DNA of 64,000 nt from a virus: the IMG/VR virus record IMGVR_UViG_2931133163_000006; one strand, 5' to 3'. How positions within the stretch are numbered: position 1 is the stretch's first letter; every line of letters begins with the position of its first letter. The notes under the pieces were generated by a model. The model saw only the letters and a program-made list of their open reading frames with translations. It ran no database searches and was not told the origin of the DNA. Position numbers and translations under genes: made by a program. Positions 1 through 64,000 of the stretch are shown here, in pieces.

Positions 1-192
1 ATCCTCGCCCCGCTTCGGCACCGGGCGGGGCGCCGGCGCCGGGACGATGTCAGCGACCGGGGGCAGCATGCGGGCGCCGGGCGCCGCGCTGGACAGCCCA
101 CGCGTTGTCCCGCAGCCGGCCGAGGTCAGCATCAGACAGCCCGCAAGCGCCCATCGGGCCGAGCGACCGCAGAAGCTTCGCGTATTCGACAT
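1..192 (-). CDS. Rz1: Outer-membrane spanin (Rz1-like lipoprotein), partial, overlapping Rz in another frame
   Basis: Manual translation MSNTRSFCGRSARWALAGCLMLTSAGCGTTRG...PPVADIVPAPAPRPVPK runs off the window edge; lipobox-like LAGC/SAGC followed by a Pro-rich segment; missing from the ORF track. Confidence 0.6.
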   Translation of the reverse strand, partial: MSNTRSFCGRSARWALAGCLMLTSAGCGTTRGLSSAAPGARMLPPVADIVPAPAPRPVPKRGED

Positions 193-499
193 TGCGTTTC
201 TCCGCCGCCGCCTGGGCGCTCGCGTTGCGGGCCTCGCCTGCGCGGGCGGCCTGTTCGGCAGCCCGCGCCGCGTTCGCGTCGACGCGCGCCTCGGCGGCGT
301 CGCGGGCGAGGCGGTTGATCTCGGCCTGCCGGTCGGCGGCGCGGTAGCCGGCCGCCTTACCGATGAGGAAGGACAGCCCGGCGCTGGGCAGCGACCCCAG
401 CGTGAGGCCGGAGAGCAGAGCGAAGGCGACGGCGCCGATGCCCAGGAGGGCGGCCCCGCGCTCGGCGAAGCCCTTGATGCGATCCAGGAGGGCGCGCAT
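50..499 (-). CDS. Rz: Inner-membrane spanin (Rz-like)
   Basis: N-terminal hydrophobic segment, Ala-rich coiled coil, C-terminal Cys, directly after the endolysin, overlapped by a lipoprotein ORF. Confidence 0.55.
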   Translation of the reverse strand: MRALLDRIKGFAERGAALLGIGAVAFALLSGLTLGSLPSAGLSFLIGKAAGYRAADRQAEINRLARDAAEARVDANAARAAEQAARAGEARNASAQAAAEKRNVEYAKLLRSLGPMGACGLSDADLGRLRDNAWAVQRGARRPHAAPGR

Positions 500-500
500 G

Positions 501-1439
501 TCAGGCCGCCTCCGCCGCGGTCGCCGGAGGTGTGACGGCGGCCTCCGGAGCGGCAGGATCGTCGACCGCGACCGCGGGTAGGTCCTCGTCAGCGCTCGTG
601 TCCACCGCCTGCGTGGCGGAGCCCGCCTGGACCTTGTCGGCCACCGCGTGCCCGTACTTGACGATGACGCCGGCGACGCCGGCGATGACCGCGAGTCCGC
701 CGAGCACGTAGGGCATCCACGCGAACCAATCGCGCATCACCTCGAGCTGCTGTCCAAGCTCGGACACGGGCGCGGCGACCGCGGAGGCCGAGGTCACCAC
801 CGTGGTCGAAGCCGTCGAGAGCAGCGGCCGGGCGATCGTCTCCGGGGACACCACCGCCTTGCGGTGACCGCCGACCTGATCGACGGCGACCGGCGCGGGT
901 CCGACGCTGCCCGACGCCCAGCCCTGGCCGATCTTCTGCGCGTTGGCGATCCGGGCCGCCCAGCCCTTGCCGTAGATCCGCCACGTCTTGAGACCCCGCA
1001 GGGTGCCGAGGCGGGCCGCGCAGTAACGCGCGATCAGCGCGTCGTTGTCCTCGTCCTGGCCGACCGCGTGTAGGGTGACGTCACCGATCGCGCCGTCCAC
1101 CGCGCCCGGGTAGCCGACGAGGCTGCGCTGCAGCCACCGGACCGACTGCCCAATGCCGCTGTTCACCGCCCCGTCGAAGACGACGAAGTCGACGCCGGCC
1201 GGCAGCTCGTCGCAGGCGGCCTTGTCCCAGTAGAGCGCGCGATAGATCGCGGCGACCTGCGCATCCGTCGCGGTCCAGACGTCCGCGTTCGGCAGGCCCT
1301 GGCGGCGCAGCCACGCGGTGTAGACGCGCTGCGTGACGCCACGCGACGTGCGTCCGCCGGGATCGCGCGGATCGTCGACGTTGCCGCCCTCGTAGACGCG
1401 CACGCGCGCGTAGGCTCGTGCGAAACCGTCCTTCGCCAT
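501..1439 (-). CDS. Endolysin, glycoside hydrolase family 108, with PG-binding region and C-terminal membrane segment
   Basis: YEGGNVDDPRDPGGRTSRGVT matches the GH108 EGG...DPGG.T..G.T motif; VFDGAVNSG; YGKGWAARI; hydrophobic WMPYVLGGLAVIAGVAGVIV. Confidence 0.9.
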   Translation of the reverse strand: MAKDGFARAYARVRVYEGGNVDDPRDPGGRTSRGVTQRVYTAWLRRQGLPNADVWTATDAQVAAIYRALYWDKAACDELPAGVDFVVFDGAVNSGIGQSVRWLQRSLVGYPGAVDGAIGDVTLHAVGQDEDNDALIARYCAARLGTLRGLKTWRIYGKGWAARIANAQKIGQGWASGSVGPAPVAVDQVGGHRKAVVSPETIARPLLSTASTTVVTSASAVAAPVSELGQQLEVMRDWFAWMPYVLGGLAVIAGVAGVIVKYGHAVADKVQAGSATQAVDTSADEDLPAVAVDDPAAPEAAVTPPATAAEAA

Positions 1440-1450
1440 GGGTCAGGTCC

Positions 1451-1684
1451 TCAGAAGGGGATGGAGAGGCGCAGGCGCAGCGGCGCGATCTCGTCGAGCT
1501 CAAGGGTGCGCAGGCGCCCGGCGTCGTGGATGAGCAGGCCGTTCGGCGCGATCGGCGCCGCGGCCAGAAGGCTCGCCGCGCTCGGCCGGGGCGGCAGGTG
1601 CGGGATGCGCGGCCGGGCGGTGGCCGCTGCCGGCGCGCCGGACACAAGGACGGCCAGCAACGCCGCCAGGATCCGGGCCCGCAT
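1451..1684 (-). CDS. Small hypothetical protein with signal peptide-like N-terminus
   Basis: MRARILAALLAVLVSGAPAAA; start overlaps the stop of the upstream gene. Confidence 0.5.
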   Translation of the reverse strand: MRARILAALLAVLVSGAPAAATARPRIPHLPPRPSAASLLAAAPIAPNGLLIHDAGRLRTLELDEIAPLRLRLSIPF

Positions 1685-2100
1685 CAGCGCGCGTCCGCCA
1701 AGCGGCGTCCCGACCCGGCCCGGTCCAGGATCTCAATCCGGACGCGAGCGAGGCCGTCGAAGCACAGCGCGCGGGCCGCGCCGGTGGACATGTCGATCGC
1801 GCGGCGCAGCCGCCTGTGTGGCCCTCGGTCGTTGATCCGGGCGATCACGCTGCAGCCGTTGGCGAGGTTCGTCACGCGAACGCGCGTATTGAACGGGACG
1901 TCCCACATCGCCGCCGTGAGCCCCATCGGCTTGAACCGCTCCCCGTTGGCGGTCAGCCCCTTCGGGTTGATGCGGAAGATCTCGCGGCCGTAGGTCGAGG
2001 CAATGCCTTCCCAGGCTCGGGCGTGGGCAGGCGCGAACAGCAGCGCGCAAGCGACTGCGGCCCGTAGCGCGAGGCGCTGCAGGAGCATGGCGGGATCCAA
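1684..2100 (-). CDS. rlpA: RlpA-like lytic transglycosylase (double-psi beta-barrel) with signal peptide
   Basis: GIASTYG...TANGERF...TAA...PFNTRVRVTNLANG.SV..RINDRGP...R.IDMS..AA..L is the RlpA/DPBB signature. Confidence 0.85.
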   Translation of the reverse strand: MDPAMLLQRLALRAAVACALLFAPAHARAWEGIASTYGREIFRINPKGLTANGERFKPMGLTAAMWDVPFNTRVRVTNLANGCSVIARINDRGPHRRLRRAIDMSTGAARALCFDGLARVRIEILDRAGSGRRLADAR

Positions 2101-2187
2101 GGTGTCGGGTTGGGGCCGGGCGATCAGCCGCGCGGCATCAGGTCGGCGCCCCGCGGGTGGGATCCGCGGGGCGCCGTGGGCGTCAGG

Positions 2188-4290
2188 TCAGCGAGGGTCG
2201 ACCCAGCCGTAGGTGCGTACGCCGAAAATCGTGCTGTCGACGGACGAGCGAGCACGGATCCGCCCGAACGTATCCGTTCGGACGCGAAACTCCCCGAAGG
2301 CGTTGGTATTTGCCGCCCATGTCAGCGAGTAGTTTGGGAACGTTGGCACCTCATCCGCGGCATCTGGAGAGGAAATCATGAGGCCGTTCGGGGAACTGCT
2401 GGAGGCCCCCGCTCGGAACAGCGCCTCGACTTGGACCCCCGTCGGGACAGTCAACGGCACGAGCGACGCTGTCGTCGATGCGCCCCCGTTCAAATCGGTC
2501 ACGCTCGCAGTCCAGACGAAGGTGGACCCGGTTTGCTTGAACGGTAGAATGTTGCTGCTCGCATCAGTGCGAACGGAACCGATGCGCCGATACAGCAGAT
2601 ATCCAGCCGGCAGCGTGGGCGTACTGGGCGAGAGCGAAAACAGCGCGTCCACAGCGCCCGTTGACGGGTTGCTGATCAGGAACACGTGATACCAAGTCGA
2701 AGACGCTACGGCGCCTGTGTCCAGCCCGCCACCCGTGCCCGCCACCCAAGTACTGAGGATGGATTTGTTCAGCACGCCGAACATCGCCATCACCCCGGAC
2801 CGGGGAGAAGATGTCGCGGATCCCGGACCGATGTTGATGACGCTTGCTGGGGTCGTAACGTCGTTCGAGAGGGTCAGCCCCGTCGTCGCGACGGCGGGAA
2901 CAAGCTCGCTAGAGGTGAGAAGCCGCCCAGCCTGATAGGTTGCATTCAAGGTCCCGAGCGCATTCCCAACGCCGCGGACATTGGAAACAACCACGGCGTG
3001 GCCAGCGACGGTCGGGTTGACGCCGTATGCTCGCGCTGCCCGGATCGCCAACCCTCCTGAAAAGGTCGCCCTCGCCGAGGCATCATCGACCCGGACGTTG
3101 TCGGTGAATGCGCCGATCGTACCGCCAGTCCAGATGAGGTCGGAACCGCGCCAGTTCTTGACCCACAAGCCGTGGCCGGGGCCGGATGTGTTCCAAGTGC
3201 CGGTGAACGCGATGATGCCGTTGGCGATCAAGCTATCGTCGAGGACGATCGACGCGGAGCTGGCGTCCTGAGCGCTGTCGAAAGATACGGTGGCACCGAT
3301 GAATACCTCTCTGTTGCCTTCAGCAGTCAGAGTTGTATCGACGATCATGTTGGTGCCGTTGGCAATGACGTCCGTCTGTTCCAGACTGAAGCCGCCGAAC
3401 GCGCCCCCGACGCGGATGCCGACGCCGCTGCCGGCGATCTTGCCTTGATGCAGGAAAAGTCCGGCCTTGGCGCCATTCCCCAGCGCGCCGTTGAGCCGAA
3501 CCGCATCGCCTTGAGCGCGCGCTTCGTATTGCCCCAGCACGACCATATCGACCTGGTCGAACCATAGGCCGTGGAACAGGTTGCCGTTGCCGTCCTGACC
3601 GTCTGCAATGATATCTCGCAGCACGGACCGAACCAGACCGCGCATCCGAAGCCCGGCGCCGGCCGTCATCTTCAGATTAGAGGCAACTCGAAAGCCGGAC
3701 AGGTTGCATTGCCGGACCTGAGAGATTGAACTGGTCGTGTCTCCAATCGTGATGATGTCTTTGGCGGCGTCTGGTCCGTCGTACCAGAACACGCTCGAAT
3801 GGCTGCCGGAGCCGGCGAGCGACAGATTGCTGACGATCGGGAACTGGAGCGGCTGAGTAAACCGGTAAAGCCCGGGCGGCATGGCACCGCGCCGGCCGAG
3901 CCCGAGCGCCGCCAGCCACGAGCGAAGGGCCGTCGTGTCATCGGCCACACCATCGCCGACGGCGCCAAAATCCTGCGGGGTCACACCATGGTCGGTCGCC
4001 CGATCGGTGACGGCTCGCGCGACCGCCGCGGCGATGGCAAGTCGGACCTTGGTCCCGGAGGCGTCGCCGGTCTTGGCCAGCGCCCCGATATCGTCCAGAC
4101 CCAGAGCGCCAACCTTGCCGGCGAGCGTCGTGACGCCACCCGGCGCACCCTTCTGGGCCGCCACGAAGTCGGCAAGCTCGCCGGTGTTGCCCAGGGCCAG
4201 CCACGCCGCGTAGGTGCTCTGCCCGGGCAGGCCGGCCGGCCCGCCGACCGGCACATAGGCACGGGCGAGCGAAGAACCTCGGATCGCCAT
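2188..4290 (-). CDS. Tailspike/tail fibre with pectate-lyase-like beta-helix
   Basis: VTPQDFGAVGDGVADDT is the classic beta-helix start; the N-terminal G.STY..W...GNTG..DF and C-terminal GLDTG...TWYHVFLI segments are typical of phage fibres. Confidence 0.75.
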   Translation of the reverse strand: MAIRGSSLARAYVPVGGPAGLPGQSTYAAWLALGNTGELADFVAAQKGAPGGVTTLAGKVGALGLDDIGALAKTGDASGTKVRLAIAAAVARAVTDRATDHGVTPQDFGAVGDGVADDTTALRSWLAALGLGRRGAMPPGLYRFTQPLQFPIVSNLSLAGSGSHSSVFWYDGPDAAKDIITIGDTTSSISQVRQCNLSGFRVASNLKMTAGAGLRMRGLVRSVLRDIIADGQDGNGNLFHGLWFDQVDMVVLGQYEARAQGDAVRLNGALGNGAKAGLFLHQGKIAGSGVGIRVGGAFGGFSLEQTDVIANGTNMIVDTTLTAEGNREVFIGATVSFDSAQDASSASIVLDDSLIANGIIAFTGTWNTSGPGHGLWVKNWRGSDLIWTGGTIGAFTDNVRVDDASARATFSGGLAIRAARAYGVNPTVAGHAVVVSNVRGVGNALGTLNATYQAGRLLTSSELVPAVATTGLTLSNDVTTPASVINIGPGSATSSPRSGVMAMFGVLNKSILSTWVAGTGGGLDTGAVASSTWYHVFLISNPSTGAVDALFSLSPSTPTLPAGYLLYRRIGSVRTDASSNILPFKQTGSTFVWTASVTDLNGGASTTASLVPLTVPTGVQVEALFRAGASSSSPNGLMISSPDAADEVPTFPNYSLTWAANTNAFGEFRVRTDTFGRIRARSSVDSTIFGVRTYGWVDPR

Positions 4291-4294
4291 GCTC

Positions 4295-4975
4295 TCAGGC
4301 TCCCTGTCCGATCTGTGCGGGGACGGCGGTGTGGTGGATGAGGCCGTAGAAGGTCGGGACCCGGAGGCCCGTCGCCGGGTCGGTGGCGGTGATGCCGTAG
4401 GGGTAGCCCTCAGGCTTGACCGGCAGGCGCGCCATGGGCGTGCGAGCCACTGCCATGGCGATCACGCCGAGAGGGCCGCCGTTGGCGATGCTCGGGTTCG
4501 CGCCGCCGCTGGTGGCCTGCAGCGCGATGGTCGCCGCCCCCACCGCCTGGCGCGCGTCAAGATCGAACACGAGGCCGGTGAGGTCGACCGGCTGCGGCAC
4601 TACGGCGATCGCGAAGCTGTCGCCGACCCCAAACGGCGTCGCGCCCTGCGCCAGGCTGATAGTGATCCCGCCGGCATAGAGGGGCGCTCCAACGACCCCC
4701 TGGCCGGTCACGAGGCCATAGGGGTCCGTGACACTGATCCGAGTAAGCCCACTCGCGATCGCAGTGACTGCAACCACGTGTGCGCCGTAGACCGCCCCGG
4801 GCTGAACGTCCGCGACCGTGATCGCGCCGTTCCCAACGTTGGCGTCGCCCGCGAGTGTGCCGCCAGCCGCCGGCGAGCCGATCAGCGGCAGGCCGTCGAG
4901 CCAGTCGGTCGCCTGCGTCGTGTCGAAGTCGACCCGCTGCGGCTGGATCAGCTGGATCGGGGCGAGGCTCGACAT
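4295..4975 (-). CDS. Hypothetical tail protein, possible fibre adaptor (BppU-like C-terminal part)
   Basis: Beta-rich, PVDLTG..F.L..R motif, directly upstream of the tailspike. Confidence 0.45.
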   Translation of the reverse strand: MSSLAPIQLIQPQRVDFDTTQATDWLDGLPLIGSPAAGGTLAGDANVGNGAITVADVQPGAVYGAHVVAVTAIASGLTRISVTDPYGLVTGQGVVGAPLYAGGITISLAQGATPFGVGDSFAIAVVPQPVDLTGLVFDLDARQAVGAATIALQATSGGANPSIANGGPLGVIAMAVARTPMARLPVKPEGYPYGITATDPATGLRVPTFYGLIHHTAVPAQIGQGA

Positions 4976-5002
4976 GCACCGGACCTCAGGCGAGCGGGCA
5001 AC

Positions 5003-5023
5003 AAAAAGCCGCCCGGAGGCGGC
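5003..5023 (-). terminator. Rho-independent terminator between the two fibre modules
   Basis: Minus strand GCCGCC-TCCG-GGCGGC-TTTTT. Confidence 0.65.
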
Positions 5024-5053
5024 GCGGGTCGGACTGGTCTGCGCCGCTGACGA

Positions 5054-5653
5054 TCAAGCCGCGGGCGCGAGGCCTGCGAAGGCGGCATCGACCTGGGCGA
5101 GTGTCGTGATCGTCGGCGGGCTCGCGTTGATGCCGGCGTCGCAGGCGTCCTCGGCGGTGAAGCACGCCTGGACGTGAGCGAACACGGCGAGCGCCACCGC
5201 CTTCATCTGGTCGGCCGTCAGCTCGATCCAGCCGGAGGCGGCCTTGAACTTGACGGAGGCGACGCCGCCCGCCTGCATCCCGGCGTAGGCATTGGCGACC
5301 ATCGACTGGCTGTCCCGGTCGGTGGCGACCGTCACGCCGTTGACCACCACGCCGCCGGTCTCGACCGCGAAGCGCCGGGCCGCCGCGTAGGCGACGAGAT
5401 CGGCCGCGGAGGGCGCCGCCGCCAGAGCATCGGGGAGCGCCAGTCCCCAGCGCGCCAGCTCCTCGCGAAGCGCGACCAGCGTCGGCGCGCCGCTGGCGTC
5501 GACCGGACAGGGCGTCGGCTCCCAATCGTCGGGCGCGCTCCACGCCTTCAGGGTGGCATCGTCGGCGCCGACGATCGCCCCGCGCGCGGAGGCGAAGATG
5601 TCGGTGCCGTTCGGGAGGCGCCAGTACCAGTCCGAGGCGTTGAAGTTACGCAA
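5054..5653 (-). CDS. Tail fibre assembly protein (DUF4376-like)
   Basis: AAARRFAVETGGVVVNG..VATDRDSQ...FK...GW..LT..Q...VA.AV..HVQACF motif; follows a fibre gene. Confidence 0.75.
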   Translation of the reverse strand: MRNFNASDWYWRLPNGTDIFASARGAIVGADDATLKAWSAPDDWEPTPCPVDASGAPTLVALREELARWGLALPDALAAAPSAADLVAYAAARRFAVETGGVVVNGVTVATDRDSQSMVANAYAGMQAGGVASVKFKAASGWIELTADQMKAVALAVFAHVQACFTAEDACDAGINASPPTITTLAQVDAAFAGLAPAA

Positions 5654-6620
5654 CCTGACCTCCCGTGTCGTAGGTGCCGGCCGTCGTGCCCGGAATGAAG
5701 TTGACGCCGCGGCCGTAGAGCTGGATCACGCCGTTCAGCCCGGCGTAGAACCGGCGCCCGGAAGTCGTACCGCCCCACGCCGCGCCCGTGCCGAAGGCGA
5801 CGCGGCCGTTGATGCAGTTGACGACGTTGGTGAAGACGCCGGCCGACGGCACGTTGATCGTGCCGAATGAGGTGATCGTGCCGCCCTGCGCGTCGAGGAT
5901 CGCGCCCGCGCTCTGCGCGATGCCAATCGTCCCGCTGAGGGTGACGGAGCCGCCCGGTCCGGCGAAGAGGTGGCTGGCGTTCAGCGCCGTGTCGCCGGTG
6001 AAATCGCAGTTGTCGATCGTCACGTTGCTGCCGGCCGCGATCGTATTCAGCGCCGGATTGGTGTTGCGCAGCGTCGCCCCGCTGATGGTGCAGACCGTTC
6101 CCGTGACCTGCGTCTGGGCGTCTTTGGTGCCCGCACCGGCGAGGAGGTAGTTGCCGCGATTGGCCGGAGCGCCCAGGATCGTGAGGTTCGGGACACCGGT
6201 GACCACCGCCGGCAGATCGTAGGTACCGGCCGAGAGCATCTGCACCAGGAGCCCGTAGCCGCCGAACGCGTAGCGCGAGGCGGCATATCGGATGGCCCGC
6301 GCGTTGGTTCGGAACGGGTTGGCCTGCGAGCCGTCACCGGTCGCATCGCTGCCCGTGGAGCTGTCGACGTAGAGCGTGACGGCCGCCACGACCGGCGTGA
6401 TCGCGGTCGAGGCGATGAGCGCCTTGATCGCCTGGGCGAGCTGGGTCAGATCGCCGTTCGTCGGCGTGAGGCCGGCAGCGGTGATCGCGTTGACGATCTC
6501 GCGCTGCGGGTACTCCAGACCCTCGGCGCAGGGGATCGAGCCCGCCGTGTTGGTCGCCGGGTTGCCGTTGACATAGCCGGCCGCCGGGTTCGTCTGATCG
6601 AAGGGTTTATTGTACTGCAC
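5646..6620 (-). CDS. Tail fibre protein
   Basis: N-terminal baseplate-attachment pattern GSIP.A...PQREIVNAI..AGLTP...DLTQL.QAI; LYVDSSTGSDATGDGSQANPFRT; Gly/Thr-rich beta region. Confidence 0.75.
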   Translation of the reverse strand: MQYNKPFDQTNPAAGYVNGNPATNTAGSIPCAEGLEYPQREIVNAITAAGLTPTNGDLTQLAQAIKALIASTAITPVVAAVTLYVDSSTGSDATGDGSQANPFRTNARAIRYAASRYAFGGYGLLVQMLSAGTYDLPAVVTGVPNLTILGAPANRGNYLLAGAGTKDAQTQVTGTVCTISGATLRNTNPALNTIAAGSNVTIDNCDFTGDTALNASHLFAGPGGSVTLSGTIGIAQSAGAILDAQGGTITSFGTINVPSAGVFTNVVNCINGRVAFGTGAAWGGTTSGRRFYAGLNGVIQLYGRGVNFIPGTTAGTYDTGGQVA

Positions 6621-6703
6621 GGGCGGGCGCTCCGGACGCGCGCAGCCGCGCCCGGCCCGCGGGGCGGGTCAGCGTCGGCCAAGCGATCGGTTGAGGGGCG
6701 GGG

Positions 6704-7486
6704 CTAGTAGAGCGGCACGCTCTCGGCCGGCAGCGGGTCGCCGCCGTGCTCGATGATCGTCAGCAGCGGGTCGGTCCCGCAGTGGTTCACGCCTGCCCGG
6801 AAGGGCACGTATTCCTGGTACTTCGGCGTGACGTTGGCGTAGTCGAACAGGATCTCGGTGTGCGCCGGCTTGTAGCGCCGGAACAGGCATTCGAGGTCCA
6901 TGGCCATGCTGAAGCGCACCATCGGATCGATGCCGCACTGGCCAGCGCCGGCCCGGAACCACGACACGCGCGAACCGTAGACCCGCACCGTCCAGTAGAA
7001 CCGGATCTCAGGCGGTCCGACCTGCCAGCGGTACTGCTCGCCGTTGGTGCCGGTCGCCCGCGTGTCGCCGCACCGGGAGATCCCGGCCATGAACGGCGAG
7101 TACTCGACGATCCGGATCACGTACCCGAGGCGCGAGGCGACGTTGTAGAAGAACGCCCGGCTCTGGCCGCCCTCGGTCGTGATCCGCTCGATGAGGGCGA
7201 GGCGCCGCTCCTCCAGGGTGTACTGTTCCTGGACGCACGGGTCGGGCAGACCGAAGGCGCGCTCCCAGTCCGGCAGCAGCTCGGTCGTGAAGCGCGGGTC
7301 GAGTTCGAGCTCCAGGAGGTCGGCGGCCCGCGGGTCGACCACCGTTCCCCAGATCTCGGCCTGCCCGCGCACGAGCTGCATCAGGTCGCTGTCGGGGTCG
7401 CGCGACCACGCCTCGCCGCGCGGCAGCAGGCGCGCGAAGGCCTCGGCGTAGTCGTCGCCATCGCGGCGGATGAAGCCGTCGCTCAT
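6704..7486 (-). CDS. Baseplate wedge protein, Mu gp48-like (DUF2313/YmfQ)
   Basis: LLPRGEAW...ELLPDWERAFGLPD.C...TLEERR...GGQS..FF...A..LGY...LEC.F.RYKPAHT; start at MSDGF overlaps the gp47 stop. Confidence 0.85.
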   Translation of the reverse strand: MSDGFIRRDGDDYAEAFARLLPRGEAWSRDPDSDLMQLVRGQAEIWGTVVDPRAADLLELELDPRFTTELLPDWERAFGLPDPCVQEQYTLEERRLALIERITTEGGQSRAFFYNVASRLGYVIRIVEYSPFMAGISRCGDTRATGTNGEQYRWQVGPPEIRFYWTVRVYGSRVSWFRAGAGQCGIDPMVRFSMAMDLECLFRRYKPAHTEILFDYANVTPKYQEYVPFRAGVNHCGTDPLLTIIEHGGDPLPAESVPLY

Positions 7487-8556
7487 GGGTAGGAGATCCC
7501 ACCGCCGGCCGCGGCCGAGAGGCTCGCCATGTGCCCGGGCGAAGCCATCACCGCGTCGTCGAAATCGAGGTCGAAGTAGCCGTCGCCCACCACCTCGGAG
7601 ATCGCCGCCGACACCCAGGCCGCGTAGATCGTCTGGCCGGGCGCCGCGCGCTCCAGGAGCAGCAGCTGCAACGCCGTCTCGATGGCGAGCCGCATCGACG
7701 GCGTGTCGTCCGACAGGTTGCGGATCTTGATCGCCAGCCCCTGCGGGATCGGCGGGACGACGAAGAAGTCCTTCACGCAGACGGGTCGGACCGTGTCGAG
7801 ATAGGCGCGGACCTGCGCGATGTCGTCGTCGGTCGGCAGGCCGCCGTTGCCGGCGCGCAGCGCGTCGCACAGGAACCGCACCACCACGGTGCCGATGCCC
7901 ATGCCGTTCGGGCTCGACCAGGCGCGGGTGACGCCGGGGACGGCCAGCGTCCACTGGATGTAGTCGTCGGCGTCGCCGCCCATCGGGGGCCGGCGCAGGC
8001 GCAGCAGCACCCGGGTGCGCAGATCGTCGTCGCTCTCAGTGTCGGCGCCGCCGTCGATCAGGACGACCGTGGCCTGCGCGTCGATGTTGGAGACCGCGAC
8101 CGTCAACGACAGCGGCGCCCCGGCGTCTCGGTTGCCGATCGCGCCTGCGGTCAGACAGGTGACCGCCGCCTCGGTTGCAGTCGACGAGAGGTAGATGTCG
8201 GCCGCGGTCTGGTACTGGACACCGTCCGAGGTCGCCAGGATCGACCCGGCCGGCAGGAGCGTGCCCTTCACGCCGGTGAGCGCGATCGTGCCGGAGGCGA
8301 AGGTCGCCGCCTTCGGGCCGCCGAACAGGATGTAGGCCCAGCGCAGGAGCCAATCGCCCTCGGCCTTATCCGGCAGGGCGTTCTTGGCGATGTAGGCGAG
8401 GTATTTCAGGTTCAGGAACGCGCCGCCGGCGTTCTGATCCGAGAGGACGCGCAGCGCGTTGTTCGGGACGCTCGCGTCGGCGCCCTTCAGGAAGGCGGCG
8501 AGGTTGTCGCGGTTCTGCCGGCGCACGCTCGGCAGGTCCGGCAGGTTGAACGGCAT
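7483..8556 (-). CDS. Baseplate J-like protein, Mu gp47
   Basis: GGADTESDDDLRTRVL..LRRPPMGGDADDYIQW.L.VPGVTRAW...G.GTV.V motif. Confidence 0.9.
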   Translation of the reverse strand: MPFNLPDLPSVRRQNRDNLAAFLKGADASVPNNALRVLSDQNAGGAFLNLKYLAYIAKNALPDKAEGDWLLRWAYILFGGPKAATFASGTIALTGVKGTLLPAGSILATSDGVQYQTAADIYLSSTATEAAVTCLTAGAIGNRDAGAPLSLTVAVSNIDAQATVVLIDGGADTESDDDLRTRVLLRLRRPPMGGDADDYIQWTLAVPGVTRAWSSPNGMGIGTVVVRFLCDALRAGNGGLPTDDDIAQVRAYLDTVRPVCVKDFFVVPPIPQGLAIKIRNLSDDTPSMRLAIETALQLLLLERAAPGQTIYAAWVSAAISEVVGDGYFDLDFDDAVMASPGHMASLSAAAGGGISYP

Positions 8557-8630
8557 GGGGCAGCCTCAGGCGCGCCGCGGCGGCGGCTTCCAGCGGGTCG
8601 GTTCGGGCGGTGGCGGTGGTGGGAGGCCGG

Positions 8631-9155
8631 TCAGCCGGTCGGCGCGGAGACGACGATCCCGGCCCAGAGGTCACTGAAGCGAAGGTCGAGCAGCAGCTCG
8701 TCGCCGCGGTACATCACGACGCGCGCCTCGATCCGCTCGATGCCGGCGCGGACCGCCGTCGCCTCGATCTTGGTGGCGATCTTCCTGTCCACGAACGGCT
8801 GCAGGGCCTCGTAGATGTAGTCCTCGATCTGGACCGTGGTGGCGCCCTTGCGGGCGGCCGCGCCGGTGATCGTGGCCCGAGACAGGAGCCAGAGCTTCGA
8901 GCCGATCGGCCAGCCGTCCCAGATCTGCTCGGCGTCGACGTCGCCCCACCAGCCGCGGCGGTCGGTGTCGCGCGAGTCCGGCAGGTCGTCGTCCGGGCCG
9001 GCGAGCGCATCCGTCATCAGCGCGACGACGACGGCCGTGGCGAGCTCGTCCGAGGTGTCGAGCTGGCCCGCCGGGGTGAGCAGCAGGTCGAGGTCGACCG
9101 CCTGGAAGGGCTGGCCCGGGGCGGTGCCCTTCGGCGCGATCCGGACGTCCGTCAT
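8631..9155 (-). CDS. Mu gp46-like baseplate protein
   Basis: LATAVVVALMTD...RRGWWGD...IGSKLWLL.R; start taken at MTDVR. Confidence 0.85.
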   Translation of the reverse strand: MTDVRIAPKGTAPGQPFQAVDLDLLLTPAGQLDTSDELATAVVVALMTDALAGPDDDLPDSRDTDRRGWWGDVDAEQIWDGWPIGSKLWLLSRATITGAAARKGATTVQIEDYIYEALQPFVDRKIATKIEATAVRAGIERIEARVVMYRGDELLLDLRFSDLWAGIVVSAPTG

Positions 9156-9165
9156 GGCGGGTCTC

Positions 9166-10257
9166 TCAGCCCGGGCCGCCAAAGCGCATCGACTTCGTCT
9201 GGCCCTGCACGAGCCGCTTCTGCGGCTCCAGGAAGTTCATCGCCGGCCCGGCCTGGTCGGCGAGCTGCTGGAGCCGGCCCCGCAGGTTGGCAATCTGGCC
9301 GATCACCGGGTTGGCGCCGGTCAGCTGCTCGATCTGGCCGGTCAGCTCGGCGGTCTTCGCGGCGATCGCCGCCTCGGGGCCGCCGCTGGCGTTCAACGCC
9401 TCGAGCTCGTCGACGAGGTCGTCCACCATCCCGATCACTGGGTTGTTGGCGATCAGGCCGGCGATCTGCGCCTCGAGGCCGGCGATCAGGCTCTCGACGT
9501 TGCCCGCCAGCAGGCTCGTCATACCCATCAGCCGGCCCGGATCCAGGAAGGCCTTCAGGCCGCGCTGCAGGGCATTCTGGAGGTAGCCGGTGAGCTTGCC
9601 CTCCGCGAGCGCCTTCATGGCGTCCAGGCCCGTCGGCGCGCCGCTGAGGGCGTTCGTGACCTGGGTGGCGGCGTTGACCGGGACGAGAGCCGGGACGACC
9701 TGCTCCGCGTTCTGGCGGAACTTGGACACCACGTCGAAGAGGGCGTGGTGCGAGTCCTCGACCTGCGACAGGCGGGCGGCGAGCCCCTTCAGCTGCTCGT
9801 TGAGCTCGAAATTGTCGGTGGCGGGTTTGACGGCCCGGCCCGAGCCGTCGTCTCCACCCGTGATCGTGACCTTCTTGCCGGTCTGGTTGACGCCATCCCG
9901 GGTCAGGTGCGTGTGCTGGCGCTGATCGTCGTGGTGCGAGCTCTCGCCGGCCTTGAGGTTCTTCGGGCGGTGGCGGCGGTCTCCGATGCCGACGACGACC
10001 GGATGATCCAGGCTGCCGCCGAGGTAGGTGATCAGGACCTCGGCCTGCCTTTGCTCCTGATCGTCAGGCTTCAGCGGAACGCTGGTGAAGCCGTACGGAT
10101 GCCAGTGCTCGACGTTGGTGAGCATCCGTCCGAACCGGGCCCGGACCGTCACCTCCTGCATCTTGGTCGAGTCGTCTACCTCGACGAGGGTCCCGCGACC
10201 GACGCCGAGGTACGCGCGCCGCGCGGCATCGTCGGCGTCCGAGCGCAGCGTGGTCAT
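9166..10257 (-). CDS. Mu gp45-like baseplate spike with long helical C-terminal extension
   Basis: VE.W.PYGFTS.P...A.V...LGG...HPVVVGI.DRR.RP..LK.GE OB-fold pattern. Confidence 0.75.
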   Translation of the reverse strand: MTTLRSDADDAARRAYLGVGRGTLVEVDDSTKMQEVTVRARFGRMLTNVEHWHPYGFTSVPLKPDDQEQRQAEVLITYLGGSLDHPVVVGIGDRRHRPKNLKAGESSHHDDQRQHTHLTRDGVNQTGKKVTITGGDDGSGRAVKPATDNFELNEQLKGLAARLSQVEDSHHALFDVVSKFRQNAEQVVPALVPVNAATQVTNALSGAPTGLDAMKALAEGKLTGYLQNALQRGLKAFLDPGRLMGMTSLLAGNVESLIAGLEAQIAGLIANNPVIGMVDDLVDELEALNASGGPEAAIAAKTAELTGQIEQLTGANPVIGQIANLRGRLQQLADQAGPAMNFLEPQKRLVQGQTKSMRFGGPG

Positions 10258-11369
10258 GTCGAAGCCTCGGGCTGGGCCGGCGTCGGGTTCGCGCCGAAGA
10301 ACCCGTCCGAAGTGGTCGCGTCGGGGTGCTGGACGTTCCAGGCGGCCTTGTTGCGCAGCTCGACCATCGAGGTGGTCTGCCCCTCCGGCGTCTGGGTATA
10401 GGCGTAGCCCCAGACCTTGAGGTCCATCTTCGCCGTCTCGGTCGGAAACAGGATCTCGGACTCGACTGTCACGAATTCCGACAGGTCCCAGAGCTTGCCG
10501 GCCGGGTTGAGCCAGCCCTGGTAGGCGAGGCTCACCTGCAGCCGGGACGCCTCGATCGCCTGCGCCTCCATGTTGGTGCGCAGCTGCAGCTCCTTCTGTG
10601 AGAGCGGCATCTCGGCGAGGACGTTGCGCGTCAGGCCCGGGATGCCATCCGAGAGCTTGGACTGCGCGGAGATCTCTGCGGCCTTGCGTCCGAACAGGCT
10701 GTCCGAGCCCGGCTGCTGCGCGTTGCCCTTGATGGCATCGGCGAGCGACATCTCCGAGGTGCAGTTGCCCGAGAGGATGTTGCGCCCTTCGCTGAAGACC
10801 AGGCCGCCTCCGTTGCTATCCGTCTTCGAGCCGGCGACGAGATCTCCGTTCGCCTCGGCCCACAGCCACAGCCCGCGCTGACGGCACAGCCGCGAGATGG
10901 CGTCGAAGGGTGTTTCCCCGTCGTGGATGACGACGTTCGGAAACGGCGTGTTCCAGCCGTCCGGCCCGTTCTGGACCTTGAACTTGAGCCCGTGGGGCTT
11001 CAGCAGCCGGTTGGCGATCGCGTCGATCGGGTAGCCGCGAAACTGGCCGGTGCCGGCGTCGGCCGAGACTTTCGTGAGTGGACCGGCCGCGCTGAAACCC
11101 GAGATCTGCACACCGTGGCGATTGGCGTCGAAGGCCGCCTGACGCCGCTCGATGAAGCCGCCCTGGATGACGACCTGCCCGGCCATCGCGATGTCGATGC
11201 GCTTGCCCGGAAACAGGCGCTGCTGGAATTTGCCGCTCACCTCCGTGCAGGTGAGCGCAAACCGACGCATCCACCGCGTCTCGATATCCTGGGTGACCTG
11301 CACGGTCAGCCAGTCGCGGAAGGTGCCGCCGGTGGTGCGGACCTCGCAGTAGAGATCGGGGCTGGGCAT
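10254..11369 (-). CDS. Mu gp44 (P)-like baseplate hub
   Basis: F.DWL.V.VT..I...GETPFDAISRLCRQRGL.L...NG.L...GRNILSG; position between gp43 and gp45; start at MPSPD. Confidence 0.8.
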   Translation of the reverse strand: MPSPDLYCEVRTTGGTFRDWLTVQVTQDIETRWMRRFALTCTEVSGKFQQRLFPGKRIDIAMAGQVVIQGGFIERRQAAFDANRHGVQISGFSAAGPLTKVSADAGTGQFRGYPIDAIANRLLKPHGLKFKVQNGPDGWNTPFPNVVIHDGETPFDAISRLCRQRGLWLWAEANGDLVAGSKTDSNGGGLVFSEGRNILSGNCTSEMSLADAIKGNAQQPGSDSLFGRKAAEISAQSKLSDGIPGLTRNVLAEMPLSQKELQLRTNMEAQAIEASRLQVSLAYQGWLNPAGKLWDLSEFVTVESEILFPTETAKMDLKVWGYAYTQTPEGQTTSMVELRNKAAWNVQHPDATTSDGFFGANPTPAQPEAST

Positions 11370-11371
11370 GG

Positions 11372-12046
11372 TCAGGCAGACAGCGTGCGACCGGTGGGCG
11401 GCATGAACAGGGGATGGACCGTGTCGCAGTTCTCCGCGAGCAGCTGCTCGGCACGGCTCGCATCGCCGAACAGGCGGTTGGCGAGCGTCAGGAGCGGCAT
11501 GCGTGTGCCGAAGGCATAGGACACGATCCGCGGGAGCGGCCGGGCCCGGGCCTTGAGGTCGCGCACGACGTCGGCGTGGGACGCGACGAGCGCGCGCCAG
11601 ACCACGGCGTTGAACTGCGCGGCTGCGAAGTCTTCGGCCGGGGCGAAGGCCGCGTTGACGCGCGCGAGCGTCGCGTCGACGTCCTGGCGGCTCGTGAACG
11701 TCGTGGCCGCGACGATCCGGGCCATCTCCACCAGCGCGAAGCGGGCTGCGGTCTGGGCGACGCGCTGTACGGGGAGGTCGGGCGCCGTGACGCTCTGCGC
11801 CTGCTGCCGAACCTGATCCATGCCCGCGAAGGTGGCGCCGGCCGCGGTGGCGGCGGCGAAGCACGCACGCAGCGGCGTCCCGAAGGTGCCGCCCTGGACC
11901 TGGCCGATGGCATCGGCCGAGAGCCCGCCGCAGAGCTGCCGAAGCGTGGCGCCGTCCTGGCTCGTGGCGTCGACGCCGGAGGCGAGCAGCGCATCGAGGA
12001 CGGCCTTCAGCGCCGCGACGGCGACGCGGCGCTGGGCGGAGGTCAT
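11372..12046 (-). CDS. Mu gp43-like C-terminal module (tail/DNA circularisation protein, part 2)
   Basis: RPLPRIV.Y....MP.L.LA.RL.GDA.R..QL...N...HP.FMP motif. Confidence 0.6.
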   Translation of the reverse strand: MTSAQRRVAVAALKAVLDALLASGVDATSQDGATLRQLCGGLSADAIGQVQGGTFGTPLRACFAAATAAGATFAGMDQVRQQAQSVTAPDLPVQRVAQTAARFALVEMARIVAATTFTSRQDVDATLARVNAAFAPAEDFAAAQFNAVVWRALVASHADVVRDLKARARPLPRIVSYAFGTRMPLLTLANRLFGDASRAEQLLAENCDTVHPLFMPPTGRTLSA

Positions 12047-12052
12047 CCGGTT

Positions 12053-12526
12053 CTAACTCCAGTCGTCGTCGGTGCCGGCGGAGAGCTCGGAGGCATCTGC
12101 CAGCTGCACCGCAGAGGCGGCCGAAGCCGCCTGCGTGTTCTCGCCGAACCGCGTCACGCCTCCACCGCTGGCGTCGACGAAGGCCATCTCGAAATAGGCG
12201 ATGCCGCCCTCTTCCTTGCGCTCGGCGCGCGGGCCGAACTCGCAGCGCATGAACATGCGCCCGAGGGTCGGCAGGATGAGCGTTCCGCCGCCCTCGCGGT
12301 TGAGCGCGGCTTCCAGCGCATCGGCCTGCAGGTCGTAATCGTCGCCAATGACGTAGCCGGACACCGCGACGCGTGTGACGCGCTTGCCCAGGTCCTCGTC
12401 GAGCGACCGATCGCCCTTCGCGAACTCGTACGTGAAACCGCGCCGCCCGTTGGTCCGAGAATTGGCCGCCACGTGGAACGGCACACCCCGGAACGAGGCG
12501 GGGCGGTAATCGTCACGCCAGGACAT
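12053..12526 (-). CDS. DNA circularisation protein N-terminal domain (Mu gp43/N-like)
   Basis: MSWRDDYRPASFRGVPF.V...GRR...EF...EDLG...G.LILPTLG. Confidence 0.85.
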   Translation of the reverse strand: MSWRDDYRPASFRGVPFHVAANSRTNGRRGFTYEFAKGDRSLDEDLGKRVTRVAVSGYVIGDDYDLQADALEAALNREGGGTLILPTLGRMFMRCEFGPRAERKEEGGIAYFEMAFVDASGGGVTRFGENTQAASAASAVQLADASELSAGTDDDWS

Positions 12527-12570
12527 GCAGAGCGCCTCGACAACCTGTTCGGCGAAGTTAGGCTGACCGG

Positions 12571-12981
12571 ATGCGCCACACCCCGATCTTCATCGTCCTG
12601 GGCTCGCTCACGCTGGCCGTTGGCAGCGCCACGGCACAGATGCCCCAATCGGAGGCGCTCAGGCTGGCGAGCGACATCCGCTGGATCGGCGGGAACTGCC
12701 CGGCGTTGCGCGTGGATTATCCGGCTACGCAGCGGTTCATGGACCGAAGCGGGTTGATCAACCCCTTCAACCCCGACGGGCCGCTACAACCGTACCTGCG
12801 CCAGCACGATCGGCAGCTCGATGATGGGCTCAAAGCTGTCGGGGCCGAGACGATGTGCCAATCATTGCTCGATAAATACCGCTCTACAGGCCTTCTCACC
12901 ATCAAGTCCGCGAAAGATCTTGATGACCTGAACAAGATCCGAGCGATGGATGGGGGCACGCAAGTCGCGCCCCTCAAGTGA
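12571..12981 (+). CDS. Exported two-Cys protein, moron inserted antisense in the tail operon
   Basis: Signal peptide MRHTPIFIVLGSLTLAVGSATA; fills the gap between tape measure and gp43; visibly more AT-rich than its flanks; weak TCGACA-N16-TAGGCT promoter-like sequence just upstream. Confidence 0.6.
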   Translation: MRHTPIFIVLGSLTLAVGSATAQMPQSEALRLASDIRWIGGNCPALRVDYPATQRFMDRSGLINPFNPDGPLQPYLRQHDRQLDDGLKAVGAETMCQSLLDKYRSTGLLTIKSAKDLDDLNKIRAMDGGTQVAPLK

Positions 12982-12984
12982 GCG

Positions 12985-15465
12985 CTATGCCTGCGCCATG
13001 CTCATTTGCGACTTGCCGTGGGAGACCTTTGTCTCCCCGAACAAGTCGCTCATATCGGCCTTCACTTTCGTCCCGGGCGGCCCATCGACCTTGATGTGCA
13101 GCGAGCCCTTGCCGCCCGCTTGCGACCCGCCCGGCATCTGCATCGCCTGCCCGGCGCTGGCCGCGCCCTTGCCGTAGAAGCGGTCCATCAGCGCGTCGCC
13201 GACCTTCTCCTTCGGTGCGGGTGCGTCGGCCTTCGCGCGCCGCGCGCGCAGCGCGATGCCGAGATCGCGAGCCGCGCGCTGATCGTCCTCCTCGGAGTAG
13301 AAGGGCTTCCCGGCCTGCCGGCGCTCGTCGGTTGGATCGGCCAGGACCTCGGGGCGACGCGCCGCGGACTTCGCCGCCTCGCGTCGACGCTCAGCTTCCT
13401 CCATCGTGACGCCGGGCGCGTCCTTCATGGAGTTAGGCTTTAGCACCCGCGGGGCACCGTTGGGGAACAGGTCGGGATCGTCGACGGTGGGCTTCAGGGG
13501 GCCGGCCTTGTCCGCGAGGGGGCCGCCCTTGCTGGGGTCAATGCTGGCACTCGGTTCGTCGGGGCCGATGCGCAGGGCGTTCCGGACGGCGCCGGAGCGC
13601 CGGTTGATGACCGCCGGCGACTCGAACTCCTTGGTGATCGCGTTGGTGTCGGCCTCGACGTCGCCGGTCCCGCGACCCATCAGGATAGCCTTGGTGCGCG
13701 GGTACTTCCCGGACATGGCCTGGTGGACCATCTCGCGCATCTGCCCTTCGGCCGAGTTGCGCGCGTAGCCGTTCGCCTCGAGCCACCGCACCATGTCGCT
13801 GCGGCGTGCGCCGCGATAGGTGCCCCAGCCCTTCGGGTCCCGGGCCCCGTAGATGCCGTAGCCGGTCCCGCCATCGTGGATCTTGTTGGGATCCAGGCCC
13901 GACTCCATGTGGGCCTGGCCGACGAGGTGCGCCGCCGCCTGGCGGAGCTGGCCCTCCGGCACGCCCTCGCGACGGAGCTGGTCCATCGCGTAGCGCATCA
14001 TCTCGCCGGTGCGGGCGCCCCGCGGGTTCCCGCGCCCGGATCCGCGGGGCGTGACAACCGCTCGATCGCTGCCGTCCGGCGATCCGCCGCCCGAGCCGGA
14101 TCTGCCACCGAAGCCAGACCCACCGTCGGAGCGCGAGCGCGATCCGCCGCCGGCCCCACCATTCCCACCTCCATCGCCGCCGCCAGGGGCGCCATACGAC
14201 GGGATCGCCGCCCCCCCGGACGAGCCGAAGCCGCCCCAGGCCGCCTTCTGGATCAGCGAACCACCGCCGCTGTTGCTGCCGCTGAAGCTCTGCTGCTGGA
14301 CGGTGGGGGTCCCCGAACCGTTCTCCCGCAGGCGCCGCAGCTCCTCGGTCAGGCGGCGGATCTCCTCGGCCAGTTCCTTCTCGCGACCCGGATCCTTCGT
14401 GAGGCGGCGGTTCTGGTAATAGTCGAGCTCCGCCTTGGCCGATCCGAGCTTGTCCTCGACGGCCGTGGCCGCTGGCGCGGCGCGACGCTTCTCCAGGCGC
14501 GCGATCTCCTGATCCAGGCTGTCGCGCTGCCGCTCAAAGTACCAGCCGGTGCCGTAGGGCGCGGCCTTCACCGCGGTGTCTGCACTCTGCCGGCTCTCTT
14601 TCAGCCGCTTGAGCTGCTCGCCTTCGGGATCCGCCGCGGCGGCATCCATCTGGTCGAGGGCGCCGGCGACGTTCCGGAGGGCGGGGCCCAGGAGGTTGAG
14701 CTTCGCCTTCTCGGCTGCACGGCCGATCCGGCTGAAGTGCTCCTCGAAGCGCCGCGCGGCTTCCTCGGTCTCCTTGTCGAGGTGGCCGATATCGGCCTGC
14801 GTCTGCTTGAGCGCGTCGCTGATCTTGCCCGTGATGTTCCGGGAGATCGTCGCCATGTCCGGCGTGCCGAAGATCAGCGTGGAGACCCGCGCCGCCTTCA
14901 TCGAGTCCGGGATGTTCTGGAGGGCCTTCATCGCCGTCTCGACGGCAGCCTCCATGCTCGGCGCGTTCACGAGGTCCTCGGCCAGGCTGCCGAGGTTCAT
15001 GTTTTTGAGTTCCCCGTAGACCTGGCCCCAGCGCTGGCGCAGGTCGACCATGTTGGTCGCGAACTGGCCGATCGCGCCGCGCATCGCGTCGGCCGACACG
15101 CCGAATTTCTCGCCGAGCGAGCCCAGCGTGCGCAGCTGGTCGACCGTCATCCCGATCTGGCGGCCCATCTGGCTCAGGTCGCGGGTCTGCCCCGAGAAGC
15201 CCTTGAGCGCAGTGACCATGCCGGTGAGCGACATGGCCGCGCCGAAGCCCGTCACGCCGACGGCCGCGAAGATCGGATCGAAGCCGCGCAGGACGCCCTG
15301 GAACTTGCCGACCTCCTCCCGGACGCCGGCCCAATCCTTCTTCCAGGTCGCGCCCTGCTTAGCCGTCTCCTCGCCGACGTGCTTCAGGCCCTTTTCGAGC
15401 TTGGACAGCGGGCCGGTGAACTGATCCTCGACGGTGGCGACGATCCTGAGCTTGTCGTCAGCCAT
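12985..15465 (-). CDS. Tape measure protein with phage tail-lysozyme-like domain
   Basis: N-terminal L.IVATV.DQFT.PL, long helical body, Gly-rich linker, AA.LVG...ESGLDP....GTGYGI lysozyme motif. Confidence 0.85.
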   Translation of the reverse strand: MADDKLRIVATVEDQFTGPLSKLEKGLKHVGEETAKQGATWKKDWAGVREEVGKFQGVLRGFDPIFAAVGVTGFGAAMSLTGMVTALKGFSGQTRDLSQMGRQIGMTVDQLRTLGSLGEKFGVSADAMRGAIGQFATNMVDLRQRWGQVYGELKNMNLGSLAEDLVNAPSMEAAVETAMKALQNIPDSMKAARVSTLIFGTPDMATISRNITGKISDALKQTQADIGHLDKETEEAARRFEEHFSRIGRAAEKAKLNLLGPALRNVAGALDQMDAAAADPEGEQLKRLKESRQSADTAVKAAPYGTGWYFERQRDSLDQEIARLEKRRAAPAATAVEDKLGSAKAELDYYQNRRLTKDPGREKELAEEIRRLTEELRRLRENGSGTPTVQQQSFSGSNSGGGSLIQKAAWGGFGSSGGAAIPSYGAPGGGDGGGNGGAGGGSRSRSDGGSGFGGRSGSGGGSPDGSDRAVVTPRGSGRGNPRGARTGEMMRYAMDQLRREGVPEGQLRQAAAHLVGQAHMESGLDPNKIHDGGTGYGIYGARDPKGWGTYRGARRSDMVRWLEANGYARNSAEGQMREMVHQAMSGKYPRTKAILMGRGTGDVEADTNAITKEFESPAVINRRSGAVRNALRIGPDEPSASIDPSKGGPLADKAGPLKPTVDDPDLFPNGAPRVLKPNSMKDAPGVTMEEAERRREAAKSAARRPEVLADPTDERRQAGKPFYSEEDDQRAARDLGIALRARRAKADAPAPKEKVGDALMDRFYGKGAASAGQAMQMPGGSQAGGKGSLHIKVDGPPGTKVKADMSDLFGETKVSHGKSQMSMAQA

Positions 15466-15588
15466 CCTCGTCCTCGCGTGGAGCGGGGCGCGGCATCAGC
15501 GCCAGGGTGCGGGCCATCAGGCGGGCCACGATCGCCGGCGGCATGGCGCCGGGCGGATCGCGGAACGGCCACGCGTGGAACGCGAGGC

Positions 15589-15918
15589 CTAGGCGGAGGC
15601 AGTCGTCGACGGCACCGGCGGCAGGGCCGCCCACACGAAAAAACGGCTGAGGATGGTCCCCAACTGCAGGACGTCACGCGCGCCGATCTTCATCAGCACC
15701 GGCGGGGGCGTCGCGGAGAGGTCGGCCACCAGCGGGAAGAACTGGTCGGCCGACAGCCCCTCCAGGAGGCCGAACTTCAGGACCTCCTCACCGGTGGGCT
15801 CGCGCAGGCTCAGGAACTGCACGGTGTTCTGGCCGACAACGATCGGCTTGCTGAGCGGGAACTCCAGCGGCCAGGAGATCTCGCGCGGATCGCGCGCGGG
15901 CGCGGTGCTGTCGCTCAT
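15589..15918 (-). CDS. Tail assembly chaperone (Mu gp41-like); frameshifted product ends at 15458
   Basis: L.KPI.......L.LREPTG motif; lies between tube and tape measure. Confidence 0.75.
   Translation of the reverse strand: MSDSTAPARDPREISWPLEFPLSKPIVVGQNTVQFLSLREPTGEEVLKFGLLEGLSADQFFPLVADLSATPPPVLMKIGARDVLQLGTILSRFFVWAALPPVPSTTASA
15637..15643 (-). promoter_or_regulatory. Programmed -1 ribosomal frameshift heptamer T TTT TTC
   Basis: In-frame CGT TTT TTC; the -1 frame stays open (RVGGPAAGAVDDCLRLGLAFHAW...EDEDG) to a stop overlapping the tape measure start. Confidence 0.75.
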
Positions 15919-15920
15919 GA

Positions 15921-16280
15921 TCAGAACTCGTCGCAGGTGAGGCCCATCCAGGTCACCGCCACCTTGCCGGCGCCGGTGTCGATCTCGTGCGCGGACTCGG
16001 TCCAGGCACCGGCGAGCACGTAGGTCTTGCCGTTGGCGAGCGAGGCAGTGACCGTCTCGTCCACCATCGCGTCGAGCTCGGCGATGGTGAGCCCGTCCAT
16101 GGTCGACAGGTCGCCCTTGATGAAGGGCACGCGCGGCGTCTCGATGAAGCCGTGGACGCTGTCCTGGCCGGCCACCCCCTCGCGCTTCGTCAGCGAGGGC
16201 GACACGACGAACGAGCCGCGCAGCCCGTACTGCCTACCGTTCACCTTGACGTAGGCGATGCCGGCGATCCTCTGGCCCAT
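15921..16280 (-). CDS. Tail tube protein (Mu gpM-like)
   Basis: RIAG.AYVKV.G...RE.V.GQD.VHG..E.P..P.I; follows the sheath gene. Confidence 0.85.
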   Translation of the reverse strand: MGQRIAGIAYVKVNGRQYGLRGSFVVSPSLTKREGVAGQDSVHGFIETPRVPFIKGDLSTMDGLTIAELDAMVDETVTASLANGKTYVLAGAWTESAHEIDTGAGKVAVTWMGLTCDEF

Positions 16281-16296
16281 GGCCGGTTCTCCAAAG

Positions 16297-16319
16297 AAAA
16301 ACCCGCCTCAGGGGCGGGT
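16297..16319 (-). terminator. Hairpin plus U-tract between sheath and tube genes
   Basis: ACCCGCC-CCTGA-GGCGGGT-TTTTC. Confidence 0.55.
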
Positions 16320-16345
16320 CAGGTTGCGGTCAGGGGCGAGGACGG

Positions 16346-17869
16346 TCAGTTGCTGGACGAACTGAACGGGTACTGGAGCCGGAACTGCGCAAGGATGTTC
16401 ATCCGGCGCAGCTGATTGATCACATCCGGCGGGTCCAGGATCTCGATCGTGTTCGCCTCGGTGGCGCGGCGCACGACGAGGTTCTGGATGTAGAGGGCCG
16501 CGTTCTCGACGAGGCCGTCGTATTCCATGCCCCGATACTCGGCGATTAGCTCGGCCTTGATCGAGGACGGCGTGACGATCGGCAGCCCGGCGGCGAACTT
16601 GGTGCCGTCGTCGGCGAGCGCGCAACGCGGGAACTTGCTGGTGATCGCCTGCCGCAGGCGGGTGTAGCGCTCGTCGAGAGTGGCGAGCGTGGTCACCAGC
16701 TCGTAGGCGTTGTCGGCCTGGCCGTAGCTGTTCACCTGGTACTGGGTCTGCTCGCGCAGGATCACCGGCACGTTGGTGGTGCCGCCGTAGAGGTCGGTCC
16801 CCTGGATCGCGAGGCCGACCTGCGCGAGGGCGTTGAGCTGGGTCTTGTTCCAGCGGTAGCCCTTCTGCGCCGGCAGGATGCCGTAGAGCGGCAGCGTCTG
16901 CAGCGGCTGGGCCGCGTAGGCGTTGATCGAGAACGCGGCGGCGGCGGTGTAGGCGGCGGCCCACTCCCAGACCGGCGACGGGCTCTGCGGCTCGAACGGC
17001 ATCGTCGAGATGACGGGCGAGTTGTTGGACGGGCCCCAGGTCGCCTGATCGGCGTAGGCGCCGCGGCGGGCCGAGAAGATCTGGCCGTAGCTCTGGCGGT
17101 ACGGCCCCCAGCGGCCGCCGTCGGCGAAGCCGTACTCGCCGCCCCAGACCGCGTAGGAGCCGGAGTCGCTGAACGGCAGGCCCGCGAACTTGTAGGGCGC
17201 GTCGCCGAGGTTCGCGATCGCCGAGGTGAAGTCGGGCGTGCCGGTGCCGCCCGAGAGCTGATTGCCGGTCGGATAGGTGACGGCGAGGCCGGCGGGCAGC
17301 TGCTCGCCGCCGTAGCGGCCGAGGTAGCAGTCCTGCACGTTGATGTCGTTGCCGGTCAGGCCCTTCCACTTGGCCGTCAGGGTGACGACGGCGGCCGCCG
17401 CGGAGGCGGTGACCGGCAGGTCCGGGGTCGCGGTGATCGCGGCTGCGATCTTGGTGGCCACCGTCGCCGTGGTGTCCGCCGAGACGATGGCGATCGGCAC
17501 GAGCTGGCCCGCGATGTAGAGCGGATAGGTGCCCGCGACGGTCGGGGCAGCCGTCACGGTGATGGCGCCGGTTGCGGCGACGCCGGCGGCCGGCTCCGGC
17601 ACTGGCAGGCAGTAGATCGGCAAGCTCGTGACGCCCTTGAAGGTCGTCTTGAACATGCGCGCGAGCATCGAGCCAGGGCCGAACAGGGCGTCGGCGTCGG
17701 GGCTGGTCCCGCAGGCGATGACTTGGTTCGGCGGGGCCGAGCCGGCCGAAATCAGGTGCCCGACGAGCAGGATCCACTTCAGCGCGGTCGGCGTGCCGGC
17801 CTGGGAGGGATCGAACTCGGTGTTGGCGCCCGGGATCTTGTAGGTCGGCGGAATGCGGGTGAGGCCCAT
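16346..17869 (-). CDS. Contractile tail sheath protein (Mu gpL-like)
   Basis: PG...EFD.SQA...FG.GSMLARM...A.AATG.ITV...LSGG.G.PD...A...IT.Y..N.YG..D..Y; 507 aa. Confidence 0.95.
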   Translation of the reverse strand: MGLTRIPPTYKIPGANTEFDPSQAGTPTALKWILLVGHLISAGSAPPNQVIACGTSPDADALFGPGSMLARMFKTTFKGVTSLPIYCLPVPEPAAGVAATGAITVTAAPTVAGTYPLYIAGQLVPIAIVSADTTATVATKIAAAITATPDLPVTASAAAAVVTLTAKWKGLTGNDINVQDCYLGRYGGEQLPAGLAVTYPTGNQLSGGTGTPDFTSAIANLGDAPYKFAGLPFSDSGSYAVWGGEYGFADGGRWGPYRQSYGQIFSARRGAYADQATWGPSNNSPVISTMPFEPQSPSPVWEWAAAYTAAAAFSINAYAAQPLQTLPLYGILPAQKGYRWNKTQLNALAQVGLAIQGTDLYGGTTNVPVILREQTQYQVNSYGQADNAYELVTTLATLDERYTRLRQAITSKFPRCALADDGTKFAAGLPIVTPSSIKAELIAEYRGMEYDGLVENAALYIQNLVVRRATEANTIEILDPPDVINQLRRMNILAQFRLQYPFSSSSN

Positions 17870-17875
17870 CGCGGC

Positions 17876-18139
17876 TTACTCCTGCGAAGCGGCGGCGGGC
17901 GCGGCGGCGCTCGCGCGGGTGGCGGGCTGGGCGGAGGACGGTGCGGCGGCGGGGCCGCCGGCGTCGTGCAGCTCCTCCAGGAGCTCGATGGCGCCCTCGT
18001 CCCGGAGCCGGAACGTGAACTGGTCGGCCGGCCAGCGGGCGGTGCCGTCCGCCTCGAAGCCGGTCTGCGACGGCATGTGCTTGAGCGCGCGGTAGCGCTC
18101 CTCGGTCGCCCTGACGGCGACCGTGGCTGATCCGGCCAT
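17876..18139 (-). CDS. Mu gp38-like small protein (DUF2635-like)
   Basis: G...P..Q...R.L..G.I pattern immediately upstream of the sheath. Confidence 0.55.
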   Translation of the reverse strand: MAGSATVAVRATEERYRALKHMPSQTGFEADGTARWPADQFTFRLRDEGAIELLEELHDAGGPAAAPSSAQPATRASAAAPAAASQE

Positions 18140-18175
18140 GGCGATGTCCTCGGATTGGGAGCGGCGCGGGCCGGC

Positions 18176-18766
18176 TCAGGTCGTGGGGAGGTCGATCGTG
18201 AGCCCGATCGGGGGCGTGCCCGGGCCGGCGCTGGCCGGGCGGGCGGTGATGACGACGTGCTCGAGCAGATCCGGGATCACCGGCTCGTAGTTCGTGCGGG
18301 CCAGGAAGGTGATCTCCAGCCGGCCTTCGGCGAAATACGTCTCCCCGTCCTGCGGGAAGACGCGGCCGCGGCGGACCTTGCTCACCGCCTCGAACAGCGG
18401 ATAGCGCTCCGGATCGTCCTCGTCCTTCGACCGATCGACGCCGCGAACGAACGTGGGATCGGTCAGCAGATGCGAGCGGATCCGGTCGACGATGTCGTCG
18501 AGGTCGGCGTCTAGCTGCTCGGGAGGCTGATGGCCGATCACCACCGAGATACCGACGGTCACCTCGCTGATGAAGCGCGTCGGTCCGATGTTGGCCTCGT
18601 CCTCCGGCGTCTCCGTCTCGTCGACGAGGATCACCAGGAGCGCGGGCAGGTTCGCGGGCTGGATCTGCGGCCGCGGCTGCTTTCGGATGGCCTTGACCGG
18701 CAGCCAGGTCTGACCCGTGAGACGCGCGACGATCGCGTCGCGGATCTGCGTCGATGGTGACGGCAT
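18176..18766 (-). CDS. Putative tail terminator/completion protein
   Basis: QIRDAIVARL...LPAL.V...DE pattern and position; start MPSPS overlaps the upstream stop. Confidence 0.55.
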   Translation of the reverse strand: MPSPSTQIRDAIVARLTGQTWLPVKAIRKQPRPQIQPANLPALLVILVDETETPEDEANIGPTRFISEVTVGISVVIGHQPPEQLDADLDDIVDRIRSHLLTDPTFVRGVDRSKDEDDPERYPLFEAVSKVRRGRVFPQDGETYFAEGRLEITFLARTNYEPVIPDLLEHVVITARPASAGPGTPPIGLTIDLPTT

Positions 18767-19122
18767 CACAGCTCCGGCGGGTACCCGCGCTTCAGGGTCA
18801 GGGTCGCGCCGCCCTGGCCGTCCGGATCGATGTCGTCGATCCAGAGCGTGCCCTCGTCCGGGTAGAAGCCGGCGGCGGGCATGCGCACGAGGGCGAACTG
18901 CTCGGGCTCGTACGTCCAGTCCGAGAGGCGGATCCCGAGCGTGAGCACCGTGGTGTTCAGGCTCTGCTCGGCTTCCAGACCGACGTTCGTGTTCCGCACC
19001 GTCCAGACGCCGGTGGCGTCGAACGGCGGGCGGACCGGCGTCGAGGCCGGCGGCGTCACCGTGACCGGCCGCCCAAACGCGGCGATGCCGGGACCGAGCG
19101 CTAGGGCGGCGAGGTCGATCAC
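18766..19122 (-). CDS. Putative head-tail joining/closure protein
   Basis: GTG start; FG..VT..P...D..G....L.LK pattern typical of lambda FII-like connectors; position. Confidence 0.55.
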   Translation of the reverse strand: MIDLAALALGPGIAAFGRPVTVTPPASTPVRPPFDATGVWTVRNTNVGLEAEQSLNTTVLTLGIRLSDWTYEPEQFALVRMPAAGFYPDEGTLWIDDIDPDGQGGATLTLKRGYPPEL

Positions 19123-19397
19123 GTGGCGGCCGTCCTCGCGGCGGACTTGCCGGCGGGCTTGGCGTCGATGGCGGGCTCCTCGTCCGAGATCTCCTCCAGG
19201 ACCTCGCCACCGAAGCGGGCAAGGATCCGGTCGGCCTCGTCGGCGTCGAGGGTCACGGCCTCGCCGGCCTTCTTGTGCGCGATCCCGCGCGAGGCGGGCA
19301 CGAGCACGGTGCCGGTGGTGTCGCGCACCTCGGCGACGTCGTGGTCCGGATCCTCGACGCCGAGGGCGATCTTGGTGACGATGGTCTTCTTGGACAT
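19119..19397 (-). CDS. Hypothetical head-associated protein
   Basis: Coupled ORF directly after the capsid gene. Confidence 0.5.
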   Translation of the reverse strand: MSKKTIVTKIALGVEDPDHDVAEVRDTTGTVLVPASRGIAHKKAGEAVTLDADEADRILARFGGEVLEEISDEEPAIDAKPAGKSAARTAAT

Positions 19398-19456
19398 GAG
19401 CACCGGGCCTCACCTCAGCGGGAGCCAGAGGCGCCGCCGGAGCGGCGCCGGCGGGA

Positions 19457-20503
19457 TCAGCGGACGGTCGCGCAGAAGGTCGCGTCGACCCAGCCCAGGA
19501 CCGGCAGCGGCGCCGATTGGGTCATGAGGTACTCCGCGGACGGGTCCTCGCTGATCCAGTTCTTCGGGAAGCGCGGCATGGCGCGCAGCGCGCGCACGTC
19601 CTGGATGGCGCCGTAGAGGCGGGTGCCCTGCGCGCCGACCGGATCCAGCATCATGCAGGTGTAGTCCGGCATGAACTGGGTGACGTTGCCCTGATCGTCG
19701 GTGAAGTACTGCTGGTAGACCCAGAACTCGAATTCGCCGGTGTCTCCGAGGTACTTCGCCTCGCGGCCGACGCCGCCGACCACGACACCGCCGAGGTCGA
19801 CGTTGCCCTTGGTCTGGCGGAACGAGTTCATGATCTGCTGGATGCCGGGCGACTTCACCAGCAGGTTGCCGGCGAGCGGATCCAGCACCACCACGCTCGG
19901 GTGGAAGCCCGAGTTCTTCTGCACCGTGGCGGCGGACGTGCGCAGGAAGTCCAGCGCGTCGACGCCGGTCTCACCCCAGCGCGCGCCGCCGGTCAGCGCG
20001 ACGGTGTGGTTGGGATTGCGCTGCAGGTCGACCGCGGTGCGCTGCGGGTAGTTCGGTCCGGAGAGGACCAAGCCGCCGGTCTGGATGAGCTGACAGGCCA
20101 TCAGCTCCTCGCGGCGGGTGATCTGGTCGTCCTGGATCTTGAGCGTATCCATGACGATCATGGCGCGGCGCTCCTCGGGGGAGAACTCGCCGAGCAGGCG
20201 CTCGCCGGGCCGGCGCCGCAGCATGCGGTTCGGCTCGATCACGTGCTTGGGCTTCACGTAGCCGGGCACGAGGCTCGCGGCGTTGAAGCCGCGCAGGCGC
20301 TCGGGCTGGCCGACGTCGCCGGGATGGACGAGCGGGGCGAGGCGGCGGGCGCGCTCGACCTTGTCGAAGTAGACCTCCTCCGTCTCGAACTGCTGCTCCA
20401 TGCCGAACGCGAGGTTCCACAGGAACGGGTTCGGGCGGTCGATGACGCCGTAGGCGCCGAGCAGGAACGCGGTGGAGTAGACGGAGCTGTTGTCGAGTGC
20501 CAC
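19457..20503 (-). CDS. Major capsid protein, lambda gpE family
   Basis: F.TE.V.FD.....RRLAP.V.P...P.Y.KPKH...I.RREE.MA.Q....G...SAPL. Confidence 0.92.
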   Translation of the reverse strand: MALDNSSVYSTAFLLGAYGVIDRPNPFLWNLAFGMEQQFETEEVYFDKVERARRLAPLVHPGDVGQPERLRGFNAASLVPGYVKPKHVIEPNRMLRRRPGERLLGEFSPEERRAMIVMDTLKIQDDQITRREELMACQLIQTGGLVLSGPNYPQRTAVDLQRNPNHTVALTGGARWGETGVDALDFLRTSAATVQKNSGFHPSVVVLDPLAGNLLVKSPGIQQIMNSFRQTKGNVDLGGVVVGGVGREAKYLGDTGEFEFWVYQQYFTDDQGNVTQFMPDYTCMMLDPVGAQGTRLYGAIQDVRALRAMPRFPKNWISEDPSAEYLMTQSAPLPVLGWVDATFCATVR

Positions 20504-20512
20504 GGGCGGTTC

Positions 20513-20542
20513 TCCAAAAGAGAAGGGCGCCCGAGGCGCCCT
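20513..20542 (-). terminator. Hairpin plus U-rich tract between decoration and capsid genes
   Basis: AGGGCGCC-TCG-GGCGCCCT-TCTCTTTT. Confidence 0.5.
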
Positions 20543-20578
20543 GTGTCAGTCCGGATTGTTGCGGGGAGCGGCGTGCGG

Positions 20579-20962
20579 TCAGGCGACCGCGCCGACGGAG
20601 CGGATGAAGATGTTCCGGCCGGCGATGCGGAAGGCGTCGTCCAGCGTCTGGATCGACCAGGAGGCGTCGATCGGCATGACCTCGCCCGCGAACTCGCCGG
20701 TCTCGTAGCCCTTCACCCGCACGTCGGCCGCGCTGGCGTCGACGTCGAAGGTCAGGACGTGGGTCGGAACCTGGGAGCCGTCCGAAGCGGTCTTGACGCT
20801 CGGGATGTACTTGTCGGTCGCGGTGACGCGCCCGAGCGGGGTGCCGCGCTTCAGGGGCACGCCGGGGGCATTGGCGCCCGAGGCGATCACGAGCGAGCGC
20901 GTGACGCGCGGGAAGTCGCCGGCGTAGAGGGCGGTCGGGTGGAAGTTCGAGAAGACGGTCAT
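20579..20962 (-). CDS. Head decoration protein, lambda gpD-like
   Basis: L.RGT.LG......KY..S...A.DGSQ.P..VL..D.DA......Y..GEF. Confidence 0.85.
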   Translation of the reverse strand: MTVFSNFHPTALYAGDFPRVTRSLVIASGANAPGVPLKRGTPLGRVTATDKYIPSVKTASDGSQVPTHVLTFDVDASAADVRVKGYETGEFAGEVMPIDASWSIQTLDDAFRIAGRNIFIRSVGAVA

Positions 20963-21044
20963 TCGGGCGGGTCCTCTGGATGGCCGCCTTCAGGCCGGCC
21001 GCGACGGGGTGGGCAGCGCGCGGTTACCCGCGCGCCCGGCAGGA

Positions 21045-22313
21045 TCAGTTCTTCTTCGGATCGGGCTTGCCGCTGAGGCGCCGGAAGAAGGCCGCGCCCT
21101 CCTCGACCTCGCGCTGGAAGGCGGCCTTCGAGCCGGAGCGGGCGGCGTCGCGGCCGATCTCCTCGGCGCCGGTGCCGGCGAGCGTCTCGTGGCCACGGGC
21201 CTCCTGCTTTTTCAGCATTCGCTCGAGCACGATCTCGCCGAAGCGCTTGACCGACGTGCCCTGGTCCAGATGCTTGCGCCCGAGCTTGGGCAGGCCGGCG
21301 CGCTCGGCCATCTCGGTGATCTTGGCGGAGCGGACGCGCTCGGCCTTCACCGCGGCCTCGGCCGCCCGCTTGGCCGCGGCGCCGGCGGCGCGCTCGTCGT
21401 CCTTCTTGGACTCGTCCGCGTCGTCGTCGCCGTCACGATCCTCGTCGTCGGCGTCGTCATCGTCGCCGTCGCGCTGGTCGTCGGCATCCGCGTCGTCGTC
21501 CTTCTTGCCCTCGTCGCCGTCGCGCGCCTCGTCCTCGTCCTCGTCGCGCTCGGACTCGTCCTCCTCGGCGTCGTCCTCGTCGCGCTTGGCGCGCTCGGCG
21601 GCCGCGCGGCGGGCCTCGGCCTGCCGCTTCTTCTCGGCCTCGATCTCCGCCGGGGTCTTGTTGCGCTGGGACTTCGGCTTGGCGGGCTTGCGGGTGGTCA
21701 TGGACTGGTCTCCACGGCTCTGCGGGGACGGCCCGGAGGCCGGGGTTCGGGTCACGATGAGGCAGGAGGAGCGGGCGATCGCCTCGCCCTCGTCGCCCCC
21801 AGCGGACCGGATCTGTGAGCCGGCATCGGCCGGCACGGGGACGGCGCTGATCTCCAGCGGCTCCCAATCGACGACGTCGTGGCGGGCGACGCTGCCGTCG
21901 TCGGCCTCGGTCTTGACCACCTTGTGCAGCCAGTACCCGACCGAGATGTTGCGGATCACGCCCTCGCGGATCTTCTGCACCGTGTCGGCGACGCCGGGGG
22001 CTGCCGAGAGCAGGATCGTCGCGATGCCGCGCCCATCCTCGATCTTGGCGGTGCCGGGCACCACCGCGCCGATGACGTTGTCGAGGCAGTGGGTCGCGTG
22101 GGTGTCGACGAAGGCCGCGCCCGCGTTCAGGCGATCGAGCCGGACCGCGCCCGGCTCCATCGAGAGGACCTCGTCGTATTCCTCACCGTCCCACCACGAG
22201 TAGCGGCGTACGCTCGACCCCGTGCTCCAGACGATCTCGACCGTGTTGGCCTTGGCGTCGAAGCTTTCCGGGCGCACGCTGGCGTCCCGGTGCACGGGCG
22301 GCAGCCGCACCAC
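21045..22313 (-). CDS. Prohead protease (HK97-type) fused to an acidic scaffold region; start uncertain
   Basis: TVEIVWSTG..V.R...L.M...V.L.RLN.GA..D.H...G.IRN.SVGY...DWEP.EIS.VPVPAD; Asp/Glu low-complexity linker; GTG at 22313 chosen as start. Confidence 0.75.
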   Translation of the reverse strand: MVRLPPVHRDASVRPESFDAKANTVEIVWSTGSSVRRYSWWDGEEYDEVLSMEPGAVRLDRLNAGAAFVDTHATHCLDNVIGAVVPGTAKIEDGRGIATILLSAAPGVADTVQKIREGVIRNISVGYWLHKVVKTEADDGSVARHDVVDWEPLEISAVPVPADAGSQIRSAGGDEGEAIARSSCLIVTRTPASGPSPQSRGDQSMTTRKPAKPKSQRNKTPAEIEAEKKRQAEARRAAAERAKRDEDDAEEDESERDEDEDEARDGDEGKKDDDADADDQRDGDDDDADDEDRDGDDDADESKKDDERAAGAAAKRAAEAAVKAERVRSAKITEMAERAGLPKLGRKHLDQGTSVKRFGEIVLERMLKKQEARGHETLAGTGAEEIGRDAARSGSKAAFQREVEEGAAFFRRLSGKPDPKKN

Positions 22314-23838
22314 GTTGTCGTCGCTCGAGCCGGACGAGCGCTGCCCGGTTCGGGCGGGAGAGCTCCGGCTCGTCCCCGGGGCTGATCTCCCGGTCCGGTT
22401 GCTGGAGGCCGGCGACGTTCGTGACGCGCGGGTCGGAGTCGAGGACAATGCCGAGGTCATCGCACTTGGTGTTCCAGTCGTTGATCTCGTCGAGCACGTC
22501 GTCCGGGTTGCGCCCGGTCTCCGACACCACGTCCTGGTAGGAGCGGATGCCGGTACGCATCGCGAGCTGGGCTGCCTGGGCGTCCGCCATCGGGTCGACC
22601 CACTCGAATTTCGGGGGCGCCCACTGCACGGGGATCACGGGCTCGTCGATCACGCCGGCGAGGAACGCGATCTCGCACCACCACTCCCAGATCGGCTGGA
22701 GGGCCAGCTGGATCAGGATGTGCCACTGGATGGTGCGCAGCAGGCGGCGGAACTCGACGAGGCCGCCGCGCATGGAGCTGAAGTTGACCTTCGAGAGGTC
22801 GTTGGAGACGAGCTCGTAGGGCACGCGGTAGCCGGCCGCGATCGTCTGCAGCTGACTGACCTTGTACTCGCCGTAGCCGCCGACCGCGTTCGGGGCGTTG
22901 AACTTGATGTCCTTGCCGCCGCGCAGGCGGGCGATCATGCCCGGCTCGAACTTCTCGTAGACCGAGCCGTCGGCCGCGAGGACCTGAGGCGCGATCGACT
23001 CGTCCTCCGCGTCCTCGGCGTCGACGACGAAGCCGGCGATGCAGGCCTCGGTGCGCTTGCGGGTGATCTCCGCGAGCTCGTAATCGGCGAGCAGCTGCAG
23101 GTTCTCGATCGCCGGCGTGCCCCAGGGGACGCCGCGCGTCTGCGTTCGCTGCAGCTCGTAGACGTGCAGCACCTCGTCGGCCGGCACCGGCGCCGACACG
23201 GTCGGCTCGCCGGTGTTGATCCACAGGTTGCCCGGGTGCTGCGGGTAGAGCCAGTAGGCCGACCGCTTGCGGGTCTTGATGTCGACCTCGACGCCCTGGA
23301 TTGCGATCGTGCCGGGCGTCAGCATCCCGTTGCGGGCCGGGTCGAGGAAGTCGGCCTCGAGGAGCTGCAGCTCGAGCGGGACGTCGCCGGTCCCGATCTT
23401 CTTGCGCAGGCGTTTGCGGACGAGGACCTCGCCGCCCTCGATCATCTCGCGGCAGAGCAGCGTCTGCAGGCCGTAGAAGTCGAGTTGGCCGGCTGCGTCG
23501 CACCGGAACGACCAGCGCTCGAAGACCTCGCGGATCCGCTTGTCCTTCGCCTTATTGCCGGTCACCGGACGAGGGACGATGCCCTCACCGACGATGTTCG
23601 ATACGAGCGACGCGACCGCCTTGGCCGCGTACGGGTTGTTCCGGACGAGGTAACGGGAGCGGTCGCGCAGCGTGCGCGCGCTCCCGAAGATCTCGGTGTC
23701 CGCTGAAGCGAACCGCGTCAGCCACGGCTCGCGCAGACGCGTCGAGGCGGCGGCATCGTAGCTGCGGGCCATCTTGCCCGGGATGCCGCGCCCGGGGCGC
23801 GGCGCGGGCCCGGGGGCCGCCTTCCTGAGGGCGGCCAT
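22183..23838 (-). CDS. Portal protein, lambda gpB family
   Basis: LR.RSR.LVRNNPYAA...LQLLEADFL...Q.RGVPW...DLS.VNFSS.R.GL.EF...WVDP. Confidence 0.92.
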   Translation of the reverse strand: MAALRKAAPGPAPRPGRGIPGKMARSYDAAASTRLREPWLTRFASADTEIFGSARTLRDRSRYLVRNNPYAAKAVASLVSNIVGEGIVPRPVTGNKAKDKRIREVFERWSFRCDAAGQLDFYGLQTLLCREMIEGGEVLVRKRLRKKIGTGDVPLELQLLEADFLDPARNGMLTPGTIAIQGVEVDIKTRKRSAYWLYPQHPGNLWINTGEPTVSAPVPADEVLHVYELQRTQTRGVPWGTPAIENLQLLADYELAEITRKRTEACIAGFVVDAEDAEDESIAPQVLAADGSVYEKFEPGMIARLRGGKDIKFNAPNAVGGYGEYKVSQLQTIAAGYRVPYELVSNDLSKVNFSSMRGGLVEFRRLLRTIQWHILIQLALQPIWEWWCEIAFLAGVIDEPVIPVQWAPPKFEWVDPMADAQAAQLAMRTGIRSYQDVVSETGRNPDDVLDEINDWNTKCDDLGIVLDSDPRVTNVAGLQQPDREISPGDEPELSRPNRAALVRLERRQRGAAAARAPGRQRAPGKLRRQGQHGRDRLEHGVERTPLLVVGR

Positions 23839-23839
23839 G

Positions 23840-24079
23840 CTAGTATCCGCCGTAGCCCGACCCGCGGGTCCGGTAGCCGTTGGAGAAGCCCGCCACGCCG
23901 GCGACGGCGCGGCCCTGGCCGCTGGCCTTGGCCTGCTGGCGCTTCAGGTAGGCGATGACCTGGATCATCTCCTTGAAGGAGCGATACGAGGCGGACTTCC
24001 CCTCGTAGCTGACGCTCATCACGCCCTGCGCGAGCGCGGCTTCCATCGCCACGATCTGCGCCGTGTGGTCTACAGCCAT
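23840..24079 (-). CDS. Head-to-tail joining protein, gpW-like
   Basis: ALAQGV.SVSYEGKS..YRS..EM between terminase and portal; start MAVDH. Confidence 0.7.
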   Translation of the reverse strand: MAVDHTAQIVAMEAALAQGVMSVSYEGKSASYRSFKEMIQVIAYLKRQQAKASGQGRAVAGVAGFSNGYRTRGSGYGGY

Positions 24080-26148
24080 GACGAACGCCTGATCCGGGGT
24101 GTGGCCGCGGCGGGTGCCGGCGGCGGTGGTGGCGGTGTGGGCCGGGGCGCCGGAGCTGCGGGTACGACCGGAGCGGCCGCAGCAATCGGAAGCGCCTCGT
24201 CGGGCTCCTCGACGGCCACGGCCGTGTCGGGAGGCTCGGTCGCGTTGGGCATCTTGCCCAGCGCCACGTAGCGGCGGGACACGCTCTGGAGCCCGCACAT
24301 CGCGACGTAGGCGTAGACGAAGCACACGCCGGCCTCGCGCGGGACCTTTGGCTTGTCCCACTCGGTGAAGCCCTGGCGCCGCACGACCAGCTTCTCGCGG
24401 GTCAGCTGCTCGAAGTATTCGGCGTCGATCGGCCGGGAGCCGCGCGCCGGCACCACCGGAAAGTGCACGTAGCGCGGGCCGGGATCGACCAGCGGCAGCG
24501 AGCCGTAGGCGAAGTCGCGGGCGGCGTTGCCGCCGATCATGTACCAAGACGAGCCGAGCTTCGTGGACGCCAGCCGAGGCCACACCTTGGAGCGGGCGCC
24601 CCGCGCCTCGGACTTGCCCTTGATCGCCCACACCCGGCGCTTCCGGCGCTCGGTGCAGAAGGCGTAGGTTTCCGCCGTGTGGTGACCGCCGGAGTCGATG
24701 GCGGCCGCGGTCACGCGCAGCTCGGTGCCGTCGGCCTTGCGGAAGGTCCGCTTCAGCAGGGCGTCAAGGGACTGCCAGACGCCCGGCTCGGCCGGATCGC
24801 CCATCAGGACGAAGTGGCCAATCAGGGCGCTCTCCAGGCCAGGGCCCCAGCCCCAGATACCGCCCTCGATGCGGGCGTTGGCGCCCGACTGGACGTCGCC
24901 GCCCAGCGTCAGGGTAGTGACGAAGTCCGGGACCTCGGCACCGTATTCCTCACAGCGCTCTAAGAACGCCGTCGGCTTGATCTCCTGGCCGTAGGTCTGC
25001 CGGTACGGCCGGCCAAGGCGCAGGTTGACGAACGGTTGGACGAGGTTCGAGGGATCGTCCTGGGCCTCCAGCCACTCTTGCACGATCACCGGCCACGCGG
25101 CGTTCGCGTTGAGCGACATGCCGGTCCAGAGGTGGAAGCCAGCGTGCCCGGGCGTCTTCGGCGTCGCGGTCGCCCGCCATTCGCCGTGGCCGTCCATCCA
25201 GGCCTTGCTGCCCTCGTCGATGATGCAGCCGCAGGTGCCCTGGTACCAGACGGACTTGAGCGAGCGATCCTCGTTGAGGTCCCACTTCAGACCGTGCGGC
25301 GTGTCCTTGCCGCCCCAGTCCAGGTACTGCCAGCCAGCGAGCGCCCCGGCGTGCTCCGAGCATTGCGGGCAAGGCACGAAGTAGCGCCGCTGGTCAGAGG
25401 CCAGCCAGAGCTTCCAGATCCGGCTCGTCTCTTCGAGCGTCGGCGTCGAGCCCCGGACCTGCTTGCGGTTGTAGAAGGTCTCGCCGCGGGTCCAGAATAG
25501 CTTGAGCTTGTCGCCCTGCGTCTTGGCGCCGGGCGTCCATCCGTCGCCGTCGATCTCGTCGGCGAACATGAACCGGGCGGAGTAGCGCCGGAACGCGTCG
25601 TCCGAGGCCGCCCCGACGATGCGCACGAGCGCCCCGTTCGAGAGCTGGAAGAAAGTCTCGGAGTCCTGCTTCTCACCCTTACGGTTCGGCCGCAGCATGC
25701 GCGACAGCACCGGGGTCTCGCGCAGCATCGGCGCGATCTCGGTTCCGCCGAACTCCGCCGCGTGTTGCTCGACCGGCTGTGCGATGGCGCAGAGCGTCGG
25801 ATCCTGATGGAGGTGGTAGCCGATCGCCAGCGTGGCGAGCCGCGTGTAGCCGACGCGGGCCGCCTTCAGGACGGTGACCAGCGGCAGGGTCGGATCGCAC
25901 ATCGCGTCGAGAAGGCCGCGCTGGTACCCGTAGAGGGTCACCGGCCCGCTCTCAGATCCGGTGCTCTTCGGGATGCGGCCGTATTCTTCGGCCCAGGCCG
26001 ACCCCGACAGCTTCGGCTTGAATTCGAGCGCCTCGTCGAACAGCTGGTCCAGCTCAATGCGCGCGGCGACGCGCCCAGCCGAGTACTCACCCCGCTGGTG
26101 GTTTCCGATCCGCTCCGCCAGCGTCATCGTCGGGGTCGCGTCCTGCAA
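24070..26148 (-). CDS. Terminase large subunit, lambda gpA family
   Basis: LK.ARVGYT Walker A, DEID Walker B, STPT, RYFVPCP.C, F.N..LG, D.Q, D.GG, IKG. Confidence 0.95.
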   Translation of the reverse strand: MQDATPTMTLAERIGNHQRGEYSAGRVAARIELDQLFDEALEFKPKLSGSAWAEEYGRIPKSTGSESGPVTLYGYQRGLLDAMCDPTLPLVTVLKAARVGYTRLATLAIGYHLHQDPTLCAIAQPVEQHAAEFGGTEIAPMLRETPVLSRMLRPNRKGEKQDSETFFQLSNGALVRIVGAASDDAFRRYSARFMFADEIDGDGWTPGAKTQGDKLKLFWTRGETFYNRKQVRGSTPTLEETSRIWKLWLASDQRRYFVPCPQCSEHAGALAGWQYLDWGGKDTPHGLKWDLNEDRSLKSVWYQGTCGCIIDEGSKAWMDGHGEWRATATPKTPGHAGFHLWTGMSLNANAAWPVIVQEWLEAQDDPSNLVQPFVNLRLGRPYRQTYGQEIKPTAFLERCEEYGAEVPDFVTTLTLGGDVQSGANARIEGGIWGWGPGLESALIGHFVLMGDPAEPGVWQSLDALLKRTFRKADGTELRVTAAAIDSGGHHTAETYAFCTERRKRRVWAIKGKSEARGARSKVWPRLASTKLGSSWYMIGGNAARDFAYGSLPLVDPGPRYVHFPVVPARGSRPIDAEYFEQLTREKLVVRRQGFTEWDKPKVPREAGVCFVYAYVAMCGLQSVSRRYVALGKMPNATEPPDTAVAVEEPDEALPIAAAAPVVPAAPAPRPTPPPPPPAPAAATPRIRRSSWL

Positions 26149-26665
26149 ACCACCGCTGCGCGATCTCCTCGCGGGCGGCCGTGAAGGCTCGGTTCATCTC
26201 GGCCTTCGCCATCACCTCGATCTCGGAGGCGTTGGTCATCGTGGCCGCTCGTCCGGCGACCTTGGAGGCCATGTTCGACAGCCCGGTCCGGAGGACCTGG
26301 CAGAAGGTCGCCATGTCGGCGACGGCGTCGTGCCGGGACACGACCGCCTTGAGCGCCTCGTCGGCGTTGATCTCGGCGACGATCGCGTTGGCAACCGCCC
26401 GCCGACAGTCGGCGTCCTCACGCCGGGCCTTGCTGCTGTCCTTCGGGCCGTCATCGCCAGCGTTGACCGCCACGTTCTCGACGGCGCGCTGGATCCGCCA
26501 GTTGATCACGGCGGCCGTGTCGAACTGCCACTCGACGCCGTTGCTGCCGCGCTCGACGTAGGGGCAGCCCTTCTCGATCCAGCTCGTCACCGTGTTGACG
26601 CTGACGCCGAAGATCCCGGCGAGGTCAGCCCGGTTCACGAGCCGGCCGTCGATGGCGCCGGACAT
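26087..26665 (-). CDS. nu1: Terminase small subunit, Nu1-like
   Basis: VNR..LA.IFGVS..TV..WI..GCP......G....FDTAAVI.W. Confidence 0.85.
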   Translation of the reverse strand: MSGAIDGRLVNRADLAGIFGVSVNTVTSWIEKGCPYVERGSNGVEWQFDTAAVINWRIQRAVENVAVNAGDDGPKDSSKARREDADCRRAVANAIVAEINADEALKAVVSRHDAVADMATFCQVLRTGLSNMASKVAGRAATMTNASEIEVMAKAEMNRAFTAAREEIAQRWFAGRDPDDDAGGADRKPPAG

Positions 26666-26689
26666 CAACAACAACCCCTGTTTTCAAAA

Positions 26690-26755
26690 TTTCTTAGAGG
26701 GTGAACCGATGGGGTCCGAATTCCCCTCACCGGCACCCCCCTCCCGGAAGGACCC
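26690..26755 (-). other. Putative cos region (cosQ, cosN, AT-rich spacer)
   Basis: GGGTCCT (lambda cosQ heptamer) at 26749-26755 followed by TCCGG, then an AT-rich TAAGAAATTTTGAAAA just upstream of nu1. Confidence 0.55.
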
Positions 26756-26866
26756 TGGATTTGGCCGGGGAGGGGGGTGAGGCACCCCTCGGCCCTCCGG
26801 CCCGCCCCTCGGGCGCCCGGATGGCCCTCCCGTGGCCTTCGCGGGCCGCTGGCGGCCGCCGTCCGG

Positions 26867-27595
26867 TCAGCTCTTCCGGCGCACGTCGTTGACGACGAAG
26901 CGCTCCCAGGCCGCCCGGAAGTGCTTCCGGTACGCGGCCGGCACCACGGCGCCCGCCTTCTCGTAGTAGGGGAAGCGCTTGGAGTAGCTGACGCCCTTCA
27001 CGAACAGGAAGATGGGCACCGCCCACTTCTCCTTCTGAAGGTAGATCCCGTCCGGTGCCTTACCGTGGTTGCGGAAGACGATGTACTCGACGTTCCGCCC
27101 GACGTTGCGGCGCTTCGAGCGCGCCGTGGTGTTCTGGTACCGGTCCGACTGTGCCCCGAGCGCCGAGAGCATGCGGGTGATGAAGGCGCCCGACACGTTG
27201 CCGTTGCCGTCCCGCGGACAGCGCGTGCTGGGCACCGCGAACTCGCCCGCAAGCATCAGACCCTTGCGGATCAGCAGGACCTCGAACCGCTTGTGGCGGC
27301 GCGTGCCGCCGGCGACCTGAGGCCCGAGGAACTTCCAGGCCGGGATCGACCCGCTGCCTTCCTTGAAGCCGAGCTCTGCCTGGAGGCGTTGCTTCGTGGC
27401 CGGCCGGACCATCAGGCTGTTGAGCGTGAACCTCGACGGCTGGTCGAACACGGACCGCATGGTCTCGCGCTCGGCCTCCCGTGCGTCCTTCATCGCGTTG
27501 GTCAGTGCGACCGCGGCGACGAACGGCACCTGCCGGGCAGCTCGGCCAACGGCCTCGGCCTTGAGGCCGAACTCGCTGGCGTCGAGCTTCAGCAT
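26867..27595 (-). CDS. Phage morphogenesis protein, possibly gpZ-like neck/tail completion protein
   Basis: QVPFA.A.AL.......M..VFD.P..FT.N; basic protein upstream of the terminase. Confidence 0.55.
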   Translation of the reverse strand: MLKLDASEFGLKAEAVGRAARQVPFVAAVALTNAMKDAREAERETMRSVFDQPSRFTLNSLMVRPATKQRLQAELGFKEGSGSIPAWKFLGPQVAGGTRRHKRFEVLLIRKGLMLAGEFAVPSTRCPRDGNGNVSGAFITRMLSALGAQSDRYQNTTARSKRRNVGRNVEYIVFRNHGKAPDGIYLQKEKWAVPIFLFVKGVSYSKRFPYYEKAGAVVPAAYRKHFRAAWERFVVNDVRRKS

Positions 27596-27672
27596 GGGAT
27601 CAGCGCCCGACCGTGATCGTCTTCAGCTCGCCCGAGACCGGATCGAGGATCGTCAGCGTCTGCGCGGCCATG

Positions 27673-27891
27673 TCATGCCTGTTCGGACGGATGATCGCGC
27701 AGCTCGAGCAGACGATCGAACTCGCGGTGGGCCCGATCCGCGACGCTCCGAGCCTCGTCACGGGCCTGACGCCGGGCGACGAGTTCCCGCTCCGCCGCCA
27801 TTTCGGCATCGAACGCGACATTGAGATCGGCGCGCGCCACGCGGAGAGCGTACGAGGCTGCCAGGATCTCTTGGTCCGTTGCCTTCGGCAT
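27673..27891 (-). CDS. Hypothetical coiled-coil protein
   Basis: Closely spaced ORF with consistent codon style. Confidence 0.5.
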   Translation of the reverse strand: MPKATDQEILAASYALRVARADLNVAFDAEMAAERELVARRQARDEARSVADRAHREFDRLLELRDHPSEQA

Positions 27892-27893
27892 GA

Positions 27894-28316
27894 TCAGCAG
27901 CCCTGCATCGGTTGCGGAAACTCCCGGCGCTGCTGCGCGGGGCGCGTGGTCGGCCGGTCGACCGTCAGGTCGGTGCAGTCATCGAGGATGAGCACCCCGA
28001 CGTCGCGCCAGCCCTGCGCGCGGATCAGCTTCTCCAAGCCGTCCTGCCATCGCTTGGCCTTGTCGGCGTCGAGCTTGGAGCGGGTGCGCACCGTGACGAT
28101 GTCGCCCTCTTGGAGGTCGAGGCGGGCGAGCTGTGGGGCGAAGTCATCCTCGGGCAGCAAGAGGCGAAAGAGGCCAAGCTCTGCGCGGGCGGCCTGCAGC
28201 ATCTCGTCCCGGGCGGGACCGACGACGGTCGCCACGCGGAGTTCCGCGAGGCGCTCGCGGCAGCCCTGGCGGCCGCAGGCACCGGCGCGGCTGGCGGGGC
28301 AGTTCGGACAGGTCAT
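27894..28316 (-). CDS. Hypothetical protein with Cys-rich N-terminus
   Basis: MTCPNCPASRAGACGRQGC; ATGA overlap with the recombinase stop. Confidence 0.55.
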   Translation of the reverse strand: MTCPNCPASRAGACGRQGCRERLAELRVATVVGPARDEMLQAARAELGLFRLLLPEDDFAPQLARLDLQEGDIVTVRTRSKLDADKAKRWQDGLEKLIRAQGWRDVGVLILDDCTDLTVDRPTTRPAQQRREFPQPMQGC

Positions 28317-29179
28317 GGCGACTTCACGATGGCTTCATGGTCGCCGTCGGCGAGCACGTGGGTTTCCTGCCCGTTCCAGCGGAACAGGTACTCGATGGCG
28401 CCGCGGTACTTCATGTTGTCGGTCACGTAGGCGACCGTCGAGATGGACCAGCGGCCGCCCTTCGGCGCCGGGATGCCGTCGGCGTTCAGCGCTTCGGCGA
28501 TCGCCTTCAGCGTCGTCTTGCGCTTCCGGGCCTCGAAGATGCGGCGGACGACCTTCGCTTGGGCCGGGACGATCCGGAGGCCGCCCTCCAGGTCGCGTTC
28601 ATAGCCGTAGGGCGCCTGGCCGCCGGCGAAGCCGCCCTTCCGAGCCTTGGTGGTGCGCCCGCCCGCGGTGCGGTCGCGGATCAGGTAGCGCTCCTGCTCC
28701 GCCATGCCGGCGAAGAAGGTGAAGAACATCCGCCCGATCGAGTTGGACGTGTCGATCACGGCCTCGGTCACGGACCGGAAGGCCACGCCGTGCAACTCGG
28801 CCAGATCGGAGACCGTCATCAGCGCGTGCCGCACATCGCGCGACAGGCGGTCGATCTTGGCGACCAGCAGGATCTCGAAGCTGCGCGCCTCGGCCATCTG
28901 CAGGATCGTCGCGAACCCCGGGCGATCCGCGGGGCGAACCGCGCCGGAGACGCCCGGATCGGAGACGATCCCGACGACCTCGTAGCTCTGGCTCTCGGCG
29001 AACGCGCGGACCGCGCGCTCTTGCGCCTCGAGCCCGTGGCCCGTGACCTGCTCGTCCGTGCTGACCCGGGTGTAGATCACCGCGCGGGTCGAGGCCGTGG
29101 CCTTCGCCTCTGCCTGGACTTTATTCCGTGCCCGCAGACGGGCCACGCGGCGCGAGCCCGAAACCGCCTGCAAGCTCAT
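28313..29179 (-). CDS. Serine recombinase (resolvase catalytic domain plus recombinase DNA-binding domain)
   Basis: AVIYTRVSTDEQ catalytic Ser, D.GVSG...RPG, KIDRLSR, APYGY, IA..LN..GIP.P.GG.W. Confidence 0.9.
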   Translation of the reverse strand: MSLQAVSGSRRVARLRARNKVQAEAKATASTRAVIYTRVSTDEQVTGHGLEAQERAVRAFAESQSYEVVGIVSDPGVSGAVRPADRPGFATILQMAEARSFEILLVAKIDRLSRDVRHALMTVSDLAELHGVAFRSVTEAVIDTSNSIGRMFFTFFAGMAEQERYLIRDRTAGGRTTKARKGGFAGGQAPYGYERDLEGGLRIVPAQAKVVRRIFEARKRKTTLKAIAEALNADGIPAPKGGRWSISTVAYVTDNMKYRGAIEYLFRWNGQETHVLADGDHEAIVKSP

Positions 29180-29214
29180 GTTTTTACTACGCTTTTCGCC
29201 CTCAACGACCCGAA

Positions 29215-29244
29215 ATTTCCAAGGTCTTTTAAGACCTTGAAAAT
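29215..29244. repeat. 30-bp inverted repeat with central TT upstream of the serine recombinase
   Basis: ATTTCCAAGGTCTT-TT-AAGACCTTGAAAAT; 14-bp arms with one mismatch. Confidence 0.8.
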
Positions 29245-29347
29245 CGCCCGTTTCGGCCTGCGGATGGCAGGATCAAAACCCGGTCAAATCAGGCGGCGAA
29301 CGCCCGGGCGAAGCCCAGTGCGAACCGGCGGTACCAGGCGCGGAACA

Positions 29348-29491
29348 TCACCGGTCCCGCAGGATCCGGCCCCACTCGTCGAGCAGGGCCATCGGCAGCT
29401 GGTAGCTCGCCTCGACGACGATCGTCGCCGCGGCCGCGTAGATCGCGACGAGCGACCAGAGGTCGAGGTGTGGGCGGGGCTCAGAGCGCAT
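29348..29491 (-). CDS. Small membrane protein
   Basis: LWSLVAIYAAAATIVV hydrophobic segment; overlapping start/stop. Confidence 0.4.
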   Translation of the reverse strand: MRSEPRPHLDLWSLVAIYAAAATIVVEASYQLPMALLDEWGRILRDR

Positions 29492-29888
29492 CGTCACCCA
29501 CCAGGTCCTCGACGATCGCTTCGCGGTCCTCGTCGGAGTCGGCGAGGCGGTGGGCGTGCATCTCGGTGGCGCCGTCGGCCGCGGCGAGCTCGACGGCCTC
29601 GGACATCGTCCCGCGCCAGCCGACGCCGACGATGCGGGCGAGCCCGTCATCACCGCGGCGCACACCGATCAGGACCGCTCCGGGGGCGTCGACGTCCGCG
29701 CGGGCCTGGGCCAGCGTGTAGACCGCCACGACGTAGCGGCGGCCGGACTGGCCGCGCCACGCGGAGAGATCGAGAACTGAGCAGCGCTGACCGCGCAGGC
29801 GCTCCTCGCGGATCTCACGGCGTACCATGCGATCCCCTCGAGCCTTGGCGAAGGCGGCGCCCCAGGCGACGCGGCGGTTGGACGACAT
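29481..29888 (-). CDS. Hypothetical protein
   Basis: Coupled ORF from MSSNRR; WRGQSGRRYV motif. Confidence 0.6.
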   Translation of the reverse strand: MSSNRRVAWGAAFAKARGDRMVRREIREERLRGQRCSVLDLSAWRGQSGRRYVVAVYTLAQARADVDAPGAVLIGVRRGDDGLARIVGVGWRGTMSEAVELAAADGATEMHAHRLADSDEDREAIVEDLVGDDAL

Positions 29889-30097
29889 CAGCGCTTCTGG
29901 CGGCGGCAGCCGACCTTCACGTAGCGACCCGCGCGCGGATCTCCGAAGGCCTCGGCGGCCATGACCTGGCCGAGCAGCTTGCACGCCTCGACCGAGGCGG
30001 ACGGCTGCTCGAGGACGTCGAGCGCGTTGGCGCGGTCGCAGTCCGAGCCGGCGATCGCCGCCGAGCAGAGCATGGCGAAGGCGACGACGGTGTTCAT
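29888..30097 (-). CDS. Small Cys-containing, possibly exported protein
   Basis: MNTVVAFAMLC...DC...C...VKVGC. Confidence 0.5.
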   Translation of the reverse strand: MNTVVAFAMLCSAAIAGSDCDRANALDVLEQPSASVEACKLLGQVMAAEAFGDPRAGRYVKVGCRRQKR

Positions 30098-30285
30098 GCC
30101 GCGTGTCCCATGCAGATGGCCGCGATCAGGACGCAGGCCGCGAGCGCGAAGTGCAGAGCGCCGATCAGGAGCACGTCCTGGATGGCGCGCTCGGCGCTGC
30201 GGCCGCCGTGATGGGCGTCGAGGCCGGCGATCGCGATCAGGAGCACGAAAGCGCACGCGATGAAGGGTAGCGGCGCGGCGTCCAT
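30094..30285 (-). CDS. Small two-TM membrane protein
   Basis: Two hydrophobic segments. Confidence 0.5.
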   Translation of the reverse strand: MDAAPLPFIACAFVLLIAIAGLDAHHGGRSAERAIQDVLLIGALHFALAACVLIAAICMGHAA

Positions 30286-30286
30286 G

Positions 30287-30559
30287 TCAGCGCTCGCTTA
30301 CGAGCTCGTCGGCGATCACACGGCGCGTGGTGTAGTGCCGGAACGCCTCGTCCGACGTCGCCGGGACGATGCGGATGCCGAAGCACCGGTGCGCTTCCTC
30401 GGCGGAGAGCTTCGCTACCGGCTTCGACGCCGTCCCCAAGGCGGCAGTCCCGGCGCAGAACTCGCGCTCACCGCGGTGGATCAGCAGCTCCGGCGTCGGC
30501 GCCGGCCGGGCGCGCAGGCCGAAGAAGAGCGCGAGGCGCGCGGCGAGGCGGGACATCAC
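30287..30559 (-). CDS. Hypothetical protein
   Basis: Coupled ORF. Confidence 0.45.
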   Translation of the reverse strand: MMSRLAARLALFFGLRARPAPTPELLIHRGEREFCAGTAALGTASKPVAKLSAEEAHRCFGIRIVPATSDEAFRHYTTRRVIADELVSER

Positions 30560-30936
30560 TGCCTCCAGGCATGGAGGACGCCGCGGGCGTGCTCGCGCTG
30601 CTCCTCGACGAAGTGGTCGCGGAACACGGGCAGGCTGAGGCGGCGCACGACCGCCAGCTCGTCGAGGACGGTCGGGGCGGCCACAACGCGCGTGGCGTCG
30701 GCGACCTCGTTGCCCCGCACAGACCGGATGAGGTCGCGGAAGATGCCGATGACCGAGGGCGAATGGACGATCACGACCGCGCCGTCCTTCGGCAGGTCCA
30801 TGATCATCCGGCGCGTGCGGCCGGCTCGACGCTTTTCTCCGGCGCTCGGCTTACCGGCGCCGAGGCGCTCGGAGGCGGAGTAGCCTTTGGCATCGGCAGC
30901 GACGCCGACGCGCAGGGTGGTGTCCTCGAACGTCAC
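30556..30936 (-). CDS. Hypothetical protein
   Basis: Coupled ORF with plausible codon usage. Confidence 0.55.
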   Translation of the reverse strand: MTFEDTTLRVGVAADAKGYSASERLGAGKPSAGEKRRAGRTRRMIMDLPKDGAVVIVHSPSVIGIFRDLIRSVRGNEVADATRVVAAPTVLDELAVVRRLSLPVFRDHFVEEQREHARGVLHAWRQ

Positions 30937-31110
30937 GTCAGGCCACCACGATCACGAGGTAGCTCACCCGGGAGTAGTCCCGGGCGGCGTGGGCGCGCAG
31001 ACGTTCCGCGCGGCGGCGCAGGCTCGGCGTGCAAGCCGAGCAGGCGAGCACGGCGTCGCACATCGCGACCGTGGCCAATCGCTGGCGAAGCGTCATCGTG
31101 GCTCTCAACG

Positions 31111-31133
31111 AAAAACCCCGCGCTAGGGCGGGG
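31111..31133 (-). terminator. Rho-independent terminator early in the late transcript
   Basis: CCCCGC-CCTAGC-GCGGGG-TTTTT. Confidence 0.65.
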
Positions 31134-31159
31134 CGTGGGTCTGTGGGTCGGGCCGTGCG

Positions 31160-31435
31160 TCAGGCGCGGGCGGCGCGGGCAGCCTTGGTGCGCTCGCGGT
31201 GGCGCAGGACCGCCGCCGGGACTGGCGGGTGCGGCCTGCGCTCGGGACCAGATGAGCCGGCCTCGTGCCCGGGCCAGCTGCCGGTCAGATCCCGGTAGAA
31301 CCGCCGCGCGTGGTCGCGGATCTCGTCACGGTCGGCGACGTAGTCCTCCGGCGTGTGCCGGTGGCCCGGCGCGCGCAGGCGGTCCGCCAGGAGGCAGAGG
31401 CCATGGAGGCGCTCGACGATGTCGCGTTCGGTCAC
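31160..31435 (-). CDS. Hypothetical protein, first ORF of the late transcript
   Basis: MTERDIVERLHGLCLLADRL; GTG start. Confidence 0.55.
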   Translation of the reverse strand: MTERDIVERLHGLCLLADRLRAPGHRHTPEDYVADRDEIRDHARRFYRDLTGSWPGHEAGSSGPERRPHPPVPAAVLRHRERTKAARAARA

Positions 31436-31795
31436 GGCCGCGGATCCGTCATCGGGGCGACCCTACCAAGGAATGGTCCGATTTGGGAACGGACCGGGAA
31501 GATGCGGGCCGGGCGCAACGCCGGCTTGAGGCCGTTCCACCGCGCCGAACTCCCCGATCCCGGTACATGACGGTTCACCGGCGCTCTGCACCGTCACCCG
31601 CCAGCCTGCCGGATCAAGGCGGCCAGCCCTCCCACGCCTCGTGAGGGCCCACTCCTGCGGGTCTGCGACTTTCCCCGCCGCCGCACCATCTCGTTCGGGC
31701 TGCCCCGAAACGGCGACGGCCCCGTGCGGGGTTCCGCCGGGGCCGTCTTAAAATTCTGCGCTGTCCATATGCGTCAAGCGACTGACCGCAGTCAA
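31436..31795 (-). promoter_or_regulatory. Putative late promoter and structured 5' leader
   Basis: TTGACT (31790-31795) and TTGACG (31772-31777), an AT-rich -10-like tract near 31750, then five stem-loops. Confidence 0.5.
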
Positions 31796-31862
31796 GCCTG
31801 TTATCGAAGCCAAACTCAGAGCGCCGGCCCGCCCAGAGCCGACCCGTTGTCGTCGGTAAAGC

Positions 31863-32735
31863 TCAGGCGGTCGCCGACTGCGTCGCCGGAGCCGCCTTCG
31901 GCTTGCGGGGGCTGCTCTTCCGGCGGTGCGACAGGAGGTAGTTCACGACTTGGTCGACGCGCTGTTCGCGCAGGCGCTTGCGGCTCGACGGGTTGTCGAG
32001 GATCCGCTTCGGCTTCGCCGCATCCGTCTCGCCGGTCCACGGACGCTGGGCGGCCGCCGGCGGCAGCACGGCGATCGACGCGAGCTTGCCGGAGAGTTCA
32101 TGCGCCAGCAGGTCGAGCCCGGCCCACCAAGCGGCGTACTCAGCCCGCTCGATCAGGATCGACTTCGGATCGTCCCACTCCAGAATGCAGTAGGCCCCGC
32201 GCGGGTACCGATCCTTGCCCTCGGCGCCGACCTTCTCCTCTACCAGGTGCGGGCGCAGCCGCCCCTCGTCGTCCGCCTTCATCGTGGAACGCAGGATCAT
32301 CACCAGCGGACGGCCTTGCTTGTCCACGACTGCCGCCGGCTCAGGCGATGCGGCGAAGGTGGGACGCGCGCCCAGCCGGGCCCGGATCCGCACGACCTCG
32401 ACGAGCTGCTGCATCGCTCGCGCCATCGGCCCCTGCTGGTCCTGCCCGGGCGGGAGGTCCGGGGCGAGCCCGAGATCGCCGTCGAACTGGTGATCAGCGA
32501 AGCGGGAGAGCCCCAGGACGGCCGCCTCGACGATCAGCGCGTCCGGGTGCGGCTCGCCCATGGCAGCCGGGAAGCCGGGCTCACGGGTGAAGTTCTCGAT
32601 CCGGCCGCCGTGCTGGGCCATGGCGAACATCGGGCAGACCGAAGGGAACTCGCGCATCCGGAACGAGCCGTCGTCCTCGCGCCGCTTCGGCAGCTCGTCG
32701 ACGAAAGCCCAGCGCAGCACGTCCTCGATGTCCAT
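31863..32735 (-). CDS. Putative late-gene regulator (in the position of lambda Q)
   Basis: Last gene before the late promoter; MDIEDVLRWAF..ELPK...PHPDAL.V..AV; function inferred from position only, start uncertain. Confidence 0.5.
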   Translation of the reverse strand: MDIEDVLRWAFVDELPKRREDDGSFRMREFPSVCPMFAMAQHGGRIENFTREPGFPAAMGEPHPDALIVEAAVLGLSRFADHQFDGDLGLAPDLPPGQDQQGPMARAMQQLVEVVRIRARLGARPTFAASPEPAAVVDKQGRPLVMILRSTMKADDEGRLRPHLVEEKVGAEGKDRYPRGAYCILEWDDPKSILIERAEYAAWWAGLDLLAHELSGKLASIAVLPPAAAQRPWTGETDAAKPKRILDNPSSRKRLREQRVDQVVNYLLSHRRKSSPRKPKAAPATQSATA

Positions 32736-33018
32736 GACGCGCTTGTTCGGCGTCTCCGGACGGCGCGTGCCGATCGGCGGGGCGTGGACGCGGCTCTGAC
32801 GGATGCCGCCGACGTGGCGGCCGGGTGAGGAGCGCCGAGCCGGCGCGAAGGCGTGGGTGGTGCTCTGCGACTGCGACGGTGCCGGCACGGTGGATCCCCA
32901 ATGCTGTGCCGGTTCGAAACGAAGCAGCAACCCGCCTGTGGTCCGGCGTCCGTTTCCGCATCGTCAAGAGGAAACTTGACCGCTGCGGCATTTTCGATGG
33001 GCCGCAGCCGAACATAGA

Positions 33019-33408
33019 TCAGCGTCGGCCGTCGACGCGGTTCTTCTCGTCCGCGATCTTCTGGCAGGCGCGGATCCGCTTGCGGTCGAACTTGCTGCGA
33101 TACCACCCCCGAGCTGCGCAGTACTCAGAGATCGAGCCGCCGACCTCGCCCTCGGTGGCGAGCGCCCGCGCCCAGAGCAGCAGGATCTTCCGTTCCTCCG
33201 ACCGATCCCCCAACACTGTGCCGGTGAAGGCCAGGATGTCGAAGGTCGCGCTGGGTTGGTTCTGCATCGCGCTGCGAAGCGTGTTGCCGCGTGGCGCGTA
33301 GATCGGGGTGTAGGGCATCGCCCGGAACGCAGCCTTCAGCCAGCCCTCGACGTCGGTGCAGGTGAACGGCTCACGAGGGGGATCTGGACCTTCCGGGCGG
33401 GCGAGCAT
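33019..33408 (-). CDS. Hypothetical protein with possible C-terminal HTH
   Basis: LLWAR.......SISEYC..RGW.RS.FDR. Confidence 0.55.
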   Translation of the reverse strand: MLARPEGPDPPREPFTCTDVEGWLKAAFRAMPYTPIYAPRGNTLRSAMQNQPSATFDILAFTGTVLGDRSEERKILLLWARALATEGEVGGSISEYCAARGWYRSKFDRKRIRACQKIADEKNRVDGRR

Positions 33409-33487
33409 CGAACGCGGTGGCGCGGCCCAATGCGCCGCTACCCGTTCCTACCATGTTCGCGCCGCTCGGGCCGTTGCGGCAAAGCAA

Positions 33488-33889
33488 TCACCGGTCGTAT
33501 TTGCCCCCGAACATAGCTTCCTCGTACGGCGACAGGCTGAGATACAGCGCCACCCGCTCGGCGTAGCTCATGGGCTGGAGGGTTCGCGCCAGGGCGATCT
33601 CGACCGCGTTGCCCTGCGCCGTCGCCTCCCGGACGGCATCCTCCACGCTGTCGTCTTCCAGGTTGCCGTCGTCCATCGTGACGTGAAGGGCGCCGTAGAA
33701 GCCGTCACGCGCAGCCGCAGCGAAGGCTGGGAACGCGTTGAAGACCCGCTCGGTCAGAGGCCGGCCGGACAGCCCGGCGGACAGCAGACCCGTGGTATCG
33801 ACCGGCCGCCCGAGCTGGCCCTGCCAATACGCGTAGAGATCCAGGGTCGTACGCAGAACTGCCGCGCGCAGCCGGCCATCCATCAGCAT
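33488..33889 (-). CDS. Hypothetical protein
   Basis: ORF fits the operon spacing. Confidence 0.55.
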   Translation of the reverse strand: MLMDGRLRAAVLRTTLDLYAYWQGQLGRPVDTTGLLSAGLSGRPLTERVFNAFPAFAAAARDGFYGALHVTMDDGNLEDDSVEDAVREATAQGNAVEIALARTLQPMSYAERVALYLSLSPYEEAMFGGKYDR

Positions 33890-33907
33890 GGGTCCTGCCC
33901 CTCCGCG

Positions 33908-34225
33908 CTATTCGACCGACTTGCCGTCGCCCAATGCGCAAAGGCCCGCGATCAGCGCCGGCAGGGTTGAGGCGCTGATAGAGCAAAAGCCAACGGGCGT
34001 GTCGGGATACCAGTGCACGTTCCACCAACTATTCGTTTCGATGGCCCTGGCGCGTTCCTCGTCCGAAACCCAATCGGTGTGGTTGTCCCAATCGGGCCAA
34101 CCCTCGGCGTGTTTTTGGACGGTGCTGTAATTCGGCGCGTTACTATCGTTGAAGCTAATCGTCAGCGATGAAAACTCACCTTTGAGGAGCGACTTTAATA
34201 GCGTCTCAAGCTCGGGCACGGTCAT
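33908..34225 (-). CDS. Hypothetical Trp-rich protein, lower GC
   Basis: From MTVPEL; WW..HWYPDTPVGF. Confidence 0.55.
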   Translation of the reverse strand: MTVPELETLLKSLLKGEFSSLTISFNDSNAPNYSTVQKHAEGWPDWDNHTDWVSDEERARAIETNSWWNVHWYPDTPVGFCSISASTLPALIAGLCALGDGKSVE

Positions 34226-34277
34226 CGTGTCTGTTCCTTCCCCAAATGGCGGAGTTCCCGTCTGCCATCCGCGCCGG

Positions 34278-34700
34278 CTATCTCCGCAGGGAATGCGCGT
34301 CCCGGAACATCGCATCCCACGCGGCCCGGAAGTCGCTGTCGGGGGACAGGCGCTGCGCTTCGATCTCGTCGACGATCTGCTGGAGACGTGACACCGCCGC
34401 GGCGTCGCTCTCAGCCTTGAACTGGTACCCGTGGTTCGGCGGACTGAGCGCCTGAACTTGCCCACCCTCGACCATGGACTGGGCGCTCGTGGCCGGACGG
34501 GCCGGATCGAGGGCGACCAGGAGGAACTCGTGCGTGGCGCCGTCGAGGTGGATGACTGCCGGCTGATCGGTCGGCGTCGTCAGATCGTAGAGCGCGAGCG
34601 CGTACTGGCTCCAGACAGGATGCGCCCAGGTTGCGGTGATGAGCCATGTGGCGCCGAAGGGCTTACCTTCGGTCGTAGTCAGATGAGGTTCGTTCGTCAC
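34278..34700 (-). CDS. Hypothetical protein
   Basis: GGAGG RBS, GTG start; W.ITA.WAHP.WSQY. Confidence 0.6.
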   Translation of the reverse strand: MTNEPHLTTTEGKPFGATWLITATWAHPVWSQYALALYDLTTPTDQPAVIHLDGATHEFLLVALDPARPATSAQSMVEGGQVQALSPPNHGYQFKAESDAAAVSRLQQIVDEIEAQRLSPDSDFRAAWDAMFRDAHSLRR

Positions 34701-34889
34701 AAGTTTTCCTCCGGTCGCGCTGATAGATCTGCGCCCGCGACAGTCGGAACTGCCGCGGCATGTCCCGGGCCCACCGCGTCAGCCACACGTGCTTGGGCGG
34801 CATGATCGGAAGGCCGGATACGCCCGGACGGTAAAGGCCGAGCCGAATGAGGTGGGGTGGACACCGGCGCATCGTCACGGCTGAGGGCA

Positions 34890-36275
34890 TCACCCCGGCG
34901 CGTCGGCCTGCGGCTCAACGGCCGCAGCACGCCTTTTCCGCCAAGGCGCATCGGCCTCCCAGTCGCCGGCCATGATCGACCCGAACGGCAGGACCTCGTC
35001 GACCACGGTAGCGAGTTCGTACGCCTCGATCTGGGTGCGCACCGCGGCGGCGTCCTTGTACGCGCCGGGCAGCTCGGAGAGGTCGGGGCGTCCGCTGAAG
35101 AACCGCACGTCGATGCCAGGCGGGTACGCCGGCGCGTTGTCGCGCAGGTAGGCCGTGCGGGATAGGTTCCGACCGGCCCCGTGCGGCGCGAAGCCTAGCG
35201 TCTCCGGCCGGTCCCGGTGCGCGGTGATAAGCACCGGCTCCGCCATGTTGAGCGGGATCAGCGTGCGGCCCGTGTCCTCCGAAGAGAAGCCGGTCCACGA
35301 CGGGGTCGCGCCCTTGCCGTGGTAGAACAGGCCGTCGGTGCGCCGGAAGACGAAGTTGTGCTCGTTCCAGAAGCGATCGCCGGCAGCGGCCCCGATCCGC
35401 GCCAGGGACTGGTCGTGGATCACGTAGTGGCTCTCGCGGGTCCAGTCGCGGAGGATCTGGAGCGCCTCCCAGTAGCCCTCCCCGTCGAGGCTGGTCGCCT
35501 TGATCCAGGCGTTGTGCCGCGGAACCTCTGGCGCGACCTTCGCCGTGTAGCGCTGGGCGACCGTCATGCCCTTCTTGTAGAGGCCGGCGCCCAAGCCTCG
35601 GGAGCCGTGATGGGTCACGAGTGCCGGCAAGCCGGATGATCGCAGGCGGCCGACATAGGCGAAGTGGTTGCCGTCGCCCTGGCTCCCGAAGTCGCCAACC
35701 GCCTTGCTCATCAAATCGGCGAGGAAGGCGTTGCCATCGATCGCCGAGACGACAGAGGCCGGCATCCGCTCCGGATCGCGGCGGCCGCCAGGTCCGAAGT
35801 GCGTCACGGCCTGGACGGCGTCGAGCAGTCCGGTCAGGTCACAGTCCGCGCGCAGCACGGTGATGGCCACCGAGCAGCAGATGTCGGCCGAGTGGAAGCC
35901 CGGGTGGATCGCGTCCTCGCAGGCCACCACGCCGCCGACGGGGATCGTGCCCGGCGCCGATCCGGAAGGACACGCGTCGGGCATCACGGCGCCGGCGCGG
36001 ATCGTGGGCACGCGCATCAGCTCGTCCATGTGCCGAAACACGGCCTCGACGTTCGCTCGCTCGGCGCCCGTCTCCGCCTCGATGGCCCGAGCATAAGGGA
36101 TGGGAGCGGCCCGCATCGGGATCGTGACCGGGACGAGGGCTTGGATCGCGGCAAGGATCGTCGGCTGCTCCGCGCCCTCGCTCTGCATCCGGTTCGCCGT
36201 GGCGATCGCCTCCTTGAAGTGGGCGCCGGGCTTCACGTCCCAGCTGATGAGCGTCTGTCCCGTGATGGTGTCCAT
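34890..36275 (-). CDS. rtcB: RtcB-family RNA ligase
   Basis: MPDAC, IPVGGV, SADICCS, GDGNHF, HHGSRG, HNFV, HGKGAT, HGAGR; metal-binding and guanylylation-region motifs present. Confidence 0.93.
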   Translation of the reverse strand: MDTITGQTLISWDVKPGAHFKEAIATANRMQSEGAEQPTILAAIQALVPVTIPMRAAPIPYARAIEAETGAERANVEAVFRHMDELMRVPTIRAGAVMPDACPSGSAPGTIPVGGVVACEDAIHPGFHSADICCSVAITVLRADCDLTGLLDAVQAVTHFGPGGRRDPERMPASVVSAIDGNAFLADLMSKAVGDFGSQGDGNHFAYVGRLRSSGLPALVTHHGSRGLGAGLYKKGMTVAQRYTAKVAPEVPRHNAWIKATSLDGEGYWEALQILRDWTRESHYVIHDQSLARIGAAAGDRFWNEHNFVFRRTDGLFYHGKGATPSWTGFSSEDTGRTLIPLNMAEPVLITAHRDRPETLGFAPHGAGRNLSRTAYLRDNAPAYPPGIDVRFFSGRPDLSELPGAYKDAAAVRTQIEAYELATVVDEVLPFGSIMAGDWEADAPWRKRRAAAVEPQADAPG

Positions 36276-36309
36276 GCTCCCCTCCTAAGCTCCCCTCTCA
36301 ACGGCGCTC

Positions 36310-36630
36310 TCAGCAGACCGGACGCCCCAGAACAGCATCCATGATCTGCTTTTCCCGGCGGCGATCCATGTCGGCCACGAGGCGCGCGTGCAGCCTGTCG
36401 ATCACCGCCGGATGGGCGACGATCATGTTCTGAGCCGGCAGGTGGTAGAACTCCGGCTTCGGGAGCTCGCGGTAGCGGATCCTTTGGGGATGGCCCTCAC
36501 GCCGCCGCCGGGCGGCTCGGGACGGGGATCGCACCTCCGACCAATCCTCTGTCACGTCGACCATGTGCGGGTCGGGGACGAGGCGGATGCCGGCGTAACG
36601 CGAGATCGCCACCGTGCGGATCTCGACCAT
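36310..36630 (-). CDS. Hypothetical protein
   Basis: ORF between mucR and rtcB. Confidence 0.55.
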   Translation of the reverse strand: MVEIRTVAISRYAGIRLVPDPHMVDVTEDWSEVRSPSRAARRRREGHPQRIRYRELPKPEFYHLPAQNMIVAHPAVIDRLHARLVADMDRRREKQIMDAVLGRPVC

Positions 36631-36634
36631 CGCG

Positions 36635-37069
36635 CTACTCCGCCGCCTGCCGCGCCGCTTGGGCGCCGGGCACGCCCAGCCCGATCGCCTTCGCCAAGGC
36701 CGACCGCCGCGCGGCGTAACCGGCGGCGACCATGGGATAGTCGTCGGGCAGCCCGAAGCGTGCGCGGTAGCCGTCCGGCGTCAGGCCGTGGGACGTCAGG
36801 TGCCGCTTCAGCGTCTTGTACGGCTTGCCGTCGAGGAAGCTGATCAGGCTGTCGTTCCGGATCGACCTGCGGATCTCGGTGGCCGTCAGGCGGAAGCCCT
36901 CGGGCTTGGCCGTCGCCGCGGCCGGCTCCAGGTCCTGGAGCGCGACCAAGCCGTCGCGGACGGTGCGCATCAGACCGGGCAGCGCGTCGGCGGTCACGGC
37001 CTGTCGGCCGACGTAGGCCGCCACGATGCCGGCGGTGAGGCTGAGGATGTCATCTTGGGTGTCGGACAC
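36635..37069 (-). CDS. mucR: MucR/Ros-family regulator, variant finger with Ser/Asp at the Cys positions
   Basis: LTA.IV.AYV....V....LP.L...V; ISFLDGKPYKTLKRHL...GLTP..YR..FGLP.DYPMVA..YA..RS.LAK.IGLG. Confidence 0.93.
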   Translation of the reverse strand: MSDTQDDILSLTAGIVAAYVGRQAVTADALPGLMRTVRDGLVALQDLEPAAATAKPEGFRLTATEIRRSIRNDSLISFLDGKPYKTLKRHLTSHGLTPDGYRARFGLPDDYPMVAAGYAARRSALAKAIGLGVPGAQAARQAAE

Positions 37070-37127
37070 TGGAGAACTCCTGTGGGGATGTGAGGCCGGG
37101 CTGTCTGCGCCGGCCGGGCGCGTCGGT

Positions 37128-37946
37128 TCAGTGGACCTCCTCTTCGTGGTCGGCGGGGATCGGCACGCGCAGGCCGATCTTGTGGGCGAGCTCGTCGCTG
37201 ATCGGGAGGCGGCCCCACATGGCCTGGCCGCGGCCTTGCGCTGCGGCCTCGGCCCGGGCCCGCGCGCGGAACCGGTCGTTCGCCCGCGCCATCGACGCGC
37301 GTTCGGCGGAGATCTCCTCCTCCGTCTGCTCGGTGATCACGGCCTCGCCGCGTAGCTCCGCCTTCACCGTCTCCCAGTGGGCGACGGCGTTTGCCCGATC
37401 GTCGTCGGTGGCGCCGGTGTCGTAGAGCTCGGCGCCGAGGATCGCTTCGACCCTCGCCAGCTCGGTTTCGAGCGGCAGGGTCTCGTACCGGCACTCGGCA
37501 ACGACATCGGTGTCGGACGGGCAGCCCTTGCCGTCCCACAGGCAGCGCCAGCCGGGCTGTCGGAACCGGAGACGGGCCCGCTCGATCGCCCAGGTCGGCT
37601 CGCCGGCGAGCGCCTGGGCGTAGAAGCCGACCTTGGTGGTGAGCTCCTGCGCGTCGGCGCCGAAGTTCGCTTTGCTGGCGATCAGCAGCATGATCTCCCG
37701 GTTCGCCTCCGGGCCCGGCGTCGGCACGAGGGCGCGCCGCAGCTCATCCCGCCGGTGCTCCAGCCAGTCCTGCTGCGCCCGGTTAGGCGCCGAAGCGACG
37801 GGCAGGCGCTTGCGCCGGAAGGAGCCCGGCGTGTCCTCCAGCCGGTTCGTGAACTGCGCGATGAAGCGATCCGACTCTCGCGTCGGGAGCAGCGGGAGCA
37901 CGGCCCGACTGTAGGCCGAGGACATCGAGGAGGTCGGCAGGGTCAT
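37128..37946 (-). CDS. Putative replication accessory protein (in the position of lambda P)
   Basis: Directly follows the O-like initiator; AL...P.WAI..A pattern. Confidence 0.5.
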   Translation of the reverse strand: MTLPTSSMSSAYSRAVLPLLPTRESDRFIAQFTNRLEDTPGSFRRKRLPVASAPNRAQQDWLEHRRDELRRALVPTPGPEANREIMLLIASKANFGADAQELTTKVGFYAQALAGEPTWAIERARLRFRQPGWRCLWDGKGCPSDTDVVAECRYETLPLETELARVEAILGAELYDTGATDDDRANAVAHWETVKAELRGEAVITEQTEEEISAERASMARANDRFRARARAEAAAQGRGQAMWGRLPISDELAHKIGLRVPIPADHEEEVH

Positions 37947-38814
37947 GGGGCAATCCAATCATCTCGGCGACGAGGGCGAGTCCGCCGTTCGTGGAGCGGC
38001 GGGGCGAAGCGGATGCGGGGGCGGAGCGGCGGGTCTCGCGGGCGGCGCGCTCGGCGGCCTCGCGGAGGGCGGTGTCGAGGAAGCTGTCAAAGGCCAGCGC
38101 CCAGTCGGCCTTCCGGGCGATCGGGCGGTGCGCGTTGGCGTGCGACCAGCGGTGCATGCTGGCGGCGGTCTGCCGGACGAAGGCGGCGTCGAAGCCGAGA
38201 GCCTCGGCGGCCGCGTAGTGGCGCCCCTCCGGCGCGAATCCATCGGGACACAAAACCGCCCGGGGAGAGGGAGCCCCCTTGGGGGCCGTGGCCGTGTCAG
38301 CGGACGCGGGGGGTAGCGCCGAGTCCCGAGTCTCTCTCCTGGGGGATTCCCTTCTGGGGGATTCCTTCTGGGGGATTCCTCTAGGGGTGACAGCAGTGTC
38401 ACCCTCGGGGGTGACTGGCGTGACACCCCCGAGGGTGACTGGATCGGGCGGCGGTATGGGTGACTGTGTGTCACCCTCCCCACGATCCGGCCGGCCACTC
38501 GATTGGGGCGGCGCCGGGTCGTTCGCCGCCGGCCGCGGTACGCCCGGCAGGTAGAGGACGAACAGGTTCTCCCGCTGCCGGCCGGTCTCCGCGTGGCGCT
38601 GTTCGACCCGCAGGATACCGAGGTCCTCCAGGACGCGGATCTTGCGCTGGACGGTCCGGACGGACTGCGAGCACTTGCGCGCCAGCGTCTCGATCTTCGG
38701 CCAGGCCTGCCCAGTCTCGGCGTGCGCGTAGTCCGCGATCACGAAGGCGACGAGCTTCGCGATCCCGTCCGGGATGTCCGTCTTCATGACGTAGTGGATG
38801 GCCTCGATACTCAT
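37783..38814 (-). CDS. Replication initiator, lambda O-like with N-terminal winged HTH
   Basis: KLV...IAD.A....G.AWP.I..LA..C..S.RTV.R.I..LE..G; contains internal repeats. Confidence 0.8.
   Translation of the reverse strand: MSIEAIHYVMKTDIPDGIAKLVAFVIADYAHAETGQAWPKIETLARKCSQSVRTVQRKIRVLEDLGILRVEQRHAETGRQRENLFVLYLPGVPRPAANDPAPPQSSGRPDRGEGDTQSPIPPPDPVTLGGVTPVTPEGDTAVTPRGIPQKESPRRESPRRETRDSALPPASADTATAPKGAPSPRAVLCPDGFAPEGRHYAAAEALGFDAAFVRQTAASMHRWSHANAHRPIARKADWALAFDSFLDTALREAAERAARETRRSAPASASPRRSTNGGLALVAEMIGLPHDPADLLDVLGLQSGRAPAAPDARVGSLHRAVHEPAGGHAGLLPAQAPARRFGA
38339..38476. repeat. Iteron-like repeats, putative replication origin
   Basis: 3x CTGGGGGATTCC (38339, 38354, 38368); GGGTGAC-N5/6-GTCACCC palindromes at 38385-38404 and 38458-38476, an imperfect copy at 38409-38428 and a half site at 38433. 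Confidence 0.7.
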
Positions 38815-39168
38815 GGGCGGTGCGCCTTCGTTCAGGCAAAGCTTCATTGGCCGGCCGCGAAGCCTTTCCGGCTCCGGGCACGCGAATACCCGTCGCTGAA
38901 ATCGCTGCTCGCGAACGGCGGTCGGGTCGGCGGGGCGGTGTGAGAAGCTCGCAACGCGGGCCGGGCCACAGGCCTCCGCCGAAAAGGACGGCGTCTGGAG
39001 GCGGCAGCTCAGGACCTGCGGAAGGCCGGATCTCGTCCGGACCGGGCGGCATCAGTCGGGCACGAGGCGGGGACCTGACGCAGGGCGCGCGAGGATCTGA
39101 TGTCCTGGCGCGGGGGACCGCGGGGCAAGGGCCAGAGCTGCGGGTTCATGGCTGGGCGGCTCCGCGCG

Positions 39169-39567
39169 TCAGACGGCCGGCTGGGCGGCGGCTGGCGCCG
39201 CGGCGGCGCTCGCGGGCTCGATCCCGTCGGCCGGGGCCGGCGCGGCACCCGTGCTGGGCGTCGGCAGAGAGGCCGCCGGCACGTCGGCCGCGCCGGCGCC
39301 GAGGCGCGGCGTGCCGCCCGGACCCTGGTCGGGCGCCAAGCGGTCTAGGCGGGCGAGCGTGTCCCGCTGGCGGCCCTCGAGGACCGACAGCAGGTCGATC
39401 ATGCCGAGGTTGTTCGCCCGCACCGCCTTGGCGGTCGGTCGCGGGTCGTCGGCGATCCGGTCGTTCTTCGCGTGCAGCTCCAGGCGCAGCTGCGCCAGCA
39501 GCTCCTCTAGCTTCCATCCGTCCGGATTCGCTTTCGACATCAGCACCGGTGTCGTGGGCGTGCTCAT
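39169..39567 (-). CDS. Hypothetical protein
   Basis: NPDGWKLEELL..LR.E...KN; GGAGG RBS. Confidence 0.6.
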   Translation of the reverse strand: MSTPTTPVLMSKANPDGWKLEELLAQLRLELHAKNDRIADDPRPTAKAVRANNLGMIDLLSVLEGRQRDTLARLDRLAPDQGPGGTPRLGAGAADVPAASLPTPSTGAAPAPADGIEPASAAAAPAAAQPAV

Positions 39568-39690
39568 GGATCACCTCGGGAGGGTTGCCGCGCGTGCGCG
39601 GTCGGGCGGCCCGCGTGGGCCGGAAGCGGATTCGGAGTCCGAGTCTGGCGGGAGTCGGGGCCGCTCCGCGGCCTGCTCCCGAGCGCCACG

Positions 39691-40185
39691 CTAGGCGTCC
39701 GGTCCGGATGATGCCGGCGGCATCGGCGGCGGTTCGCTCGCGGCGGCCAAGCGCACGGATTCGCGCGTCAGCAGCTCGGCGTAGAGCCGGCAGCGCATCG
39801 GAGCCCCGAACGAGCGGAAGGCCGCGATCTCGGGCGGATAGACCAGCGCCACCGCGGCGATCGCGCGGGCCTCGGCCGTGAGCTGCGCCTCGATCCGCGC
39901 GGGCTCGGATCCGATGCCGGCGACGAGCTCCAGGAGATCGGGCGGCGTCGACGCGTCCAGCGGGTGCGCGCGCTCGAGCGCGGCGCCAATCCCGGGCAGG
40001 CCTGCGCCTCGCGTGCCATCGGCGAGCCGGCCCAGCGCCGCCGGCGCTAGCGCGTCGAAGCGACCGGCCGCCGCCATCATGCGGACGCGGCCCAGCACCG
40101 AGGCCGGCTGGACGCTGGCGGCGGCCGCGATCGGCGCGGCGGCGAACAGGCCCAGAAGCCCGCGGCGGTTCGGATTCGCGCTCAT
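39691..40185 (-). CDS. Hypothetical protein with twin-arginine-like leader
   Basis: NRRGLLGLFAAAPIAAAA. Confidence 0.5.
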   Translation of the reverse strand: MSANPNRRGLLGLFAAAPIAAAASVQPASVLGRVRMMAAAGRFDALAPAALGRLADGTRGAGLPGIGAALERAHPLDASTPPDLLELVAGIGSEPARIEAQLTAEARAIAAVALVYPPEIAAFRSFGAPMRCRLYAELLTRESVRLAAASEPPPMPPASSGPDA

Positions 40186-40342
40186 CGTCCGACCGCCCAG
40201 ATGAAGGCGAGCAGCAGGCCGGCCACCGCAAAGCGGGACGCATGGAGCGCCGCCAGCTGCGGGACGAAGCCTCCGCGTCGCGCGCGCCGATGCAGCGCTT
40301 CGGATTCGAGGGCGGCGATCGCCATGAGGGGCGTGGCGGCCG

Positions 40343-41647
40343 TCATTCGGCGGCCTCCAGCCGAGGCGGCTCGGCCTGCCGGTAGAGGTTGATGAAGTCC
40401 TCGCGCGGCTTGCGCTGAAACGCTTCCCCGAACGGTCCGTAGGAGCACTGCCTCACGAGATCGTAGAAGGCGTCCGGCTTTTCACTGTTGGCGCCCAGCG
40501 GCCAACGGTGATGGGTCGCCGTTGAATACGTCGCGGAGCGCCGAGGCATGCGAAGCTTGGATCCACGACGAGCAAAGACGAAATGCTCAGTGGTATTCCG
40601 CATCTCGTGTCCGAGGCTGAACTTCGGATCGTTGCGGCTGAGGTCGCTGACCTCTTTGACCCAAGTGTGGACTGTTTTGACCTCGAAGCCCCACTCCTGA
40701 ACAATCGATGGGATGTCGCCCCAGACGCCGTTGATGAACCACAGGTAGAGGTGGGAATCCTCCCAGGTCCACCGCTGCAACGGCAGTGCGCGGATCTCGT
40801 CGAGCGACATCTTCGCGTAGGCGTGTCCGGCCGCCGCAGACACGTTCACTTCCTTCCAGGGCGGGTCGAGCACCGCAGTCTGGACGGATCCATCGTACGG
40901 GATCAGCTCCAGGCAGCGTTGCTCGTCGCCCACCGCCCGCATGCGATTCCAGGCGGCTGTCGGGTTGTCGGCCTTGCACATGACCGGGACGAGGAAGCCG
41001 AAACGGTCCGGATCGACCGCGGCGGCCTCGCAGACCTCGAAGGTGCGCAGCAGAAAGTCGGCGCTCTCGTCCCAGAGCTTGCCGAGGTCGGCGAGCGCGC
41101 GCCGCTGAGCGGCGTCGAAGGTGCCGCCGATGACAGGCGCGTGGCCGAGCCGGGCCTCAAGGAGCGCGCGCGCCGCCAGGTTGATGTCGACGAGGCTCCA
41201 ACGGCCCTTCCAAGCATCCGTGAGCAGCTGCCGGCCCTGACGCTTCAGCGCCGGCAGCGTGATCGTAGCCTCTGAATCGCGCGCCGACGAGATGCAGGAC
41301 CATGCGACGTTCGGAGCGCCGCCGGCATCGAGGAAGTTCAGCGCCGCGCCGAGCCGGATGGGATCTGCAACGGCTGCGTCGCTGACCTTCAGCAGCCAGT
41401 CGAGCCACTGATGGCTCTTACCCCATCGCGCTGCCGTTGCACCCGTTGCCCTCGACCCTTGTCTAATTTTGACAAGGGTTCCGCCCAATTCTCTCGCCCT
41501 CGCAGCGTCGCGCTCGACGGCCAGAATCGGACGGGCAGCGGTCGCCACCTCGCTCAACAGCCACGGCCTCGGACCACGCATCACGCGCCCTTGCGAACTC
41601 AGACTTGGACTGGGGAGGGCGCGCGGTATGGCGCACCAGGTTGTCAC
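40343..41647 (-). CDS. MT-A70-family adenine methyltransferase with a long N-terminal region; start uncertain (41647 or 41581)
   Basis: VLDPPW, Y..MS.DEI.ALP, LYLW, WGF......W.K, LG...R..TEH....RRG, S.KP..FY..V. Confidence 0.9.
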   Translation of the reverse strand: MTTWCAIPRALPSPSLSSQGRVMRGPRPWLLSEVATAARPILAVERDAARARELGGTLVKIRQGSRATGATAARWGKSHQWLDWLLKVSDAAVADPIRLGAALNFLDAGGAPNVAWSCISSARDSEATITLPALKRQGRQLLTDAWKGRWSLVDINLAARALLEARLGHAPVIGGTFDAAQRRALADLGKLWDESADFLLRTFEVCEAAAVDPDRFGFLVPVMCKADNPTAAWNRMRAVGDEQRCLELIPYDGSVQTAVLDPPWKEVNVSAAAGHAYAKMSLDEIRALPLQRWTWEDSHLYLWFINGVWGDIPSIVQEWGFEVKTVHTWVKEVSDLSRNDPKFSLGHEMRNTTEHFVFARRGSKLRMPRRSATYSTATHHRWPLGANSEKPDAFYDLVRQCSYGPFGEAFQRKPREDFINLYRQAEPPRLEAAE

Positions 41648-41871
41648 GACGCGGAAGAGCCCTGCGCGGCGGCGCGTGTGATCGCCTGCCGCACGAGCTC
41701 GCAGCCCTGCGCGATCAGCCGCTCACCTTCGTCGAGATCGACAGAGGCGGCGAGCCCGCTCAGCTCACCCATGAGGCCGATGTATTCGACCAGCGCGGCC
41801 TCGCGGCTGCCGAACATGCTCAACAGCGAGGGCGTCAGCTCGGTGAGCCTATTCCGATCGAGGGCAGCCAT
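41644..41871 (-). CDS. Hypothetical protein
   Basis: Coupled ORF. Confidence 0.45.
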   Translation of the reverse strand: MAALDRNRLTELTPSLLSMFGSREAALVEYIGLMGELSGLAASVDLDEGERLIAQGCELVRQAITRAAAQGSSAS

Positions 41872-42071
41872 CAGACGAATCCCCGCTTCGTTGAAGGATG
41901 CAGTGACCGCTCCTCGAGCCGCCCCTCCCGCCGCGCCGTCCAGCGCAGGACGACGAGCAACCCGAGCTGTATCGGCAGGGTGAGCAGCGCCGCGAAGCTC
42001 GGGTGCACCATGATCGCCGTCGCGATGGCGGCGGCGATCAGGACCCAGAGGGAGGGAGAGCGGGCAGCCAC
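41871..42071 (-). CDS. Small two-TM membrane protein
   Basis: LWVLIAAAIATAIMV and FAALLTLPIQLGLLVVL. Confidence 0.55.
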   Translation of the reverse strand: MAARSPSLWVLIAAAIATAIMVHPSFAALLTLPIQLGLLVVLRWTARREGRLEERSLHPSTKRGFV

Positions 42072-42075
42072 GGCG

Positions 42076-42963
42076 TCAGTCCTGCGGCTGCGCGATCGCC
42101 TGGATCTGCGGCTTGGCGGCCGTGAAGGCGCGCAGCAGACCGTCGTAGGCGCGCTCGTTGGCGTTCACCCACGGGATCGCCGTGACGAACAGCGCGTCGA
42201 CCGCGATCGTGTCGAGGGCCTTGGTGCCGAACACGAGGCCGCCCGGCTGGACCCGCGGGTACGTGCCAGCCGGTATCGAGCCGTAGCTGTAGACCGGCTG
42301 GCCCCGGGCATCCTTCGCCGCTCCCACCATCTCCTGATCGTCGGAGCGGACCAGCACGACGCGGTCGCCCTGCGCCTGCGCATCGTTCTTGATGAAGGAC
42401 GCGTTGAGCGCCCCGACCCAGAGCGCGCACTGCACCTGACTGCCGTCGGCCACGGCGGACAGGGCGCGCACGCCCGAGCGGGTGTCGACGTTCACCGGCC
42501 CGAAGCGCTTCTTGTCGGCGAGCGCGAAGGCGTCCCAGGTGGTGCGGCCGCCTGAGCCGTCCGGGCCCACCGCGACGGTGTTGGCCTTGCCCAGGTCCGT
42601 GATGCGGGAGATCCCCGCGCCGCGGTTGCAGATGAGGTGCACCTGCTCCTGGTAGAGCACGCCGGCGCGCTCGATCGTCGAGAGCGCGGCCGCGTTCTTC
42701 GACGAGTAGACCAGGAGCGCGTCCGACTGGACGAAGGCGCCGTCGCACTGCCCGGCCGAGAGCTTGTCCAGGTTGTCGAGCGAACCCTGCGTCGGCACGA
42801 CCTCGATCTTCAGGCCTCCGGCCTTGCTCTTCAGCATGTGGCCGGCGCGGAAGTAGTTGCCGGATTCGGAGCCGGTGCAGAGGCGGAAGGTCGGGGGCTC
42901 GGCCGCGAGCGCGGACGAACTGCTGGCAAGGACGAGGGCGAGGACTGCGAGCGGGGCGCGCAT
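42076..42963 (-). CDS. TAXI-family TRAP solute-binding protein
   Basis: Signal peptide; TG..SGNY....I.V..T.GS.DNL..L..G..D.A.VQSD; LY.E.VHL; VAVG..GSG. Confidence 0.85.
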   Translation of the reverse strand: MRAPLAVLALVLASSSSALAAEPPTFRLCTGSESGNYFRAGHMLKSKAGGLKIEVVPTQGSLDNLDKLSAGQCDGAFVQSDALLVYSSKNAAALSTIERAGVLYQEQVHLICNRGAGISRITDLGKANTVAVGPDGSGGRTTWDAFALADKKRFGPVNVDTRSGVRALSAVADGSQVQCALWVGALNASFIKNDAQAQGDRVVLVRSDDQEMVGAAKDARGQPVYSYGSIPAGTYPRVQPGGLVFGTKALDTIAVDALFVTAIPWVNANERAYDGLLRAFTAAKPQIQAIAQPQD

Positions 42964-42972
42964 GGACGGGCC

Positions 42973-43434
42973 TCAGGCTTGGGGGGCGGGGGCTTCGGTG
43001 CCGGCGTCGGCAGCCGGATCGGGATTCGCGTCGGGTGCGCTGGCCGCCGCGATCGCCGCCTCGGACCACCAGCCCTCGGTCAGCCGACCGTCTGCGGCGC
43101 GGTACCGGACGAGGTAGTTGCGCGAGCTCTCGGAGTACTCGGCTCGGGCGATGACGGTGCCGCGCTCGTCGGTGCCGACGAGGCCGACCGGCTCACCGAG
43201 CGCGAAGGCGAAAATCCCGACGAGGCTCGAATGGCCATCGCGATCGGCGCCGACCTTGCCCTCTGCCACGAAGACGGAGGCGCACTCGTGCGCGTAGAAG
43301 GATCGGGACTCACCCGGATTCACGGTGCTGTACCAGACGGCGCGGACACGGCCCCCGGTCTCCCGTTCGACAGTCGTCACCTCGGCGGTCCAGCCGACGT
43401 CTTTCGGCACTTCGACGTGCACGGTTGTGGTCAC
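42973..43434 (-). CDS. Hypothetical protein
   Basis: GAGGAG RBS, GTG start; G.V..RAEY......Y..RY.AADG....WW. Confidence 0.6.
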   Translation of the reverse strand: MTTTVHVEVPKDVGWTAEVTTVERETGGRVRAVWYSTVNPGESRSFYAHECASVFVAEGKVGADRDGHSSLVGIFAFALGEPVGLVGTDERGTVIARAEYSESSRNYLVRYRAADGRLTEGWWSEAAIAAASAPDANPDPAADAGTEAPAPQA

Positions 43435-43694
43435 GATGCTCTCCTCAGGAATCGCGCCGGCCGGGCGGGGAGCCCGGAGCGCCGGCGGGCGGGATGAAGG
43501 TCGGCGTGGCCGCCGCGTGACCAGAGACGCGGCAGCCATTCGCGCGGGCGCCAAATGCTCTCCGGCATGGCCGGATCGGCGAGGTTCGCCAGGACGCCGA
43601 GGAGCTCCGGCAGCCAGAGTGACCAGCCTTGGAGGCGGCGAAGGCCGGCGGCCAGGTACGCGCGCAGGATCTCGAAGTAGCCGTCCAGCCTCAT
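43431..43694 (-). CDS. Hypothetical protein
   Basis: ATGA/GTGA overlaps at both ends. Confidence 0.4.
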   Translation of the reverse strand: MRLDGYFEILRAYLAAGLRRLQGWSLWLPELLGVLANLADPAMPESIWRPREWLPRLWSRGGHADLHPARRRSGLPARPARFLRRAS

Positions 43695-44062
43695 CGGCGG
43701 CCTCCGTCGATCTGCTGGCGCAGCCGGGCGATCTCACGCTCGACGCGTTCGCGCTCTTCCTGGCGCGCGGCCGCGATCAGGGCCGGCGGCGGATGGTCGA
43801 GGATCACACACAGCACCTCGGACCCGTACGCGCCGACGAGCTGGGACAGGGATTCGAGGCTCGGCGCGGAACCGCGGTCGAGCCAGCGCGCGATGGTTGC
43901 CGGGAAGATCCCGGTGTCGGCAGCCACGTTGTCCGCCGTCTTGGTGGGATGCTTGCGCCGGAGAAACGCCGACAGGCGTTCCGCAACAACTGTTCGTTCT
44001 TCACCCACACCTGTCGTGTCTTCCACCACAGCTGTGGTGGAGTTTCTGGGCGACTGTTTCAT
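43691..44062 (-). CDS. XRE-type HTH regulator (possible CII analogue)
   Basis: TA..VAA.TGI...TI..WL...SAPS...L..L..AYG. Confidence 0.65.
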   Translation of the reverse strand: MKQSPRNSTTAVVEDTTGVGEERTVVAERLSAFLRRKHPTKTADNVAADTGIFPATIARWLDRGSAPSLESLSQLVGAYGSEVLCVILDHPPPALIAAARQEERERVEREIARLRQQIDGGRR

Positions 44063-44587
44063 CGGCCTCCTCGATGATCTGGTCATCGAGGGCGATCGGC
44101 CGATGGGTCCGGTCGGGAAGAGCGAGGCGGTCATCGATCGTCCCTCGCGAGGAGGTTGACGCAACGATGGTCAGGAGCACGCGCCGGGGCTGGCAGGCTG
44201 AGAGGCGCGTGGAGGTGAGCAGGGGCGGTTCGCATCACGCGGCCGCCCTTCTGCTGTCGGGTGCCCAGTCGGGCGAATTACTGCCCGGCATGACGCCGGG
44301 ACCGGAGGCCGAGGTCAGGCCGTCGCCATCGCCCGTCGCCCCCGGCACGACCTTCTCAACGGACTGGCTCGATGGGGCCGTCGCCACCATCCCACCGTCG
44401 CCCTGGTCGCCTCGGGCCGCTCTTGCCGCGCCATCGCGCGTAGCTCTGTCGTCTCCCAAAAGGCGCCGGAGCCCGCAGGCCCCGGCGGAGTCTAGGGAGG
44501 AAACGCCCACGAAGGGGCATGCCCGGCCGGCGCTTGCCCAAGCACCGGTCGAACCTCGGGCGGCCGGGAGCGGCCGGATCTTTGTGG

Positions 44588-44779
44588 CTACCGGCTCGAC
44601 AGGAGCCAGAGGCCGATCGCGGCCGCGGCCAGGATCGCCAGCCAAGGCCGGGTGGACTCGTAGAGCCGCGTCAGGAGCGGTCGCCCCTCTGCCCTGGCCC
44701 TGTCCGCTCGCCGAAACGCCGGCAGCGCGCCCAGCAGCAGGAGCACGGCCAACAGGAGCGCGGCGATACGCAGGAACAC
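44588..44779 (-). CDS. Small two-TM membrane protein
   Basis: Two hydrophobic helices. Confidence 0.5.
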   Translation of the reverse strand: MFLRIAALLLAVLLLLGALPAFRRADRARAEGRPLLTRLYESTRPWLAILAAAAIGLWLLSSR

Positions 44780-44854
44780 GGGAGGCGGCGCCTTGGGCTT
44801 GAGCGCGAGGGACGGACACAGATGCGCGGGCGGGGACCAGCTGTCGAGAGCGCA

Positions 44855-45112
44855 TCAGGCGTCTCCGACCGGGTCACAGGGCAGCACGAGCTTGCAGGCG
44901 TCGCAGCGCGCGAAGAAGGCGTCCTGCTCGCGAAGGACATCCTCCCACGAGCCGTGCGCGCGGATCGCCCCGGCCCGCACGACCGCGACACCGTCCGCCG
45001 TGACGTCGGCGCCGAAGATCTCCGGCGCAGGCGCGGAGATCGCGGCGATCGCGACCGGAGCGGCGACTGGGCCGAGCCCGAAGAAGGCGAGGATGCTGCG
45101 GCGGGAGGGCAT
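44855..45112 (-). CDS. Small protein with twin-arginine-like leader
   Basis: MPSRRSILAFFGLGPVAAP. Confidence 0.55.
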   Translation of the reverse strand: MPSRRSILAFFGLGPVAAPVAIAAISAPAPEIFGADVTADGVAVVRAGAIRAHGSWEDVLREQDAFFARCDACKLVLPCDPVGDA

Positions 45113-45113
45113 G

Positions 45114-45746
45114 TCAGCCCTCGTCCGATTTGGCTTGGCCCATGGCCCAGGCCAGCTTCTCGATCAGCCAGGGGACCCGGCTCGGGTCGATGCCGATCGC
45201 GAGCTCGGAGTGAAAGCCCAGGGCCGTGACGGCGAGCGTCGTGACGCCGCGCTTCTCGTCAAACCCGACGGTCAGCTTATCAGCGCGGAGGTAACCCTCG
45301 CGCGGCGGGACGAGGGCCCTTGCCTGCAGCTCCCGCTCCTTCAGCTCGGCCTCGGCATTGGTCAGCCGGGCTCGGGCCCGGGTCAGCTCTTCGTCCGGGT
45401 CCACGGCGGGCACAGTGGGTGCGGACGGCGCGAGCGCTTGCGTCCGGGGCGGCAGGAGCAACGCCAAATCACCCGGCTCGACGAGGAAGCGGTGCGGCTT
45501 GCCCGCGTAGTCGATGATCTCAAGCCCGACGAAGCTCGTGAGATCAGACCGCACGCTCACCCCCATACCCCGGACCGGCCTCGCCGAGATCTTCGCCGAT
45601 TGATCGGCGGGATCGCGCTCGGGGATGTCTTCGTCGCGGCAATCGCTGCCGTCCGATCTATCCTCCGTCGACGAGGCCAGACCGTCGATCTGGTCTTCCA
45701 GCGCGGCCACGCGATCGGCGAGGGTTCTGATAGGGCGCGAGCGCAT
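45114..45746 (-). CDS. Hypothetical protein
   Basis: Tightly packed operon ORF. Confidence 0.55.
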   Translation of the reverse strand: MRSRPIRTLADRVAALEDQIDGLASSTEDRSDGSDCRDEDIPERDPADQSAKISARPVRGMGVSVRSDLTSFVGLEIIDYAGKPHRFLVEPGDLALLLPPRTQALAPSAPTVPAVDPDEELTRARARLTNAEAELKERELQARALVPPREGYLRADKLTVGFDEKRGVTTLAVTALGFHSELAIGIDPSRVPWLIEKLAWAMGQAKSDEG

Positions 45747-46223
45747 CTACGCGGTCTCCGGATCGAGGGCGGCGGGGATCGGCTCCGCGCCGTAGGGCAG
45801 CAGCGACGTCTGGACGGTGGTGCCGTTCGGCCGGATGCCGACGACGTCCTGGCGGGTCGGCAGTTCGATGCCCACGGCCTCGGCGAGGTCGAGCGTCACC
45901 CGCTCGGTGGACGGGATCTGCTCGCCCTTCAGCTTGGTGCGCTTGTGCCAGAGGCCGAGGATGAAGCCGTAGAGCCGGACGAGCTGCTCGGCGTCGAAGG
46001 GCGAGCGGCCGATCGCTCCGGCGTCGACGTTGATGTCGACGCCCTCGTCCCGAACCTTGGCGACGTGGTCGTTCAGGTCCTGGAGCTGATGCAGGACGCC
46101 GGAGGCCACGACGGTGATCACCGCGCCCATGACCAGGATCACCGCCGCGAGGCCGGCGGCGGCGTAGAGGACGGCGTCGGCCAGCTCGCCGATCGCGGCG
46201 GTGAGGACGGGATCGGTCGCCAT
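45747..46223 (-). CDS. Hypothetical membrane protein
   Basis: TM segment VLYAAAGLAAVILVMGAVITVVA. Confidence 0.55.
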   Translation of the reverse strand: MATDPVLTAAIGELADAVLYAAAGLAAVILVMGAVITVVASGVLHQLQDLNDHVAKVRDEGVDINVDAGAIGRSPFDAEQLVRLYGFILGLWHKRTKLKGEQIPSTERVTLDLAEAVGIELPTRQDVVGIRPNGTTVQTSLLPYGAEPIPAALDPETA

Positions 46224-46937
46224 CTACGCCTTCTCCCGCTCGGCACGGCAGACATGGTGCGCCACGCCGACCGCCTCGAAGGCGCGGCCGAGGTAGCCGA
46301 TCGGCGCGCCGCAGCGCTGGCAGCAGCTGGCGGGGACACGGCCATTTGGCAGCCGTGCCCGCTCGACGTAGGTGGCCATCAGCGCGTTGACGCGCCGACG
46401 CTGGATCCTGACGCTGCTCTCGACGTCGAAGAGACGCCGCTCGATCGCGCCGCCCTTGAAGAACTGATCAAGGGGCTCGGCACGTGGGTGGTCGGTCCGG
46501 CCCTGGTTCTGCGGGCCACGATAGACGATCGAGGACTCCCCCTCGCACGGGCTGAACTGGGCAACGAAGCCGCCCTGTCGACGCGCGACGAGAGAGATCG
46601 TCGCGAGCTCTTGCAGGTCGCTGACGGTGACGAAGAAGCGATGCGCGCGTTGCTCGCCGTCCACCAGTTCGAGCACGGCGCGGCTCGGCTCCGGCCCGAC
46701 CTTGAGGTCGATCGAGCGGATCAGCCGCGTCGCGCCGTGCGGGATGCCTTCCCCGGACTTTGGGGCCGTTTCGTTGGCGCGCCGCACGTATCCGGCATGG
46801 CGGTCCATCAGCAGTGCGTCGAAGAACGCCTGCGACACAGCCCGATCGGCGAACGTCACCGTGATGGCGGCGCCGTTGGTCGAGAGCCCCGGCAGGTGCT
46901 GGGAGACGAGCTCGGAGGCCGAGAGCTTGCGCATCAT
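46224..46937 (-). CDS. Hypothetical protein with C-terminal Cys cluster
   Basis: CCQRCG...HHVC; start uncertain. Confidence 0.5.
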   Translation of the reverse strand: MMRKLSASELVSQHLPGLSTNGAAITVTFADRAVSQAFFDALLMDRHAGYVRRANETAPKSGEGIPHGATRLIRSIDLKVGPEPSRAVLELVDGEQRAHRFFVTVSDLQELATISLVARRQGGFVAQFSPCEGESSIVYRGPQNQGRTDHPRAEPLDQFFKGGAIERRLFDVESSVRIQRRRVNALMATYVERARLPNGRVPASCCQRCGAPIGYLGRAFEAVGVAHHVCRAEREKA

Positions 46938-47039
46938 GCCGCGCTCCCGGTCGACGAGATCGGCCAAGCGCGGGTGAGGCCATGAGCGCGAAGCTCGACA
47001 GCCTCACCCGGCCGGCTACCATGGAGGTGTCTAGTCACC

Positions 47040-47285
47040 ATGGAGCTGAGAATGAGCGACGACTTTGCCCCGATCGGATCGCCGGCGCGATTGACTGCCG
47101 AGGACATGGTCAGGCGGGCGATCCTCGACGTGCTGGACGACATCCTTCCCGGCGCCCGCACCAAAGTCTTCGAGCGCGCGCACGCACGCCTGTCCGATGC
47201 CGAGAAGGCCATCTCCAAGGGCGGCGACTTCTTTCGGGAAGCGCATGCCGCCATCGATGCGATCGTCCAGGCGCCCAAGGCCTAG
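47040..47285 (+). CDS. Small hypothetical protein antisense to the early operon
   Basis: Fills the intergenic gap and converges on the neighbouring gene. Confidence 0.45.
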   Translation: MELRMSDDFAPIGSPARLTAEDMVRRAILDVLDDILPGARTKVFERAHARLSDAEKAISKGGDFFREAHAAIDAIVQAPKA

Positions 47286-47530
47286 CCCTCCACCTGGCGG
47301 AGGACGGCGTTGGCCGTCTCCTGCGCGGGGGCGGCGCCTGCCGGCGTCACCTCCAGCGCGGACAGCCGATCAACGACGACGGCGAACACCGCGTCCCGAT
47401 CATGGCCCGAGGCGCACAGGTACGCCTCCAGGAGGAGCGCCCGGCGAATGGCCGGGTCGGGGCGCCTCATGGCCTCTGCGACGACCGTCGCCGCGTAACT
47501 CTCCTCGCCGTCGAGCATGGCCCAGGGCAT
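47282..47530 (-). CDS. Hypothetical protein coupled to cro
   Basis: TGATG overlap with the cro stop. Confidence 0.45.
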   Translation of the reverse strand: MPWAMLDGEESYAATVVAEAMRRPDPAIRRALLLEAYLCASGHDRDAVFAVVVDRLSALEVTPAGAAPAQETANAVLRQVEG

Positions 47531-47790
47531 CAGGCGGCAGCTCCCTCGGTTGGGATCGTCTTGGGTGGGCGCGGGACGGACTGCGGCCACGTCGCCTTGT
47601 CTTCGGGCCAGTGGTCCGAGAACCACTGCATCGCCAGCTCGAGCCGCCGCGTGGTGAGATCGCGGCCCTCGGCAAGCCGCGTGAGGACCTTTCCGTCGCC
47701 GAAAACCAGCGTCGAGGTCCGCGCGGCACTCAGGCCGCGCGCCTCGCAAAATCGGCCAGAGACCGCCAGCAGGGCATCAAGAAGCGTCAT
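47530..47790 (-). CDS. cro: Cro-like repressor
   Basis: Divergent from cI; L...C.A.GLS....S..VF.DGK.L.RL..G.D.T..R.E.A..W.S..WP. Confidence 0.75.
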   Translation of the reverse strand: MTLLDALLAVSGRFCEARGLSAARTSTLVFGDGKVLTRLAEGRDLTTRRLELAMQWFSDHWPEDKATWPQSVPRPPKTIPTEGAAA

Positions 47791-47804
47791 CGAGTCGAAC
47801 GATG

Positions 47805-47876
47805 CTGTATGTTTACCGCGCGAGTCAACGGTAAACATACAGCTCGGGGCCAGCGTTCCGTGCGGTTAAAATACCG
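47805..47876. promoter_or_regulatory. Three 14-bp operators and divergent promoters between cro and cI
   Basis: CTGTATGTTTACCG (47805), CGGTAAACATACAG (47829), CGGTTAAAATACCG (47863); minus-strand TTGACT at 47823-47828. Confidence 0.8.
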
Positions 47877-47877
47877 C

Positions 47878-48648
47878 GTGACCCAGGCAGGCCTTCCTCA
47901 GCGCGTGCAGCAGCGCCTCGACGCCCTCGGAATGAGCGCTCGCCAAGCGTCTCTCGACGCGAAGCTCAGCAGCGCGTTCGCGACGAACATCCTCAACGGG
48001 AAATCCAAGTCGCCTCGCTCGGAGAACCTCCACAAGCTTGCCGGCGTCCTGGGGACAACGGTCAACTGGCTGGTCAACGCGGAAGGCCCTGAGACGCCAC
48101 AGACGAACGGACATGCGCGGATCGACAATGATCTCGCGCGGGCGATGGAGGAAACGGCACAGCGCGCCGGAGATCTGATGCCGGTCCTGGGGGAGGTCGC
48201 GGCCGGCCGATGGCTGGAGGTAGAACAGGACATAGACGAGTCGCGCTTCGAGCCAGCCCCGATTACGCCGGATCCGCGGTGGCGCCGAGAAGCGCAGTAC
48301 GGTCTCGTGGTGCGTGGAACCTCGCTCAACCTCTACGCCGCTGACGGTGACACGCTTCACTGCCTCGACATCCGCCAGAGCGGCCGCCTTCCCGTGAACG
48401 GCGATCTCGTGATCGTCGAGAAGGTCCGGGACGGTGGCCAACTCCGCGAGCGAACGGCCAAGGCCTACCACGAGGGCGAGAACCAGTTCGTTGAGCTGCG
48501 CGCCTACAGCGATGACCCTCGCTGGGATGAGCCGATCCACGTTCCACATCGGGTCTTCAGCCACGTCATCGAGAAGGGCCTGAGCGTCGAAATCGTCGCG
48601 ATCGTGCTGGGCGCATACAGACCGATGCCCAAAATCCTGCGACGGTAG
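47878..48648 (+). CDS. cI: CI-like repressor (XRE HTH plus S24 peptidase)
   Basis: N-terminal HTH; VAAG cleavage site, VRGTSL catalytic Ser, TAK catalytic Lys; GTG start with no evident SD. Confidence 0.92.
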   Translation: MTQAGLPQRVQQRLDALGMSARQASLDAKLSSAFATNILNGKSKSPRSENLHKLAGVLGTTVNWLVNAEGPETPQTNGHARIDNDLARAMEETAQRAGDLMPVLGEVAAGRWLEVEQDIDESRFEPAPITPDPRWRREAQYGLVVRGTSLNLYAADGDTLHCLDIRQSGRLPVNGDLVIVEKVRDGGQLRERTAKAYHEGENQFVELRAYSDDPRWDEPIHVPHRVFSHVIEKGLSVEIVAIVLGAYRPMPKILRR

Positions 48649-48664
48649 CAGTCATCCGAGGTAT

Positions 48665-49000
48665 ATGATGATGCAGCGTTTATCGAGCATTGTTGCGCTG
48701 ACAATAGTCACGAGTTTTTGCGGCTCCATCACCGCACGCGCAGCTACGGAAGAGCAAAAACAGGCTGCAATCGAAAATCTTGCTATGATATCTATGGCCA
48801 AGAAGTGGTGCACTGACTACCAGATTGACCAAGAGAGCACCGTCGCTGCTGCGTTGTCAGTGGTCGATCTCACGCAAGAGCCCTATACGAGCAAATTCAA
48901 AGAACAGCGTGCCACGGCGGAGAAGATGGTCGGCCAATACGGCACGACAACGTTCTGCCTTGCCGCGTTCAAGACCTACGGTCCAGAGCGCGGCATATGA
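48665..49000 (+). CDS. Exported two-Cys protein co-oriented with cI
   Basis: Signal peptide; visibly lower GC; motif shared with 12571-12981. Confidence 0.65.
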   Translation: MMMQRLSSIVALTIVTSFCGSITARAATEEQKQAAIENLAMISMAKKWCTDYQIDQESTVAAALSVVDLTQEPYTSKFKEQRATAEKMVGQYGTTTFCLAAFKTYGPERGI

Positions 49001-49021
49001 ACCTGATGATGAAGAAATAAC

Positions 49022-49288
49022 TCAGAACGGCAGCTGATCCGATATTCCGGACGGCACTCGTCCAAAGATGGCGAGTGTCGTCGGCTCCGCACCGTCATCA
49101 TAGTCTGGGTCTAAGATGGTGCGCGTAAATGCCGCCGCGCCAACAGCGCGGCCGTTGCGCACCTTCTCTTCTGCGATCTTGCAAGCGTCAGCCGCATCTT
49201 TTGCTCCAAGGCAGCGGCCCTGGGCGAGTTTGCCTTTCTCGGCAACGAACAACTGAACACCGTGGGCAACGATTGGCTTCAGGGACAT
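49022..49288 (-). CDS. Hypothetical protein in the immunity region
   Basis: Lower GC; GA.AF....D.DY......LA.FG.VP. Confidence 0.6.
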   Translation of the reverse strand: MSLKPIVAHGVQLFVAEKGKLAQGRCLGAKDAADACKIAEEKVRNGRAVGAAAFTRTILDPDYDDGAEPTTLAIFGRVPSGISDQLPF

Positions 49289-49389
49289 AAGCGCTCCTCA
49301 GCTCTGCGTTGACCCAATCGAACGCCGCGGAAGCGAACAAAGCAAGAACGGAAATTTCCGACCCTGTGGACGAGTGTGGATATCGGCCG

Positions 49390-49440
49390 AGGTATTTTTA
49401 CAGCGAAAACGGTTGACGCGGTAGATTTACAGCATACCAT
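49390..49440 (+). promoter_or_regulatory. Early promoter with two operators
   Basis: AGGTATTTTTACAG (49390), TTGACG (49413), CGGTAGATTTACAG (49419), TACCAT (49435-49440). Confidence 0.75.
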
Positions 49441-49460
49441 AGCTGCCATCGCCCATCGCG

Positions 49461-49889
49461 ATGGAGTCGCCCGTGGCCGCCCGCCGCCGTACCAACTTCC
49501 CGACAGACGTCCGCAAGGCCGCCCTCGCGCGCGCCGACGGCCAGTGCGAGGGCGCGCTTCCGACCGGGATCCGCTGCGAGGCGGTCCTTCAGGCCAGCCA
49601 GTACGTCTTCGACCACGTCGTCACGGACTTTCACGGCGGCCGGGCTACGCTCGATAACTGCCAGGTCCTCTGCAAGGACTGTGATCGCGCCAAGACGGCG
49701 GCCGATCAGACCGCGATCGCCGACACCCGCCGCGCCTACGACGCGCACCATCGCCTGCGAGCGCCCCGCAAGCCGATGGCTGGCAGCCGCTACGACCGGG
49801 TGAGCAAGGGCCTCGACGGCCTCACCCGCGACCGGGAGACCGGCGCCGTCCGCTCCCGCCTCAGCTCGATCGACGTGAGGGACCTGTGA
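49461..49889 (+). CDS. HNH endonuclease
   Basis: CE...C...FDHVV....GG..T..NCQVLCK.C...KT. Confidence 0.85.
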   Translation: MESPVAARRRTNFPTDVRKAALARADGQCEGALPTGIRCEAVLQASQYVFDHVVTDFHGGRATLDNCQVLCKDCDRAKTAADQTAIADTRRAYDAHHRLRAPRKPMAGSRYDRVSKGLDGLTRDRETGAVRSRLSSIDVRDL

Positions 49890-50230
49890 TGGCGGCCGAG
49901 CACTCTTGCACGCCCTGGCATCAGGACAGCGCACGCCCCGAGATGGTGTTCGATGCTGACGGCCGCCTCGTGGTCGATTGCGATCATCACGGCCTGTTTT
50001 CGCGCGAACGGGCCCAGGCCCACGGGGCCCTGGTCGCCGCGGCGCCTGATCTGCTGACGCAGCTCCGCGGCGCGGTCGCCATGATGCGCCTCGCCATCAG
50101 CAGCCTCGATATCGACCCGGACCTCACCGAGATCGAGTTCCGGGCGAACGGCGAGCACATCGCGCGGGTCTCGATGGCGACGCTCCTGGCGAACGGACAG
50201 GCCGCCATCGCGAAGGCGGAAGCCCGCTGA
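49886..50230 (+). CDS. Hypothetical protein
   Basis: TPW...A..L.AAAPDLL..L...A..AIAKA, a common phage motif. Confidence 0.55.
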   Translation: MMAAEHSCTPWHQDSARPEMVFDADGRLVVDCDHHGLFSRERAQAHGALVAAAPDLLTQLRGAVAMMRLAISSLDIDPDLTEIEFRANGEHIARVSMATLLANGQAAIAKAEAR

Positions 50231-50231
50231 C

Positions 50232-50507
50232 ATGGCCGCCCGCGCCCGCCGCCAGCCTGCGCCCGAGCCCGCCCCCGCCGCCGTCCCGGTGCAGCCGGAC
50301 TTCGGTACGTACCGGCTGGAGCAGCTCGGCTCCTGCCAATGCCGCTTCCCGTGCTCCTCGCGTGGGACGGATCACCGCTTCTGCGGGAAGCCGGCCGTCC
50401 AGCATCACCCGAACCGGCCGGCCGTCTGGTGCGCCGACCATCGGCAGGTTGTGTTCGAGGCTTGGCGCCCGGGTGGCCAGGTCCTGCGCCGCGCGGGGAG
50501 GGCCTGA
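50232..50507 (+). CDS. gcrA: GcrA-like C-terminal domain protein
   Basis: LEQL...QCRFPC......HRFCG.......WC..H..V.F matches the GcrA CTD pattern L..L....CRWP......FCG......YC..H...AY. Confidence 0.7.
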   Translation: MAARARRQPAPEPAPAAVPVQPDFGTYRLEQLGSCQCRFPCSSRGTDHRFCGKPAVQHHPNRPAVWCADHRQVVFEAWRPGGQVLRRAGRA

Positions 50508-50508
50508 C

Positions 50509-50991
50509 ATGGCTCGCCTGCGCCCCACCCTCACGCCCGGCCCGAGCCCGACGCTCCGTCAGGCCCGCGTGGCCGCCTTCAACGCCGCCTACCCGGTCGG
50601 CGCGCCGATCCTGGTGTGGATCGGCCAGTACCGGGACGGCCAGCCGGTGGCGACCGAAGTCGAGGCGCCCGCGCGCTGCGCCGGCAAGACCGGCCCGATG
50701 GTGCTGGTCCGCAACCATGGGTGGATCGCCCTGACCCACGTCTTCCACCGCGCCGATCCGGCCGAGCAGCGCGAGCTGTTCCTCGACGCCCGGCGGATCG
50801 ACGTCGAGAGCGCCGAGCTGCGGGTCGCGCCGGCGATCGCCGAAGGCCTGCGGCTGGCCGCGGCCGCGCGCGGGATCCGCGCCGGCGAGCTCGCCCGCCG
50901 CATCGTTGAGACCGTCGCCCGGGACGGCCTGATCGACGCCGTCCTGGAGGACGGAGCCCGGGCTCATCGTCGCTACGGGGAGGCCGCCTGA
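50509..50991 (+). CDS. Hypothetical protein, possible C-terminal ribbon-helix-helix
   Basis: FN..YPVG..; L...AAARGI...ELARRI..TVA.DGLIDAVL.D. Confidence 0.55.
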   Translation: MARLRPTLTPGPSPTLRQARVAAFNAAYPVGAPILVWIGQYRDGQPVATEVEAPARCAGKTGPMVLVRNHGWIALTHVFHRADPAEQRELFLDARRIDVESAELRVAPAIAEGLRLAAAARGIRAGELARRIVETVARDGLIDAVLEDGARAHRRYGEAA

Positions 50992-50992
50992 C

Positions 50993-51274
50993 ATGGCCCA
51001 CGCCAAGGATCATCCGCTCGCCGGCCGCCGCGTGGTGCTCGACGAGCAAACCGGGGAGACGGTCTACGTCGTCGACTGGCTCGACCGCCTGCCGGGAAAC
51101 GGCACGCTGCTGCGCCCGACCCATCCGGTCGCCCGGGCCTTCCGGCACCGGCTCGCCGCGCTCGACCTCCACGAGTCCGGCACCGTCCTCGCCCGCACTG
51201 CCGCCGGCCTCACGCTCGTCCACCACGCCGAGCTGCCCGCCTACGACCCCGTGCCCGTGGGAGTGATCTCGTGA
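50993..51274 (+). CDS. Hypothetical protein
   Basis: Coupled ORF. Confidence 0.5.
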   Translation: MAHAKDHPLAGRRVVLDEQTGETVYVVDWLDRLPGNGTLLRPTHPVARAFRHRLAALDLHESGTVLARTAAGLTLVHHAELPAYDPVPVGVIS

Positions 51275-51588
51275 GCGACGCTCTCGAACAGCTGCGCGCT
51301 TCGCGCTCGTTGCTGGCCGATCCGGCGGCCTGGACGCGGGAGACGTACGCCCGTGATCGGTATGGCGATCCGGTGCACTCGGCGTTCGATGAAGCCGCGT
51401 GCTGGTGCGCGTACGGCGCCCTCGAACGCCAAGGCGCGAGCGGAAGCAGCGAGGCCTCCGAGTACCTGCGGAGCGCAGCCCTCGTTCTCTTCGACAGCTG
51501 GCCCGCCTGCGTGAACGATGATCGCGGCCACGAAGCCGTCCTGCACATGTTCGACCGCGCCATCGAGCTGGCGGAGTCGCAGTCATGA
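51271..51588 (+). CDS. Hypothetical phage protein
   Basis: WT....ARD........A.CWC..GA...ND..GH..V..MF..AI. Confidence 0.6.
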   Translation: MSDALEQLRASRSLLADPAAWTRETYARDRYGDPVHSAFDEAACWCAYGALERQGASGSSEASEYLRSAALVLFDSWPACVNDDRGHEAVLHMFDRAIELAESQS

Positions 51589-52034
51589 CCCGCCGGATCG
51601 ACCTCATCCCCGACCGGCGCGAGCGCGCCGCCCTGGAAGCTCTCTGGCGCGCCCAGGGCTGGCCGCAGGCGCGGATCGACGGGCTCGGCGATCGCCTGCG
51701 GGACGACGAGACCCTGGACGGCGCGCTCTTCGAGGTCAGGGCGGTCCTGGCCGCGCTCGATGCCCTGCCGGTGCCGCCCCGCAAGGCGGGCCCGCTCAAT
51801 CCCGCCGACGTGTCCGCCCTCGCGCTCGATGTTGGGGCGCGGGTGATGATCGTCCTCGCCTCCGGGCCCGACGCGCTCGACCGCGCAATCGTCTGGGCCC
51901 GAGGCGCGCCCACCGAGGCGCTCGATCCCAGAGAGGCCGCCGCGCTCCTCAAGCTCGTCGCCCGGTCGCTGACCGCGATGGAGGACGCCGCCTCCCATCC
52001 GCTTCCCGCCCCCGCCTCGACCCCGGAGACCTAG
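51585..52034 (+). CDS. Hypothetical protein
   Basis: Coupled ORF. Confidence 0.5.
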   Translation: MTRRIDLIPDRRERAALEALWRAQGWPQARIDGLGDRLRDDETLDGALFEVRAVLAALDALPVPPRKAGPLNPADVSALALDVGARVMIVLASGPDALDRAIVWARGAPTEALDPREAAALLKLVARSLTAMEDAASHPLPAPASTPET

Positions 52035-52036
52035 TC

Positions 52037-52327
52037 GTGATCCAGCGTACCCTCATCCCGACCACGATCCCGATGGCGCGCCGGCTCGCCCGCCTCGACC
52101 CCGTCACCCGCATCAGCCCGGCGCTGGCGGCCGCGGCGCTCAAGGCCGAGTTCTTGGCCGAGGACGTCGAGGCGCACCTCGCCGAGGCGATGGCCCTCGT
52201 CCCGACCTACGTCGAGCTGGCGGCCTCGGACCGGCCCTGGATCCAGGCGCTCGGTCACGCGCGTGACGTGGTGGCGATCGCTGTGCTCGCCGGCTTCGGC
52301 GCCTACGCCTGGGCGATCCTGTCGTGA
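52037..52327 (+). CDS. Hypothetical protein with C-terminal TM
   Basis: VVAIAVLAGFGAYAWAIL. Confidence 0.45.
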   Translation: MIQRTLIPTTIPMARRLARLDPVTRISPALAAAALKAEFLAEDVEAHLAEAMALVPTYVELAASDRPWIQALGHARDVVAIAVLAGFGAYAWAILS

Positions 52328-52725
52328 GCGGTCCGCGCGAAGCCCGGCCTGGCGCCTTCCATGGCGAGCTCGTCGACGTGAGCTGGGACTGGAAGCGTCG
52401 GCACTTCGTGGGCCACGTCTCCCTGCCGCTGCAGCTGCTCGACCCGTTCCTAAAGGAAGTGGGCACGCCCCCGCATCCCGACGATCGGGGCGCGCCAGGC
52501 CAGCGGATCCCGGTCGCGCTGCTCGCCTGCTACGGGCCGACCGAGGGCATCCAGGACGAGGAGGTAATCGCCGCGGCCGCGCTCGACGCGCTGATCCGGC
52601 TCGCCGAGCAGGGGCGCCTTCGCAACAACGGCCAGCTCGCCCTCAGCGGCCGCATGCAGCGGTTCGACGATGCCCGGGCCCGGGCTGCCGGCGTCAGCGC
52701 CCCTGACCGCGGGGAGCCGCGGTGA
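52324..52725 (+). CDS. Hypothetical protein
   Basis: GTGA overlap. Confidence 0.5.
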   Translation: MSGPREARPGAFHGELVDVSWDWKRRHFVGHVSLPLQLLDPFLKEVGTPPHPDDRGAPGQRIPVALLACYGPTEGIQDEEVIAAAALDALIRLAEQGRLRNNGQLALSGRMQRFDDARARAAGVSAPDRGEPR

Positions 52726-52955
52726 TGGCCTACGACCTCATCAAGCAGACCCATCCGCACGCGCCGACCGCGATCGGCGCCCGCGTGGTCGAGCGGCTGT
52801 CCGGCCGCCTCGGCACGGTGGCCCATCCCCGCGCCGGGCTGAAGGGCATCGCCGTCCACTTCGACGGCCGCTTCGGCGTCGCCGACTGCCCGCCGGATCG
52901 GCTCGATTACGCCGCTCCGGCTCCCTCTCCCTCGCCGCTGTGGTGTGCCCGATGA
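52722..52955 (+). CDS. Hypothetical SH3-like small protein
   Basis: IGARV.E...GR.G.V......I.V.FDG. Confidence 0.5.
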   Translation: MMAYDLIKQTHPHAPTAIGARVVERLSGRLGTVAHPRAGLKGIAVHFDGRFGVADCPPDRLDYAAPAPSPSPLWCAR

Positions 52956-53215
52956 ACGCCGCCCCATCCGCCTCCGCAATCCTCCTCGCCCAGATCGCCG
53001 CGACGCTCCGCGTTCCCGTCGAGCACTTTAGCGCGCCCCGGCGCGAGCCCACCGAGGCTGAGCGCAGCCCATCCGTCCAGGTCGCTGCGCTGCTCCTGGA
53101 TCCGGAAGGCGCGCGTCTGGCGGCCGCGTTCGTCGCGCTCCCGCGGCATTCCCGGACAGCCCTGGCCAACACGGCCGAGGTCCTCGCGTCCATGTCGTCG
53201 AAGGACGCGGCGTGA
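52952..53215 (+). CDS. Truncated XRE-like protein (C-terminal half only)
   Basis: L.QIAA.L.VPV..F...EG.RL..AF..L....R.AL...A..L. Confidence 0.5.
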   Translation: MNAAPSASAILLAQIAATLRVPVEHFSAPRREPTEAERSPSVQVAALLLDPEGARLAAAFVALPRHSRTALANTAEVLASMSSKDAA

Positions 53216-53538
53216 TGGGTTGGCCATCGCGCGAGCAGCTGCGCCATCCCGCGACCGGCGAGAGCTACGCTGCTCTGCGGGACCGAGCCCGGGCCATGCG
53301 CTCGGCCGGCGCCACCGAGGCGGCGATCATGGCCGCGCTCGCCGTGAGCAAACCGACCGTCTGGAAGTGGGTCCGCGATCTGCCCGATCACGCGGAGGTG
53401 GCCCAGGCGAACATTCGCGCGGCCGCCCACCGCCGGCGCCTCTACCCGCGCGGCACAGGTGCCCTGGCGCTTAAGCTCCGGCTCGCCGGGGTCCCGCAGT
53501 CGACGCGCATCCGCCTCGCACAGGAGGCCGCGCGATGA
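53212..53538 (+). CDS. HTH DNA-binding protein
   Basis: A..MR..G.T...I...L.VSK.TV.KW. Confidence 0.6.
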   Translation: MMGWPSREQLRHPATGESYAALRDRARAMRSAGATEAAIMAALAVSKPTVWKWVRDLPDHAEVAQANIRAAAHRRRLYPRGTGALALKLRLAGVPQSTRIRLAQEAAR

Positions 53539-54041
53539 AGCCCGGCCTGCAGCTCGTGGCTTCGGCTGCCCGCACCGGCTCATGGCGGATCGCTGCCGAC
53601 GAGTCGGTGATCGAGCTCGTGGTCGAGGGCGCCGTCGTCTGCACGATCGCCCCTTGGACCGACAACAAGACGGGCGAGCTCGCCTGGTGGGGCGCGACGG
53701 CCGGTGATCGGCAGATCGGCCTCGATGTACGGCTGGCCGAGGTCTGCCGGATCGCGGCACTCGACGCCGGCGTATCCGCGCCCGTTCCGCCCGAGCTGCT
53801 CGCCAGCCTCAGAGAGAGCGCGGATCCTGCTGACGCGACCCCGCGCGTCGTCGCCAGCGCGGTCGCCCCGCTCCTCGAGCGCTTCGCCGACCTCCTGGCC
53901 GCGATCCTCGATGAGCCGCTGCACACGCTGTCCGGCCCCGGGCCCGATGGCGGCCATGATCCACTCCAGCTGCGCCTCGCGCACTTCCGCCCGGACCTGT
54001 CCGAGCGCGCGGCCGTGCTCCTGGAGGAAGCCGGACGATGA
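53535..54041 (+). CDS. Hypothetical protein
   Basis: Coupled ORF. Confidence 0.5.
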   Translation: MKPGLQLVASAARTGSWRIAADESVIELVVEGAVVCTIAPWTDNKTGELAWWGATAGDRQIGLDVRLAEVCRIAALDAGVSAPVPPELLASLRESADPADATPRVVASAVAPLLERFADLLAAILDEPLHTLSGPGPDGGHDPLQLRLAHFRPDLSERAAVLLEEAGR

Positions 54042-54214
54042 AGCCCGTCGCCGCTCCGCTCGCGATCGCGTCCGCGATCCTGATCCTGCTGATCGTCCTG
54101 GCGATGCTGCTGATCCCGGTCCTGGACGCCGAGCTGCGGCGAGCGACGGCGCGGAAGGCTGCGGCCCTGACCAAGCTCGCAAGCCAAGCGGAACAGAAGG
54201 ATCCCACCGCGTGA
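54038..54214 (+). CDS. Small membrane protein (58 aa, missing from the ORF track)
   Basis: MKPVAAPLAIASAILILLIVLAMLLIPVL...; overlaps at both ends. Confidence 0.55.
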   Translation: MKPVAAPLAIASAILILLIVLAMLLIPVLDAELRRATARKAAALTKLASQAEQKDPTA

Positions 54215-55053
54215 CAAAGCTCAGACCAATCGCCGCCCTGAACTTTCCGGACATCCAGCCGGACGCCGAACTCGGTCCGGCGCCGCAACTGCGGCTGGTG
54301 TCCCCGACCGATCTCCTGGTCGACGAGACCTATCAGCGGGATCTGTCGCCCCAGTCGGTCCAGCTGATCCGCCGCATCGTCGGGTCCTGGCGCTGGCGGG
54401 CGTTCAAGCCGCCGATCGTCGTGTCGACTGAGGAAGGCCTTCACGTCATCGACGGTCAGCACACCGCGATCGCGGCCGCGACGCACCCGGAGATCCAGGA
54501 GATCCCGGTGCTGATCGTCGAGGCCGCGGACCGGCAGAGCCGCGCCGAGTCCTTCGTCCGGCACAACCGTGACCGCCTCCAGGTCACCGGCACACAGATG
54601 CACCATGCCCTGGTGGCGGCCGGCGATGAGACGGCGCTGACCATTGAGCGCGTCTGCCAGCGCGCCGGCGCTCGCGTCGTCCGTTACGCCACAACGAGCG
54701 ACCGCTGGCTCGTCGGTGACACGATGGCGGTGGAGGCCCTGCGCGCCCTGGTCAACCGCCGACACGCCCGGGGTGCTCGCGAGGTCCTGCAGGTCTGCGT
54801 CGAGGCCCGCATGGCGCCCGTGACCGCAGCGTTCCTCAAGGCGGTCGAGGCGATGCTGTTCGCCCCGGAGTTCACCGGCGCCGTTCTGGCTGCCGACATC
54901 GCCACGACGATCCGCGCGATGGGCCCGCAGGCCGAGAAGGAAGCCGTCGTGCTCGCGGTCGCCCAGCGCCTCCCGCGGTGGCGCGCGCTCGCTGCCATCC
55001 TTTTCCGCAACACCAGAAAGGTCCGGAGCCATGGACGTCGAGCGGCGGCTTGA
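54211..55053 (+). CDS. ParB/Srx-like N-terminal domain protein (DGQH motif)
   Basis: L.VD..YQRDLS...I....F.P..V.......VIDGQHT. Confidence 0.75.
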   Translation: MTKLRPIAALNFPDIQPDAELGPAPQLRLVSPTDLLVDETYQRDLSPQSVQLIRRIVGSWRWRAFKPPIVVSTEEGLHVIDGQHTAIAAATHPEIQEIPVLIVEAADRQSRAESFVRHNRDRLQVTGTQMHHALVAAGDETALTIERVCQRAGARVVRYATTSDRWLVGDTMAVEALRALVNRRHARGAREVLQVCVEARMAPVTAAFLKAVEAMLFAPEFTGAVLAADIATTIRAMGPQAEKEAVVLAVAQRLPRWRALAAILFRNTRKVRSHGRRAAA

Positions 55054-55411
55054 AGTGGTGGAGCAGGAGAACCTGCTCTTGCGCGAACGCATCGCCTTTC
55101 TGGAGGCGATCCTGATCGACTGCGCGCGGCTGCCCGTCGAGTGGGGCCTGACGCAGCAGGAGACGCGGGTCTTCGGGACGCTCGTCAACCGTGAGGTCGC
55201 GACAAAGGATGCCGTGATGGCGGCCCTCTACAGCGACCGTGCGGGCTCCGAGGGCGAGATCGAGCCGAAGATCGTCGACGTCTTCGTCTGCAAGATCCGC
55301 AAGAAGCTGAAGCCCTTCGGCATCGAGATCCGGACGGTCTGGGGCCAAGGCTACGCCCTCAAGCCGGACATCAGATCGGCCTACCGGCACGCCTCCAAGG
55401 CGGCCGCGTGA
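55031..55411 (+). CDS. Receiver-less OmpR-type winged-helix protein, CtrA-like DNA-binding domain
   Basis: LT..E..V...L....T...M..LY...EPKIVDVFVCKIRKKL...IRTVWGQGY; N-terminal heptad repeat. Confidence 0.8.
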   Translation: MDVERRLEVVEQENLLLRERIAFLEAILIDCARLPVEWGLTQQETRVFGTLVNREVATKDAVMAALYSDRAGSEGEIEPKIVDVFVCKIRKKLKPFGIEIRTVWGQGYALKPDIRSAYRHASKAAA

Positions 55412-55614
55412 TGGCCGACACACTCGCCGCTGCGCTCCCCCGCGAGATGGTCCGCGTCACCAAGATCGCCGGCCAGTACCGACAGGTCGAGATGGGCTTC
55501 ATCGCCGCCGCCCTGATGGAGGCGGCTGTCGAGCGCGGACAGAAGGCGATCGAGTCCGGCGACCTCACCGAGATGATCCGGGCCTACCACGACCTGAAGG
55601 GGTACGAGCTGTGA
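55408..55614 (+). CDS. Hypothetical phage protein
   Basis: LP.EM.RV...Y...A..A...GD...MI..Y..LK. Confidence 0.6.
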   Translation: MMADTLAAALPREMVRVTKIAGQYRQVEMGFIAAALMEAAVERGQKAIESGDLTEMIRAYHDLKGYEL

Positions 55615-55970
55615 GCGACCGCGTCGTACCCCAGCCGCGCGACTTCATCGCGACGCTTCCCCGCCTGCGCCTCACCCCTCAGCAGTTCGAGGACCTGCGC
55701 GACTACAGCGCCAGCTACCCGACGGGCACGACCCCCGGGAAGATGTGGCGGCGCCTCGATGGCGCATTCGACCACGCCTTCATCCGAGCCGGCGGCAAGC
55801 CGTACTGGATGGTGATGCAGTATGATCCGGCGGCGCCCTCCGACGCCGAGATCGAGGCCATGAAGGCACGCGGCGAGCCGGTGCCGACGCGGATCAGCAT
55901 CCTGCGGTTCAAGCCGGTCATCGTGCTCCGCGCCGACTCGCGGCCCTCAGCTACTCAGGTCGCAGCATGA
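55611..55970 (+). CDS. Hypothetical protein
   Basis: L.DYS.S.PTG...GKMWRR. Confidence 0.55.
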   Translation: MSDRVVPQPRDFIATLPRLRLTPQQFEDLRDYSASYPTGTTPGKMWRRLDGAFDHAFIRAGGKPYWMVMQYDPAAPSDAEIEAMKARGEPVPTRISILRFKPVIVLRADSRPSATQVAA

Positions 55971-56359
55971 CCCGCCGCGCCCCCATTCTCCCAACGCCGA
56001 CCATGCAGGAGCGCGCCGACGCGGCGATCGCCGCCCGCGTCCTGGCCGCCGCGGCCGCTGATCCGTCGACCCGGGGCGAGCGCAGCGTCGCCTTCTTCGA
56101 TTTCAGCAACCCGCGCCGGGGCGAATGTCACGTCACCTGGGCGAACCTGCCCGGCTTCCTCCAGGTCAACGACCGCTTTCAGCACGCCTGCCTGCCCGGC
56201 TGGGAATACACGAAGGCCGAGGTCGAGTTGGAGATGATCCCGGACCTGCGGGCTTTGGCCGAGCACGGCGTGCGGCCGGCCGTGGCGACGAACGGCAAGC
56301 CCACCACCGGTGATCTGTTCGGGGTCCTTTTCGCCACGCCAGTTGAGGGTTCGCGCTGA
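55967..56359 (+). CDS. Hypothetical protein
   Basis: Coupled ORF. Confidence 0.55.
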   Translation: MTRRAPILPTPTMQERADAAIAARVLAAAAADPSTRGERSVAFFDFSNPRRGECHVTWANLPGFLQVNDRFQHACLPGWEYTKAEVELEMIPDLRALAEHGVRPAVATNGKPTTGDLFGVLFATPVEGSR

Positions 56360-56781
56360 TGCCGGAGATCTCCGAACTCTTGGCACGCCCAGCGCCCGAG
56401 CGCTTCGACGGCGCTGAGGCCTGGTCGAAGCTGCCGCCCGACGTCCAAGCCGAGATCGGCGCGATCGCGCTGGAAATGGCGGCCGCCAACAGCCTCCACG
56501 ATCGGTGCTGCCAGGACGATCTGCCGGAGATCTACCACCGCGCCGGCGATGCTGCGGTGGTCGAGCTGTGGCGCGATCTTCAGGCCGTGACGTCCGATGC
56601 GCTGCCCGAAGGGGTCTTCGAAGCCTCGGACGGGCGGCTGCCCCGCATCCCCGCGCTCCTCGGCGGCGTGTGCCGCGTCTGCGGCTGCTCGCAGAACGAT
56701 GCCTGTGACGAAGGCTGCGGCTGGGTGGCCGAGGACCTGTGCACGGCCTGCGTCGCCATCGGAGGGCACGATCATGGGTGA
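56359..56781 (+). CDS. Hypothetical protein with C-terminal zinc ribbon
   Basis: CRVCGCSQNDAC..GC.WV..DLCTAC. Confidence 0.65.
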   Translation: MPEISELLARPAPERFDGAEAWSKLPPDVQAEIGAIALEMAAANSLHDRCCQDDLPEIYHRAGDAAVVELWRDLQAVTSDALPEGVFEASDGRLPRIPALLGGVCRVCGCSQNDACDEGCGWVAEDLCTACVAIGGHDHG

Positions 56782-57007
56782 GCCCGAGCGCTTCATCACC
56801 AGCGCCGCCCTCAGCCGCGGCGCACAGGAGAAGATCGAGGCGATGAAGGAGCAGCTGCTCATCGCCTTCGTCAACCGGCTCGGCGGCTCGCTCACCCTAC
56901 CGGTCGACGAGATCAACGGCACGGACGCCTTCCACTTCGTCATCGGGGCCGACGCTGCGGCCGGGATCTTCACGTTCCGCGTCGTGCGGAAGGAGGTACG
57001 GCAATGA
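56774..57007 (+). CDS. Hypothetical protein
   Basis: KEQLLI.FV.RLGG...PV.EI. Confidence 0.55.
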   Translation: MGEPERFITSAALSRGAQEKIEAMKEQLLIAFVNRLGGSLTLPVDEINGTDAFHFVIGADAAAGIFTFRVVRKEVRQ

Positions 57008-57393
57008 CCCTCACCCCGAACCGCGACGCAGTGCGCACGGCTGCCGCAGAGGCCCGCGAGCGCCACGCCACCGTCATCGCCCGGGACGACGCGTCCGGCA
57101 TCGGCATGCGCATGGCGATCGAGGCGGCCGAGGCGATCGTCGGCGGCACGGCCGACATGACCGATCGAGAGATCCCGGTAGAGGCGATCTACCCGCAGGT
57201 CAGCATGGCCGCCGGACACGCGTTGACGGCGTTCCTGATGACCATCGCGCGGGGCGACGTGAACCTCGCGGCGAGCTTCCTGCCGGGGCTGCTGGCGTCG
57301 GTCCAGGAATGCGCGCTCGTCCGTCTTCAGGACGGGCCGGAGGCCTTTGCGCAGAGCTTCGCGGAGATCCAGCATCCGGCGGGGCGGGCATGA
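57004..57393 (+). CDS. Hypothetical protein
   Basis: Coupled ORF. Confidence 0.5.
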   Translation: MTLTPNRDAVRTAAAEARERHATVIARDDASGIGMRMAIEAAEAIVGGTADMTDREIPVEAIYPQVSMAAGHALTAFLMTIARGDVNLAASFLPGLLASVQECALVRLQDGPEAFAQSFAEIQHPAGRA

Positions 57394-57641
57394 GACCGCT
57401 CAACACGCGTCAACTCGGCGTCCTGCGCGCCGCCCCGATCGGCGTCGACGATGCCTCCGGCGGCGATCCCTACAAGGGTGGTCGCTTCACCTACCACGGG
57501 GCGGATGGCCGGGTCGCACGCGGCCTCTGGCTCTCAGGACACCTCGAATACCGGCAGGTCGGGTTCGGTGGGCAGGGCGGGTTGCTGACGCTTTCGGCCG
57601 CCGGCCGCGCCGCCCTCGCGACGGAGGCCGCCCGTGGCTGA
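57390..57641 (+). CDS. Hypothetical protein, possible winged helix
   Basis: ATGA overlap. Confidence 0.45.
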   Translation: MRPLNTRQLGVLRAAPIGVDDASGGDPYKGGRFTYHGADGRVARGLWLSGHLEYRQVGFGGQGGLLTLSAAGRAALATEAARG

Positions 57642-58506
57642 GAACAGCAAGATCGAGTGGACCCATCACACGATGAACTTCTGGCTCGGCTGCACGGCGC
57701 TGAGCCCCGCATGCGACCACTGCTATGCCGAGGCCTGGGCGAAGCGCACCGGCAACGCGGCCCTCTGGCAGGGCGCGCGTCGCCGTACCAGCGCCGCGCT
57801 GTGGCGGCAGCCGGCGAAGTGGGATGCCGCCTGCACCGCGGCCGGCATCCGCCATCGCGTGTTCACCAACTCGCTCGCCGACTTCTTCGACAACCAGGTC
57901 CCGGCCGAATGGCGGCATGACGCCTGGGCCGTGATCGCCGGCGCCCGGCACCTCGATTGGATGGTGCTGACGAAGCGACCGGAGAACATCGCGAAGATGC
58001 TCCCGGTGATGGACAGCTCGGCGCCCGGCTACCGGCCGTGGAACGAGCGCTGGCCGTGGCGGAACGTCTGGCTCGGCACGACGATCGAGGACCGGGCGCG
58101 CCTGCGCCGCCTCGACAAGCTGCGTGCGGTCCCCGCCGCGGTCCGCTTCCTGTCGGTCGAGCCGCTGCTGGAGGACCTAGGCGAGCTGGACCTGTCCGGC
58201 ATCCACCTCGTCATCGTCGGTGGCGAGAGCGGCGGGAAGGCGCGTCCAATGCAGGCCGAATGGGTCCGCGAGATCCGGGACCAGTGCGCTGAGCAAGGTG
58301 TGCCGTTCTTCTTCAAACAGCACGGCGACTGGATCGACGTGGGCCAGCTCCGACACCTCAACGCTTGGACCGGCGGCCCTGGCTTCGGTGCCTTTGATCA
58401 CTGCCGCTTCGACATGGAGGCTCAGTGCCTGCGGATCGGCAAGAAGGCCGCCGGCCGCCTCTTGGATGGCGTGGAGCACAACGGCTTCCCGGAGGCGCGA
58501 TCCTGA
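57634..58506 (+). CDS. DUF5131 (phage gp37/gp68 family) protein
   Basis: SKIEWT..T.N.W.GC...SP.C.HCYAE, F.NS..D.F, LTKRPE, RFLS.EPLL, VIVGGESG..ARPM, FFKQ.G. Confidence 0.92.
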   Translation: MAENSKIEWTHHTMNFWLGCTALSPACDHCYAEAWAKRTGNAALWQGARRRTSAALWRQPAKWDAACTAAGIRHRVFTNSLADFFDNQVPAEWRHDAWAVIAGARHLDWMVLTKRPENIAKMLPVMDSSAPGYRPWNERWPWRNVWLGTTIEDRARLRRLDKLRAVPAAVRFLSVEPLLEDLGELDLSGIHLVIVGGESGGKARPMQAEWVREIRDQCAEQGVPFFFKQHGDWIDVGQLRHLNAWTGGPGFGAFDHCRFDMEAQCLRIGKKAAGRLLDGVEHNGFPEARS

Positions 58507-58739
58507 TGGCGCTCCTTCGCTGCCCCCACTGCCGCCATCCCCTCGATATGACCGATGTCGAGGTCTACGGGCGCTTCACGACCCTGCATGGTGACGACGG
58601 TCCGGTTGCGACCGAATGCGACGACTGCGGTCAGACCTTCTACGTCCAGGAGTACGTCAACCGCACGTGGTCGGTCGGCGTCGATGCGGATGCGGCTGCG
58701 GATCTGCTCGCCCCGTTTGTCGATGGGGTCGGCGCATGA
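58506..58739 (+). CDS. Zinc-finger small protein
   Basis: CPHC ... CDDC. Confidence 0.6.
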   Translation: MALLRCPHCRHPLDMTDVEVYGRFTTLHGDDGPVATECDDCGQTFYVQEYVNRTWSVGVDADAAADLLAPFVDGVGA

Positions 58740-59416
58740 AGCCGGCCGCGCCCCCGATCGGCGTCGCCGAGGATGCTCGCGGCATCGTCGTGAGCCTGCC
58801 GCCGCGCTTCTGGCTGCTGGTCAGCCTGCGCAAGCTCTTCCGGCGCATGCTGCCCGAGCCGATGGCCTGGACGTACCGGCTGCCGCGGACGATCGGCGCA
58901 GCGAAGCGCGTCGAGGTCTGGATCTCTGAGGTCGAGCTGCAGGTGCGCGCCGAGGAGCGCCGACGCGCCTGGACCGCGTCTGACGCGGAGTGGCACGACA
59001 CCCCTCAGCCCACGCCCGCGGCGCCGATCGCCGCCGAGCCCGTGGTCGTCACGCTCCCGACGGAGGAGACCGGCCCGTCCGTCCTGGACCTGCTGCGCAG
59101 GCTCAACGAGGGCGCGACCATGGTGGCGACGATCGAGGAGGACGGCGTGCGCCGGTACCGCCTCGAGCCGCGCGGCTACCTCGTTCGGACCACGGTCGCC
59201 GAGCGCGCGATCCGCGAGCGCCTGGTCGCGCCCGGCAACGACGGGCTCCTCGGGCCCGACTTCTCGCAGACCTGGCGAGCACCGACCCGCGAGGAGGTCA
59301 CCCGAGCCGAGCCGCGACCAACGAAAGCCAAGGGCAAAACCAAGGCCCCGACCAAGCGTCGAGCCCCCCCCGGCGGAGCTCTGCATCATCCGTCGACCAT
59401 CACCCGTAGCGTCTGA
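58736..59416 (+). CDS. Hypothetical protein
   Basis: Coupled ORF; L..L..DGL.G...SQTW. Confidence 0.5.
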   Translation: MKPAAPPIGVAEDARGIVVSLPPRFWLLVSLRKLFRRMLPEPMAWTYRLPRTIGAAKRVEVWISEVELQVRAEERRRAWTASDAEWHDTPQPTPAAPIAAEPVVVTLPTEETGPSVLDLLRRLNEGATMVATIEEDGVRRYRLEPRGYLVRTTVAERAIRERLVAPGNDGLLGPDFSQTWRAPTREEVTRAEPRPTKAKGKTKAPTKRRAPPGGALHHPSTITRSV

Positions 59417-59428
59417 GGAGGTCCGTCC

Positions 59429-59788
59429 ATGCCGTCGCCGTCTCTCATTCACGCCGCCCGTCATGCCCCACATGCGCGCGCCGAGATCTTCCGCATGGCC
59501 CGCTTCATGGTCGAGCAGAAGAACGGCCCGGAGGGCGCCTGCACCATCGCTCACCTGTTCCAGAAAGGCTGGACGGAGGCGGAGGTCCATGCCTACCGCG
59601 ACCCCGCCCGCGCGCTCATCCGAGGGCTGCCGCTGACGGGAGATCCGCCCGGCCGGCGCGAGGCCGAGGCGGCGGTAGAAGCCGTCCGGGAACTCCGGTT
59701 CGCGCGGGTGGCCGAGCGCTACCTCGCGCGGCGCGCTTGGGCGCCGCCCGTGATCTGGGAGCAGCCTGCGCCGGACGCCGTGTCGTGA
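59429..59788 (+). CDS. Hypothetical protein
   Basis: GAGGAGG RBS. Confidence 0.55.
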   Translation: MPSPSLIHAARHAPHARAEIFRMARFMVEQKNGPEGACTIAHLFQKGWTEAEVHAYRDPARALIRGLPLTGDPPGRREAEAAVEAVRELRFARVAERYLARRAWAPPVIWEQPAPDAVS

Positions 59789-60114
59789 AGACCGCCCTCA
59801 TCATCCTGCGCGCCGACGGCAACCGCGAGGACCGCGACGTCGACATGGCCGGCGACCCCGGCCTCGCCGAGCTGCGCGACGTCCTAGAGCCGATCCTGGC
59901 CGGCCGGCCCGAGCATGTGGCTGTCCTCCATGACGGCAGACGCGCCGACATGTTCGTCCACGAGGACGGGCACGGCGCGGGCCTGCCCCGCAACGAGGCG
60001 GCGACGAAGATCTACCGCGCCTCGTGGCTGTCGCGGCACCCGTCCGATCACCCCGAAACTCTGCCCTGGATCGCCGGCACCGCCGTCGTCTTCGGCCGCA
60101 TCGTGTGGAGCTGA
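59785..60114 (+). CDS. Hypothetical phage protein (DUF3846-like)
   Basis: M.V.E.G....LP.N..AT..Y......I.G..V. Confidence 0.55.
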
Positions 60115-60120
60115 CCCGCC

Positions 60121-60375
60121 ATGGCCTGCGACTGCATCGCCACCATGAACACCGCTCTGGCGGAGCGGAACACCGAGATCCAGCCGACGATCATCTTTGG
60201 CACGGAGGAGCGCCCGGGGTTCACCTGCGTCACCATCGTGACGGAGAAAATCAAGGCGCGCGGCCCGCGGGCGGCGGTGCCGCTCCCGAGCTTCTGCCCG
60301 TTCTGCGGGACGGCCTACGCCTTCACGGATGCCGATGGCGACGCCGGCGGCTCGCACGGGCAGGTGGCGGCATGA
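60121..60375 (+). CDS. Cys-rich small protein
   Basis: MACDC ... FCPFCG. Confidence 0.6.
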
Positions 60376-60647
60376 CAGCGGGCCTGTCCACCGCATGCGA
60401 CGTCTCCTCGGCCGAGGGCGTCGCAGCCGATGAGCTGAAGCAATTCATCGAGCGCCTGGAGCGCCTCGAGGAAGAGAAGGCCGGCATCATGGGCGACATC
60501 AAAGAGGTGTTCGCCGAGCTGAAGGGCCGGGGCTTCGACGCCAAAGCCATCCGCACCATCCTGCAGGTGCGCAAGCAGGACCACAGCGAGCGCCAGGAGC
60601 AGGAGGCGATCCTCGAGCTCTACATGCAAGCGCTGGGAATGGCGTAG
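60372..60647 (+). CDS. gapR: GapR-like nucleoid protein (DUF2312/UPF0335)
   Basis: [33 protein letters not shown]...RK.D..ER.EQEAIL.LY..ALGM. Confidence 0.92.
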
Positions 60648-60649
60648 CG

Positions 60650-61012
60650 ATGGTTGCCCCGCCCCCGATCGCCATCGAAGATCTCGACCGCGAGGAGCTG
60701 TTGCAGCTCATCAAGGTGCGGCTTCCCTTCAACCTGCGTCCTGCAGAGCTGTGGCGGGCGCGTTGGGACGTCCTCGCACGGCGTGCGCTGGAAGCCCGCG
60801 AGCGCGAACTGGAGGCCTTCTCGGCGTACGTCGCGGCCTTCGCGCCGATCGACCCTTCATCGGTCGCGCAATCCTTCGTCGACCCCATCGCAGTCCGCGA
60901 GCGCAAGCGGGAGGAGCGGGAGCGTGCCGATCGCGCGGCGAAACGTCTTGAGGCCGCCCGGGACCGGGCCTGGGACGCGCTGCAAGCCAGCCACGGAAGG
61001 ACTGCCGCATGA
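60650..61012 (+). CDS. Hypothetical protein
   Basis: Coupled ORF. Confidence 0.5.
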   Translation: MVAPPPIAIEDLDREELLQLIKVRLPFNLRPAELWRARWDVLARRALEARERELEAFSAYVAAFAPIDPSSVAQSFVDPIAVRERKREERERADRAAKRLEAARDRAWDALQASHGRTAA

Positions 61013-61344
61013 CTGAACGACTCGCGACACAGCGGAAGCGCTACCGGATGGGCGATCCGCTCCTGCCCTTCGTCGAAGGTAATATGGGCGCACTCAGAGT
61101 GCTCACCGATCTGTCGCAGAAGATCCAGGGCATGGATTTTATGATGTTCGTCCTCGACCTCGACGACATGAACATCCGGGGCGCTCAAATCTGGGTGGCT
61201 TACAAGGATGTTTGTAGGAATGACCTCGAAGCGCTGATCAAGCGCGTGAAAGGTCGGGATCCTACGCTCGCGGACGCCATCAACGACGTCATCCCCGAGG
61301 GGGAGCGAGCAGTACCGCATGGAGGAAGCTTTGCGCACCTCTGA
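61009..61344 (+). CDS. Hypothetical protein
   Basis: EGN.GA..VL...LDD.NIRG..IW..YKD.C..D. Confidence 0.6.
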   Translation: MTERLATQRKRYRMGDPLLPFVEGNMGALRVLTDLSQKIQGMDFMMFVLDLDDMNIRGAQIWVAYKDVCRNDLEALIKRVKGRDPTLADAINDVIPEGERAVPHGGSFAHL

Positions 61345-61552
61345 CGCTTCGCAGGATCCCATCAGCTGGGCACTGGCCGCCCGGGCGATCACCGGCGGCG
61401 TCGCGCTCCAGCTCGACCTACCGGGCCGCGATCTCGCCGTCGCGATCGACATGACCCGTGACGAGGCGCGCGCCTTCGCCCGGGCGATCCTGGCGGCCGC
61501 CGGCGACGCGACCGAGCGCACCTTCCCGCACCCGCAGATCCCGGAGGCGTGA
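61319..61552 (+). CDS. Hypothetical protein
   Basis: Short ORF, start uncertain. Confidence 0.45.
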   Translation: MEEALRTSDASQDPISWALAARAITGGVALQLDLPGRDLAVAIDMTRDEARAFARAILAAAGDATERTFPHPQIPEA

Positions 61553-61555
61553 GCC

Positions 61556-61828
61556 ATGTCCGAAGATCCCCAGCCCTTCGTGCACGTCTACCTCACCCCC
61601 GACCCGCTGTTCGCCGGCGAGATCCAGGAGGTCTGGGGCAAGGTCGTGGGCGACACCGTCCACTATGGCGCGTTCGGCTACTGCCTCGCCGGCGAAGGGC
61701 GCCAGTGGCATCGCCAGCGCTGGGCTGCGGAAAACTACGCGCGCCAGCTCCAGGCCGCGAAGCTCGCCGAGTTGCGTGCCGAGGTCGCCCGCATCGAGAG
61801 CTACCGCTTCGGGAGGCCGGGATCGTGA
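61556..61828 (+). CDS. Hypothetical protein
   Basis: Coupled ORF. Confidence 0.55.
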   Translation: MSEDPQPFVHVYLTPDPLFAGEIQEVWGKVVGDTVHYGAFGYCLAGEGRQWHRQRWAAENYARQLQAAKLAELRAEVARIESYRFGRPGS

Positions 61829-62214
61829 CCCGCCAGCGCGAAAGCGACGACTACGCGGCCGGCTACGCCGACGCCATGCGCGACGCGGCCGCTCGCAGCG
61901 CCAAGCGTGCGGTCGACCTCCACACTCGCGCCAGCATGCTGACCCGTGAAGCGAAATCGCTTCTCCGGCGGTCCGAGCAGCTGCGGGACGAGGCGGAAGC
62001 CTTCCACGACGCGGCGCAGAACGTCTGGGCGCAGTGGTCGGATCGGCGGAACTGGCCGGATGTGATGGCGCGGGTCGCTGATGCGCGAACCGGGCAAGCT
62101 GCGGCATCATCCAAGCCGACCCTCGCCCTCGGCGATCCGGAGCCACCGGCTGCTCCGGCGCTGCCGGCGGAGGAAGAGATGCGCCGCGCAGCCGGCCAAG
62201 CGTGGAGGGCGTGA
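61825..62214 (+). CDS. Hypothetical coiled-coil protein
   Basis: GTGA overlap. Confidence 0.45.
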   Translation: MTRQRESDDYAAGYADAMRDAAARSAKRAVDLHTRASMLTREAKSLLRRSEQLRDEAEAFHDAAQNVWAQWSDRRNWPDVMARVADARTGQAAASSKPTLALGDPEPPAAPALPAEEEMRRAAGQAWRA

Positions 62215-62215
62215 A

Positions 62216-62533
62216 GTGGGACGGCCGCAGCTCATCCCCGAGGTCGGCGACGTGCCTGTGGCGAAGGTGGCGTCGCGCATGGGGTTCGCCGGCGTGCGCG
62301 AGTTCGAGTCGGCGCTGCCCGAGCTGCGCCGGCGCGGCTTCCCTGCTGCCGACCCGACCTCCGGCCACTACTGCATCGAGGCGATCGACCGCTGGCGCCG
62401 GCGGCGTCATCCCGATCTCTTCCCCGAATTGACAGTCCTCGGCGAGGCGCGTGACGCTTCGGTCGCCAGACAGCGACTCGCGGAGAGACGAACCGGTGGG
62501 CACCGTGAAGATCCCCTACCTCGTCGTTCGTGA
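62216..62533 (+). CDS. xis: Excisionase-like DNA-binding protein
   Basis: VA.RMG....F...LP.L..RGFP..DP.SG.Y...AID.W; directly upstream of and overlapping the integrase. Confidence 0.6.
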   Translation: MGRPQLIPEVGDVPVAKVASRMGFAGVREFESALPELRRRGFPAADPTSGHYCIEAIDRWRRRRHPDLFPELTVLGEARDASVARQRLAERRTGGHREDPLPRRS

Positions 62534-63644
62534 GCGGCACGGCAAACGGTTGGCCTACTGGTGCCCGACGCCGAAGATGAAGGCTGCGGGGTTCTCGCTG
62601 ATCGCGCTGGGCCCTGACGGGCCTGATGCCTGGCGCGATGCCAGGACTTGGAACGAGCGCTGGCAGGCGCACCGCAAGGGCGTGAAGGCGTCGGAGAAGC
62701 CGAAGTGGCCGCGTGGCTCGCTGGGCGAGGCCTATGATCGCTACCGAGCCACAGAGGGCTGGAACCGCAAGCAAGCGCGCACCCGCGAGGACTGGGAGCG
62801 GGGCTGGCGCTACATCGCCCCGATCTTCGGCGACGTCGCCCCTCACACGGTCGACTACGACCTGATCGATGCTTGGTACGCCGACCTGATCGAGTCGGCC
62901 GGCGTGCGCGAGGCGCACCGGGCCATGAAGATCTGGCGCGCGCTCTGGGTCGTGGCGGCCGCCATGAGCGGCGGCCGGCCGTTCTACTGCGCCCGCGGCG
63001 CGGACCCTTCGCTCGGCGTCCGCCGCGTCACACCCAAGGCGCGGGCGGCGATCTGGCAGGAGCACGAGCTGCGGCGGATCATCCACCGCGCCTGGCGCGA
63101 GGGCTATCGTGGCCTCGCCTGCCTCGTGTCGATCATGTGGGACACCGCCTTCTCGCCGGTCGACGCGCGATCCCTCACGGCCGGGCAGCTCGTGCGCGTC
63201 GGTCGCTTCGGAGCCTTCGAGATCGGCCGGGCTAAGACGGGGCAGGCGGCGATCGGCACGCTGTCGCGGCGGTCGGCCGTGCTGATGCGGGCCTACCTTG
63301 AGGGCCTCGGCCTGCGGCCGTTGCCGTCCACGCCGCTGTTCCGCACCCGGGAAGGAGCCCCGTATCGGAAGAACTCGCTCGCCGAGGACTTCCGCGATCT
63401 GCGTCGCTTGGTCGATCCGAAGGAGACTCGACAGATGCTCGACATCCGGCGGTCGGTCGCGATCGAGGCGAGGGCAGGGGGCGCGTCGCGGGAGCACCTC
63501 GGCGCCAAGCTCGCCAACTCGATCGCCGCCAACGCGGAGCTGGAGCGGACCTACCAGCCTGTCGATATCGATGCCGTTCAGGCGGTCGACCGCGCGCGGC
63601 TCAACGCCCGGAGGAGGGCGCGTGCCACGAGGGCCTCGAAGTGA
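62496..63644 (+). CDS. int: Tyrosine recombinase/integrase with atypical active-site motifs
   Basis: N-terminal domain, core-binding domain, F.I.R.KTG, PLF, C-terminal Tyr (ERTY); TAFSPVD and LDIRRS replace TG.R and H..R. Confidence 0.8.
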   Translation: MGTVKIPYLVVRERHGKRLAYWCPTPKMKAAGFSLIALGPDGPDAWRDARTWNERWQAHRKGVKASEKPKWPRGSLGEAYDRYRATEGWNRKQARTREDWERGWRYIAPIFGDVAPHTVDYDLIDAWYADLIESAGVREAHRAMKIWRALWVVAAAMSGGRPFYCARGADPSLGVRRVTPKARAAIWQEHELRRIIHRAWREGYRGLACLVSIMWDTAFSPVDARSLTAGQLVRVGRFGAFEIGRAKTGQAAIGTLSRRSAVLMRAYLEGLGLRPLPSTPLFRTREGAPYRKNSLAEDFRDLRRLVDPKETRQMLDIRRSVAIEARAGGASREHLGAKLANSIAANAELERTYQPVDIDAVQAVDRARLNARRRARATRASK

Positions 63645-64000
63645 GTCCGCCGGCGAAGATCGCCTACTACGTCATCCGCGAGCGCCACGGGCGTAAGCTC
63701 GGCTACTGGTGTCCAACGCCCAGGATGAAGGCGCTCGGCTTCAGCCTCGTCCCGTGCGGCGAGGATGGTCCGGAGGCGAGGGCGCAGGCGGCCCTATGGA
63801 CGGCGCGCTGGCAGGAGGCCCGGGCGGCCAGCCGCGGTGAGCCGGCCGCGATCTCTCCATCACGGAGCGGGTACGTCTACTTCCTGAGGTGCGGGGACCG
63901 GATCAAGATCGGCTTCTCGAAACAGCCGCTGTCACGCGCCGGCGACCTGGCGACCGGAATGCCGGACAAGCCGAGCATGATTGCCGCCTTCCGCGGCACC
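63641..64000 (+). CDS. Partial ORF: copy of the integrase N-terminal domain fused to a GIY-YIG-like (T5orf172-type) domain
   Basis: Manual translation from a GTG overlapping the int stop; GYVYFLRCGDRIKIGFS..P..R..DL; open to the window edge. Confidence 0.75.
   Translation, partial: MSPPAKIAYYVIRERHGRKLGYWCPTPRMKALGFSLVPCGEDGPEARAQAALWTARWQEARAASRGEPAAISPSRSGYVYFLRCGDRIKIGFSKQPLSRAGDLATGMPDKPSMIAAFRGT

Follow-up and report, generated by a model that had tools for sequence, protein, structure and literature searches.

Why would a prophage carry homologues of several host cell-cycle and nucleoid regulators, and do they work as one set or individually? We examined this question in the window, that is, the whole 64-kb stretch of viral DNA that was analysed. 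An earlier note had listed six genes in it, encoding CtrA-like, GcrA C-terminal, GapR, MucR, ParB-like and MT-A70 proteins, and had proposed that the four regulator mimics and the methylase form a single module. All six open reading frames proved to be real homologues lying at the listed positions, and their coding signal is strong (GC3 0.80-0.94).

The prophage and its early operons

The element is integrated as a prophage in a Methylobacterium contig of 6.66 Mb; lysis genes mark one end, and nuoA lies immediately outside the other. On balance, we take it to be a temperate phage of about 65 kb, lambda-like in layout and with a baseplate of the Mu type, residing in the Methylobacterium chromosome. 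Two divergent early operons are separated by a repressor gene (47905-48648), and the four regulator genes and the methylase gene are spread over 24 kb in both operons. The relevant features are as follows.

36635-37069, minus strand: full-length Ros/MucR-family protein, 144 aa (PF05443)
40343-41647, minus strand: MT-A70-family N6-adenine DNA methyltransferase (PF05063, phrog_359)
47803-47842, no strand: 15-bp perfect inverted repeat with a 10-nt spacer, read from the sequence of the divergent switch region
47905-48648, plus strand: cI/LexA-type repressor (HTH_3 and Peptidase_S24 by Pfam), heading the plus-strand side
50232-50507, plus strand: GcrA sigma-interacting-domain (SID)-only protein, 91 aa (Pfam GcrA, hhalign, PDB profile match)
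54211-55053, plus strand: ParB/Srx-fold protein, 280 aa, containing a DGQH motif; its C-terminal half is helical (phrog_1033, AF2/Foldseek)
55031-55411, plus strand: receiver-less CtrA-type winged helix, 126 aa, with an N-terminal leucine zipper (PF00486, NCBIfam, tree, AF2)
60372-60647, plus strand: GapR/DUF2312 nucleoid-associated homologue, 91 aa (PF10073, NF010247, phrog_4212)

A CtrA-type winged helix with a leucine zipper

The 126-aa protein matched PF00486 with 34.9 bits (cut-off 26.2), and its top NCBIfam match was the CtrA equivalog (NF045991) with 39.6 bits, followed by the next model with 24.8 bits. These matches are confined to residues 40-111, and no receiver domain with a phospho-acceptor Asp was found by Pfam or NCBIfam in the 126 residues. 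When we built a tree with 16 other OmpR-type domains, all from one Mesorhizobium genome, the short phage family and the CtrA DNA-binding domains formed a single clade (SH-aLRT 96), in which the phage family is a sister to host CtrA and is not nested within it. The phage family profile scored 56.7 bits against CtrA of the same Mesorhizobium genome and at most 36 bits against the other paralogues, and a search with the motif KI[VI]DVF[VI]C recovered true ctrA loci across Alphaproteobacteria. The clade and the top NCBIfam model indicate that the affinity to CtrA claimed before is specific and not that of a generic OmpR protein. The family comprises 177 homologues at E <0.001 (120 listed) and occurs on 158 viral contigs; the residues that contact DNA are invariant.

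In the AF2 model (pLDDT 86), a helix at residues 3-29 precedes the winged helix, and Foldseek matched the model to OmpR/PhoB-family DNA-binding domains with rmsd values of 2.2-3 Å over about 76 residues. The a/d positions of the zipper are occupied by L7, V10, N14, L17, I21, L24 and L28; this heptad is conserved in the family, and 22 of 31 sequences have Asn at position 14. The phage protein thus resembles CtrA in its OmpR-type winged helix, in a recognition helix and wing that are nearly identical in the alignment, and in the common clade, whereas it lacks the receiver and the N-terminal β-sheet of the effector domain, has a 27-residue leucine zipper instead, and its gene adjoins a ParB-like gene. 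CtrA-type genes of cultured phages (RDJL Phi 1, vB_PmaS-R3 and Rhodobacter capsulatus phages) share the winged helix with 38-47% identity, but their products are longer (151-266 aa) and differ at the N-terminus, and no ParB-like neighbour is annotated. Gp37 of Roseobacter phage RDJL Phi 1 is annotated as 'ctrA', and a CtrA-type annotation is also present in Paracoccus phage vB_PmaS-R3; a literature search found no paper discussing these cultured-phage genes.

We infer that the prophage protein would be a constitutive, phosphorylation-independent parallel dimer. With a recognition helix and wing so close to those of CtrA, it is expected to sit on TTAA half-sites of the CtrA type. When we searched the prophage for the CtrA box TTAA-N7-TTAA, none was found, TTAA itself occurs only five times in 64 kb, and a search for a repeated candidate binding site in the prophage gave none. 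The absence of the box makes targets in the host, such as CtrA-regulated promoters or the origin, more likely, although it is no proof of host targeting and may reflect a drift in specificity or another half-site spacing under a symmetric zipper dimer.

The ParB-like gene is the conserved partner of the CtrA-like gene

In the prophage, the ParB-like gene overlaps the CtrA-like gene by 23 nt. Its product matched phrog_1033 (E 1.4e-16) and, weakly, DUF6551 and DGQHR, and a PDB search by sequence gave no match. Foldseek with the AF2 model (pLDDT 89.8) retrieved ParB, Noc and KorB with E values of 4e-6 to 1e-3 and probability 1.00, at modest TM-scores of 0.4-0.55, and the matches included the KorB and KorA co-complex (8qa8, 8qa9). 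The predicted N-terminal ParB/Srx domain and helical DNA-binding region align in the model with those of ParB, Noc and KorB. As in KorB-KorA of plasmid RK2 (PDB 8QA8, 8QA9), the gene is also paired with a gene for a small DNA-binding protein that is predicted to be dimeric. In contrast to these systems, the prophage protein carries DGQH and has no ParA partner, and its neighbour is a CtrA-type winged helix instead of KorA. The motif region DGQHT, in which D81, G82, Q83 and H84 are invariant, stands at the place of the canonical CTP-binding arginine box, and because DGQH replaces this box, any CTP-dependent clamping is putative.

Of 80 viral loci, 69 have a ParB-like gene directly upstream of the CtrA-like gene, and in 55 of these 69 the two are at most 60 nt apart and mostly overlap. 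The ParB-like gene, which had been listed as just another member of the set, is therefore the conserved partner of the CtrA-like gene, and the ParB-like protein and the zipper-bearing CtrA DNA-binding domain are the conserved, tightly linked unit. The two proteins probably act jointly. At 31 of the 80 loci, a methylase gene on the same strand (19 MT-A70, 12 N6_N4) begins no more than 3 kb downstream. In the prophage, 14 kb separate the pair from the methylase gene, which belongs to the other operon.

A GcrA fragment that retains the sigma-interacting domain

The 91-aa fragment is composed of a Pro/Ala-rich leader, the zinc ligands C37, C51, C67 and H70, which are invariant within its SID-only family, and a basic tail. 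It scored 23.1 bits against Pfam GcrA (PF07750), under the gathering cut-off of 26.9, and matched only profile positions 83-146; hhalign aligned it with GcrA residues 114-170 (E 2.8e-5). The family profile matches the C-termini of true GcrA, 39 of its 50 long library matches were Pfam GcrA in a reciprocal check, and a PDB search with it gave 5yix_B (GcrA-SID) as the only match, with the C/C/C/H ligands aligned. The N-terminal domain that reads m6A-GANTC is absent, as Pfam and hhalign cover the C-terminal part only. Truncation had been claimed for two of the four regulators, and both cases hold: a CtrA DNA-binding domain without the receiver and a GcrA C-terminal domain without the DNA-binding domain. 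All members of the SID-only family that our homologue search returned lie in Methylobacterium prophages.

When compared with 5yix_B, the fragment keeps C118, C133, C143 and H146. At the contact positions, judged against the interface residues given in PMC5887438, W120 is replaced by Phe, F132 is kept, Y142 is replaced by Trp and Y151 by Phe; F130 is replaced by His, and D124 and P125 are lost. Mutations of F130 and D124 in GcrA weaken sigma binding (PMC5887438). The fragment thus shares with Caulobacter GcrA (PDB 5YIX, 7YE1) the C-terminal zinc SID with its four ligands and the basic tail, and most hydrophobic contact positions are unchanged or conservatively substituted, but the methylated-DNA-reading N-terminal domain and the linker are missing. 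Phage phiCbK homologues have been placed in the GcrA family, pfam07750 (PMC3556154). The fragment has retained its zinc fold and most of the residues in contact with sigma-70, and it should bind sigma-70 domain 2, either as a competitor of host GcrA or as a DNA-blind cofactor.

GapR, MucR and the MT-A70 methylase

The GapR homologue scored 113.6 bits against PF10073 (E 3.1e-33, cut-off 22.6) and 123.4 bits against the NCBIfam subfamily NF010247 (cut-off 94), and 99.4 bits against the NCBIfam Caulobacter GapR equivalog, below the cut-off of 140. Like GapR of hosts and of phages such as Erythrobacter phage R34L1 (PMC12185513), it has a full-length DNA-binding-domain match and a host-like size, and it is one prophage copy among many, as a GapR gene is present in about 28% of the proviruses surveyed. 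The MucR homologue matched PF05443 (ROS_MUCR) over positions 2-123 of 123 (130.4 bits, E 4.7e-38). Like Ros/MucR silencers and phage MucR genes such as ORF61 of Erythrobacter phage vB_EliS-R6L (PMC5463345), it is full-length and comprises the N-terminal half as well as the C-terminal DNA-binding domain. Its zinc site reads S-x2-D-x9-H-x3-H, with Ser as the first ligand, whereas most homologues have C-x2-D (Cys in 10 of 11 aligned homologues). GapR and MucR, both full-length, would either do on overtwisted and AT-rich DNA what their host counterparts do or form joint assemblies with these counterparts.

The MT-A70 protein matched PF05063 at residues 258-402 (57.7 bits, E 1.9e-15), leaving about 250 N-terminal residues outside the match; it contains the DPPW motif and matched phrog_359 (E 3.7e-26). 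Alternative gene calls place its start at 41647 (GTG) or 41488 (TTG). The enzyme would methylate adenine, for protection or timing. An epigenetic link between this m6A methylase and GcrA is weak here, because the part of GcrA that recognises methylated DNA is missing from the fragment. Profile searches against CtrA, GcrA, DUF2312 and ROS_MUCR upheld the four regulator homologies, with GcrA below the Pfam gathering score.

Distribution of the genes across proviruses

Four syntenic relatives (G007, G010, G011 and G021) carry the GcrA C-terminal domain (159-166 bits), GapR, MucR and MT-A70, and these backbone genes are kept even though the terminase is only 79-94% identical. When we looked for the ParB-like and CtrA-like genes in these four relatives, both were absent. 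GcrA-SID-only, GapR, MucR and MT-A70 are the backbone set common to this lineage, while the ParB-like gene and the zipper-bearing CtrA-type gene are a separately mobile two-gene cassette, which is widespread in other alphaproteobacterial proviruses, often with a DNA methylase downstream of it.

Among 29 other viral records with a CtrA-like gene, the genes other than the CtrA-like one occur at 14-45%, among them GapR in 8 records, MucR in 4 and a GcrA-family gene in 8, and none of the 29 contained GapR, MucR and GcrA together; the four-way combination is expected in about 1% of CtrA-like carriers. Tests of association with the CtrA-like gene gave Fisher p values from 0.07 to 1.0, none of them significant, in small sets (29 and 21 records) of phylogenetically non-independent IMG/VR fragments. 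The lowest value belongs to GcrA-family genes (8 of 30 records with the CtrA-like gene versus 1 of 20 without), and GapR and MucR are equally frequent with and without it. The frequencies fit independent assortment and not the co-occurrence beyond chance that had been expected. Loose clustering does recur: of 80 loci, 10 have GapR and 11 have a GcrA-like gene on the same strand within 3 kb of the CtrA-like gene, which leaves some room for functional cooperation. At loci L141 and L142, a cluster of CtrA-like, GapR, GcrA-like and methylase-type genes packs five such genes inside 4 kb, and G056 has CtrA-like, GcrA and MT-A70 genes in that order.

Functional interpretation

Based on these observations, we suggest that the early operons are a mosaic of host-derived genes whose products bind DNA or RNA polymerase and act individually, with no obligate module; together with our view of the element as a temperate phage, we hold this account to be slightly better than an even bet. 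The earlier note was right that the four homologies are real, CtrA-specific in the case of the winged helix, and truncated in two cases, and its single coordinated module was not supported. We judge it unlikely that selection has kept the four mimics and the methylase together so that the host cell cycle is reset or frozen when the prophage is induced: all four are homologues of conserved host cell-cycle or nucleoid regulators in early operons, compact clusters recur in some proviruses, and GcrA-family genes are more frequent alongside the CtrA-like gene, but the syntenic relatives keep the rest without the CtrA-like/ParB-like pair, GapR and MucR are indifferent to the CtrA-like gene, none of the 29 records combines GapR, MucR and GcrA, and the prophage genes are scattered over two operons.

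A use within the phage's own programme, and not mimicry of host regulators, is doubtful, though we rate it above the induction set. In this joint reading, the ParB-like protein and the winged helix, with the methylase in other phages, might be a unit of DNA modification or transcription control in which, as in KorB-KorA, a clamp of the ParB family works with a small site-specific partner, and the GcrA fragment might be a sigma-70 cofactor for phage promoters. The tight coupling of the pair, a downstream slot filled by two unrelated methylase families, the structural matches to the KorB and KorA co-complex, the position of the phage family as an old sister clade of CtrA with no recent host capture, and the slightly faster promoter opening still seen with GcrA lacking its DNA-binding domain (PMC5887438) are in line with it. 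Against it stand the scarcity of TTAA and the lack of CtrA boxes or repeated candidate sites in the prophage, the distance of the methylase, and the strict conservation of the CtrA recognition helix across many host genera, which a conserved host target explains more easily. We consider it very improbable that the phage carries these genes as neutral passengers (morons) without any selected function, even though early accessory regions are mosaic and variable in content: the frames are intact with strong coding signal, the CtrA-like family is large with invariant DNA-contact residues, and the backbone genes have outlasted the divergence of the terminase.

The mosaic operons that we favour diverge from a switch region, in which the inverted repeat at 47803-47842, a candidate operator, is flanked by the repressor gene on one side and by a minus-strand gene of 86 aa (47530-47790) on the other.

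Regulator homologues in the prophage

Nearly all of the window (G+C content, 70%) is a single prophage. Exact-protein look-ups located it in a 6.66-Mb Methylobacterium contig, and the phage proteins have their nearest homologues in Methylobacterium; megablast gave no cultured-phage match for the region. The nuo operon begins about 0.5 kb past the last phage gene, with the prophage end preceding nuoA, and beyond the lysis cassette lie host genes. Three gene blocks were revealed by GC3-based gene calling, and these blocks, the contig placement and the Methylobacterium homologues agree with the earlier note, which had described a prophage with two early operons. The six regulator and methyltransferase ORFs named there were all recovered at the same positions. 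The main features are as follows.

47790 down to about 34300, minus strand: early region of the minus-strand block, followed by terminase, head, Mu-type baseplate and lysis genes (500-2100)
24070-26148, minus strand: terminase, within the minus-strand block
36635-37069, minus strand: MucR, entire ROS_MUCR profile matched at 130 bits
40343-41647, minus strand: MT-A70 enzyme, 58 bits, DPPW present
47905-48648: cI/LexA-type repressor, HTH_3 and Peptidase_S24
49461 to window end, plus strand: long operon of small genes
50232-50507, plus strand: GcrA fragment, 91 aa
54211-55053, plus strand: ParB-like protein, 280 aa
55031-55411, plus strand: CtrA-like winged helix, 126 aa
60372-60647: GapR, 114 bits

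A CtrA-type DNA-binding domain with a leucine zipper

In Pfam, the CtrA-like protein matched only the generic Trans_reg_C domain, and its CtrA specificity was therefore put to the test. The top NCBIfam match was the CtrA equivalog, with 39.6 bits; the model ranked second reached 24.8. A protein search yielded 177 homologues of about 125 aa at E <0.001; among the 120 matches listed, they span Hyphomicrobiales and beyond, and several carry the JGI label CtrA. When species genomes were scanned with the most conserved peptide of the family, KI[VI]DVF[VI]C, it hit true ctrA from Rickettsiales to Caulobacterales. With the family profile, the resident CtrA of one Mesorhizobium genome reached 56.7 bits, and none of the genome's other OmpR-type regulators exceeded 36 bits. 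A maximum-likelihood tree built on 69 DNA-binding domains placed the short phage family and CtrA in one clade (SH-aLRT 96), separate from the 16 paralogues included. Since the phage family and the CtrA group are each monophyletic, the tree identifies the former as an old sister clade of CtrA, with no recent capture. In the alignment, the CtrA-like protein is nearly identical with CtrA in its recognition helix and wing. Based on the NCBIfam ranking, the profile scores, the common clade and the recognition helix, the proposed CtrA affinity is well supported. A generic OmpR or CzcR-type domain is ruled out by the tree and the profile scores.

The protein had been described as receiver-less, which proved correct: it contains no receiver, and residues 3-29 are predicted as a single helix (pLDDT 86). 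OmpR/PhoB effector domains superpose on the winged-helix part of the model. The conserved a/d positions in the family are L7, V/L10, N14, L17, I/V21, L24 and L28, and Asn14 is present in 22 of 31 sequences. In GCN4-type zippers such an a/d pattern corresponds to a parallel dimer; by analogy, the heptad pattern of the CtrA-like family would specify a parallel dimer.

The ParB-like partner gene

The ParB-like protein matches phrog_1033, and its structure model, built from a 40-sequence alignment (pLDDT 89.8), found ParB, Noc and KorB as best structural matches over 200-250 columns. Its nucleotide-pocket motif is DGQH instead of the canonical ParB box, and a PDB profile search with the family gave nothing meaningful. 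When IMG/VR was scanned, 158 viral contigs with a CtrA-like gene were obtained, of which 80 loci were fetched for neighbourhood counts. The ParB-like gene is directly upstream of the CtrA-like gene in 69 of the 80 loci, with a spacing of 60 nt or less in 55 of these 69; the typical overlap is 13-28 nt, as in the window. Judged from these contigs and gene arrangements, the CtrA DNA-binding domain fused to a leucine zipper is a widespread prophage family that appears translationally coupled to a ParB-like gene. Where about 310-420 nt separate the ParB-like gene from the best CtrA-like match, the gap is due to two adjacent CtrA-like copies, as in the viral records G038, G040, G042, G043 and G048 (loci L101, L107, L113, L121 and L133).

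In 31/80 loci, a DNA methylase gene on the same strand begins no more than 3 kb downstream; it belongs to MT-A70 in 19 and to the unrelated N6_N4 family in 12 of them. Since a non-homologous enzyme fills the same slot, this arrangement argues for a functional tie between methylase and cassette (the ParB-like and CtrA-like gene pair). Any other neighbour occurred in roughly a quarter of the 80 loci at most by single-linkage clustering of neighbouring ORFs, which is noisy from spurious high-GC frames and was used solely for choosing the commonest neighbours. At L126/L127 (9297-10279), a full-length GcrA-like gene lies 48 nt directly upstream of the CtrA-like gene, in the usual place of the ParB-like gene.

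A GcrA protein reduced to its sigma-interacting domain

The Pfam GcrA match of the 91-aa protein, at 23.1 bits, is below the 26.9 cut-off and covers the C-terminal part only. Its family comprises 20 members, from Methylobacterium only, with invariant C37, H48, C51, C67 and H70. In a profile-profile alignment against five genuine GcrA proteins, residues 22-82 paired with GcrA 114-170 (E 2.8e-5). When 401 Hyphomicrobiales genomes were searched in six frames, the six best matches inspected included four genuine GcrA genes (170-181 bits with the GcrA profile), matched at their C-termini. The family profile also matched 182 proteins in a 1.8-billion-protein library, where 39 of the 50 with at least 149 aa are Pfam GcrA, and its sole PDB match was 5yix_B, the GcrA sigma-interacting domain. 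Alignment with 5yix_B revealed that the four zinc ligands are retained. When contact residues were judged against the published interface (PMC5887438), W120, F132, Y142, Y151, L113 and V149 were retained or conservatively replaced; F130 is replaced by His, and D124/P125 are missing. Because of the C-terminal-only alignments, the 5yix_B match and the zinc ligands, we identify the 91-aa protein, at the level of homology, as the GcrA sigma-interacting domain without the DNA-binding domain. Thus, the earlier description of a C-terminal-only GcrA stands despite the sub-threshold Pfam score.

GcrA stripped of its DNA-binding domain is reported to retain RNA polymerase binding and to promote promoter opening only weakly (PMC5887438), which makes it plausible that the fragment may act as a competitor or DNA-blind cofactor. 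A second GcrA paralogue of this C-terminal type (P0137), 66% identical, is encoded on the same 6.66-Mb contig, a sign that the host may have a second, related prophage.

A lineage backbone and a separate cassette

The earlier note had regarded the four regulators and the methyltransferase as one coordinated module. Co-occurrence was measured by searching whole records of 29 diverse viruses with the CtrA-like gene and of 21 relatives picked by terminase.

Table. Records containing each gene in the two samples
Gene; CtrA-like set; terminase set
GapR; 8/29; 6/21
MucR; 4/29; 5/21
GcrA family, over cut-off; 8/29; 1/21
MT-A70; 13/29; 7/21
CtrA-like; 29/29; 1/21

When carriers of the CtrA-like gene were compared with the other records, the Fisher p values were 1.0 for GapR, 0.45 for MucR, 0.07 for the GcrA family and 0.38 for MT-A70, from samples that are both small and phylogenetically non-independent. 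None of the 29 CtrA-like records contains GapR, MucR and GcrA together. Independence predicts all three in about 1% of CtrA-like carriers, and therefore one or two triple carriers among the 158 contigs. Four relatives (G007, G010, G011 and G021), with terminases 79-94% identical, each have the GcrA fragment (159-166 bits), GapR, MucR and MT-A70, and both the ParB-like and the CtrA-like genes are missing from all four; in G021, where spacing was compared, the order of the four genes is that of the window. Since these relatives have the backbone without the cassette and the co-occurrence fits independence, the window set is, by gene content, a four-gene lineage backbone plus one separately mobile cassette.

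Loose clusters do recur. Same-strand GapR is found within 3 kb in 10/80 CtrA-like loci and a GcrA-like gene in 11/80. L141/L142 (6.8-10.4 kb) contain GapR, full-length GcrA, MT-A70, ParB-like and CtrA-like genes inside 4 kb, and G056 (38.1-39.5 kb) has consecutive CtrA-like, GcrA and MT-A70 genes. This pattern reads as a common pool of early accessory genes that would favour the same genome region. Thus the domain-level homologues of host regulators are real, but the single coordinated module is not borne out.

Candidate targets and relation to known phage regulators

The prophage contains no exact TTAA-N7-TTAA site and only one one-mismatch site, at 34195, which is at chance level. Base composition predicts about 33 TTAA and about 178 GANTC in the window, where 5 and 63, respectively, were counted; four of the five TTAA fall in stretches that are intergenic or of doubtful coding status, and there look like -10 elements. 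When repeats were searched for parS-like or operator families, only high-GC noise came up. As the prophage is without the full site and poor in TTAA, the host genome is the likelier place for sites of the CtrA-like dimer, if the CtrA half-site preference is kept. Because CtrA contact residues are strictly kept across many host genera, a conserved host target would fit.

Phage homologues of GcrA (phiCbK group, PMC3556154) and GapR (PMC12185513) are on record, MucR has been annotated in phage (PMC5463345), and regulation of phage genes by the CtrA of the host has been described in a paper that also mentions CcrM analogues of phages (PMC9437464); the set as such thus extends a known theme. Among cultured phages, RDJL Phi 1 (gp37, "ctrA"), Paracoccus vB_PmaS-R3 and 21 Rhodobacter capsulatus phages have annotated CtrA-type genes, and no paper discussing these was found in the searchable literature. 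Unlike the window protein, theirs have other N-termini and no annotated ParB-like neighbour. Both the zipper-CtrA/ParB-like cassette and the GcrA fragment reduced to the sigma-70-binding zinc domain appear undescribed in the searchable literature.

The cellular functions of these homologues are inferred. A speculative joint reading, which we consider rather unlikely, is that the zipper-CtrA and its ParB partner, often with a methylase, commandeer the host CtrA regulon or origin independently of phosphorylation in many alphaproteobacterial temperate phages, joined in the Methylobacterium lineage by a sigma-70-titrating GcrA decoy. If so, the phage would override the CtrA as well as the GcrA arm of the cell-cycle oscillator. 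The cassette and the GcrA fragment offer straightforward, testable access to the ways in which temperate phages disturb the CtrA/GcrA/CcrM circuit or borrow from it, and could become tools, one for binding CtrA sites constitutively and one for binding sigma-70 domain 2.

Other features of the prophage

Ten further early-operon proteins have no Pfam match, including the 382-aa protein (62496-63644) previously called an integrase, for which neither a search at E<=0.01 nor existing records gave one; a T5orf172/MUG113-like gene (63641-64000) directly follows it. ARAGORN called a 96-nt tRNA-Ala(GGC) at 5381-5476, within a tail-region ORF, which is probably a false positive. The minus-strand early operon is closed, right after mucR, by a full-length RtcB RNA ligase (34890-36275; phrog_1075, E 1.5e-86). 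A 15-bp perfect inverted repeat with a 10-nt spacer (47803-47842) is likely an operator; it lies in the divergent region flanked by the cI-like repressor and a minus-strand gene of 86 aa.

What the first reader, a model, noticed from the sequence alone, without database searches (positions are those of the whole stretch)
54211..55411. Receiver-less CtrA-like DNA-binding protein with a coiled-coil N-terminus, overlapping a ParB-like gene
Seen: EPKIVDVFVCKIRKKL...IRTVWGQGY closely follows the CtrA recognition region as I recall it (ELKIIDVFICKLRKKL...IETVWGRGY). The receiver domain is replaced by a heptad repeat (LEVVEQENLLLRERIAFLE). The gene overlaps the 3' end of a ParB/Srx-fold DGQH protein. 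Inference: a phosphorylation-independent, self-dimerising CtrA mimic could occupy CtrA boxes (TTAA-N7-TTAA), which in Caulobacter include sites at the replication origin. The ParB-like partner may load or modulate it.
Basis: partly seen in the sequence, partly recalled or inferred. Interest (0 to 1): 0.72.

Follow-up and report, generated by a model that had tools for sequence, protein, structure and literature searches.

The report
Prophage leucine-zipper CtrA look-alike with ParB-fold partner
A Methylobacterium-type prophage carries a small protein that keeps the DNA-reading part of the bacterial cell-cycle master regulator CtrA. A self-pairing helix replaces the phosphorylation switch, and the gene is nearly always coupled to a ParB-fold gene, so the phage probably reads CtrA-type sites without the host's signal, though no binding has been shown.

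Summary
Window 55031-55411 (+) encodes a 126-aa protein with an N-terminal heptad helix and an OmpR/PhoB-type winged helix, and no receiver domain. It overlaps by 23 nt the end of a 280-aa ParB/Srx-fold DUF6551-type gene (54211-55053).

In a tree of 105 DNA-binding domains, this family joins true CtrA and phage CtrA-like proteins. All 38 other OmpR-type domains from three alphaproteobacterial genomes fall outside (UFBoot 100 / SH-aLRT 98). The recognition helix is near-identical to CtrA's.

The family is large: 827 representative clusters at E<=1e-10. It is mostly viral or prophage and keeps a GCN4-like zipper with Asn at an a position. About half of the members end in Ala-Ala, like the ClpXP tag of CtrA.

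The ParB-fold gene lies directly upstream in all 10 distinct close loci found through the wHTH. Starting from the ParB-fold gene instead, the pairing holds in 7 of 10 loci, and one fused form exists.

Receiver-less phage CtrA copies were already noted in the literature (RDJLphi1). The zipper plus DUF6551 module is, as far as I found, undescribed.

CtrA-box binding, action at the replication origin and a loading role for the partner remain inference. The prophage has no TTAA-N7-TTAA site.

The parts
54211..55053 (+). ParB/Srx-fold DUF6551-type protein, 280 aa, GTG start, motif VIDGQHTAIAAA, ends in AAA
   Evidence: PHROG 1033 matches at 1.4e-16; Pfam DUF6551 scores 19.9 bits, below its cut-off; TIGR03187 DGQHR is weak. 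Homologues are named 'DUF6551 family protein'. AF2 pLDDT is 91.6 and Foldseek finds ParB, Noc, KorB and Srx.
55031..55411 (+). Receiver-less CtrA-type winged-helix protein, 126 aa (P0001)
55031..55053 (+). 23-nt overlap of the two genes in different frames, suggesting translational coupling
   Evidence: The same overlap or a gap of 10-14 nt is seen in homologous loci.
55037..55117 (+). N-terminal helix, aa 3-29, with a heptad a/d pattern at positions 7, 10, 14(Asn), 17, 21, 24, 28
   Evidence: AF2 helix H3-29. Conservation over 262 family members: L17 96%, L24 94%, V/I21 91%, N14 74%.
55142..55360 (+). Winged-helix DNA-binding domain, aa 38-110
   Evidence: Pfam PF00486. Foldseek matches OmpR/PhoB DNA-binding domains at rmsd about 2-2.5 A.
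55268..55318 (+). Recognition helix, aa 80-96, KIVDVFVCKIRKKL..., 11 of 14 identical to the M. planeticum CtrA (a related species) and 13 of 14 to some true CtrAs
55400..55408 (+). C-terminal Ala-Ala-Ala tail, a possible ClpXP tag
   Evidence: -AA ends 140 of 262 family members against 1 of 38 other OmpR-type regulators. The CtrA precedent is in PMC4433202.
49413..49440 (+). Only sigma-70-like promoter match of the + arm, overlapped by two operator-like direct repeats (49388-49433); likely early promoter of the operon that holds the pair
   Evidence: This is a consensus match only.
47878..48648 (+). cI-like repressor (HTH_3 plus Peptidase_S24) marking the immunity region upstream
50109..50507 (+). 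GcrA-like protein (C-terminal part only) in the same operon
   Evidence: PF07750 scores 27.6 bits against a cut-off of 26.9, matching profile positions 54-146.
60372..60647 (+). GapR-like DNA-binding protein in the same operon
   Evidence: PF10073 scores 113.6 bits.

Best explanation
This is an early prophage gene pair. The 126-aa protein is a CtrA-derived winged helix whose phospho-receiver has been replaced by a short parallel leucine zipper. It should therefore be a constitutive dimer that needs no CckA-ChpT phosphorelay.

Its recognition helix, the loop before that helix and the wing carry the residues that set CtrA apart from other OmpR-type regulators. It therefore most likely reads CtrA-type TTAA half-sites. 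The prophage has no such boxes, so the likely targets are host CtrA-controlled promoters, and possibly origin sites. There it would either activate or compete with CtrA~P.

The C-terminal Ala-Ala suggests turnover by ClpXP. The translationally coupled DUF6551 ParB-fold protein is probably an NTP-binding partner that acts on DNA together with it. The nearest analogy is the KorB clamp with the small KorA dimer.

Shown: the architecture, CtrA-clade membership of the domain, conservation of zipper, helix and tail, conservation of the gene pair, and the early-operon position. Inferred: dimerisation, DNA specificity, the host as target, proteolysis and any partner interaction.
For: Domain identity:
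- Pfam Trans_reg_C passes its cut-off.
- The best NCBIfam model is the CtrA equivalog, at 39.6 bits; the next, TctD, scores 24.8.
- In the tree, {CtrA + this family + phage CtrA-like proteins} separates from 38 other OmpR domains with UFBoot 100 / SH-aLRT 98, and in 100% of 200 bootstrap trees.
- P0001 shares 10 of 16 CtrA-specific positions. K80, I81, F85, C87, K88 and W104 are shared by 61-96% of the family.
- Some true CtrAs carry the identical FVCKIRKKL.

Conservation pattern:
- The recognition helix is the most conserved segment, with mean top-residue frequency about 0.81 against about 0.51 for helix 1. This holds across prophages of many host genera and argues for one shared target.
- The zipper a/d positions are conserved, with Asn at an a position in 74%, and the AF2 model shows a helix at aa 3-29.
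- -AA ends 53% of the family against 1 of 38 control regulators. In CtrA, changing the terminal AA to DD stabilises the protein (PMC4433202).

Gene pair:
- The DUF6551 gene lies directly upstream in 10 of 10 distinct close loci found through the wHTH (12 locus ids, two of them duplicates of the same contigs).
- The pairing holds in 7 of 10 loci found through DUF6551.
- P0208 is a fused DUF6551-zipper-wHTH protein.
- Phage DUF6551 ParB-fold proteins bind NTP in a preprint (10.1101/2025.10.10.680097).

Context:
- The same prophage carries GcrA-CTD, GapR and MucR homologues.
- All named hosts are CtrA-bearing Alphaproteobacteria.
- A related host genome holds 40 TTAA-N7-TTAA sites against 10 for the control pattern.
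Against: - No binding data exist.
- There is no CtrA box in the 64-kb window, and none consistently near the module in 15 related loci. No site is linked to the protein.
- A symmetric N-terminal zipper may impose a half-site geometry different from the head-to-tail arrangement of phosphorylated OmpR-type dimers.
- The N-terminal beta-sheet platform of the OmpR domain is missing.
- P0001 has a 2-residue insertion in the loop before the recognition helix that only 11-15% of the family carries.
- 6 of 16 CtrA-specific positions are not shared.
- DUF6551 also occurs without this partner, or fused to a DnaA_C-type HTH.
- The single fused form could be a frameshift artefact.
Confidence: 0.55

Rival explanations
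1. It is a regulator of the phage's own genes, for example an early-to-middle or late activator or a co-repressor. It descends from a captured CtrA domain but now reads phage-specific sites that differ from the CtrA box.
For: It sits in the early operon just after the immunity region in four prophages. An earlier scan note (e1-3280108) describes another receiver-less OmpR-type protein at the head of a late block. In Rhodobacterales phages the CtrA-like domain is fused or adjacent to a GafA-like DUF6456 domain, and GafA is a direct activator of gene-transfer-agent genes.
Against: The recognition helix is almost invariant across prophages that otherwise share few genes, and it matches CtrA. Phage-specific operators would be expected to drive divergence. 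No repeated candidate site was found near the module. Only the cI-type operators at 47804-47843 and 49388-49433 stand out, and they look unrelated.
Confidence: 0.25
2. The winged-helix dimer is mainly a sequence-specific anchor for the ParB-fold NTP switch, in a DNA-handling job for the phage genome such as segregation, condensation, protection or replication control, and is not a transcription factor.
For: The pairing is tight and one fused form exists. DUF6551 is alternatively fused to another DNA-binding domain, DnaA_C, which fits a modular 'anchor plus ParB-fold' design. The fold matches ParB, Noc and KorB. The neighbours are often DNA methyltransferases and replication genes.
Against: No ParA-type ATPase lies next to it. 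The prophage is integrated, with an integrase beside nuoA. The ParB arginine patch GERR is replaced by DGQHT. No parS-like repeat was found.
Confidence: 0.15
3. It is a decaying fragment of a captured ctrA gene with no function.
For: It is short and lacks both the receiver and the beta platform.
Against: There are 3803 representative clusters at E<=1e-3 and 827 at E<=1e-10, and the whole length aligns, zipper included. The reading frame is intact with coding-type GC3 of 0.91. The AF2 model is confident and synteny is conserved.
Confidence: 0.02

Closest known systems
CtrA, the alphaproteobacterial cell-cycle response regulator (NCBIfam NF045991)
   Same: The DNA-binding domain falls in the same clade (UFBoot 100). 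The recognition helix, the DEPE-type loop and the wing Trp are shared, and both have a C-terminal Ala-Ala.
   Different: There is no receiver domain and no phosphorylatable Asp. A leucine zipper takes the receiver's place, and the beta-sheet platform is absent. The score is 39.6 bits against the 350-bit cut-off. The gene is phage-borne.
Receiver-less CtrA homologue of roseophage RDJLphi1 (gp37), noted by Hynes 2016 (PMC5026251) and Fogg 2019 (PMC6363796); also the DUF6456-CtrA-domain fusions of Paracoccus phage vB_PmaS-R3 and Rhodobacter RcPescado-type phages
   Same: These are phage-encoded CtrA-type winged helices without a receiver. They fall in the same clade in the tree.
   Different: They have no zipper. 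They are linked to GafA-like DUF6456 and to DUF6477, not to DUF6551. Their hosts are Rhodobacterales. Identity is only 38-46% over the domain.
KorB-KorA of plasmid RK2 (a ParB-fold CTP clamp plus a small dimeric DNA-binding repressor; PDB 8qa9)
   Same: A ParB-fold NTP-binding protein is encoded together with a small dimeric site-specific DNA binder on a mobile element. KorB appears among the fold matches.
   Different: There is no sequence relation between the small partners (wHTH against KorA HTH). The P-motif is DGQHT, not GERR. An interaction here is only inferred.
DndB / DGQHR and DUF262 branch of the ParB/Srx fold
   Same: It has a DGQH-type motif in place of the ParB arginine patch. NTP binding is reported for DUF6551 and DndB-like proteins.
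   Different: The motif is DGQHT, not DGQHR. TIGR03187 scores only 17 bits against a cut-off of 58.85. There is no dnd context.
GCN4-type parallel leucine zipper
   Same: It has about 3.5 heptads with Leu at d, Val/Ile at a, and one Asn at an a position.
   Different: The similarity is in sequence pattern only. Oligomeric state was not measured, and the zipper is joined to a winged helix, not to a basic region.

Membership tests
OmpR/PhoB winged helix (Pfam Trans_reg_C, PF00486) | Profile score above the curated cut-off | tested here: met
   34.9 bits against 26.2, aa 40-110.
OmpR/PhoB winged helix (Pfam Trans_reg_C, PF00486) | Three-helix core with a C-terminal beta hairpin wing | tested here: met
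   AF2 shows H42-53, H59-66, H80-96 and E100-103/E107-110. Foldseek matches ArlR, SaeR and PhoB domains at rmsd 2.0-2.7 A.
OmpR/PhoB winged helix (Pfam Trans_reg_C, PF00486) | N-terminal four-stranded beta-sheet platform of the effector domain | tested here: not met
   The model has no strands before helix 1. Residues 1-29 form one helix.
CtrA (NF045991 equivalog) | Receiver domain with a phospho-accepting Asp, and a full-length score of at least 350 bits | tested here: not met
   The protein is 126 aa with no receiver. It scores 39.6 bits and only profile positions 150-222 match.
CtrA (NF045991 equivalog) | DNA-binding domain in the CtrA clade, apart from other OmpR-type domains | tested here: met
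   The split has UFBoot 100 / SH-aLRT 98. Mean identity is 43% to CtrA domains and 26% to the others.
CtrA (NF045991 equivalog) | CtrA-specific residues of the recognition helix and wing | tested here: met
   K80, I81, F85, C87, K88 and W104 are shared; 10 of 16 signature positions overall.
CtrA (NF045991 equivalog) | Binding to TTAA-N7-TTAA | not testable with these tools
   The window has no site. A related host genome has 40 against 10 for the control. Binding needs EMSA or ChIP.
CtrA (NF045991 equivalog) | C-terminal Ala-Ala needed for ClpXP turnover | tested here: inconclusive
   The sequence ends KAAA, and 53% of the family ends in AA. Proteolysis itself was not tested. The precedent is in PMC4433202.
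Phage receiver-less CtrA homologues (RDJLphi1 gp37 type) | Phage-borne CtrA-type domain lacking the receiver | tested here: met
Phage receiver-less CtrA homologues (RDJLphi1 gp37 type) | Linkage to GafA-like DUF6456 and to DUF6477 (the rcc01866 homologue) | tested here: not met
   The neighbours here are DUF6551 and small unknown ORFs. DUF6456 is seen only in the Rhodobacterales phages.
ParB/Srx fold, DUF6551 (PF20188) | ParB N-terminal-domain fold | tested here: met
   Foldseek finds ParB, Noc, KorB, PadC and sulfiredoxin at E down to 1.3e-4.
ParB/Srx fold, DUF6551 (PF20188) | Pfam DUF6551 score above the cut-off | tested here: inconclusive
   P0002 scores 19.9 bits against 26.8. Homologues at 52-59% identity carry PF20188 or the NCBI name 'DUF6551 family protein'.
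Canonical ParB CTPase | GERR arginine patch (Box II) and a partner ParA with parS | tested here: not met
   The motif is VIDGQHTAIAAA in 120 of 120 homologues. There is no ParA nearby and no parS-like repeat.
Parallel dimeric leucine zipper | Heptad a/d hydrophobic pattern with a buried Asn at an a position | tested here: met
   Positions 7, 10, 14(N 74%), 17(L 96%), 21(V/I 91%), 24(L 94%) and 28(L 79%).
Parallel dimeric leucine zipper | Dimer in solution | not testable with these tools
   Only single-chain prediction was available.

The most novel reading that the evidence does not exclude
The pair is an NTP-gated 'anchor and clamp' device. The zipper-CtrA dimer docks on host CtrA boxes without phosphorylation and recruits or is locked by the DUF6551 ParB-fold switch. 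Together with the phage's GcrA-CTD, GapR and MucR copies, it would form a coordinated toolkit that rewires or arrests the alphaproteobacterial cell cycle early in infection or induction. ClpXP would clear both proteins through their Ala-Ala tails.
Probability: 0.2. Interest if true: 0.85.

Novelty: new variant of a known kind. Interest (0 to 1): 0.62.

Why it matters
[quoted passage not shown] A widespread phage family keeps CtrA's DNA-reading surface, makes it signal-independent through a zipper, and couples it to an NTP-binding ParB-fold protein. That would be a direct route for phages to override the host programme.

The family also offers a natural, compact, constitutively active CtrA-type domain for structural work on CtrA-DNA recognition. 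I found no CtrA-DNA complex among the solved structures returned. It also gives the uncharacterised DUF6551 branch of the ParB fold a testable partner and context.

Tried and rejected
- Second copy in the window. I asked whether the 126-aa ORF at 30556-30936 (-) was a second copy. It is unrelated.
- Own genome. None is held, so host CtrA and CtrA-box counts come from M. planeticum and two other genomes that carry the module.
- CtrA boxes. I searched for TTAA-N7-TTAA and TTAACCAT in the window and in 15 related loci. There are none in the window, one 1-mismatch hit far away, and no consistent site near the module. TTAA is low, 5 against 12.7 +/- 3.6, but this is weak and may reflect general genome bias.
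- Repeats. The repeat scan of 47-64 kb gave only cI-type operator candidates.
- Profile-based locus search in viral contigs failed because no conserved stretch was long enough.
- RDJLphi1 gp38 is not related to the ParB-like protein.
- A PDB sequence search with the ParB-like protein found nothing. Only the fold search did.
- The terminator-like hairpin at 54975-54996 inside the ParB-like gene was judged to be chance (9 found against 5.0 +/- 2.3 expected).
- A homodimer or complex prediction could not be run, because the tool folds single chains only.

Full report
**What is there**

The window is about 70% G+C. It holds a lambdoid prophage with these parts:
- Nu1/GpA terminase, portal and capsid on the minus strand.
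- A cI-like repressor at 47878-48648.
- A plus-strand early operon that starts near a promoter-like site at 49413-49440.
- A tyrosine integrase at 62496-63644.

An identical copy of the region lies in a 6.66-Mb contig, with nuoA just beyond the integrase end.

Inside the plus-strand operon, 54211-55053 encodes a 280-aa protein (P0002) and 55031-55411 encodes a 126-aa protein (P0001). They overlap by 23 nt in different frames. Independent gene calls on the same DNA give the same coordinates.

**The small protein**

- Pfam Trans_reg_C matches aa 40-110 above its cut-off.
- An AF2 model built on 49 homologues has pLDDT 91.3. It shows one long helix (aa 3-29), then helices 42-53, 59-66 and 80-96, a hairpin at 100-110 and a short helix at 112-118.
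- Foldseek places the domain on solved OmpR/PhoB effector domains at rmsd about 2-2.5 A.
- There is no receiver domain. The four-stranded beta platform that normally precedes helix 1 is also absent.

**Is it CtrA-like?**

- Among NCBIfam equivalog models the CtrA model scores best, at 39.6 bits, with TctD next at 24.8. It is far below the 350-bit membership cut-off, because only the C-terminal 73 profile positions match.
- I extracted all Trans_reg_C domains from three alphaproteobacterial genomes that carry the module: M. planeticum, a Stappia and a Mesorhizobium.
Some true CtrAs carry FVCKIRKKL, identical to P0001.
- A maximum-likelihood tree of 105 domains (78 columns) was built. It separates the 38 other OmpR-type domains from a group of 11 CtrAs, 49 members of the small family, 3 phage homologues and 4 other short forms. 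Support is UFBoot 100 / SH-aLRT 98, and the split appears in all 200 bootstrap trees. The order inside that group is not resolved.
- Sixteen positions separate CtrA from the other domains. P0001 shares 10 of them. Those in the recognition helix and wing (K80, I81, F85, C87, K88, W104) are shared by 61-96% of the family.

**The family**

- A word-indexed search found 177 relatives of similar length. The top hits are from Methylobacterium, then Rhodobium, Amorphus, Labrenzia/Stappia, Mesorhizobium and Bradyrhizobium. JGI often auto-names them 'CtrA'.
- The exhaustive search of 50%-identity representatives gave 3803 hits at E<=1e-3 and 827 at E<=1e-10. Nearly all of the best 150 are about 105-165 aa and aligned from residue 1 onward.
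- ESM Atlas clusters nearest to it are 52-92% viral.
- Over 262 members the a/d heptad positions are conserved: 7 L/V/I, 10 L/V, 14 Asn 74%, 17 Leu 96%, 21 V/I 91%, 24 Leu 94%, 28 Leu 79%. An Asn at an a position is the pattern of parallel dimeric zippers. That last statement is established knowledge of GCN4-type zippers and was not tested here.
- The recognition helix is the most conserved part of the protein, with mean top-residue frequency about 0.81 against about 0.51 for helix 1.
- The consensus of the loop before it (DDEPExKI) matches CtrA's MDEPELKI.

**A tail nobody asked about**

- 140 of 262 members, and 60 of 141 non-redundant representatives, end in Ala-Ala. P0001 ends KAAA.
- Only 1 of 38 other OmpR-type regulators in the three control genomes does.
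- In Caulobacter CtrA, changing the C-terminal alanines to aspartates, or deleting the last three residues, stabilises the protein against proteolysis (PMC4433202).
- The ParB-fold partner also ends in AA in 52 of 120 homologues.

**The partner**

- P0002 matches PHROG 1033 'ParB-like'. It matches Pfam DUF6551 and TIGR03187 DGQHR only weakly.
- Its homologues are named 'DUF6551 family protein'.
- The AF2 model (pLDDT 91.6) matches ParB, Noc, KorB, PadC and sulfiredoxin.
- The motif VIDGQHTAIAAA, or a close variant, is present in 120 of 120 homologues. It stands where ParB has its GERR arginine patch.
- A 2025 preprint reports NTP binding (CTP/ATP) by phage ParB-fold proteins with DUF6551.

**Is the pair conserved?**

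- In the 10 distinct close loci found through the small protein (12 locus ids; L036 and L041 are IMG/VR copies of the L001 and L006 contigs), the DUF6551 gene ends at or within a few bases of the wHTH start. In two more distant loci (three ids, L044 duplicating L009) the order is reversed.
- Three loci reached through DUF6551 proteins all have Trans_reg_C immediately downstream.
- In an even sample of 301 genomes of the same order, 19 have a DUF6551-like match. Of the 8 full-length matches, 4 have the wHTH next door and 1 is cut by a contig end. The other 3 have a different neighbour or a fusion.
- Across the class the module is rare, in 2 of 151 genomes.
- P0208 is a single 461-aa protein with DUF6551, zipper and wHTH. 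P0297 and P0322 fuse a coiled coil and a DnaA_C-type HTH to DUF6551.

**Context**

- In four prophages the pair follows the cro/cI-type switch. It lies near DNA methyltransferases, GapR, GcrA-like and replication genes.
- This prophage also encodes a GcrA C-terminal-only protein, a GapR homologue and a Ros/MucR homologue.

**What is not there**

- There is no TTAA-N7-TTAA or TTAACCAT in the window and no consistent box near the module in related loci.
- At the host density seen in M. planeticum (40 boxes in 5.9 Mb, against 10 for the control pattern), about 0.4 boxes would be expected in 64 kb. The absence is therefore uninformative about specificity. It does mean that no phage site can be pointed to.

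**Prior knowledge**

- Hynes et al. 2016 and Fogg 2019 noted that roseophage RDJLphi1 has a CtrA homologue without the receiver, lying between gafA and rcc01866 homologues.
- I confirmed that gp37 is Trans_reg_C, flanked by DUF6456 and DUF6477. In the Paracoccus and Rhodobacter phages, DUF6456 and the CtrA-like domain are fused.
- Mascolo et al. 2022 showed host CtrA sites in phage genomes.
- I found no paper on the function of a phage CtrA copy, on the zipper form, or on its link to DUF6551.

**Verdict**

The CtrA affinity of the domain and the conservation of the pair are shown. Dimerisation is strongly suggested by sequence. DNA specificity, host targeting, proteolysis and partner interplay are inferences. 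The finding is a new variant (zipper plus DUF6551 partner) of an already noticed but unstudied kind, the phage receiver-less CtrA.

Noticed in passing
window 55400-55408 and 55042-55050; families P0003-P0270 and P0271-P0390: Both proteins of the pair end in Ala-Ala far more often than expected. This holds for 53% of wHTH family members and 43% of DUF6551 homologues, against 1 of 38 control regulators. It suggests ssrA/CtrA-like ClpXP tags on both.
   Followed up: partly
P0297, P0322 (Methylobacterium gnaphalii and a metagenome): Here DUF6551 is fused at its N-terminus to a charged coiled coil plus a DnaA C-terminal-type HTH (PF08299). The ParB-fold module therefore pairs alternately with DNA-binding domains of two replication or cell-cycle masters, DnaA-type or CtrA-type.
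   Followed up: partly
L047:3740-4540, L049:3659-4264, L048:2614-4608: In Rhodobacterales phages the CtrA-like domain is fused to a GafA-like DUF6456 domain (vB_PmaS-R3, RcPescado) or lies next to one (RDJLphi1). In RDJLphi1 a DUF6477 gene follows it. This is a second, different partnership for a captured CtrA domain.
   Followed up: partly
window 47804-47843 and 49388-49433: A perfect 15-nt inverted repeat (GCTGTATGTTTACCG / CGGTAAACATACAGC) lies just upstream of the cI-like gene. Two related direct repeats overlap the only promoter-like site of the plus arm. These are probably the repressor's operators.
   Followed up: no
window 50109-50507, 60372-60647, 36635-37069: The same prophage encodes a GcrA C-terminal-only protein, a strong GapR homologue and a Ros/MucR homologue, plus an MT-A70 methyltransferase. 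Together they form a set of cell-cycle and nucleoid regulator copies.
   Followed up: partly
L002, L005, L037, L039: Some prophages carry two tandem wHTH paralogues beside the DUF6551 gene. In L002 and L039 the extra copy follows the first and matches only the winged-helix part of the query; in L005 and L037 it lies between the DUF6551 gene and the main copy and aligns from near residue 7-9.
   Followed up: no
L016, L017 (Alphaproteobacteria MAGs): A 155-aa ORF has a true-CtrA-like DNA-binding domain but no recognisable receiver, and it nests among genuine CtrAs in the tree. It may be another independent receiver loss or a mis-called start.
   Followed up: no
window, whole: TTAA occurs only 5 times in 64 kb, against 12.7 +/- 3.6 in dinucleotide shuffles. 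One occurrence (47866) lies 9 nt before the cI-like start codon.
   Followed up: no
window 5381-5476 (-): ARAGORN calls a 96-nt tRNA-Ala(GGC) inside a coding-looking ORF (5054-5653). It is probably spurious.
   Followed up: no
P0161, P0174: These roughly 350-aa proteins place the zipper-wHTH unit after an unrelated 220-aa N-terminal domain with an FEWDD...AA..YR..QAR motif. This is a third architecture.
   Followed up: no
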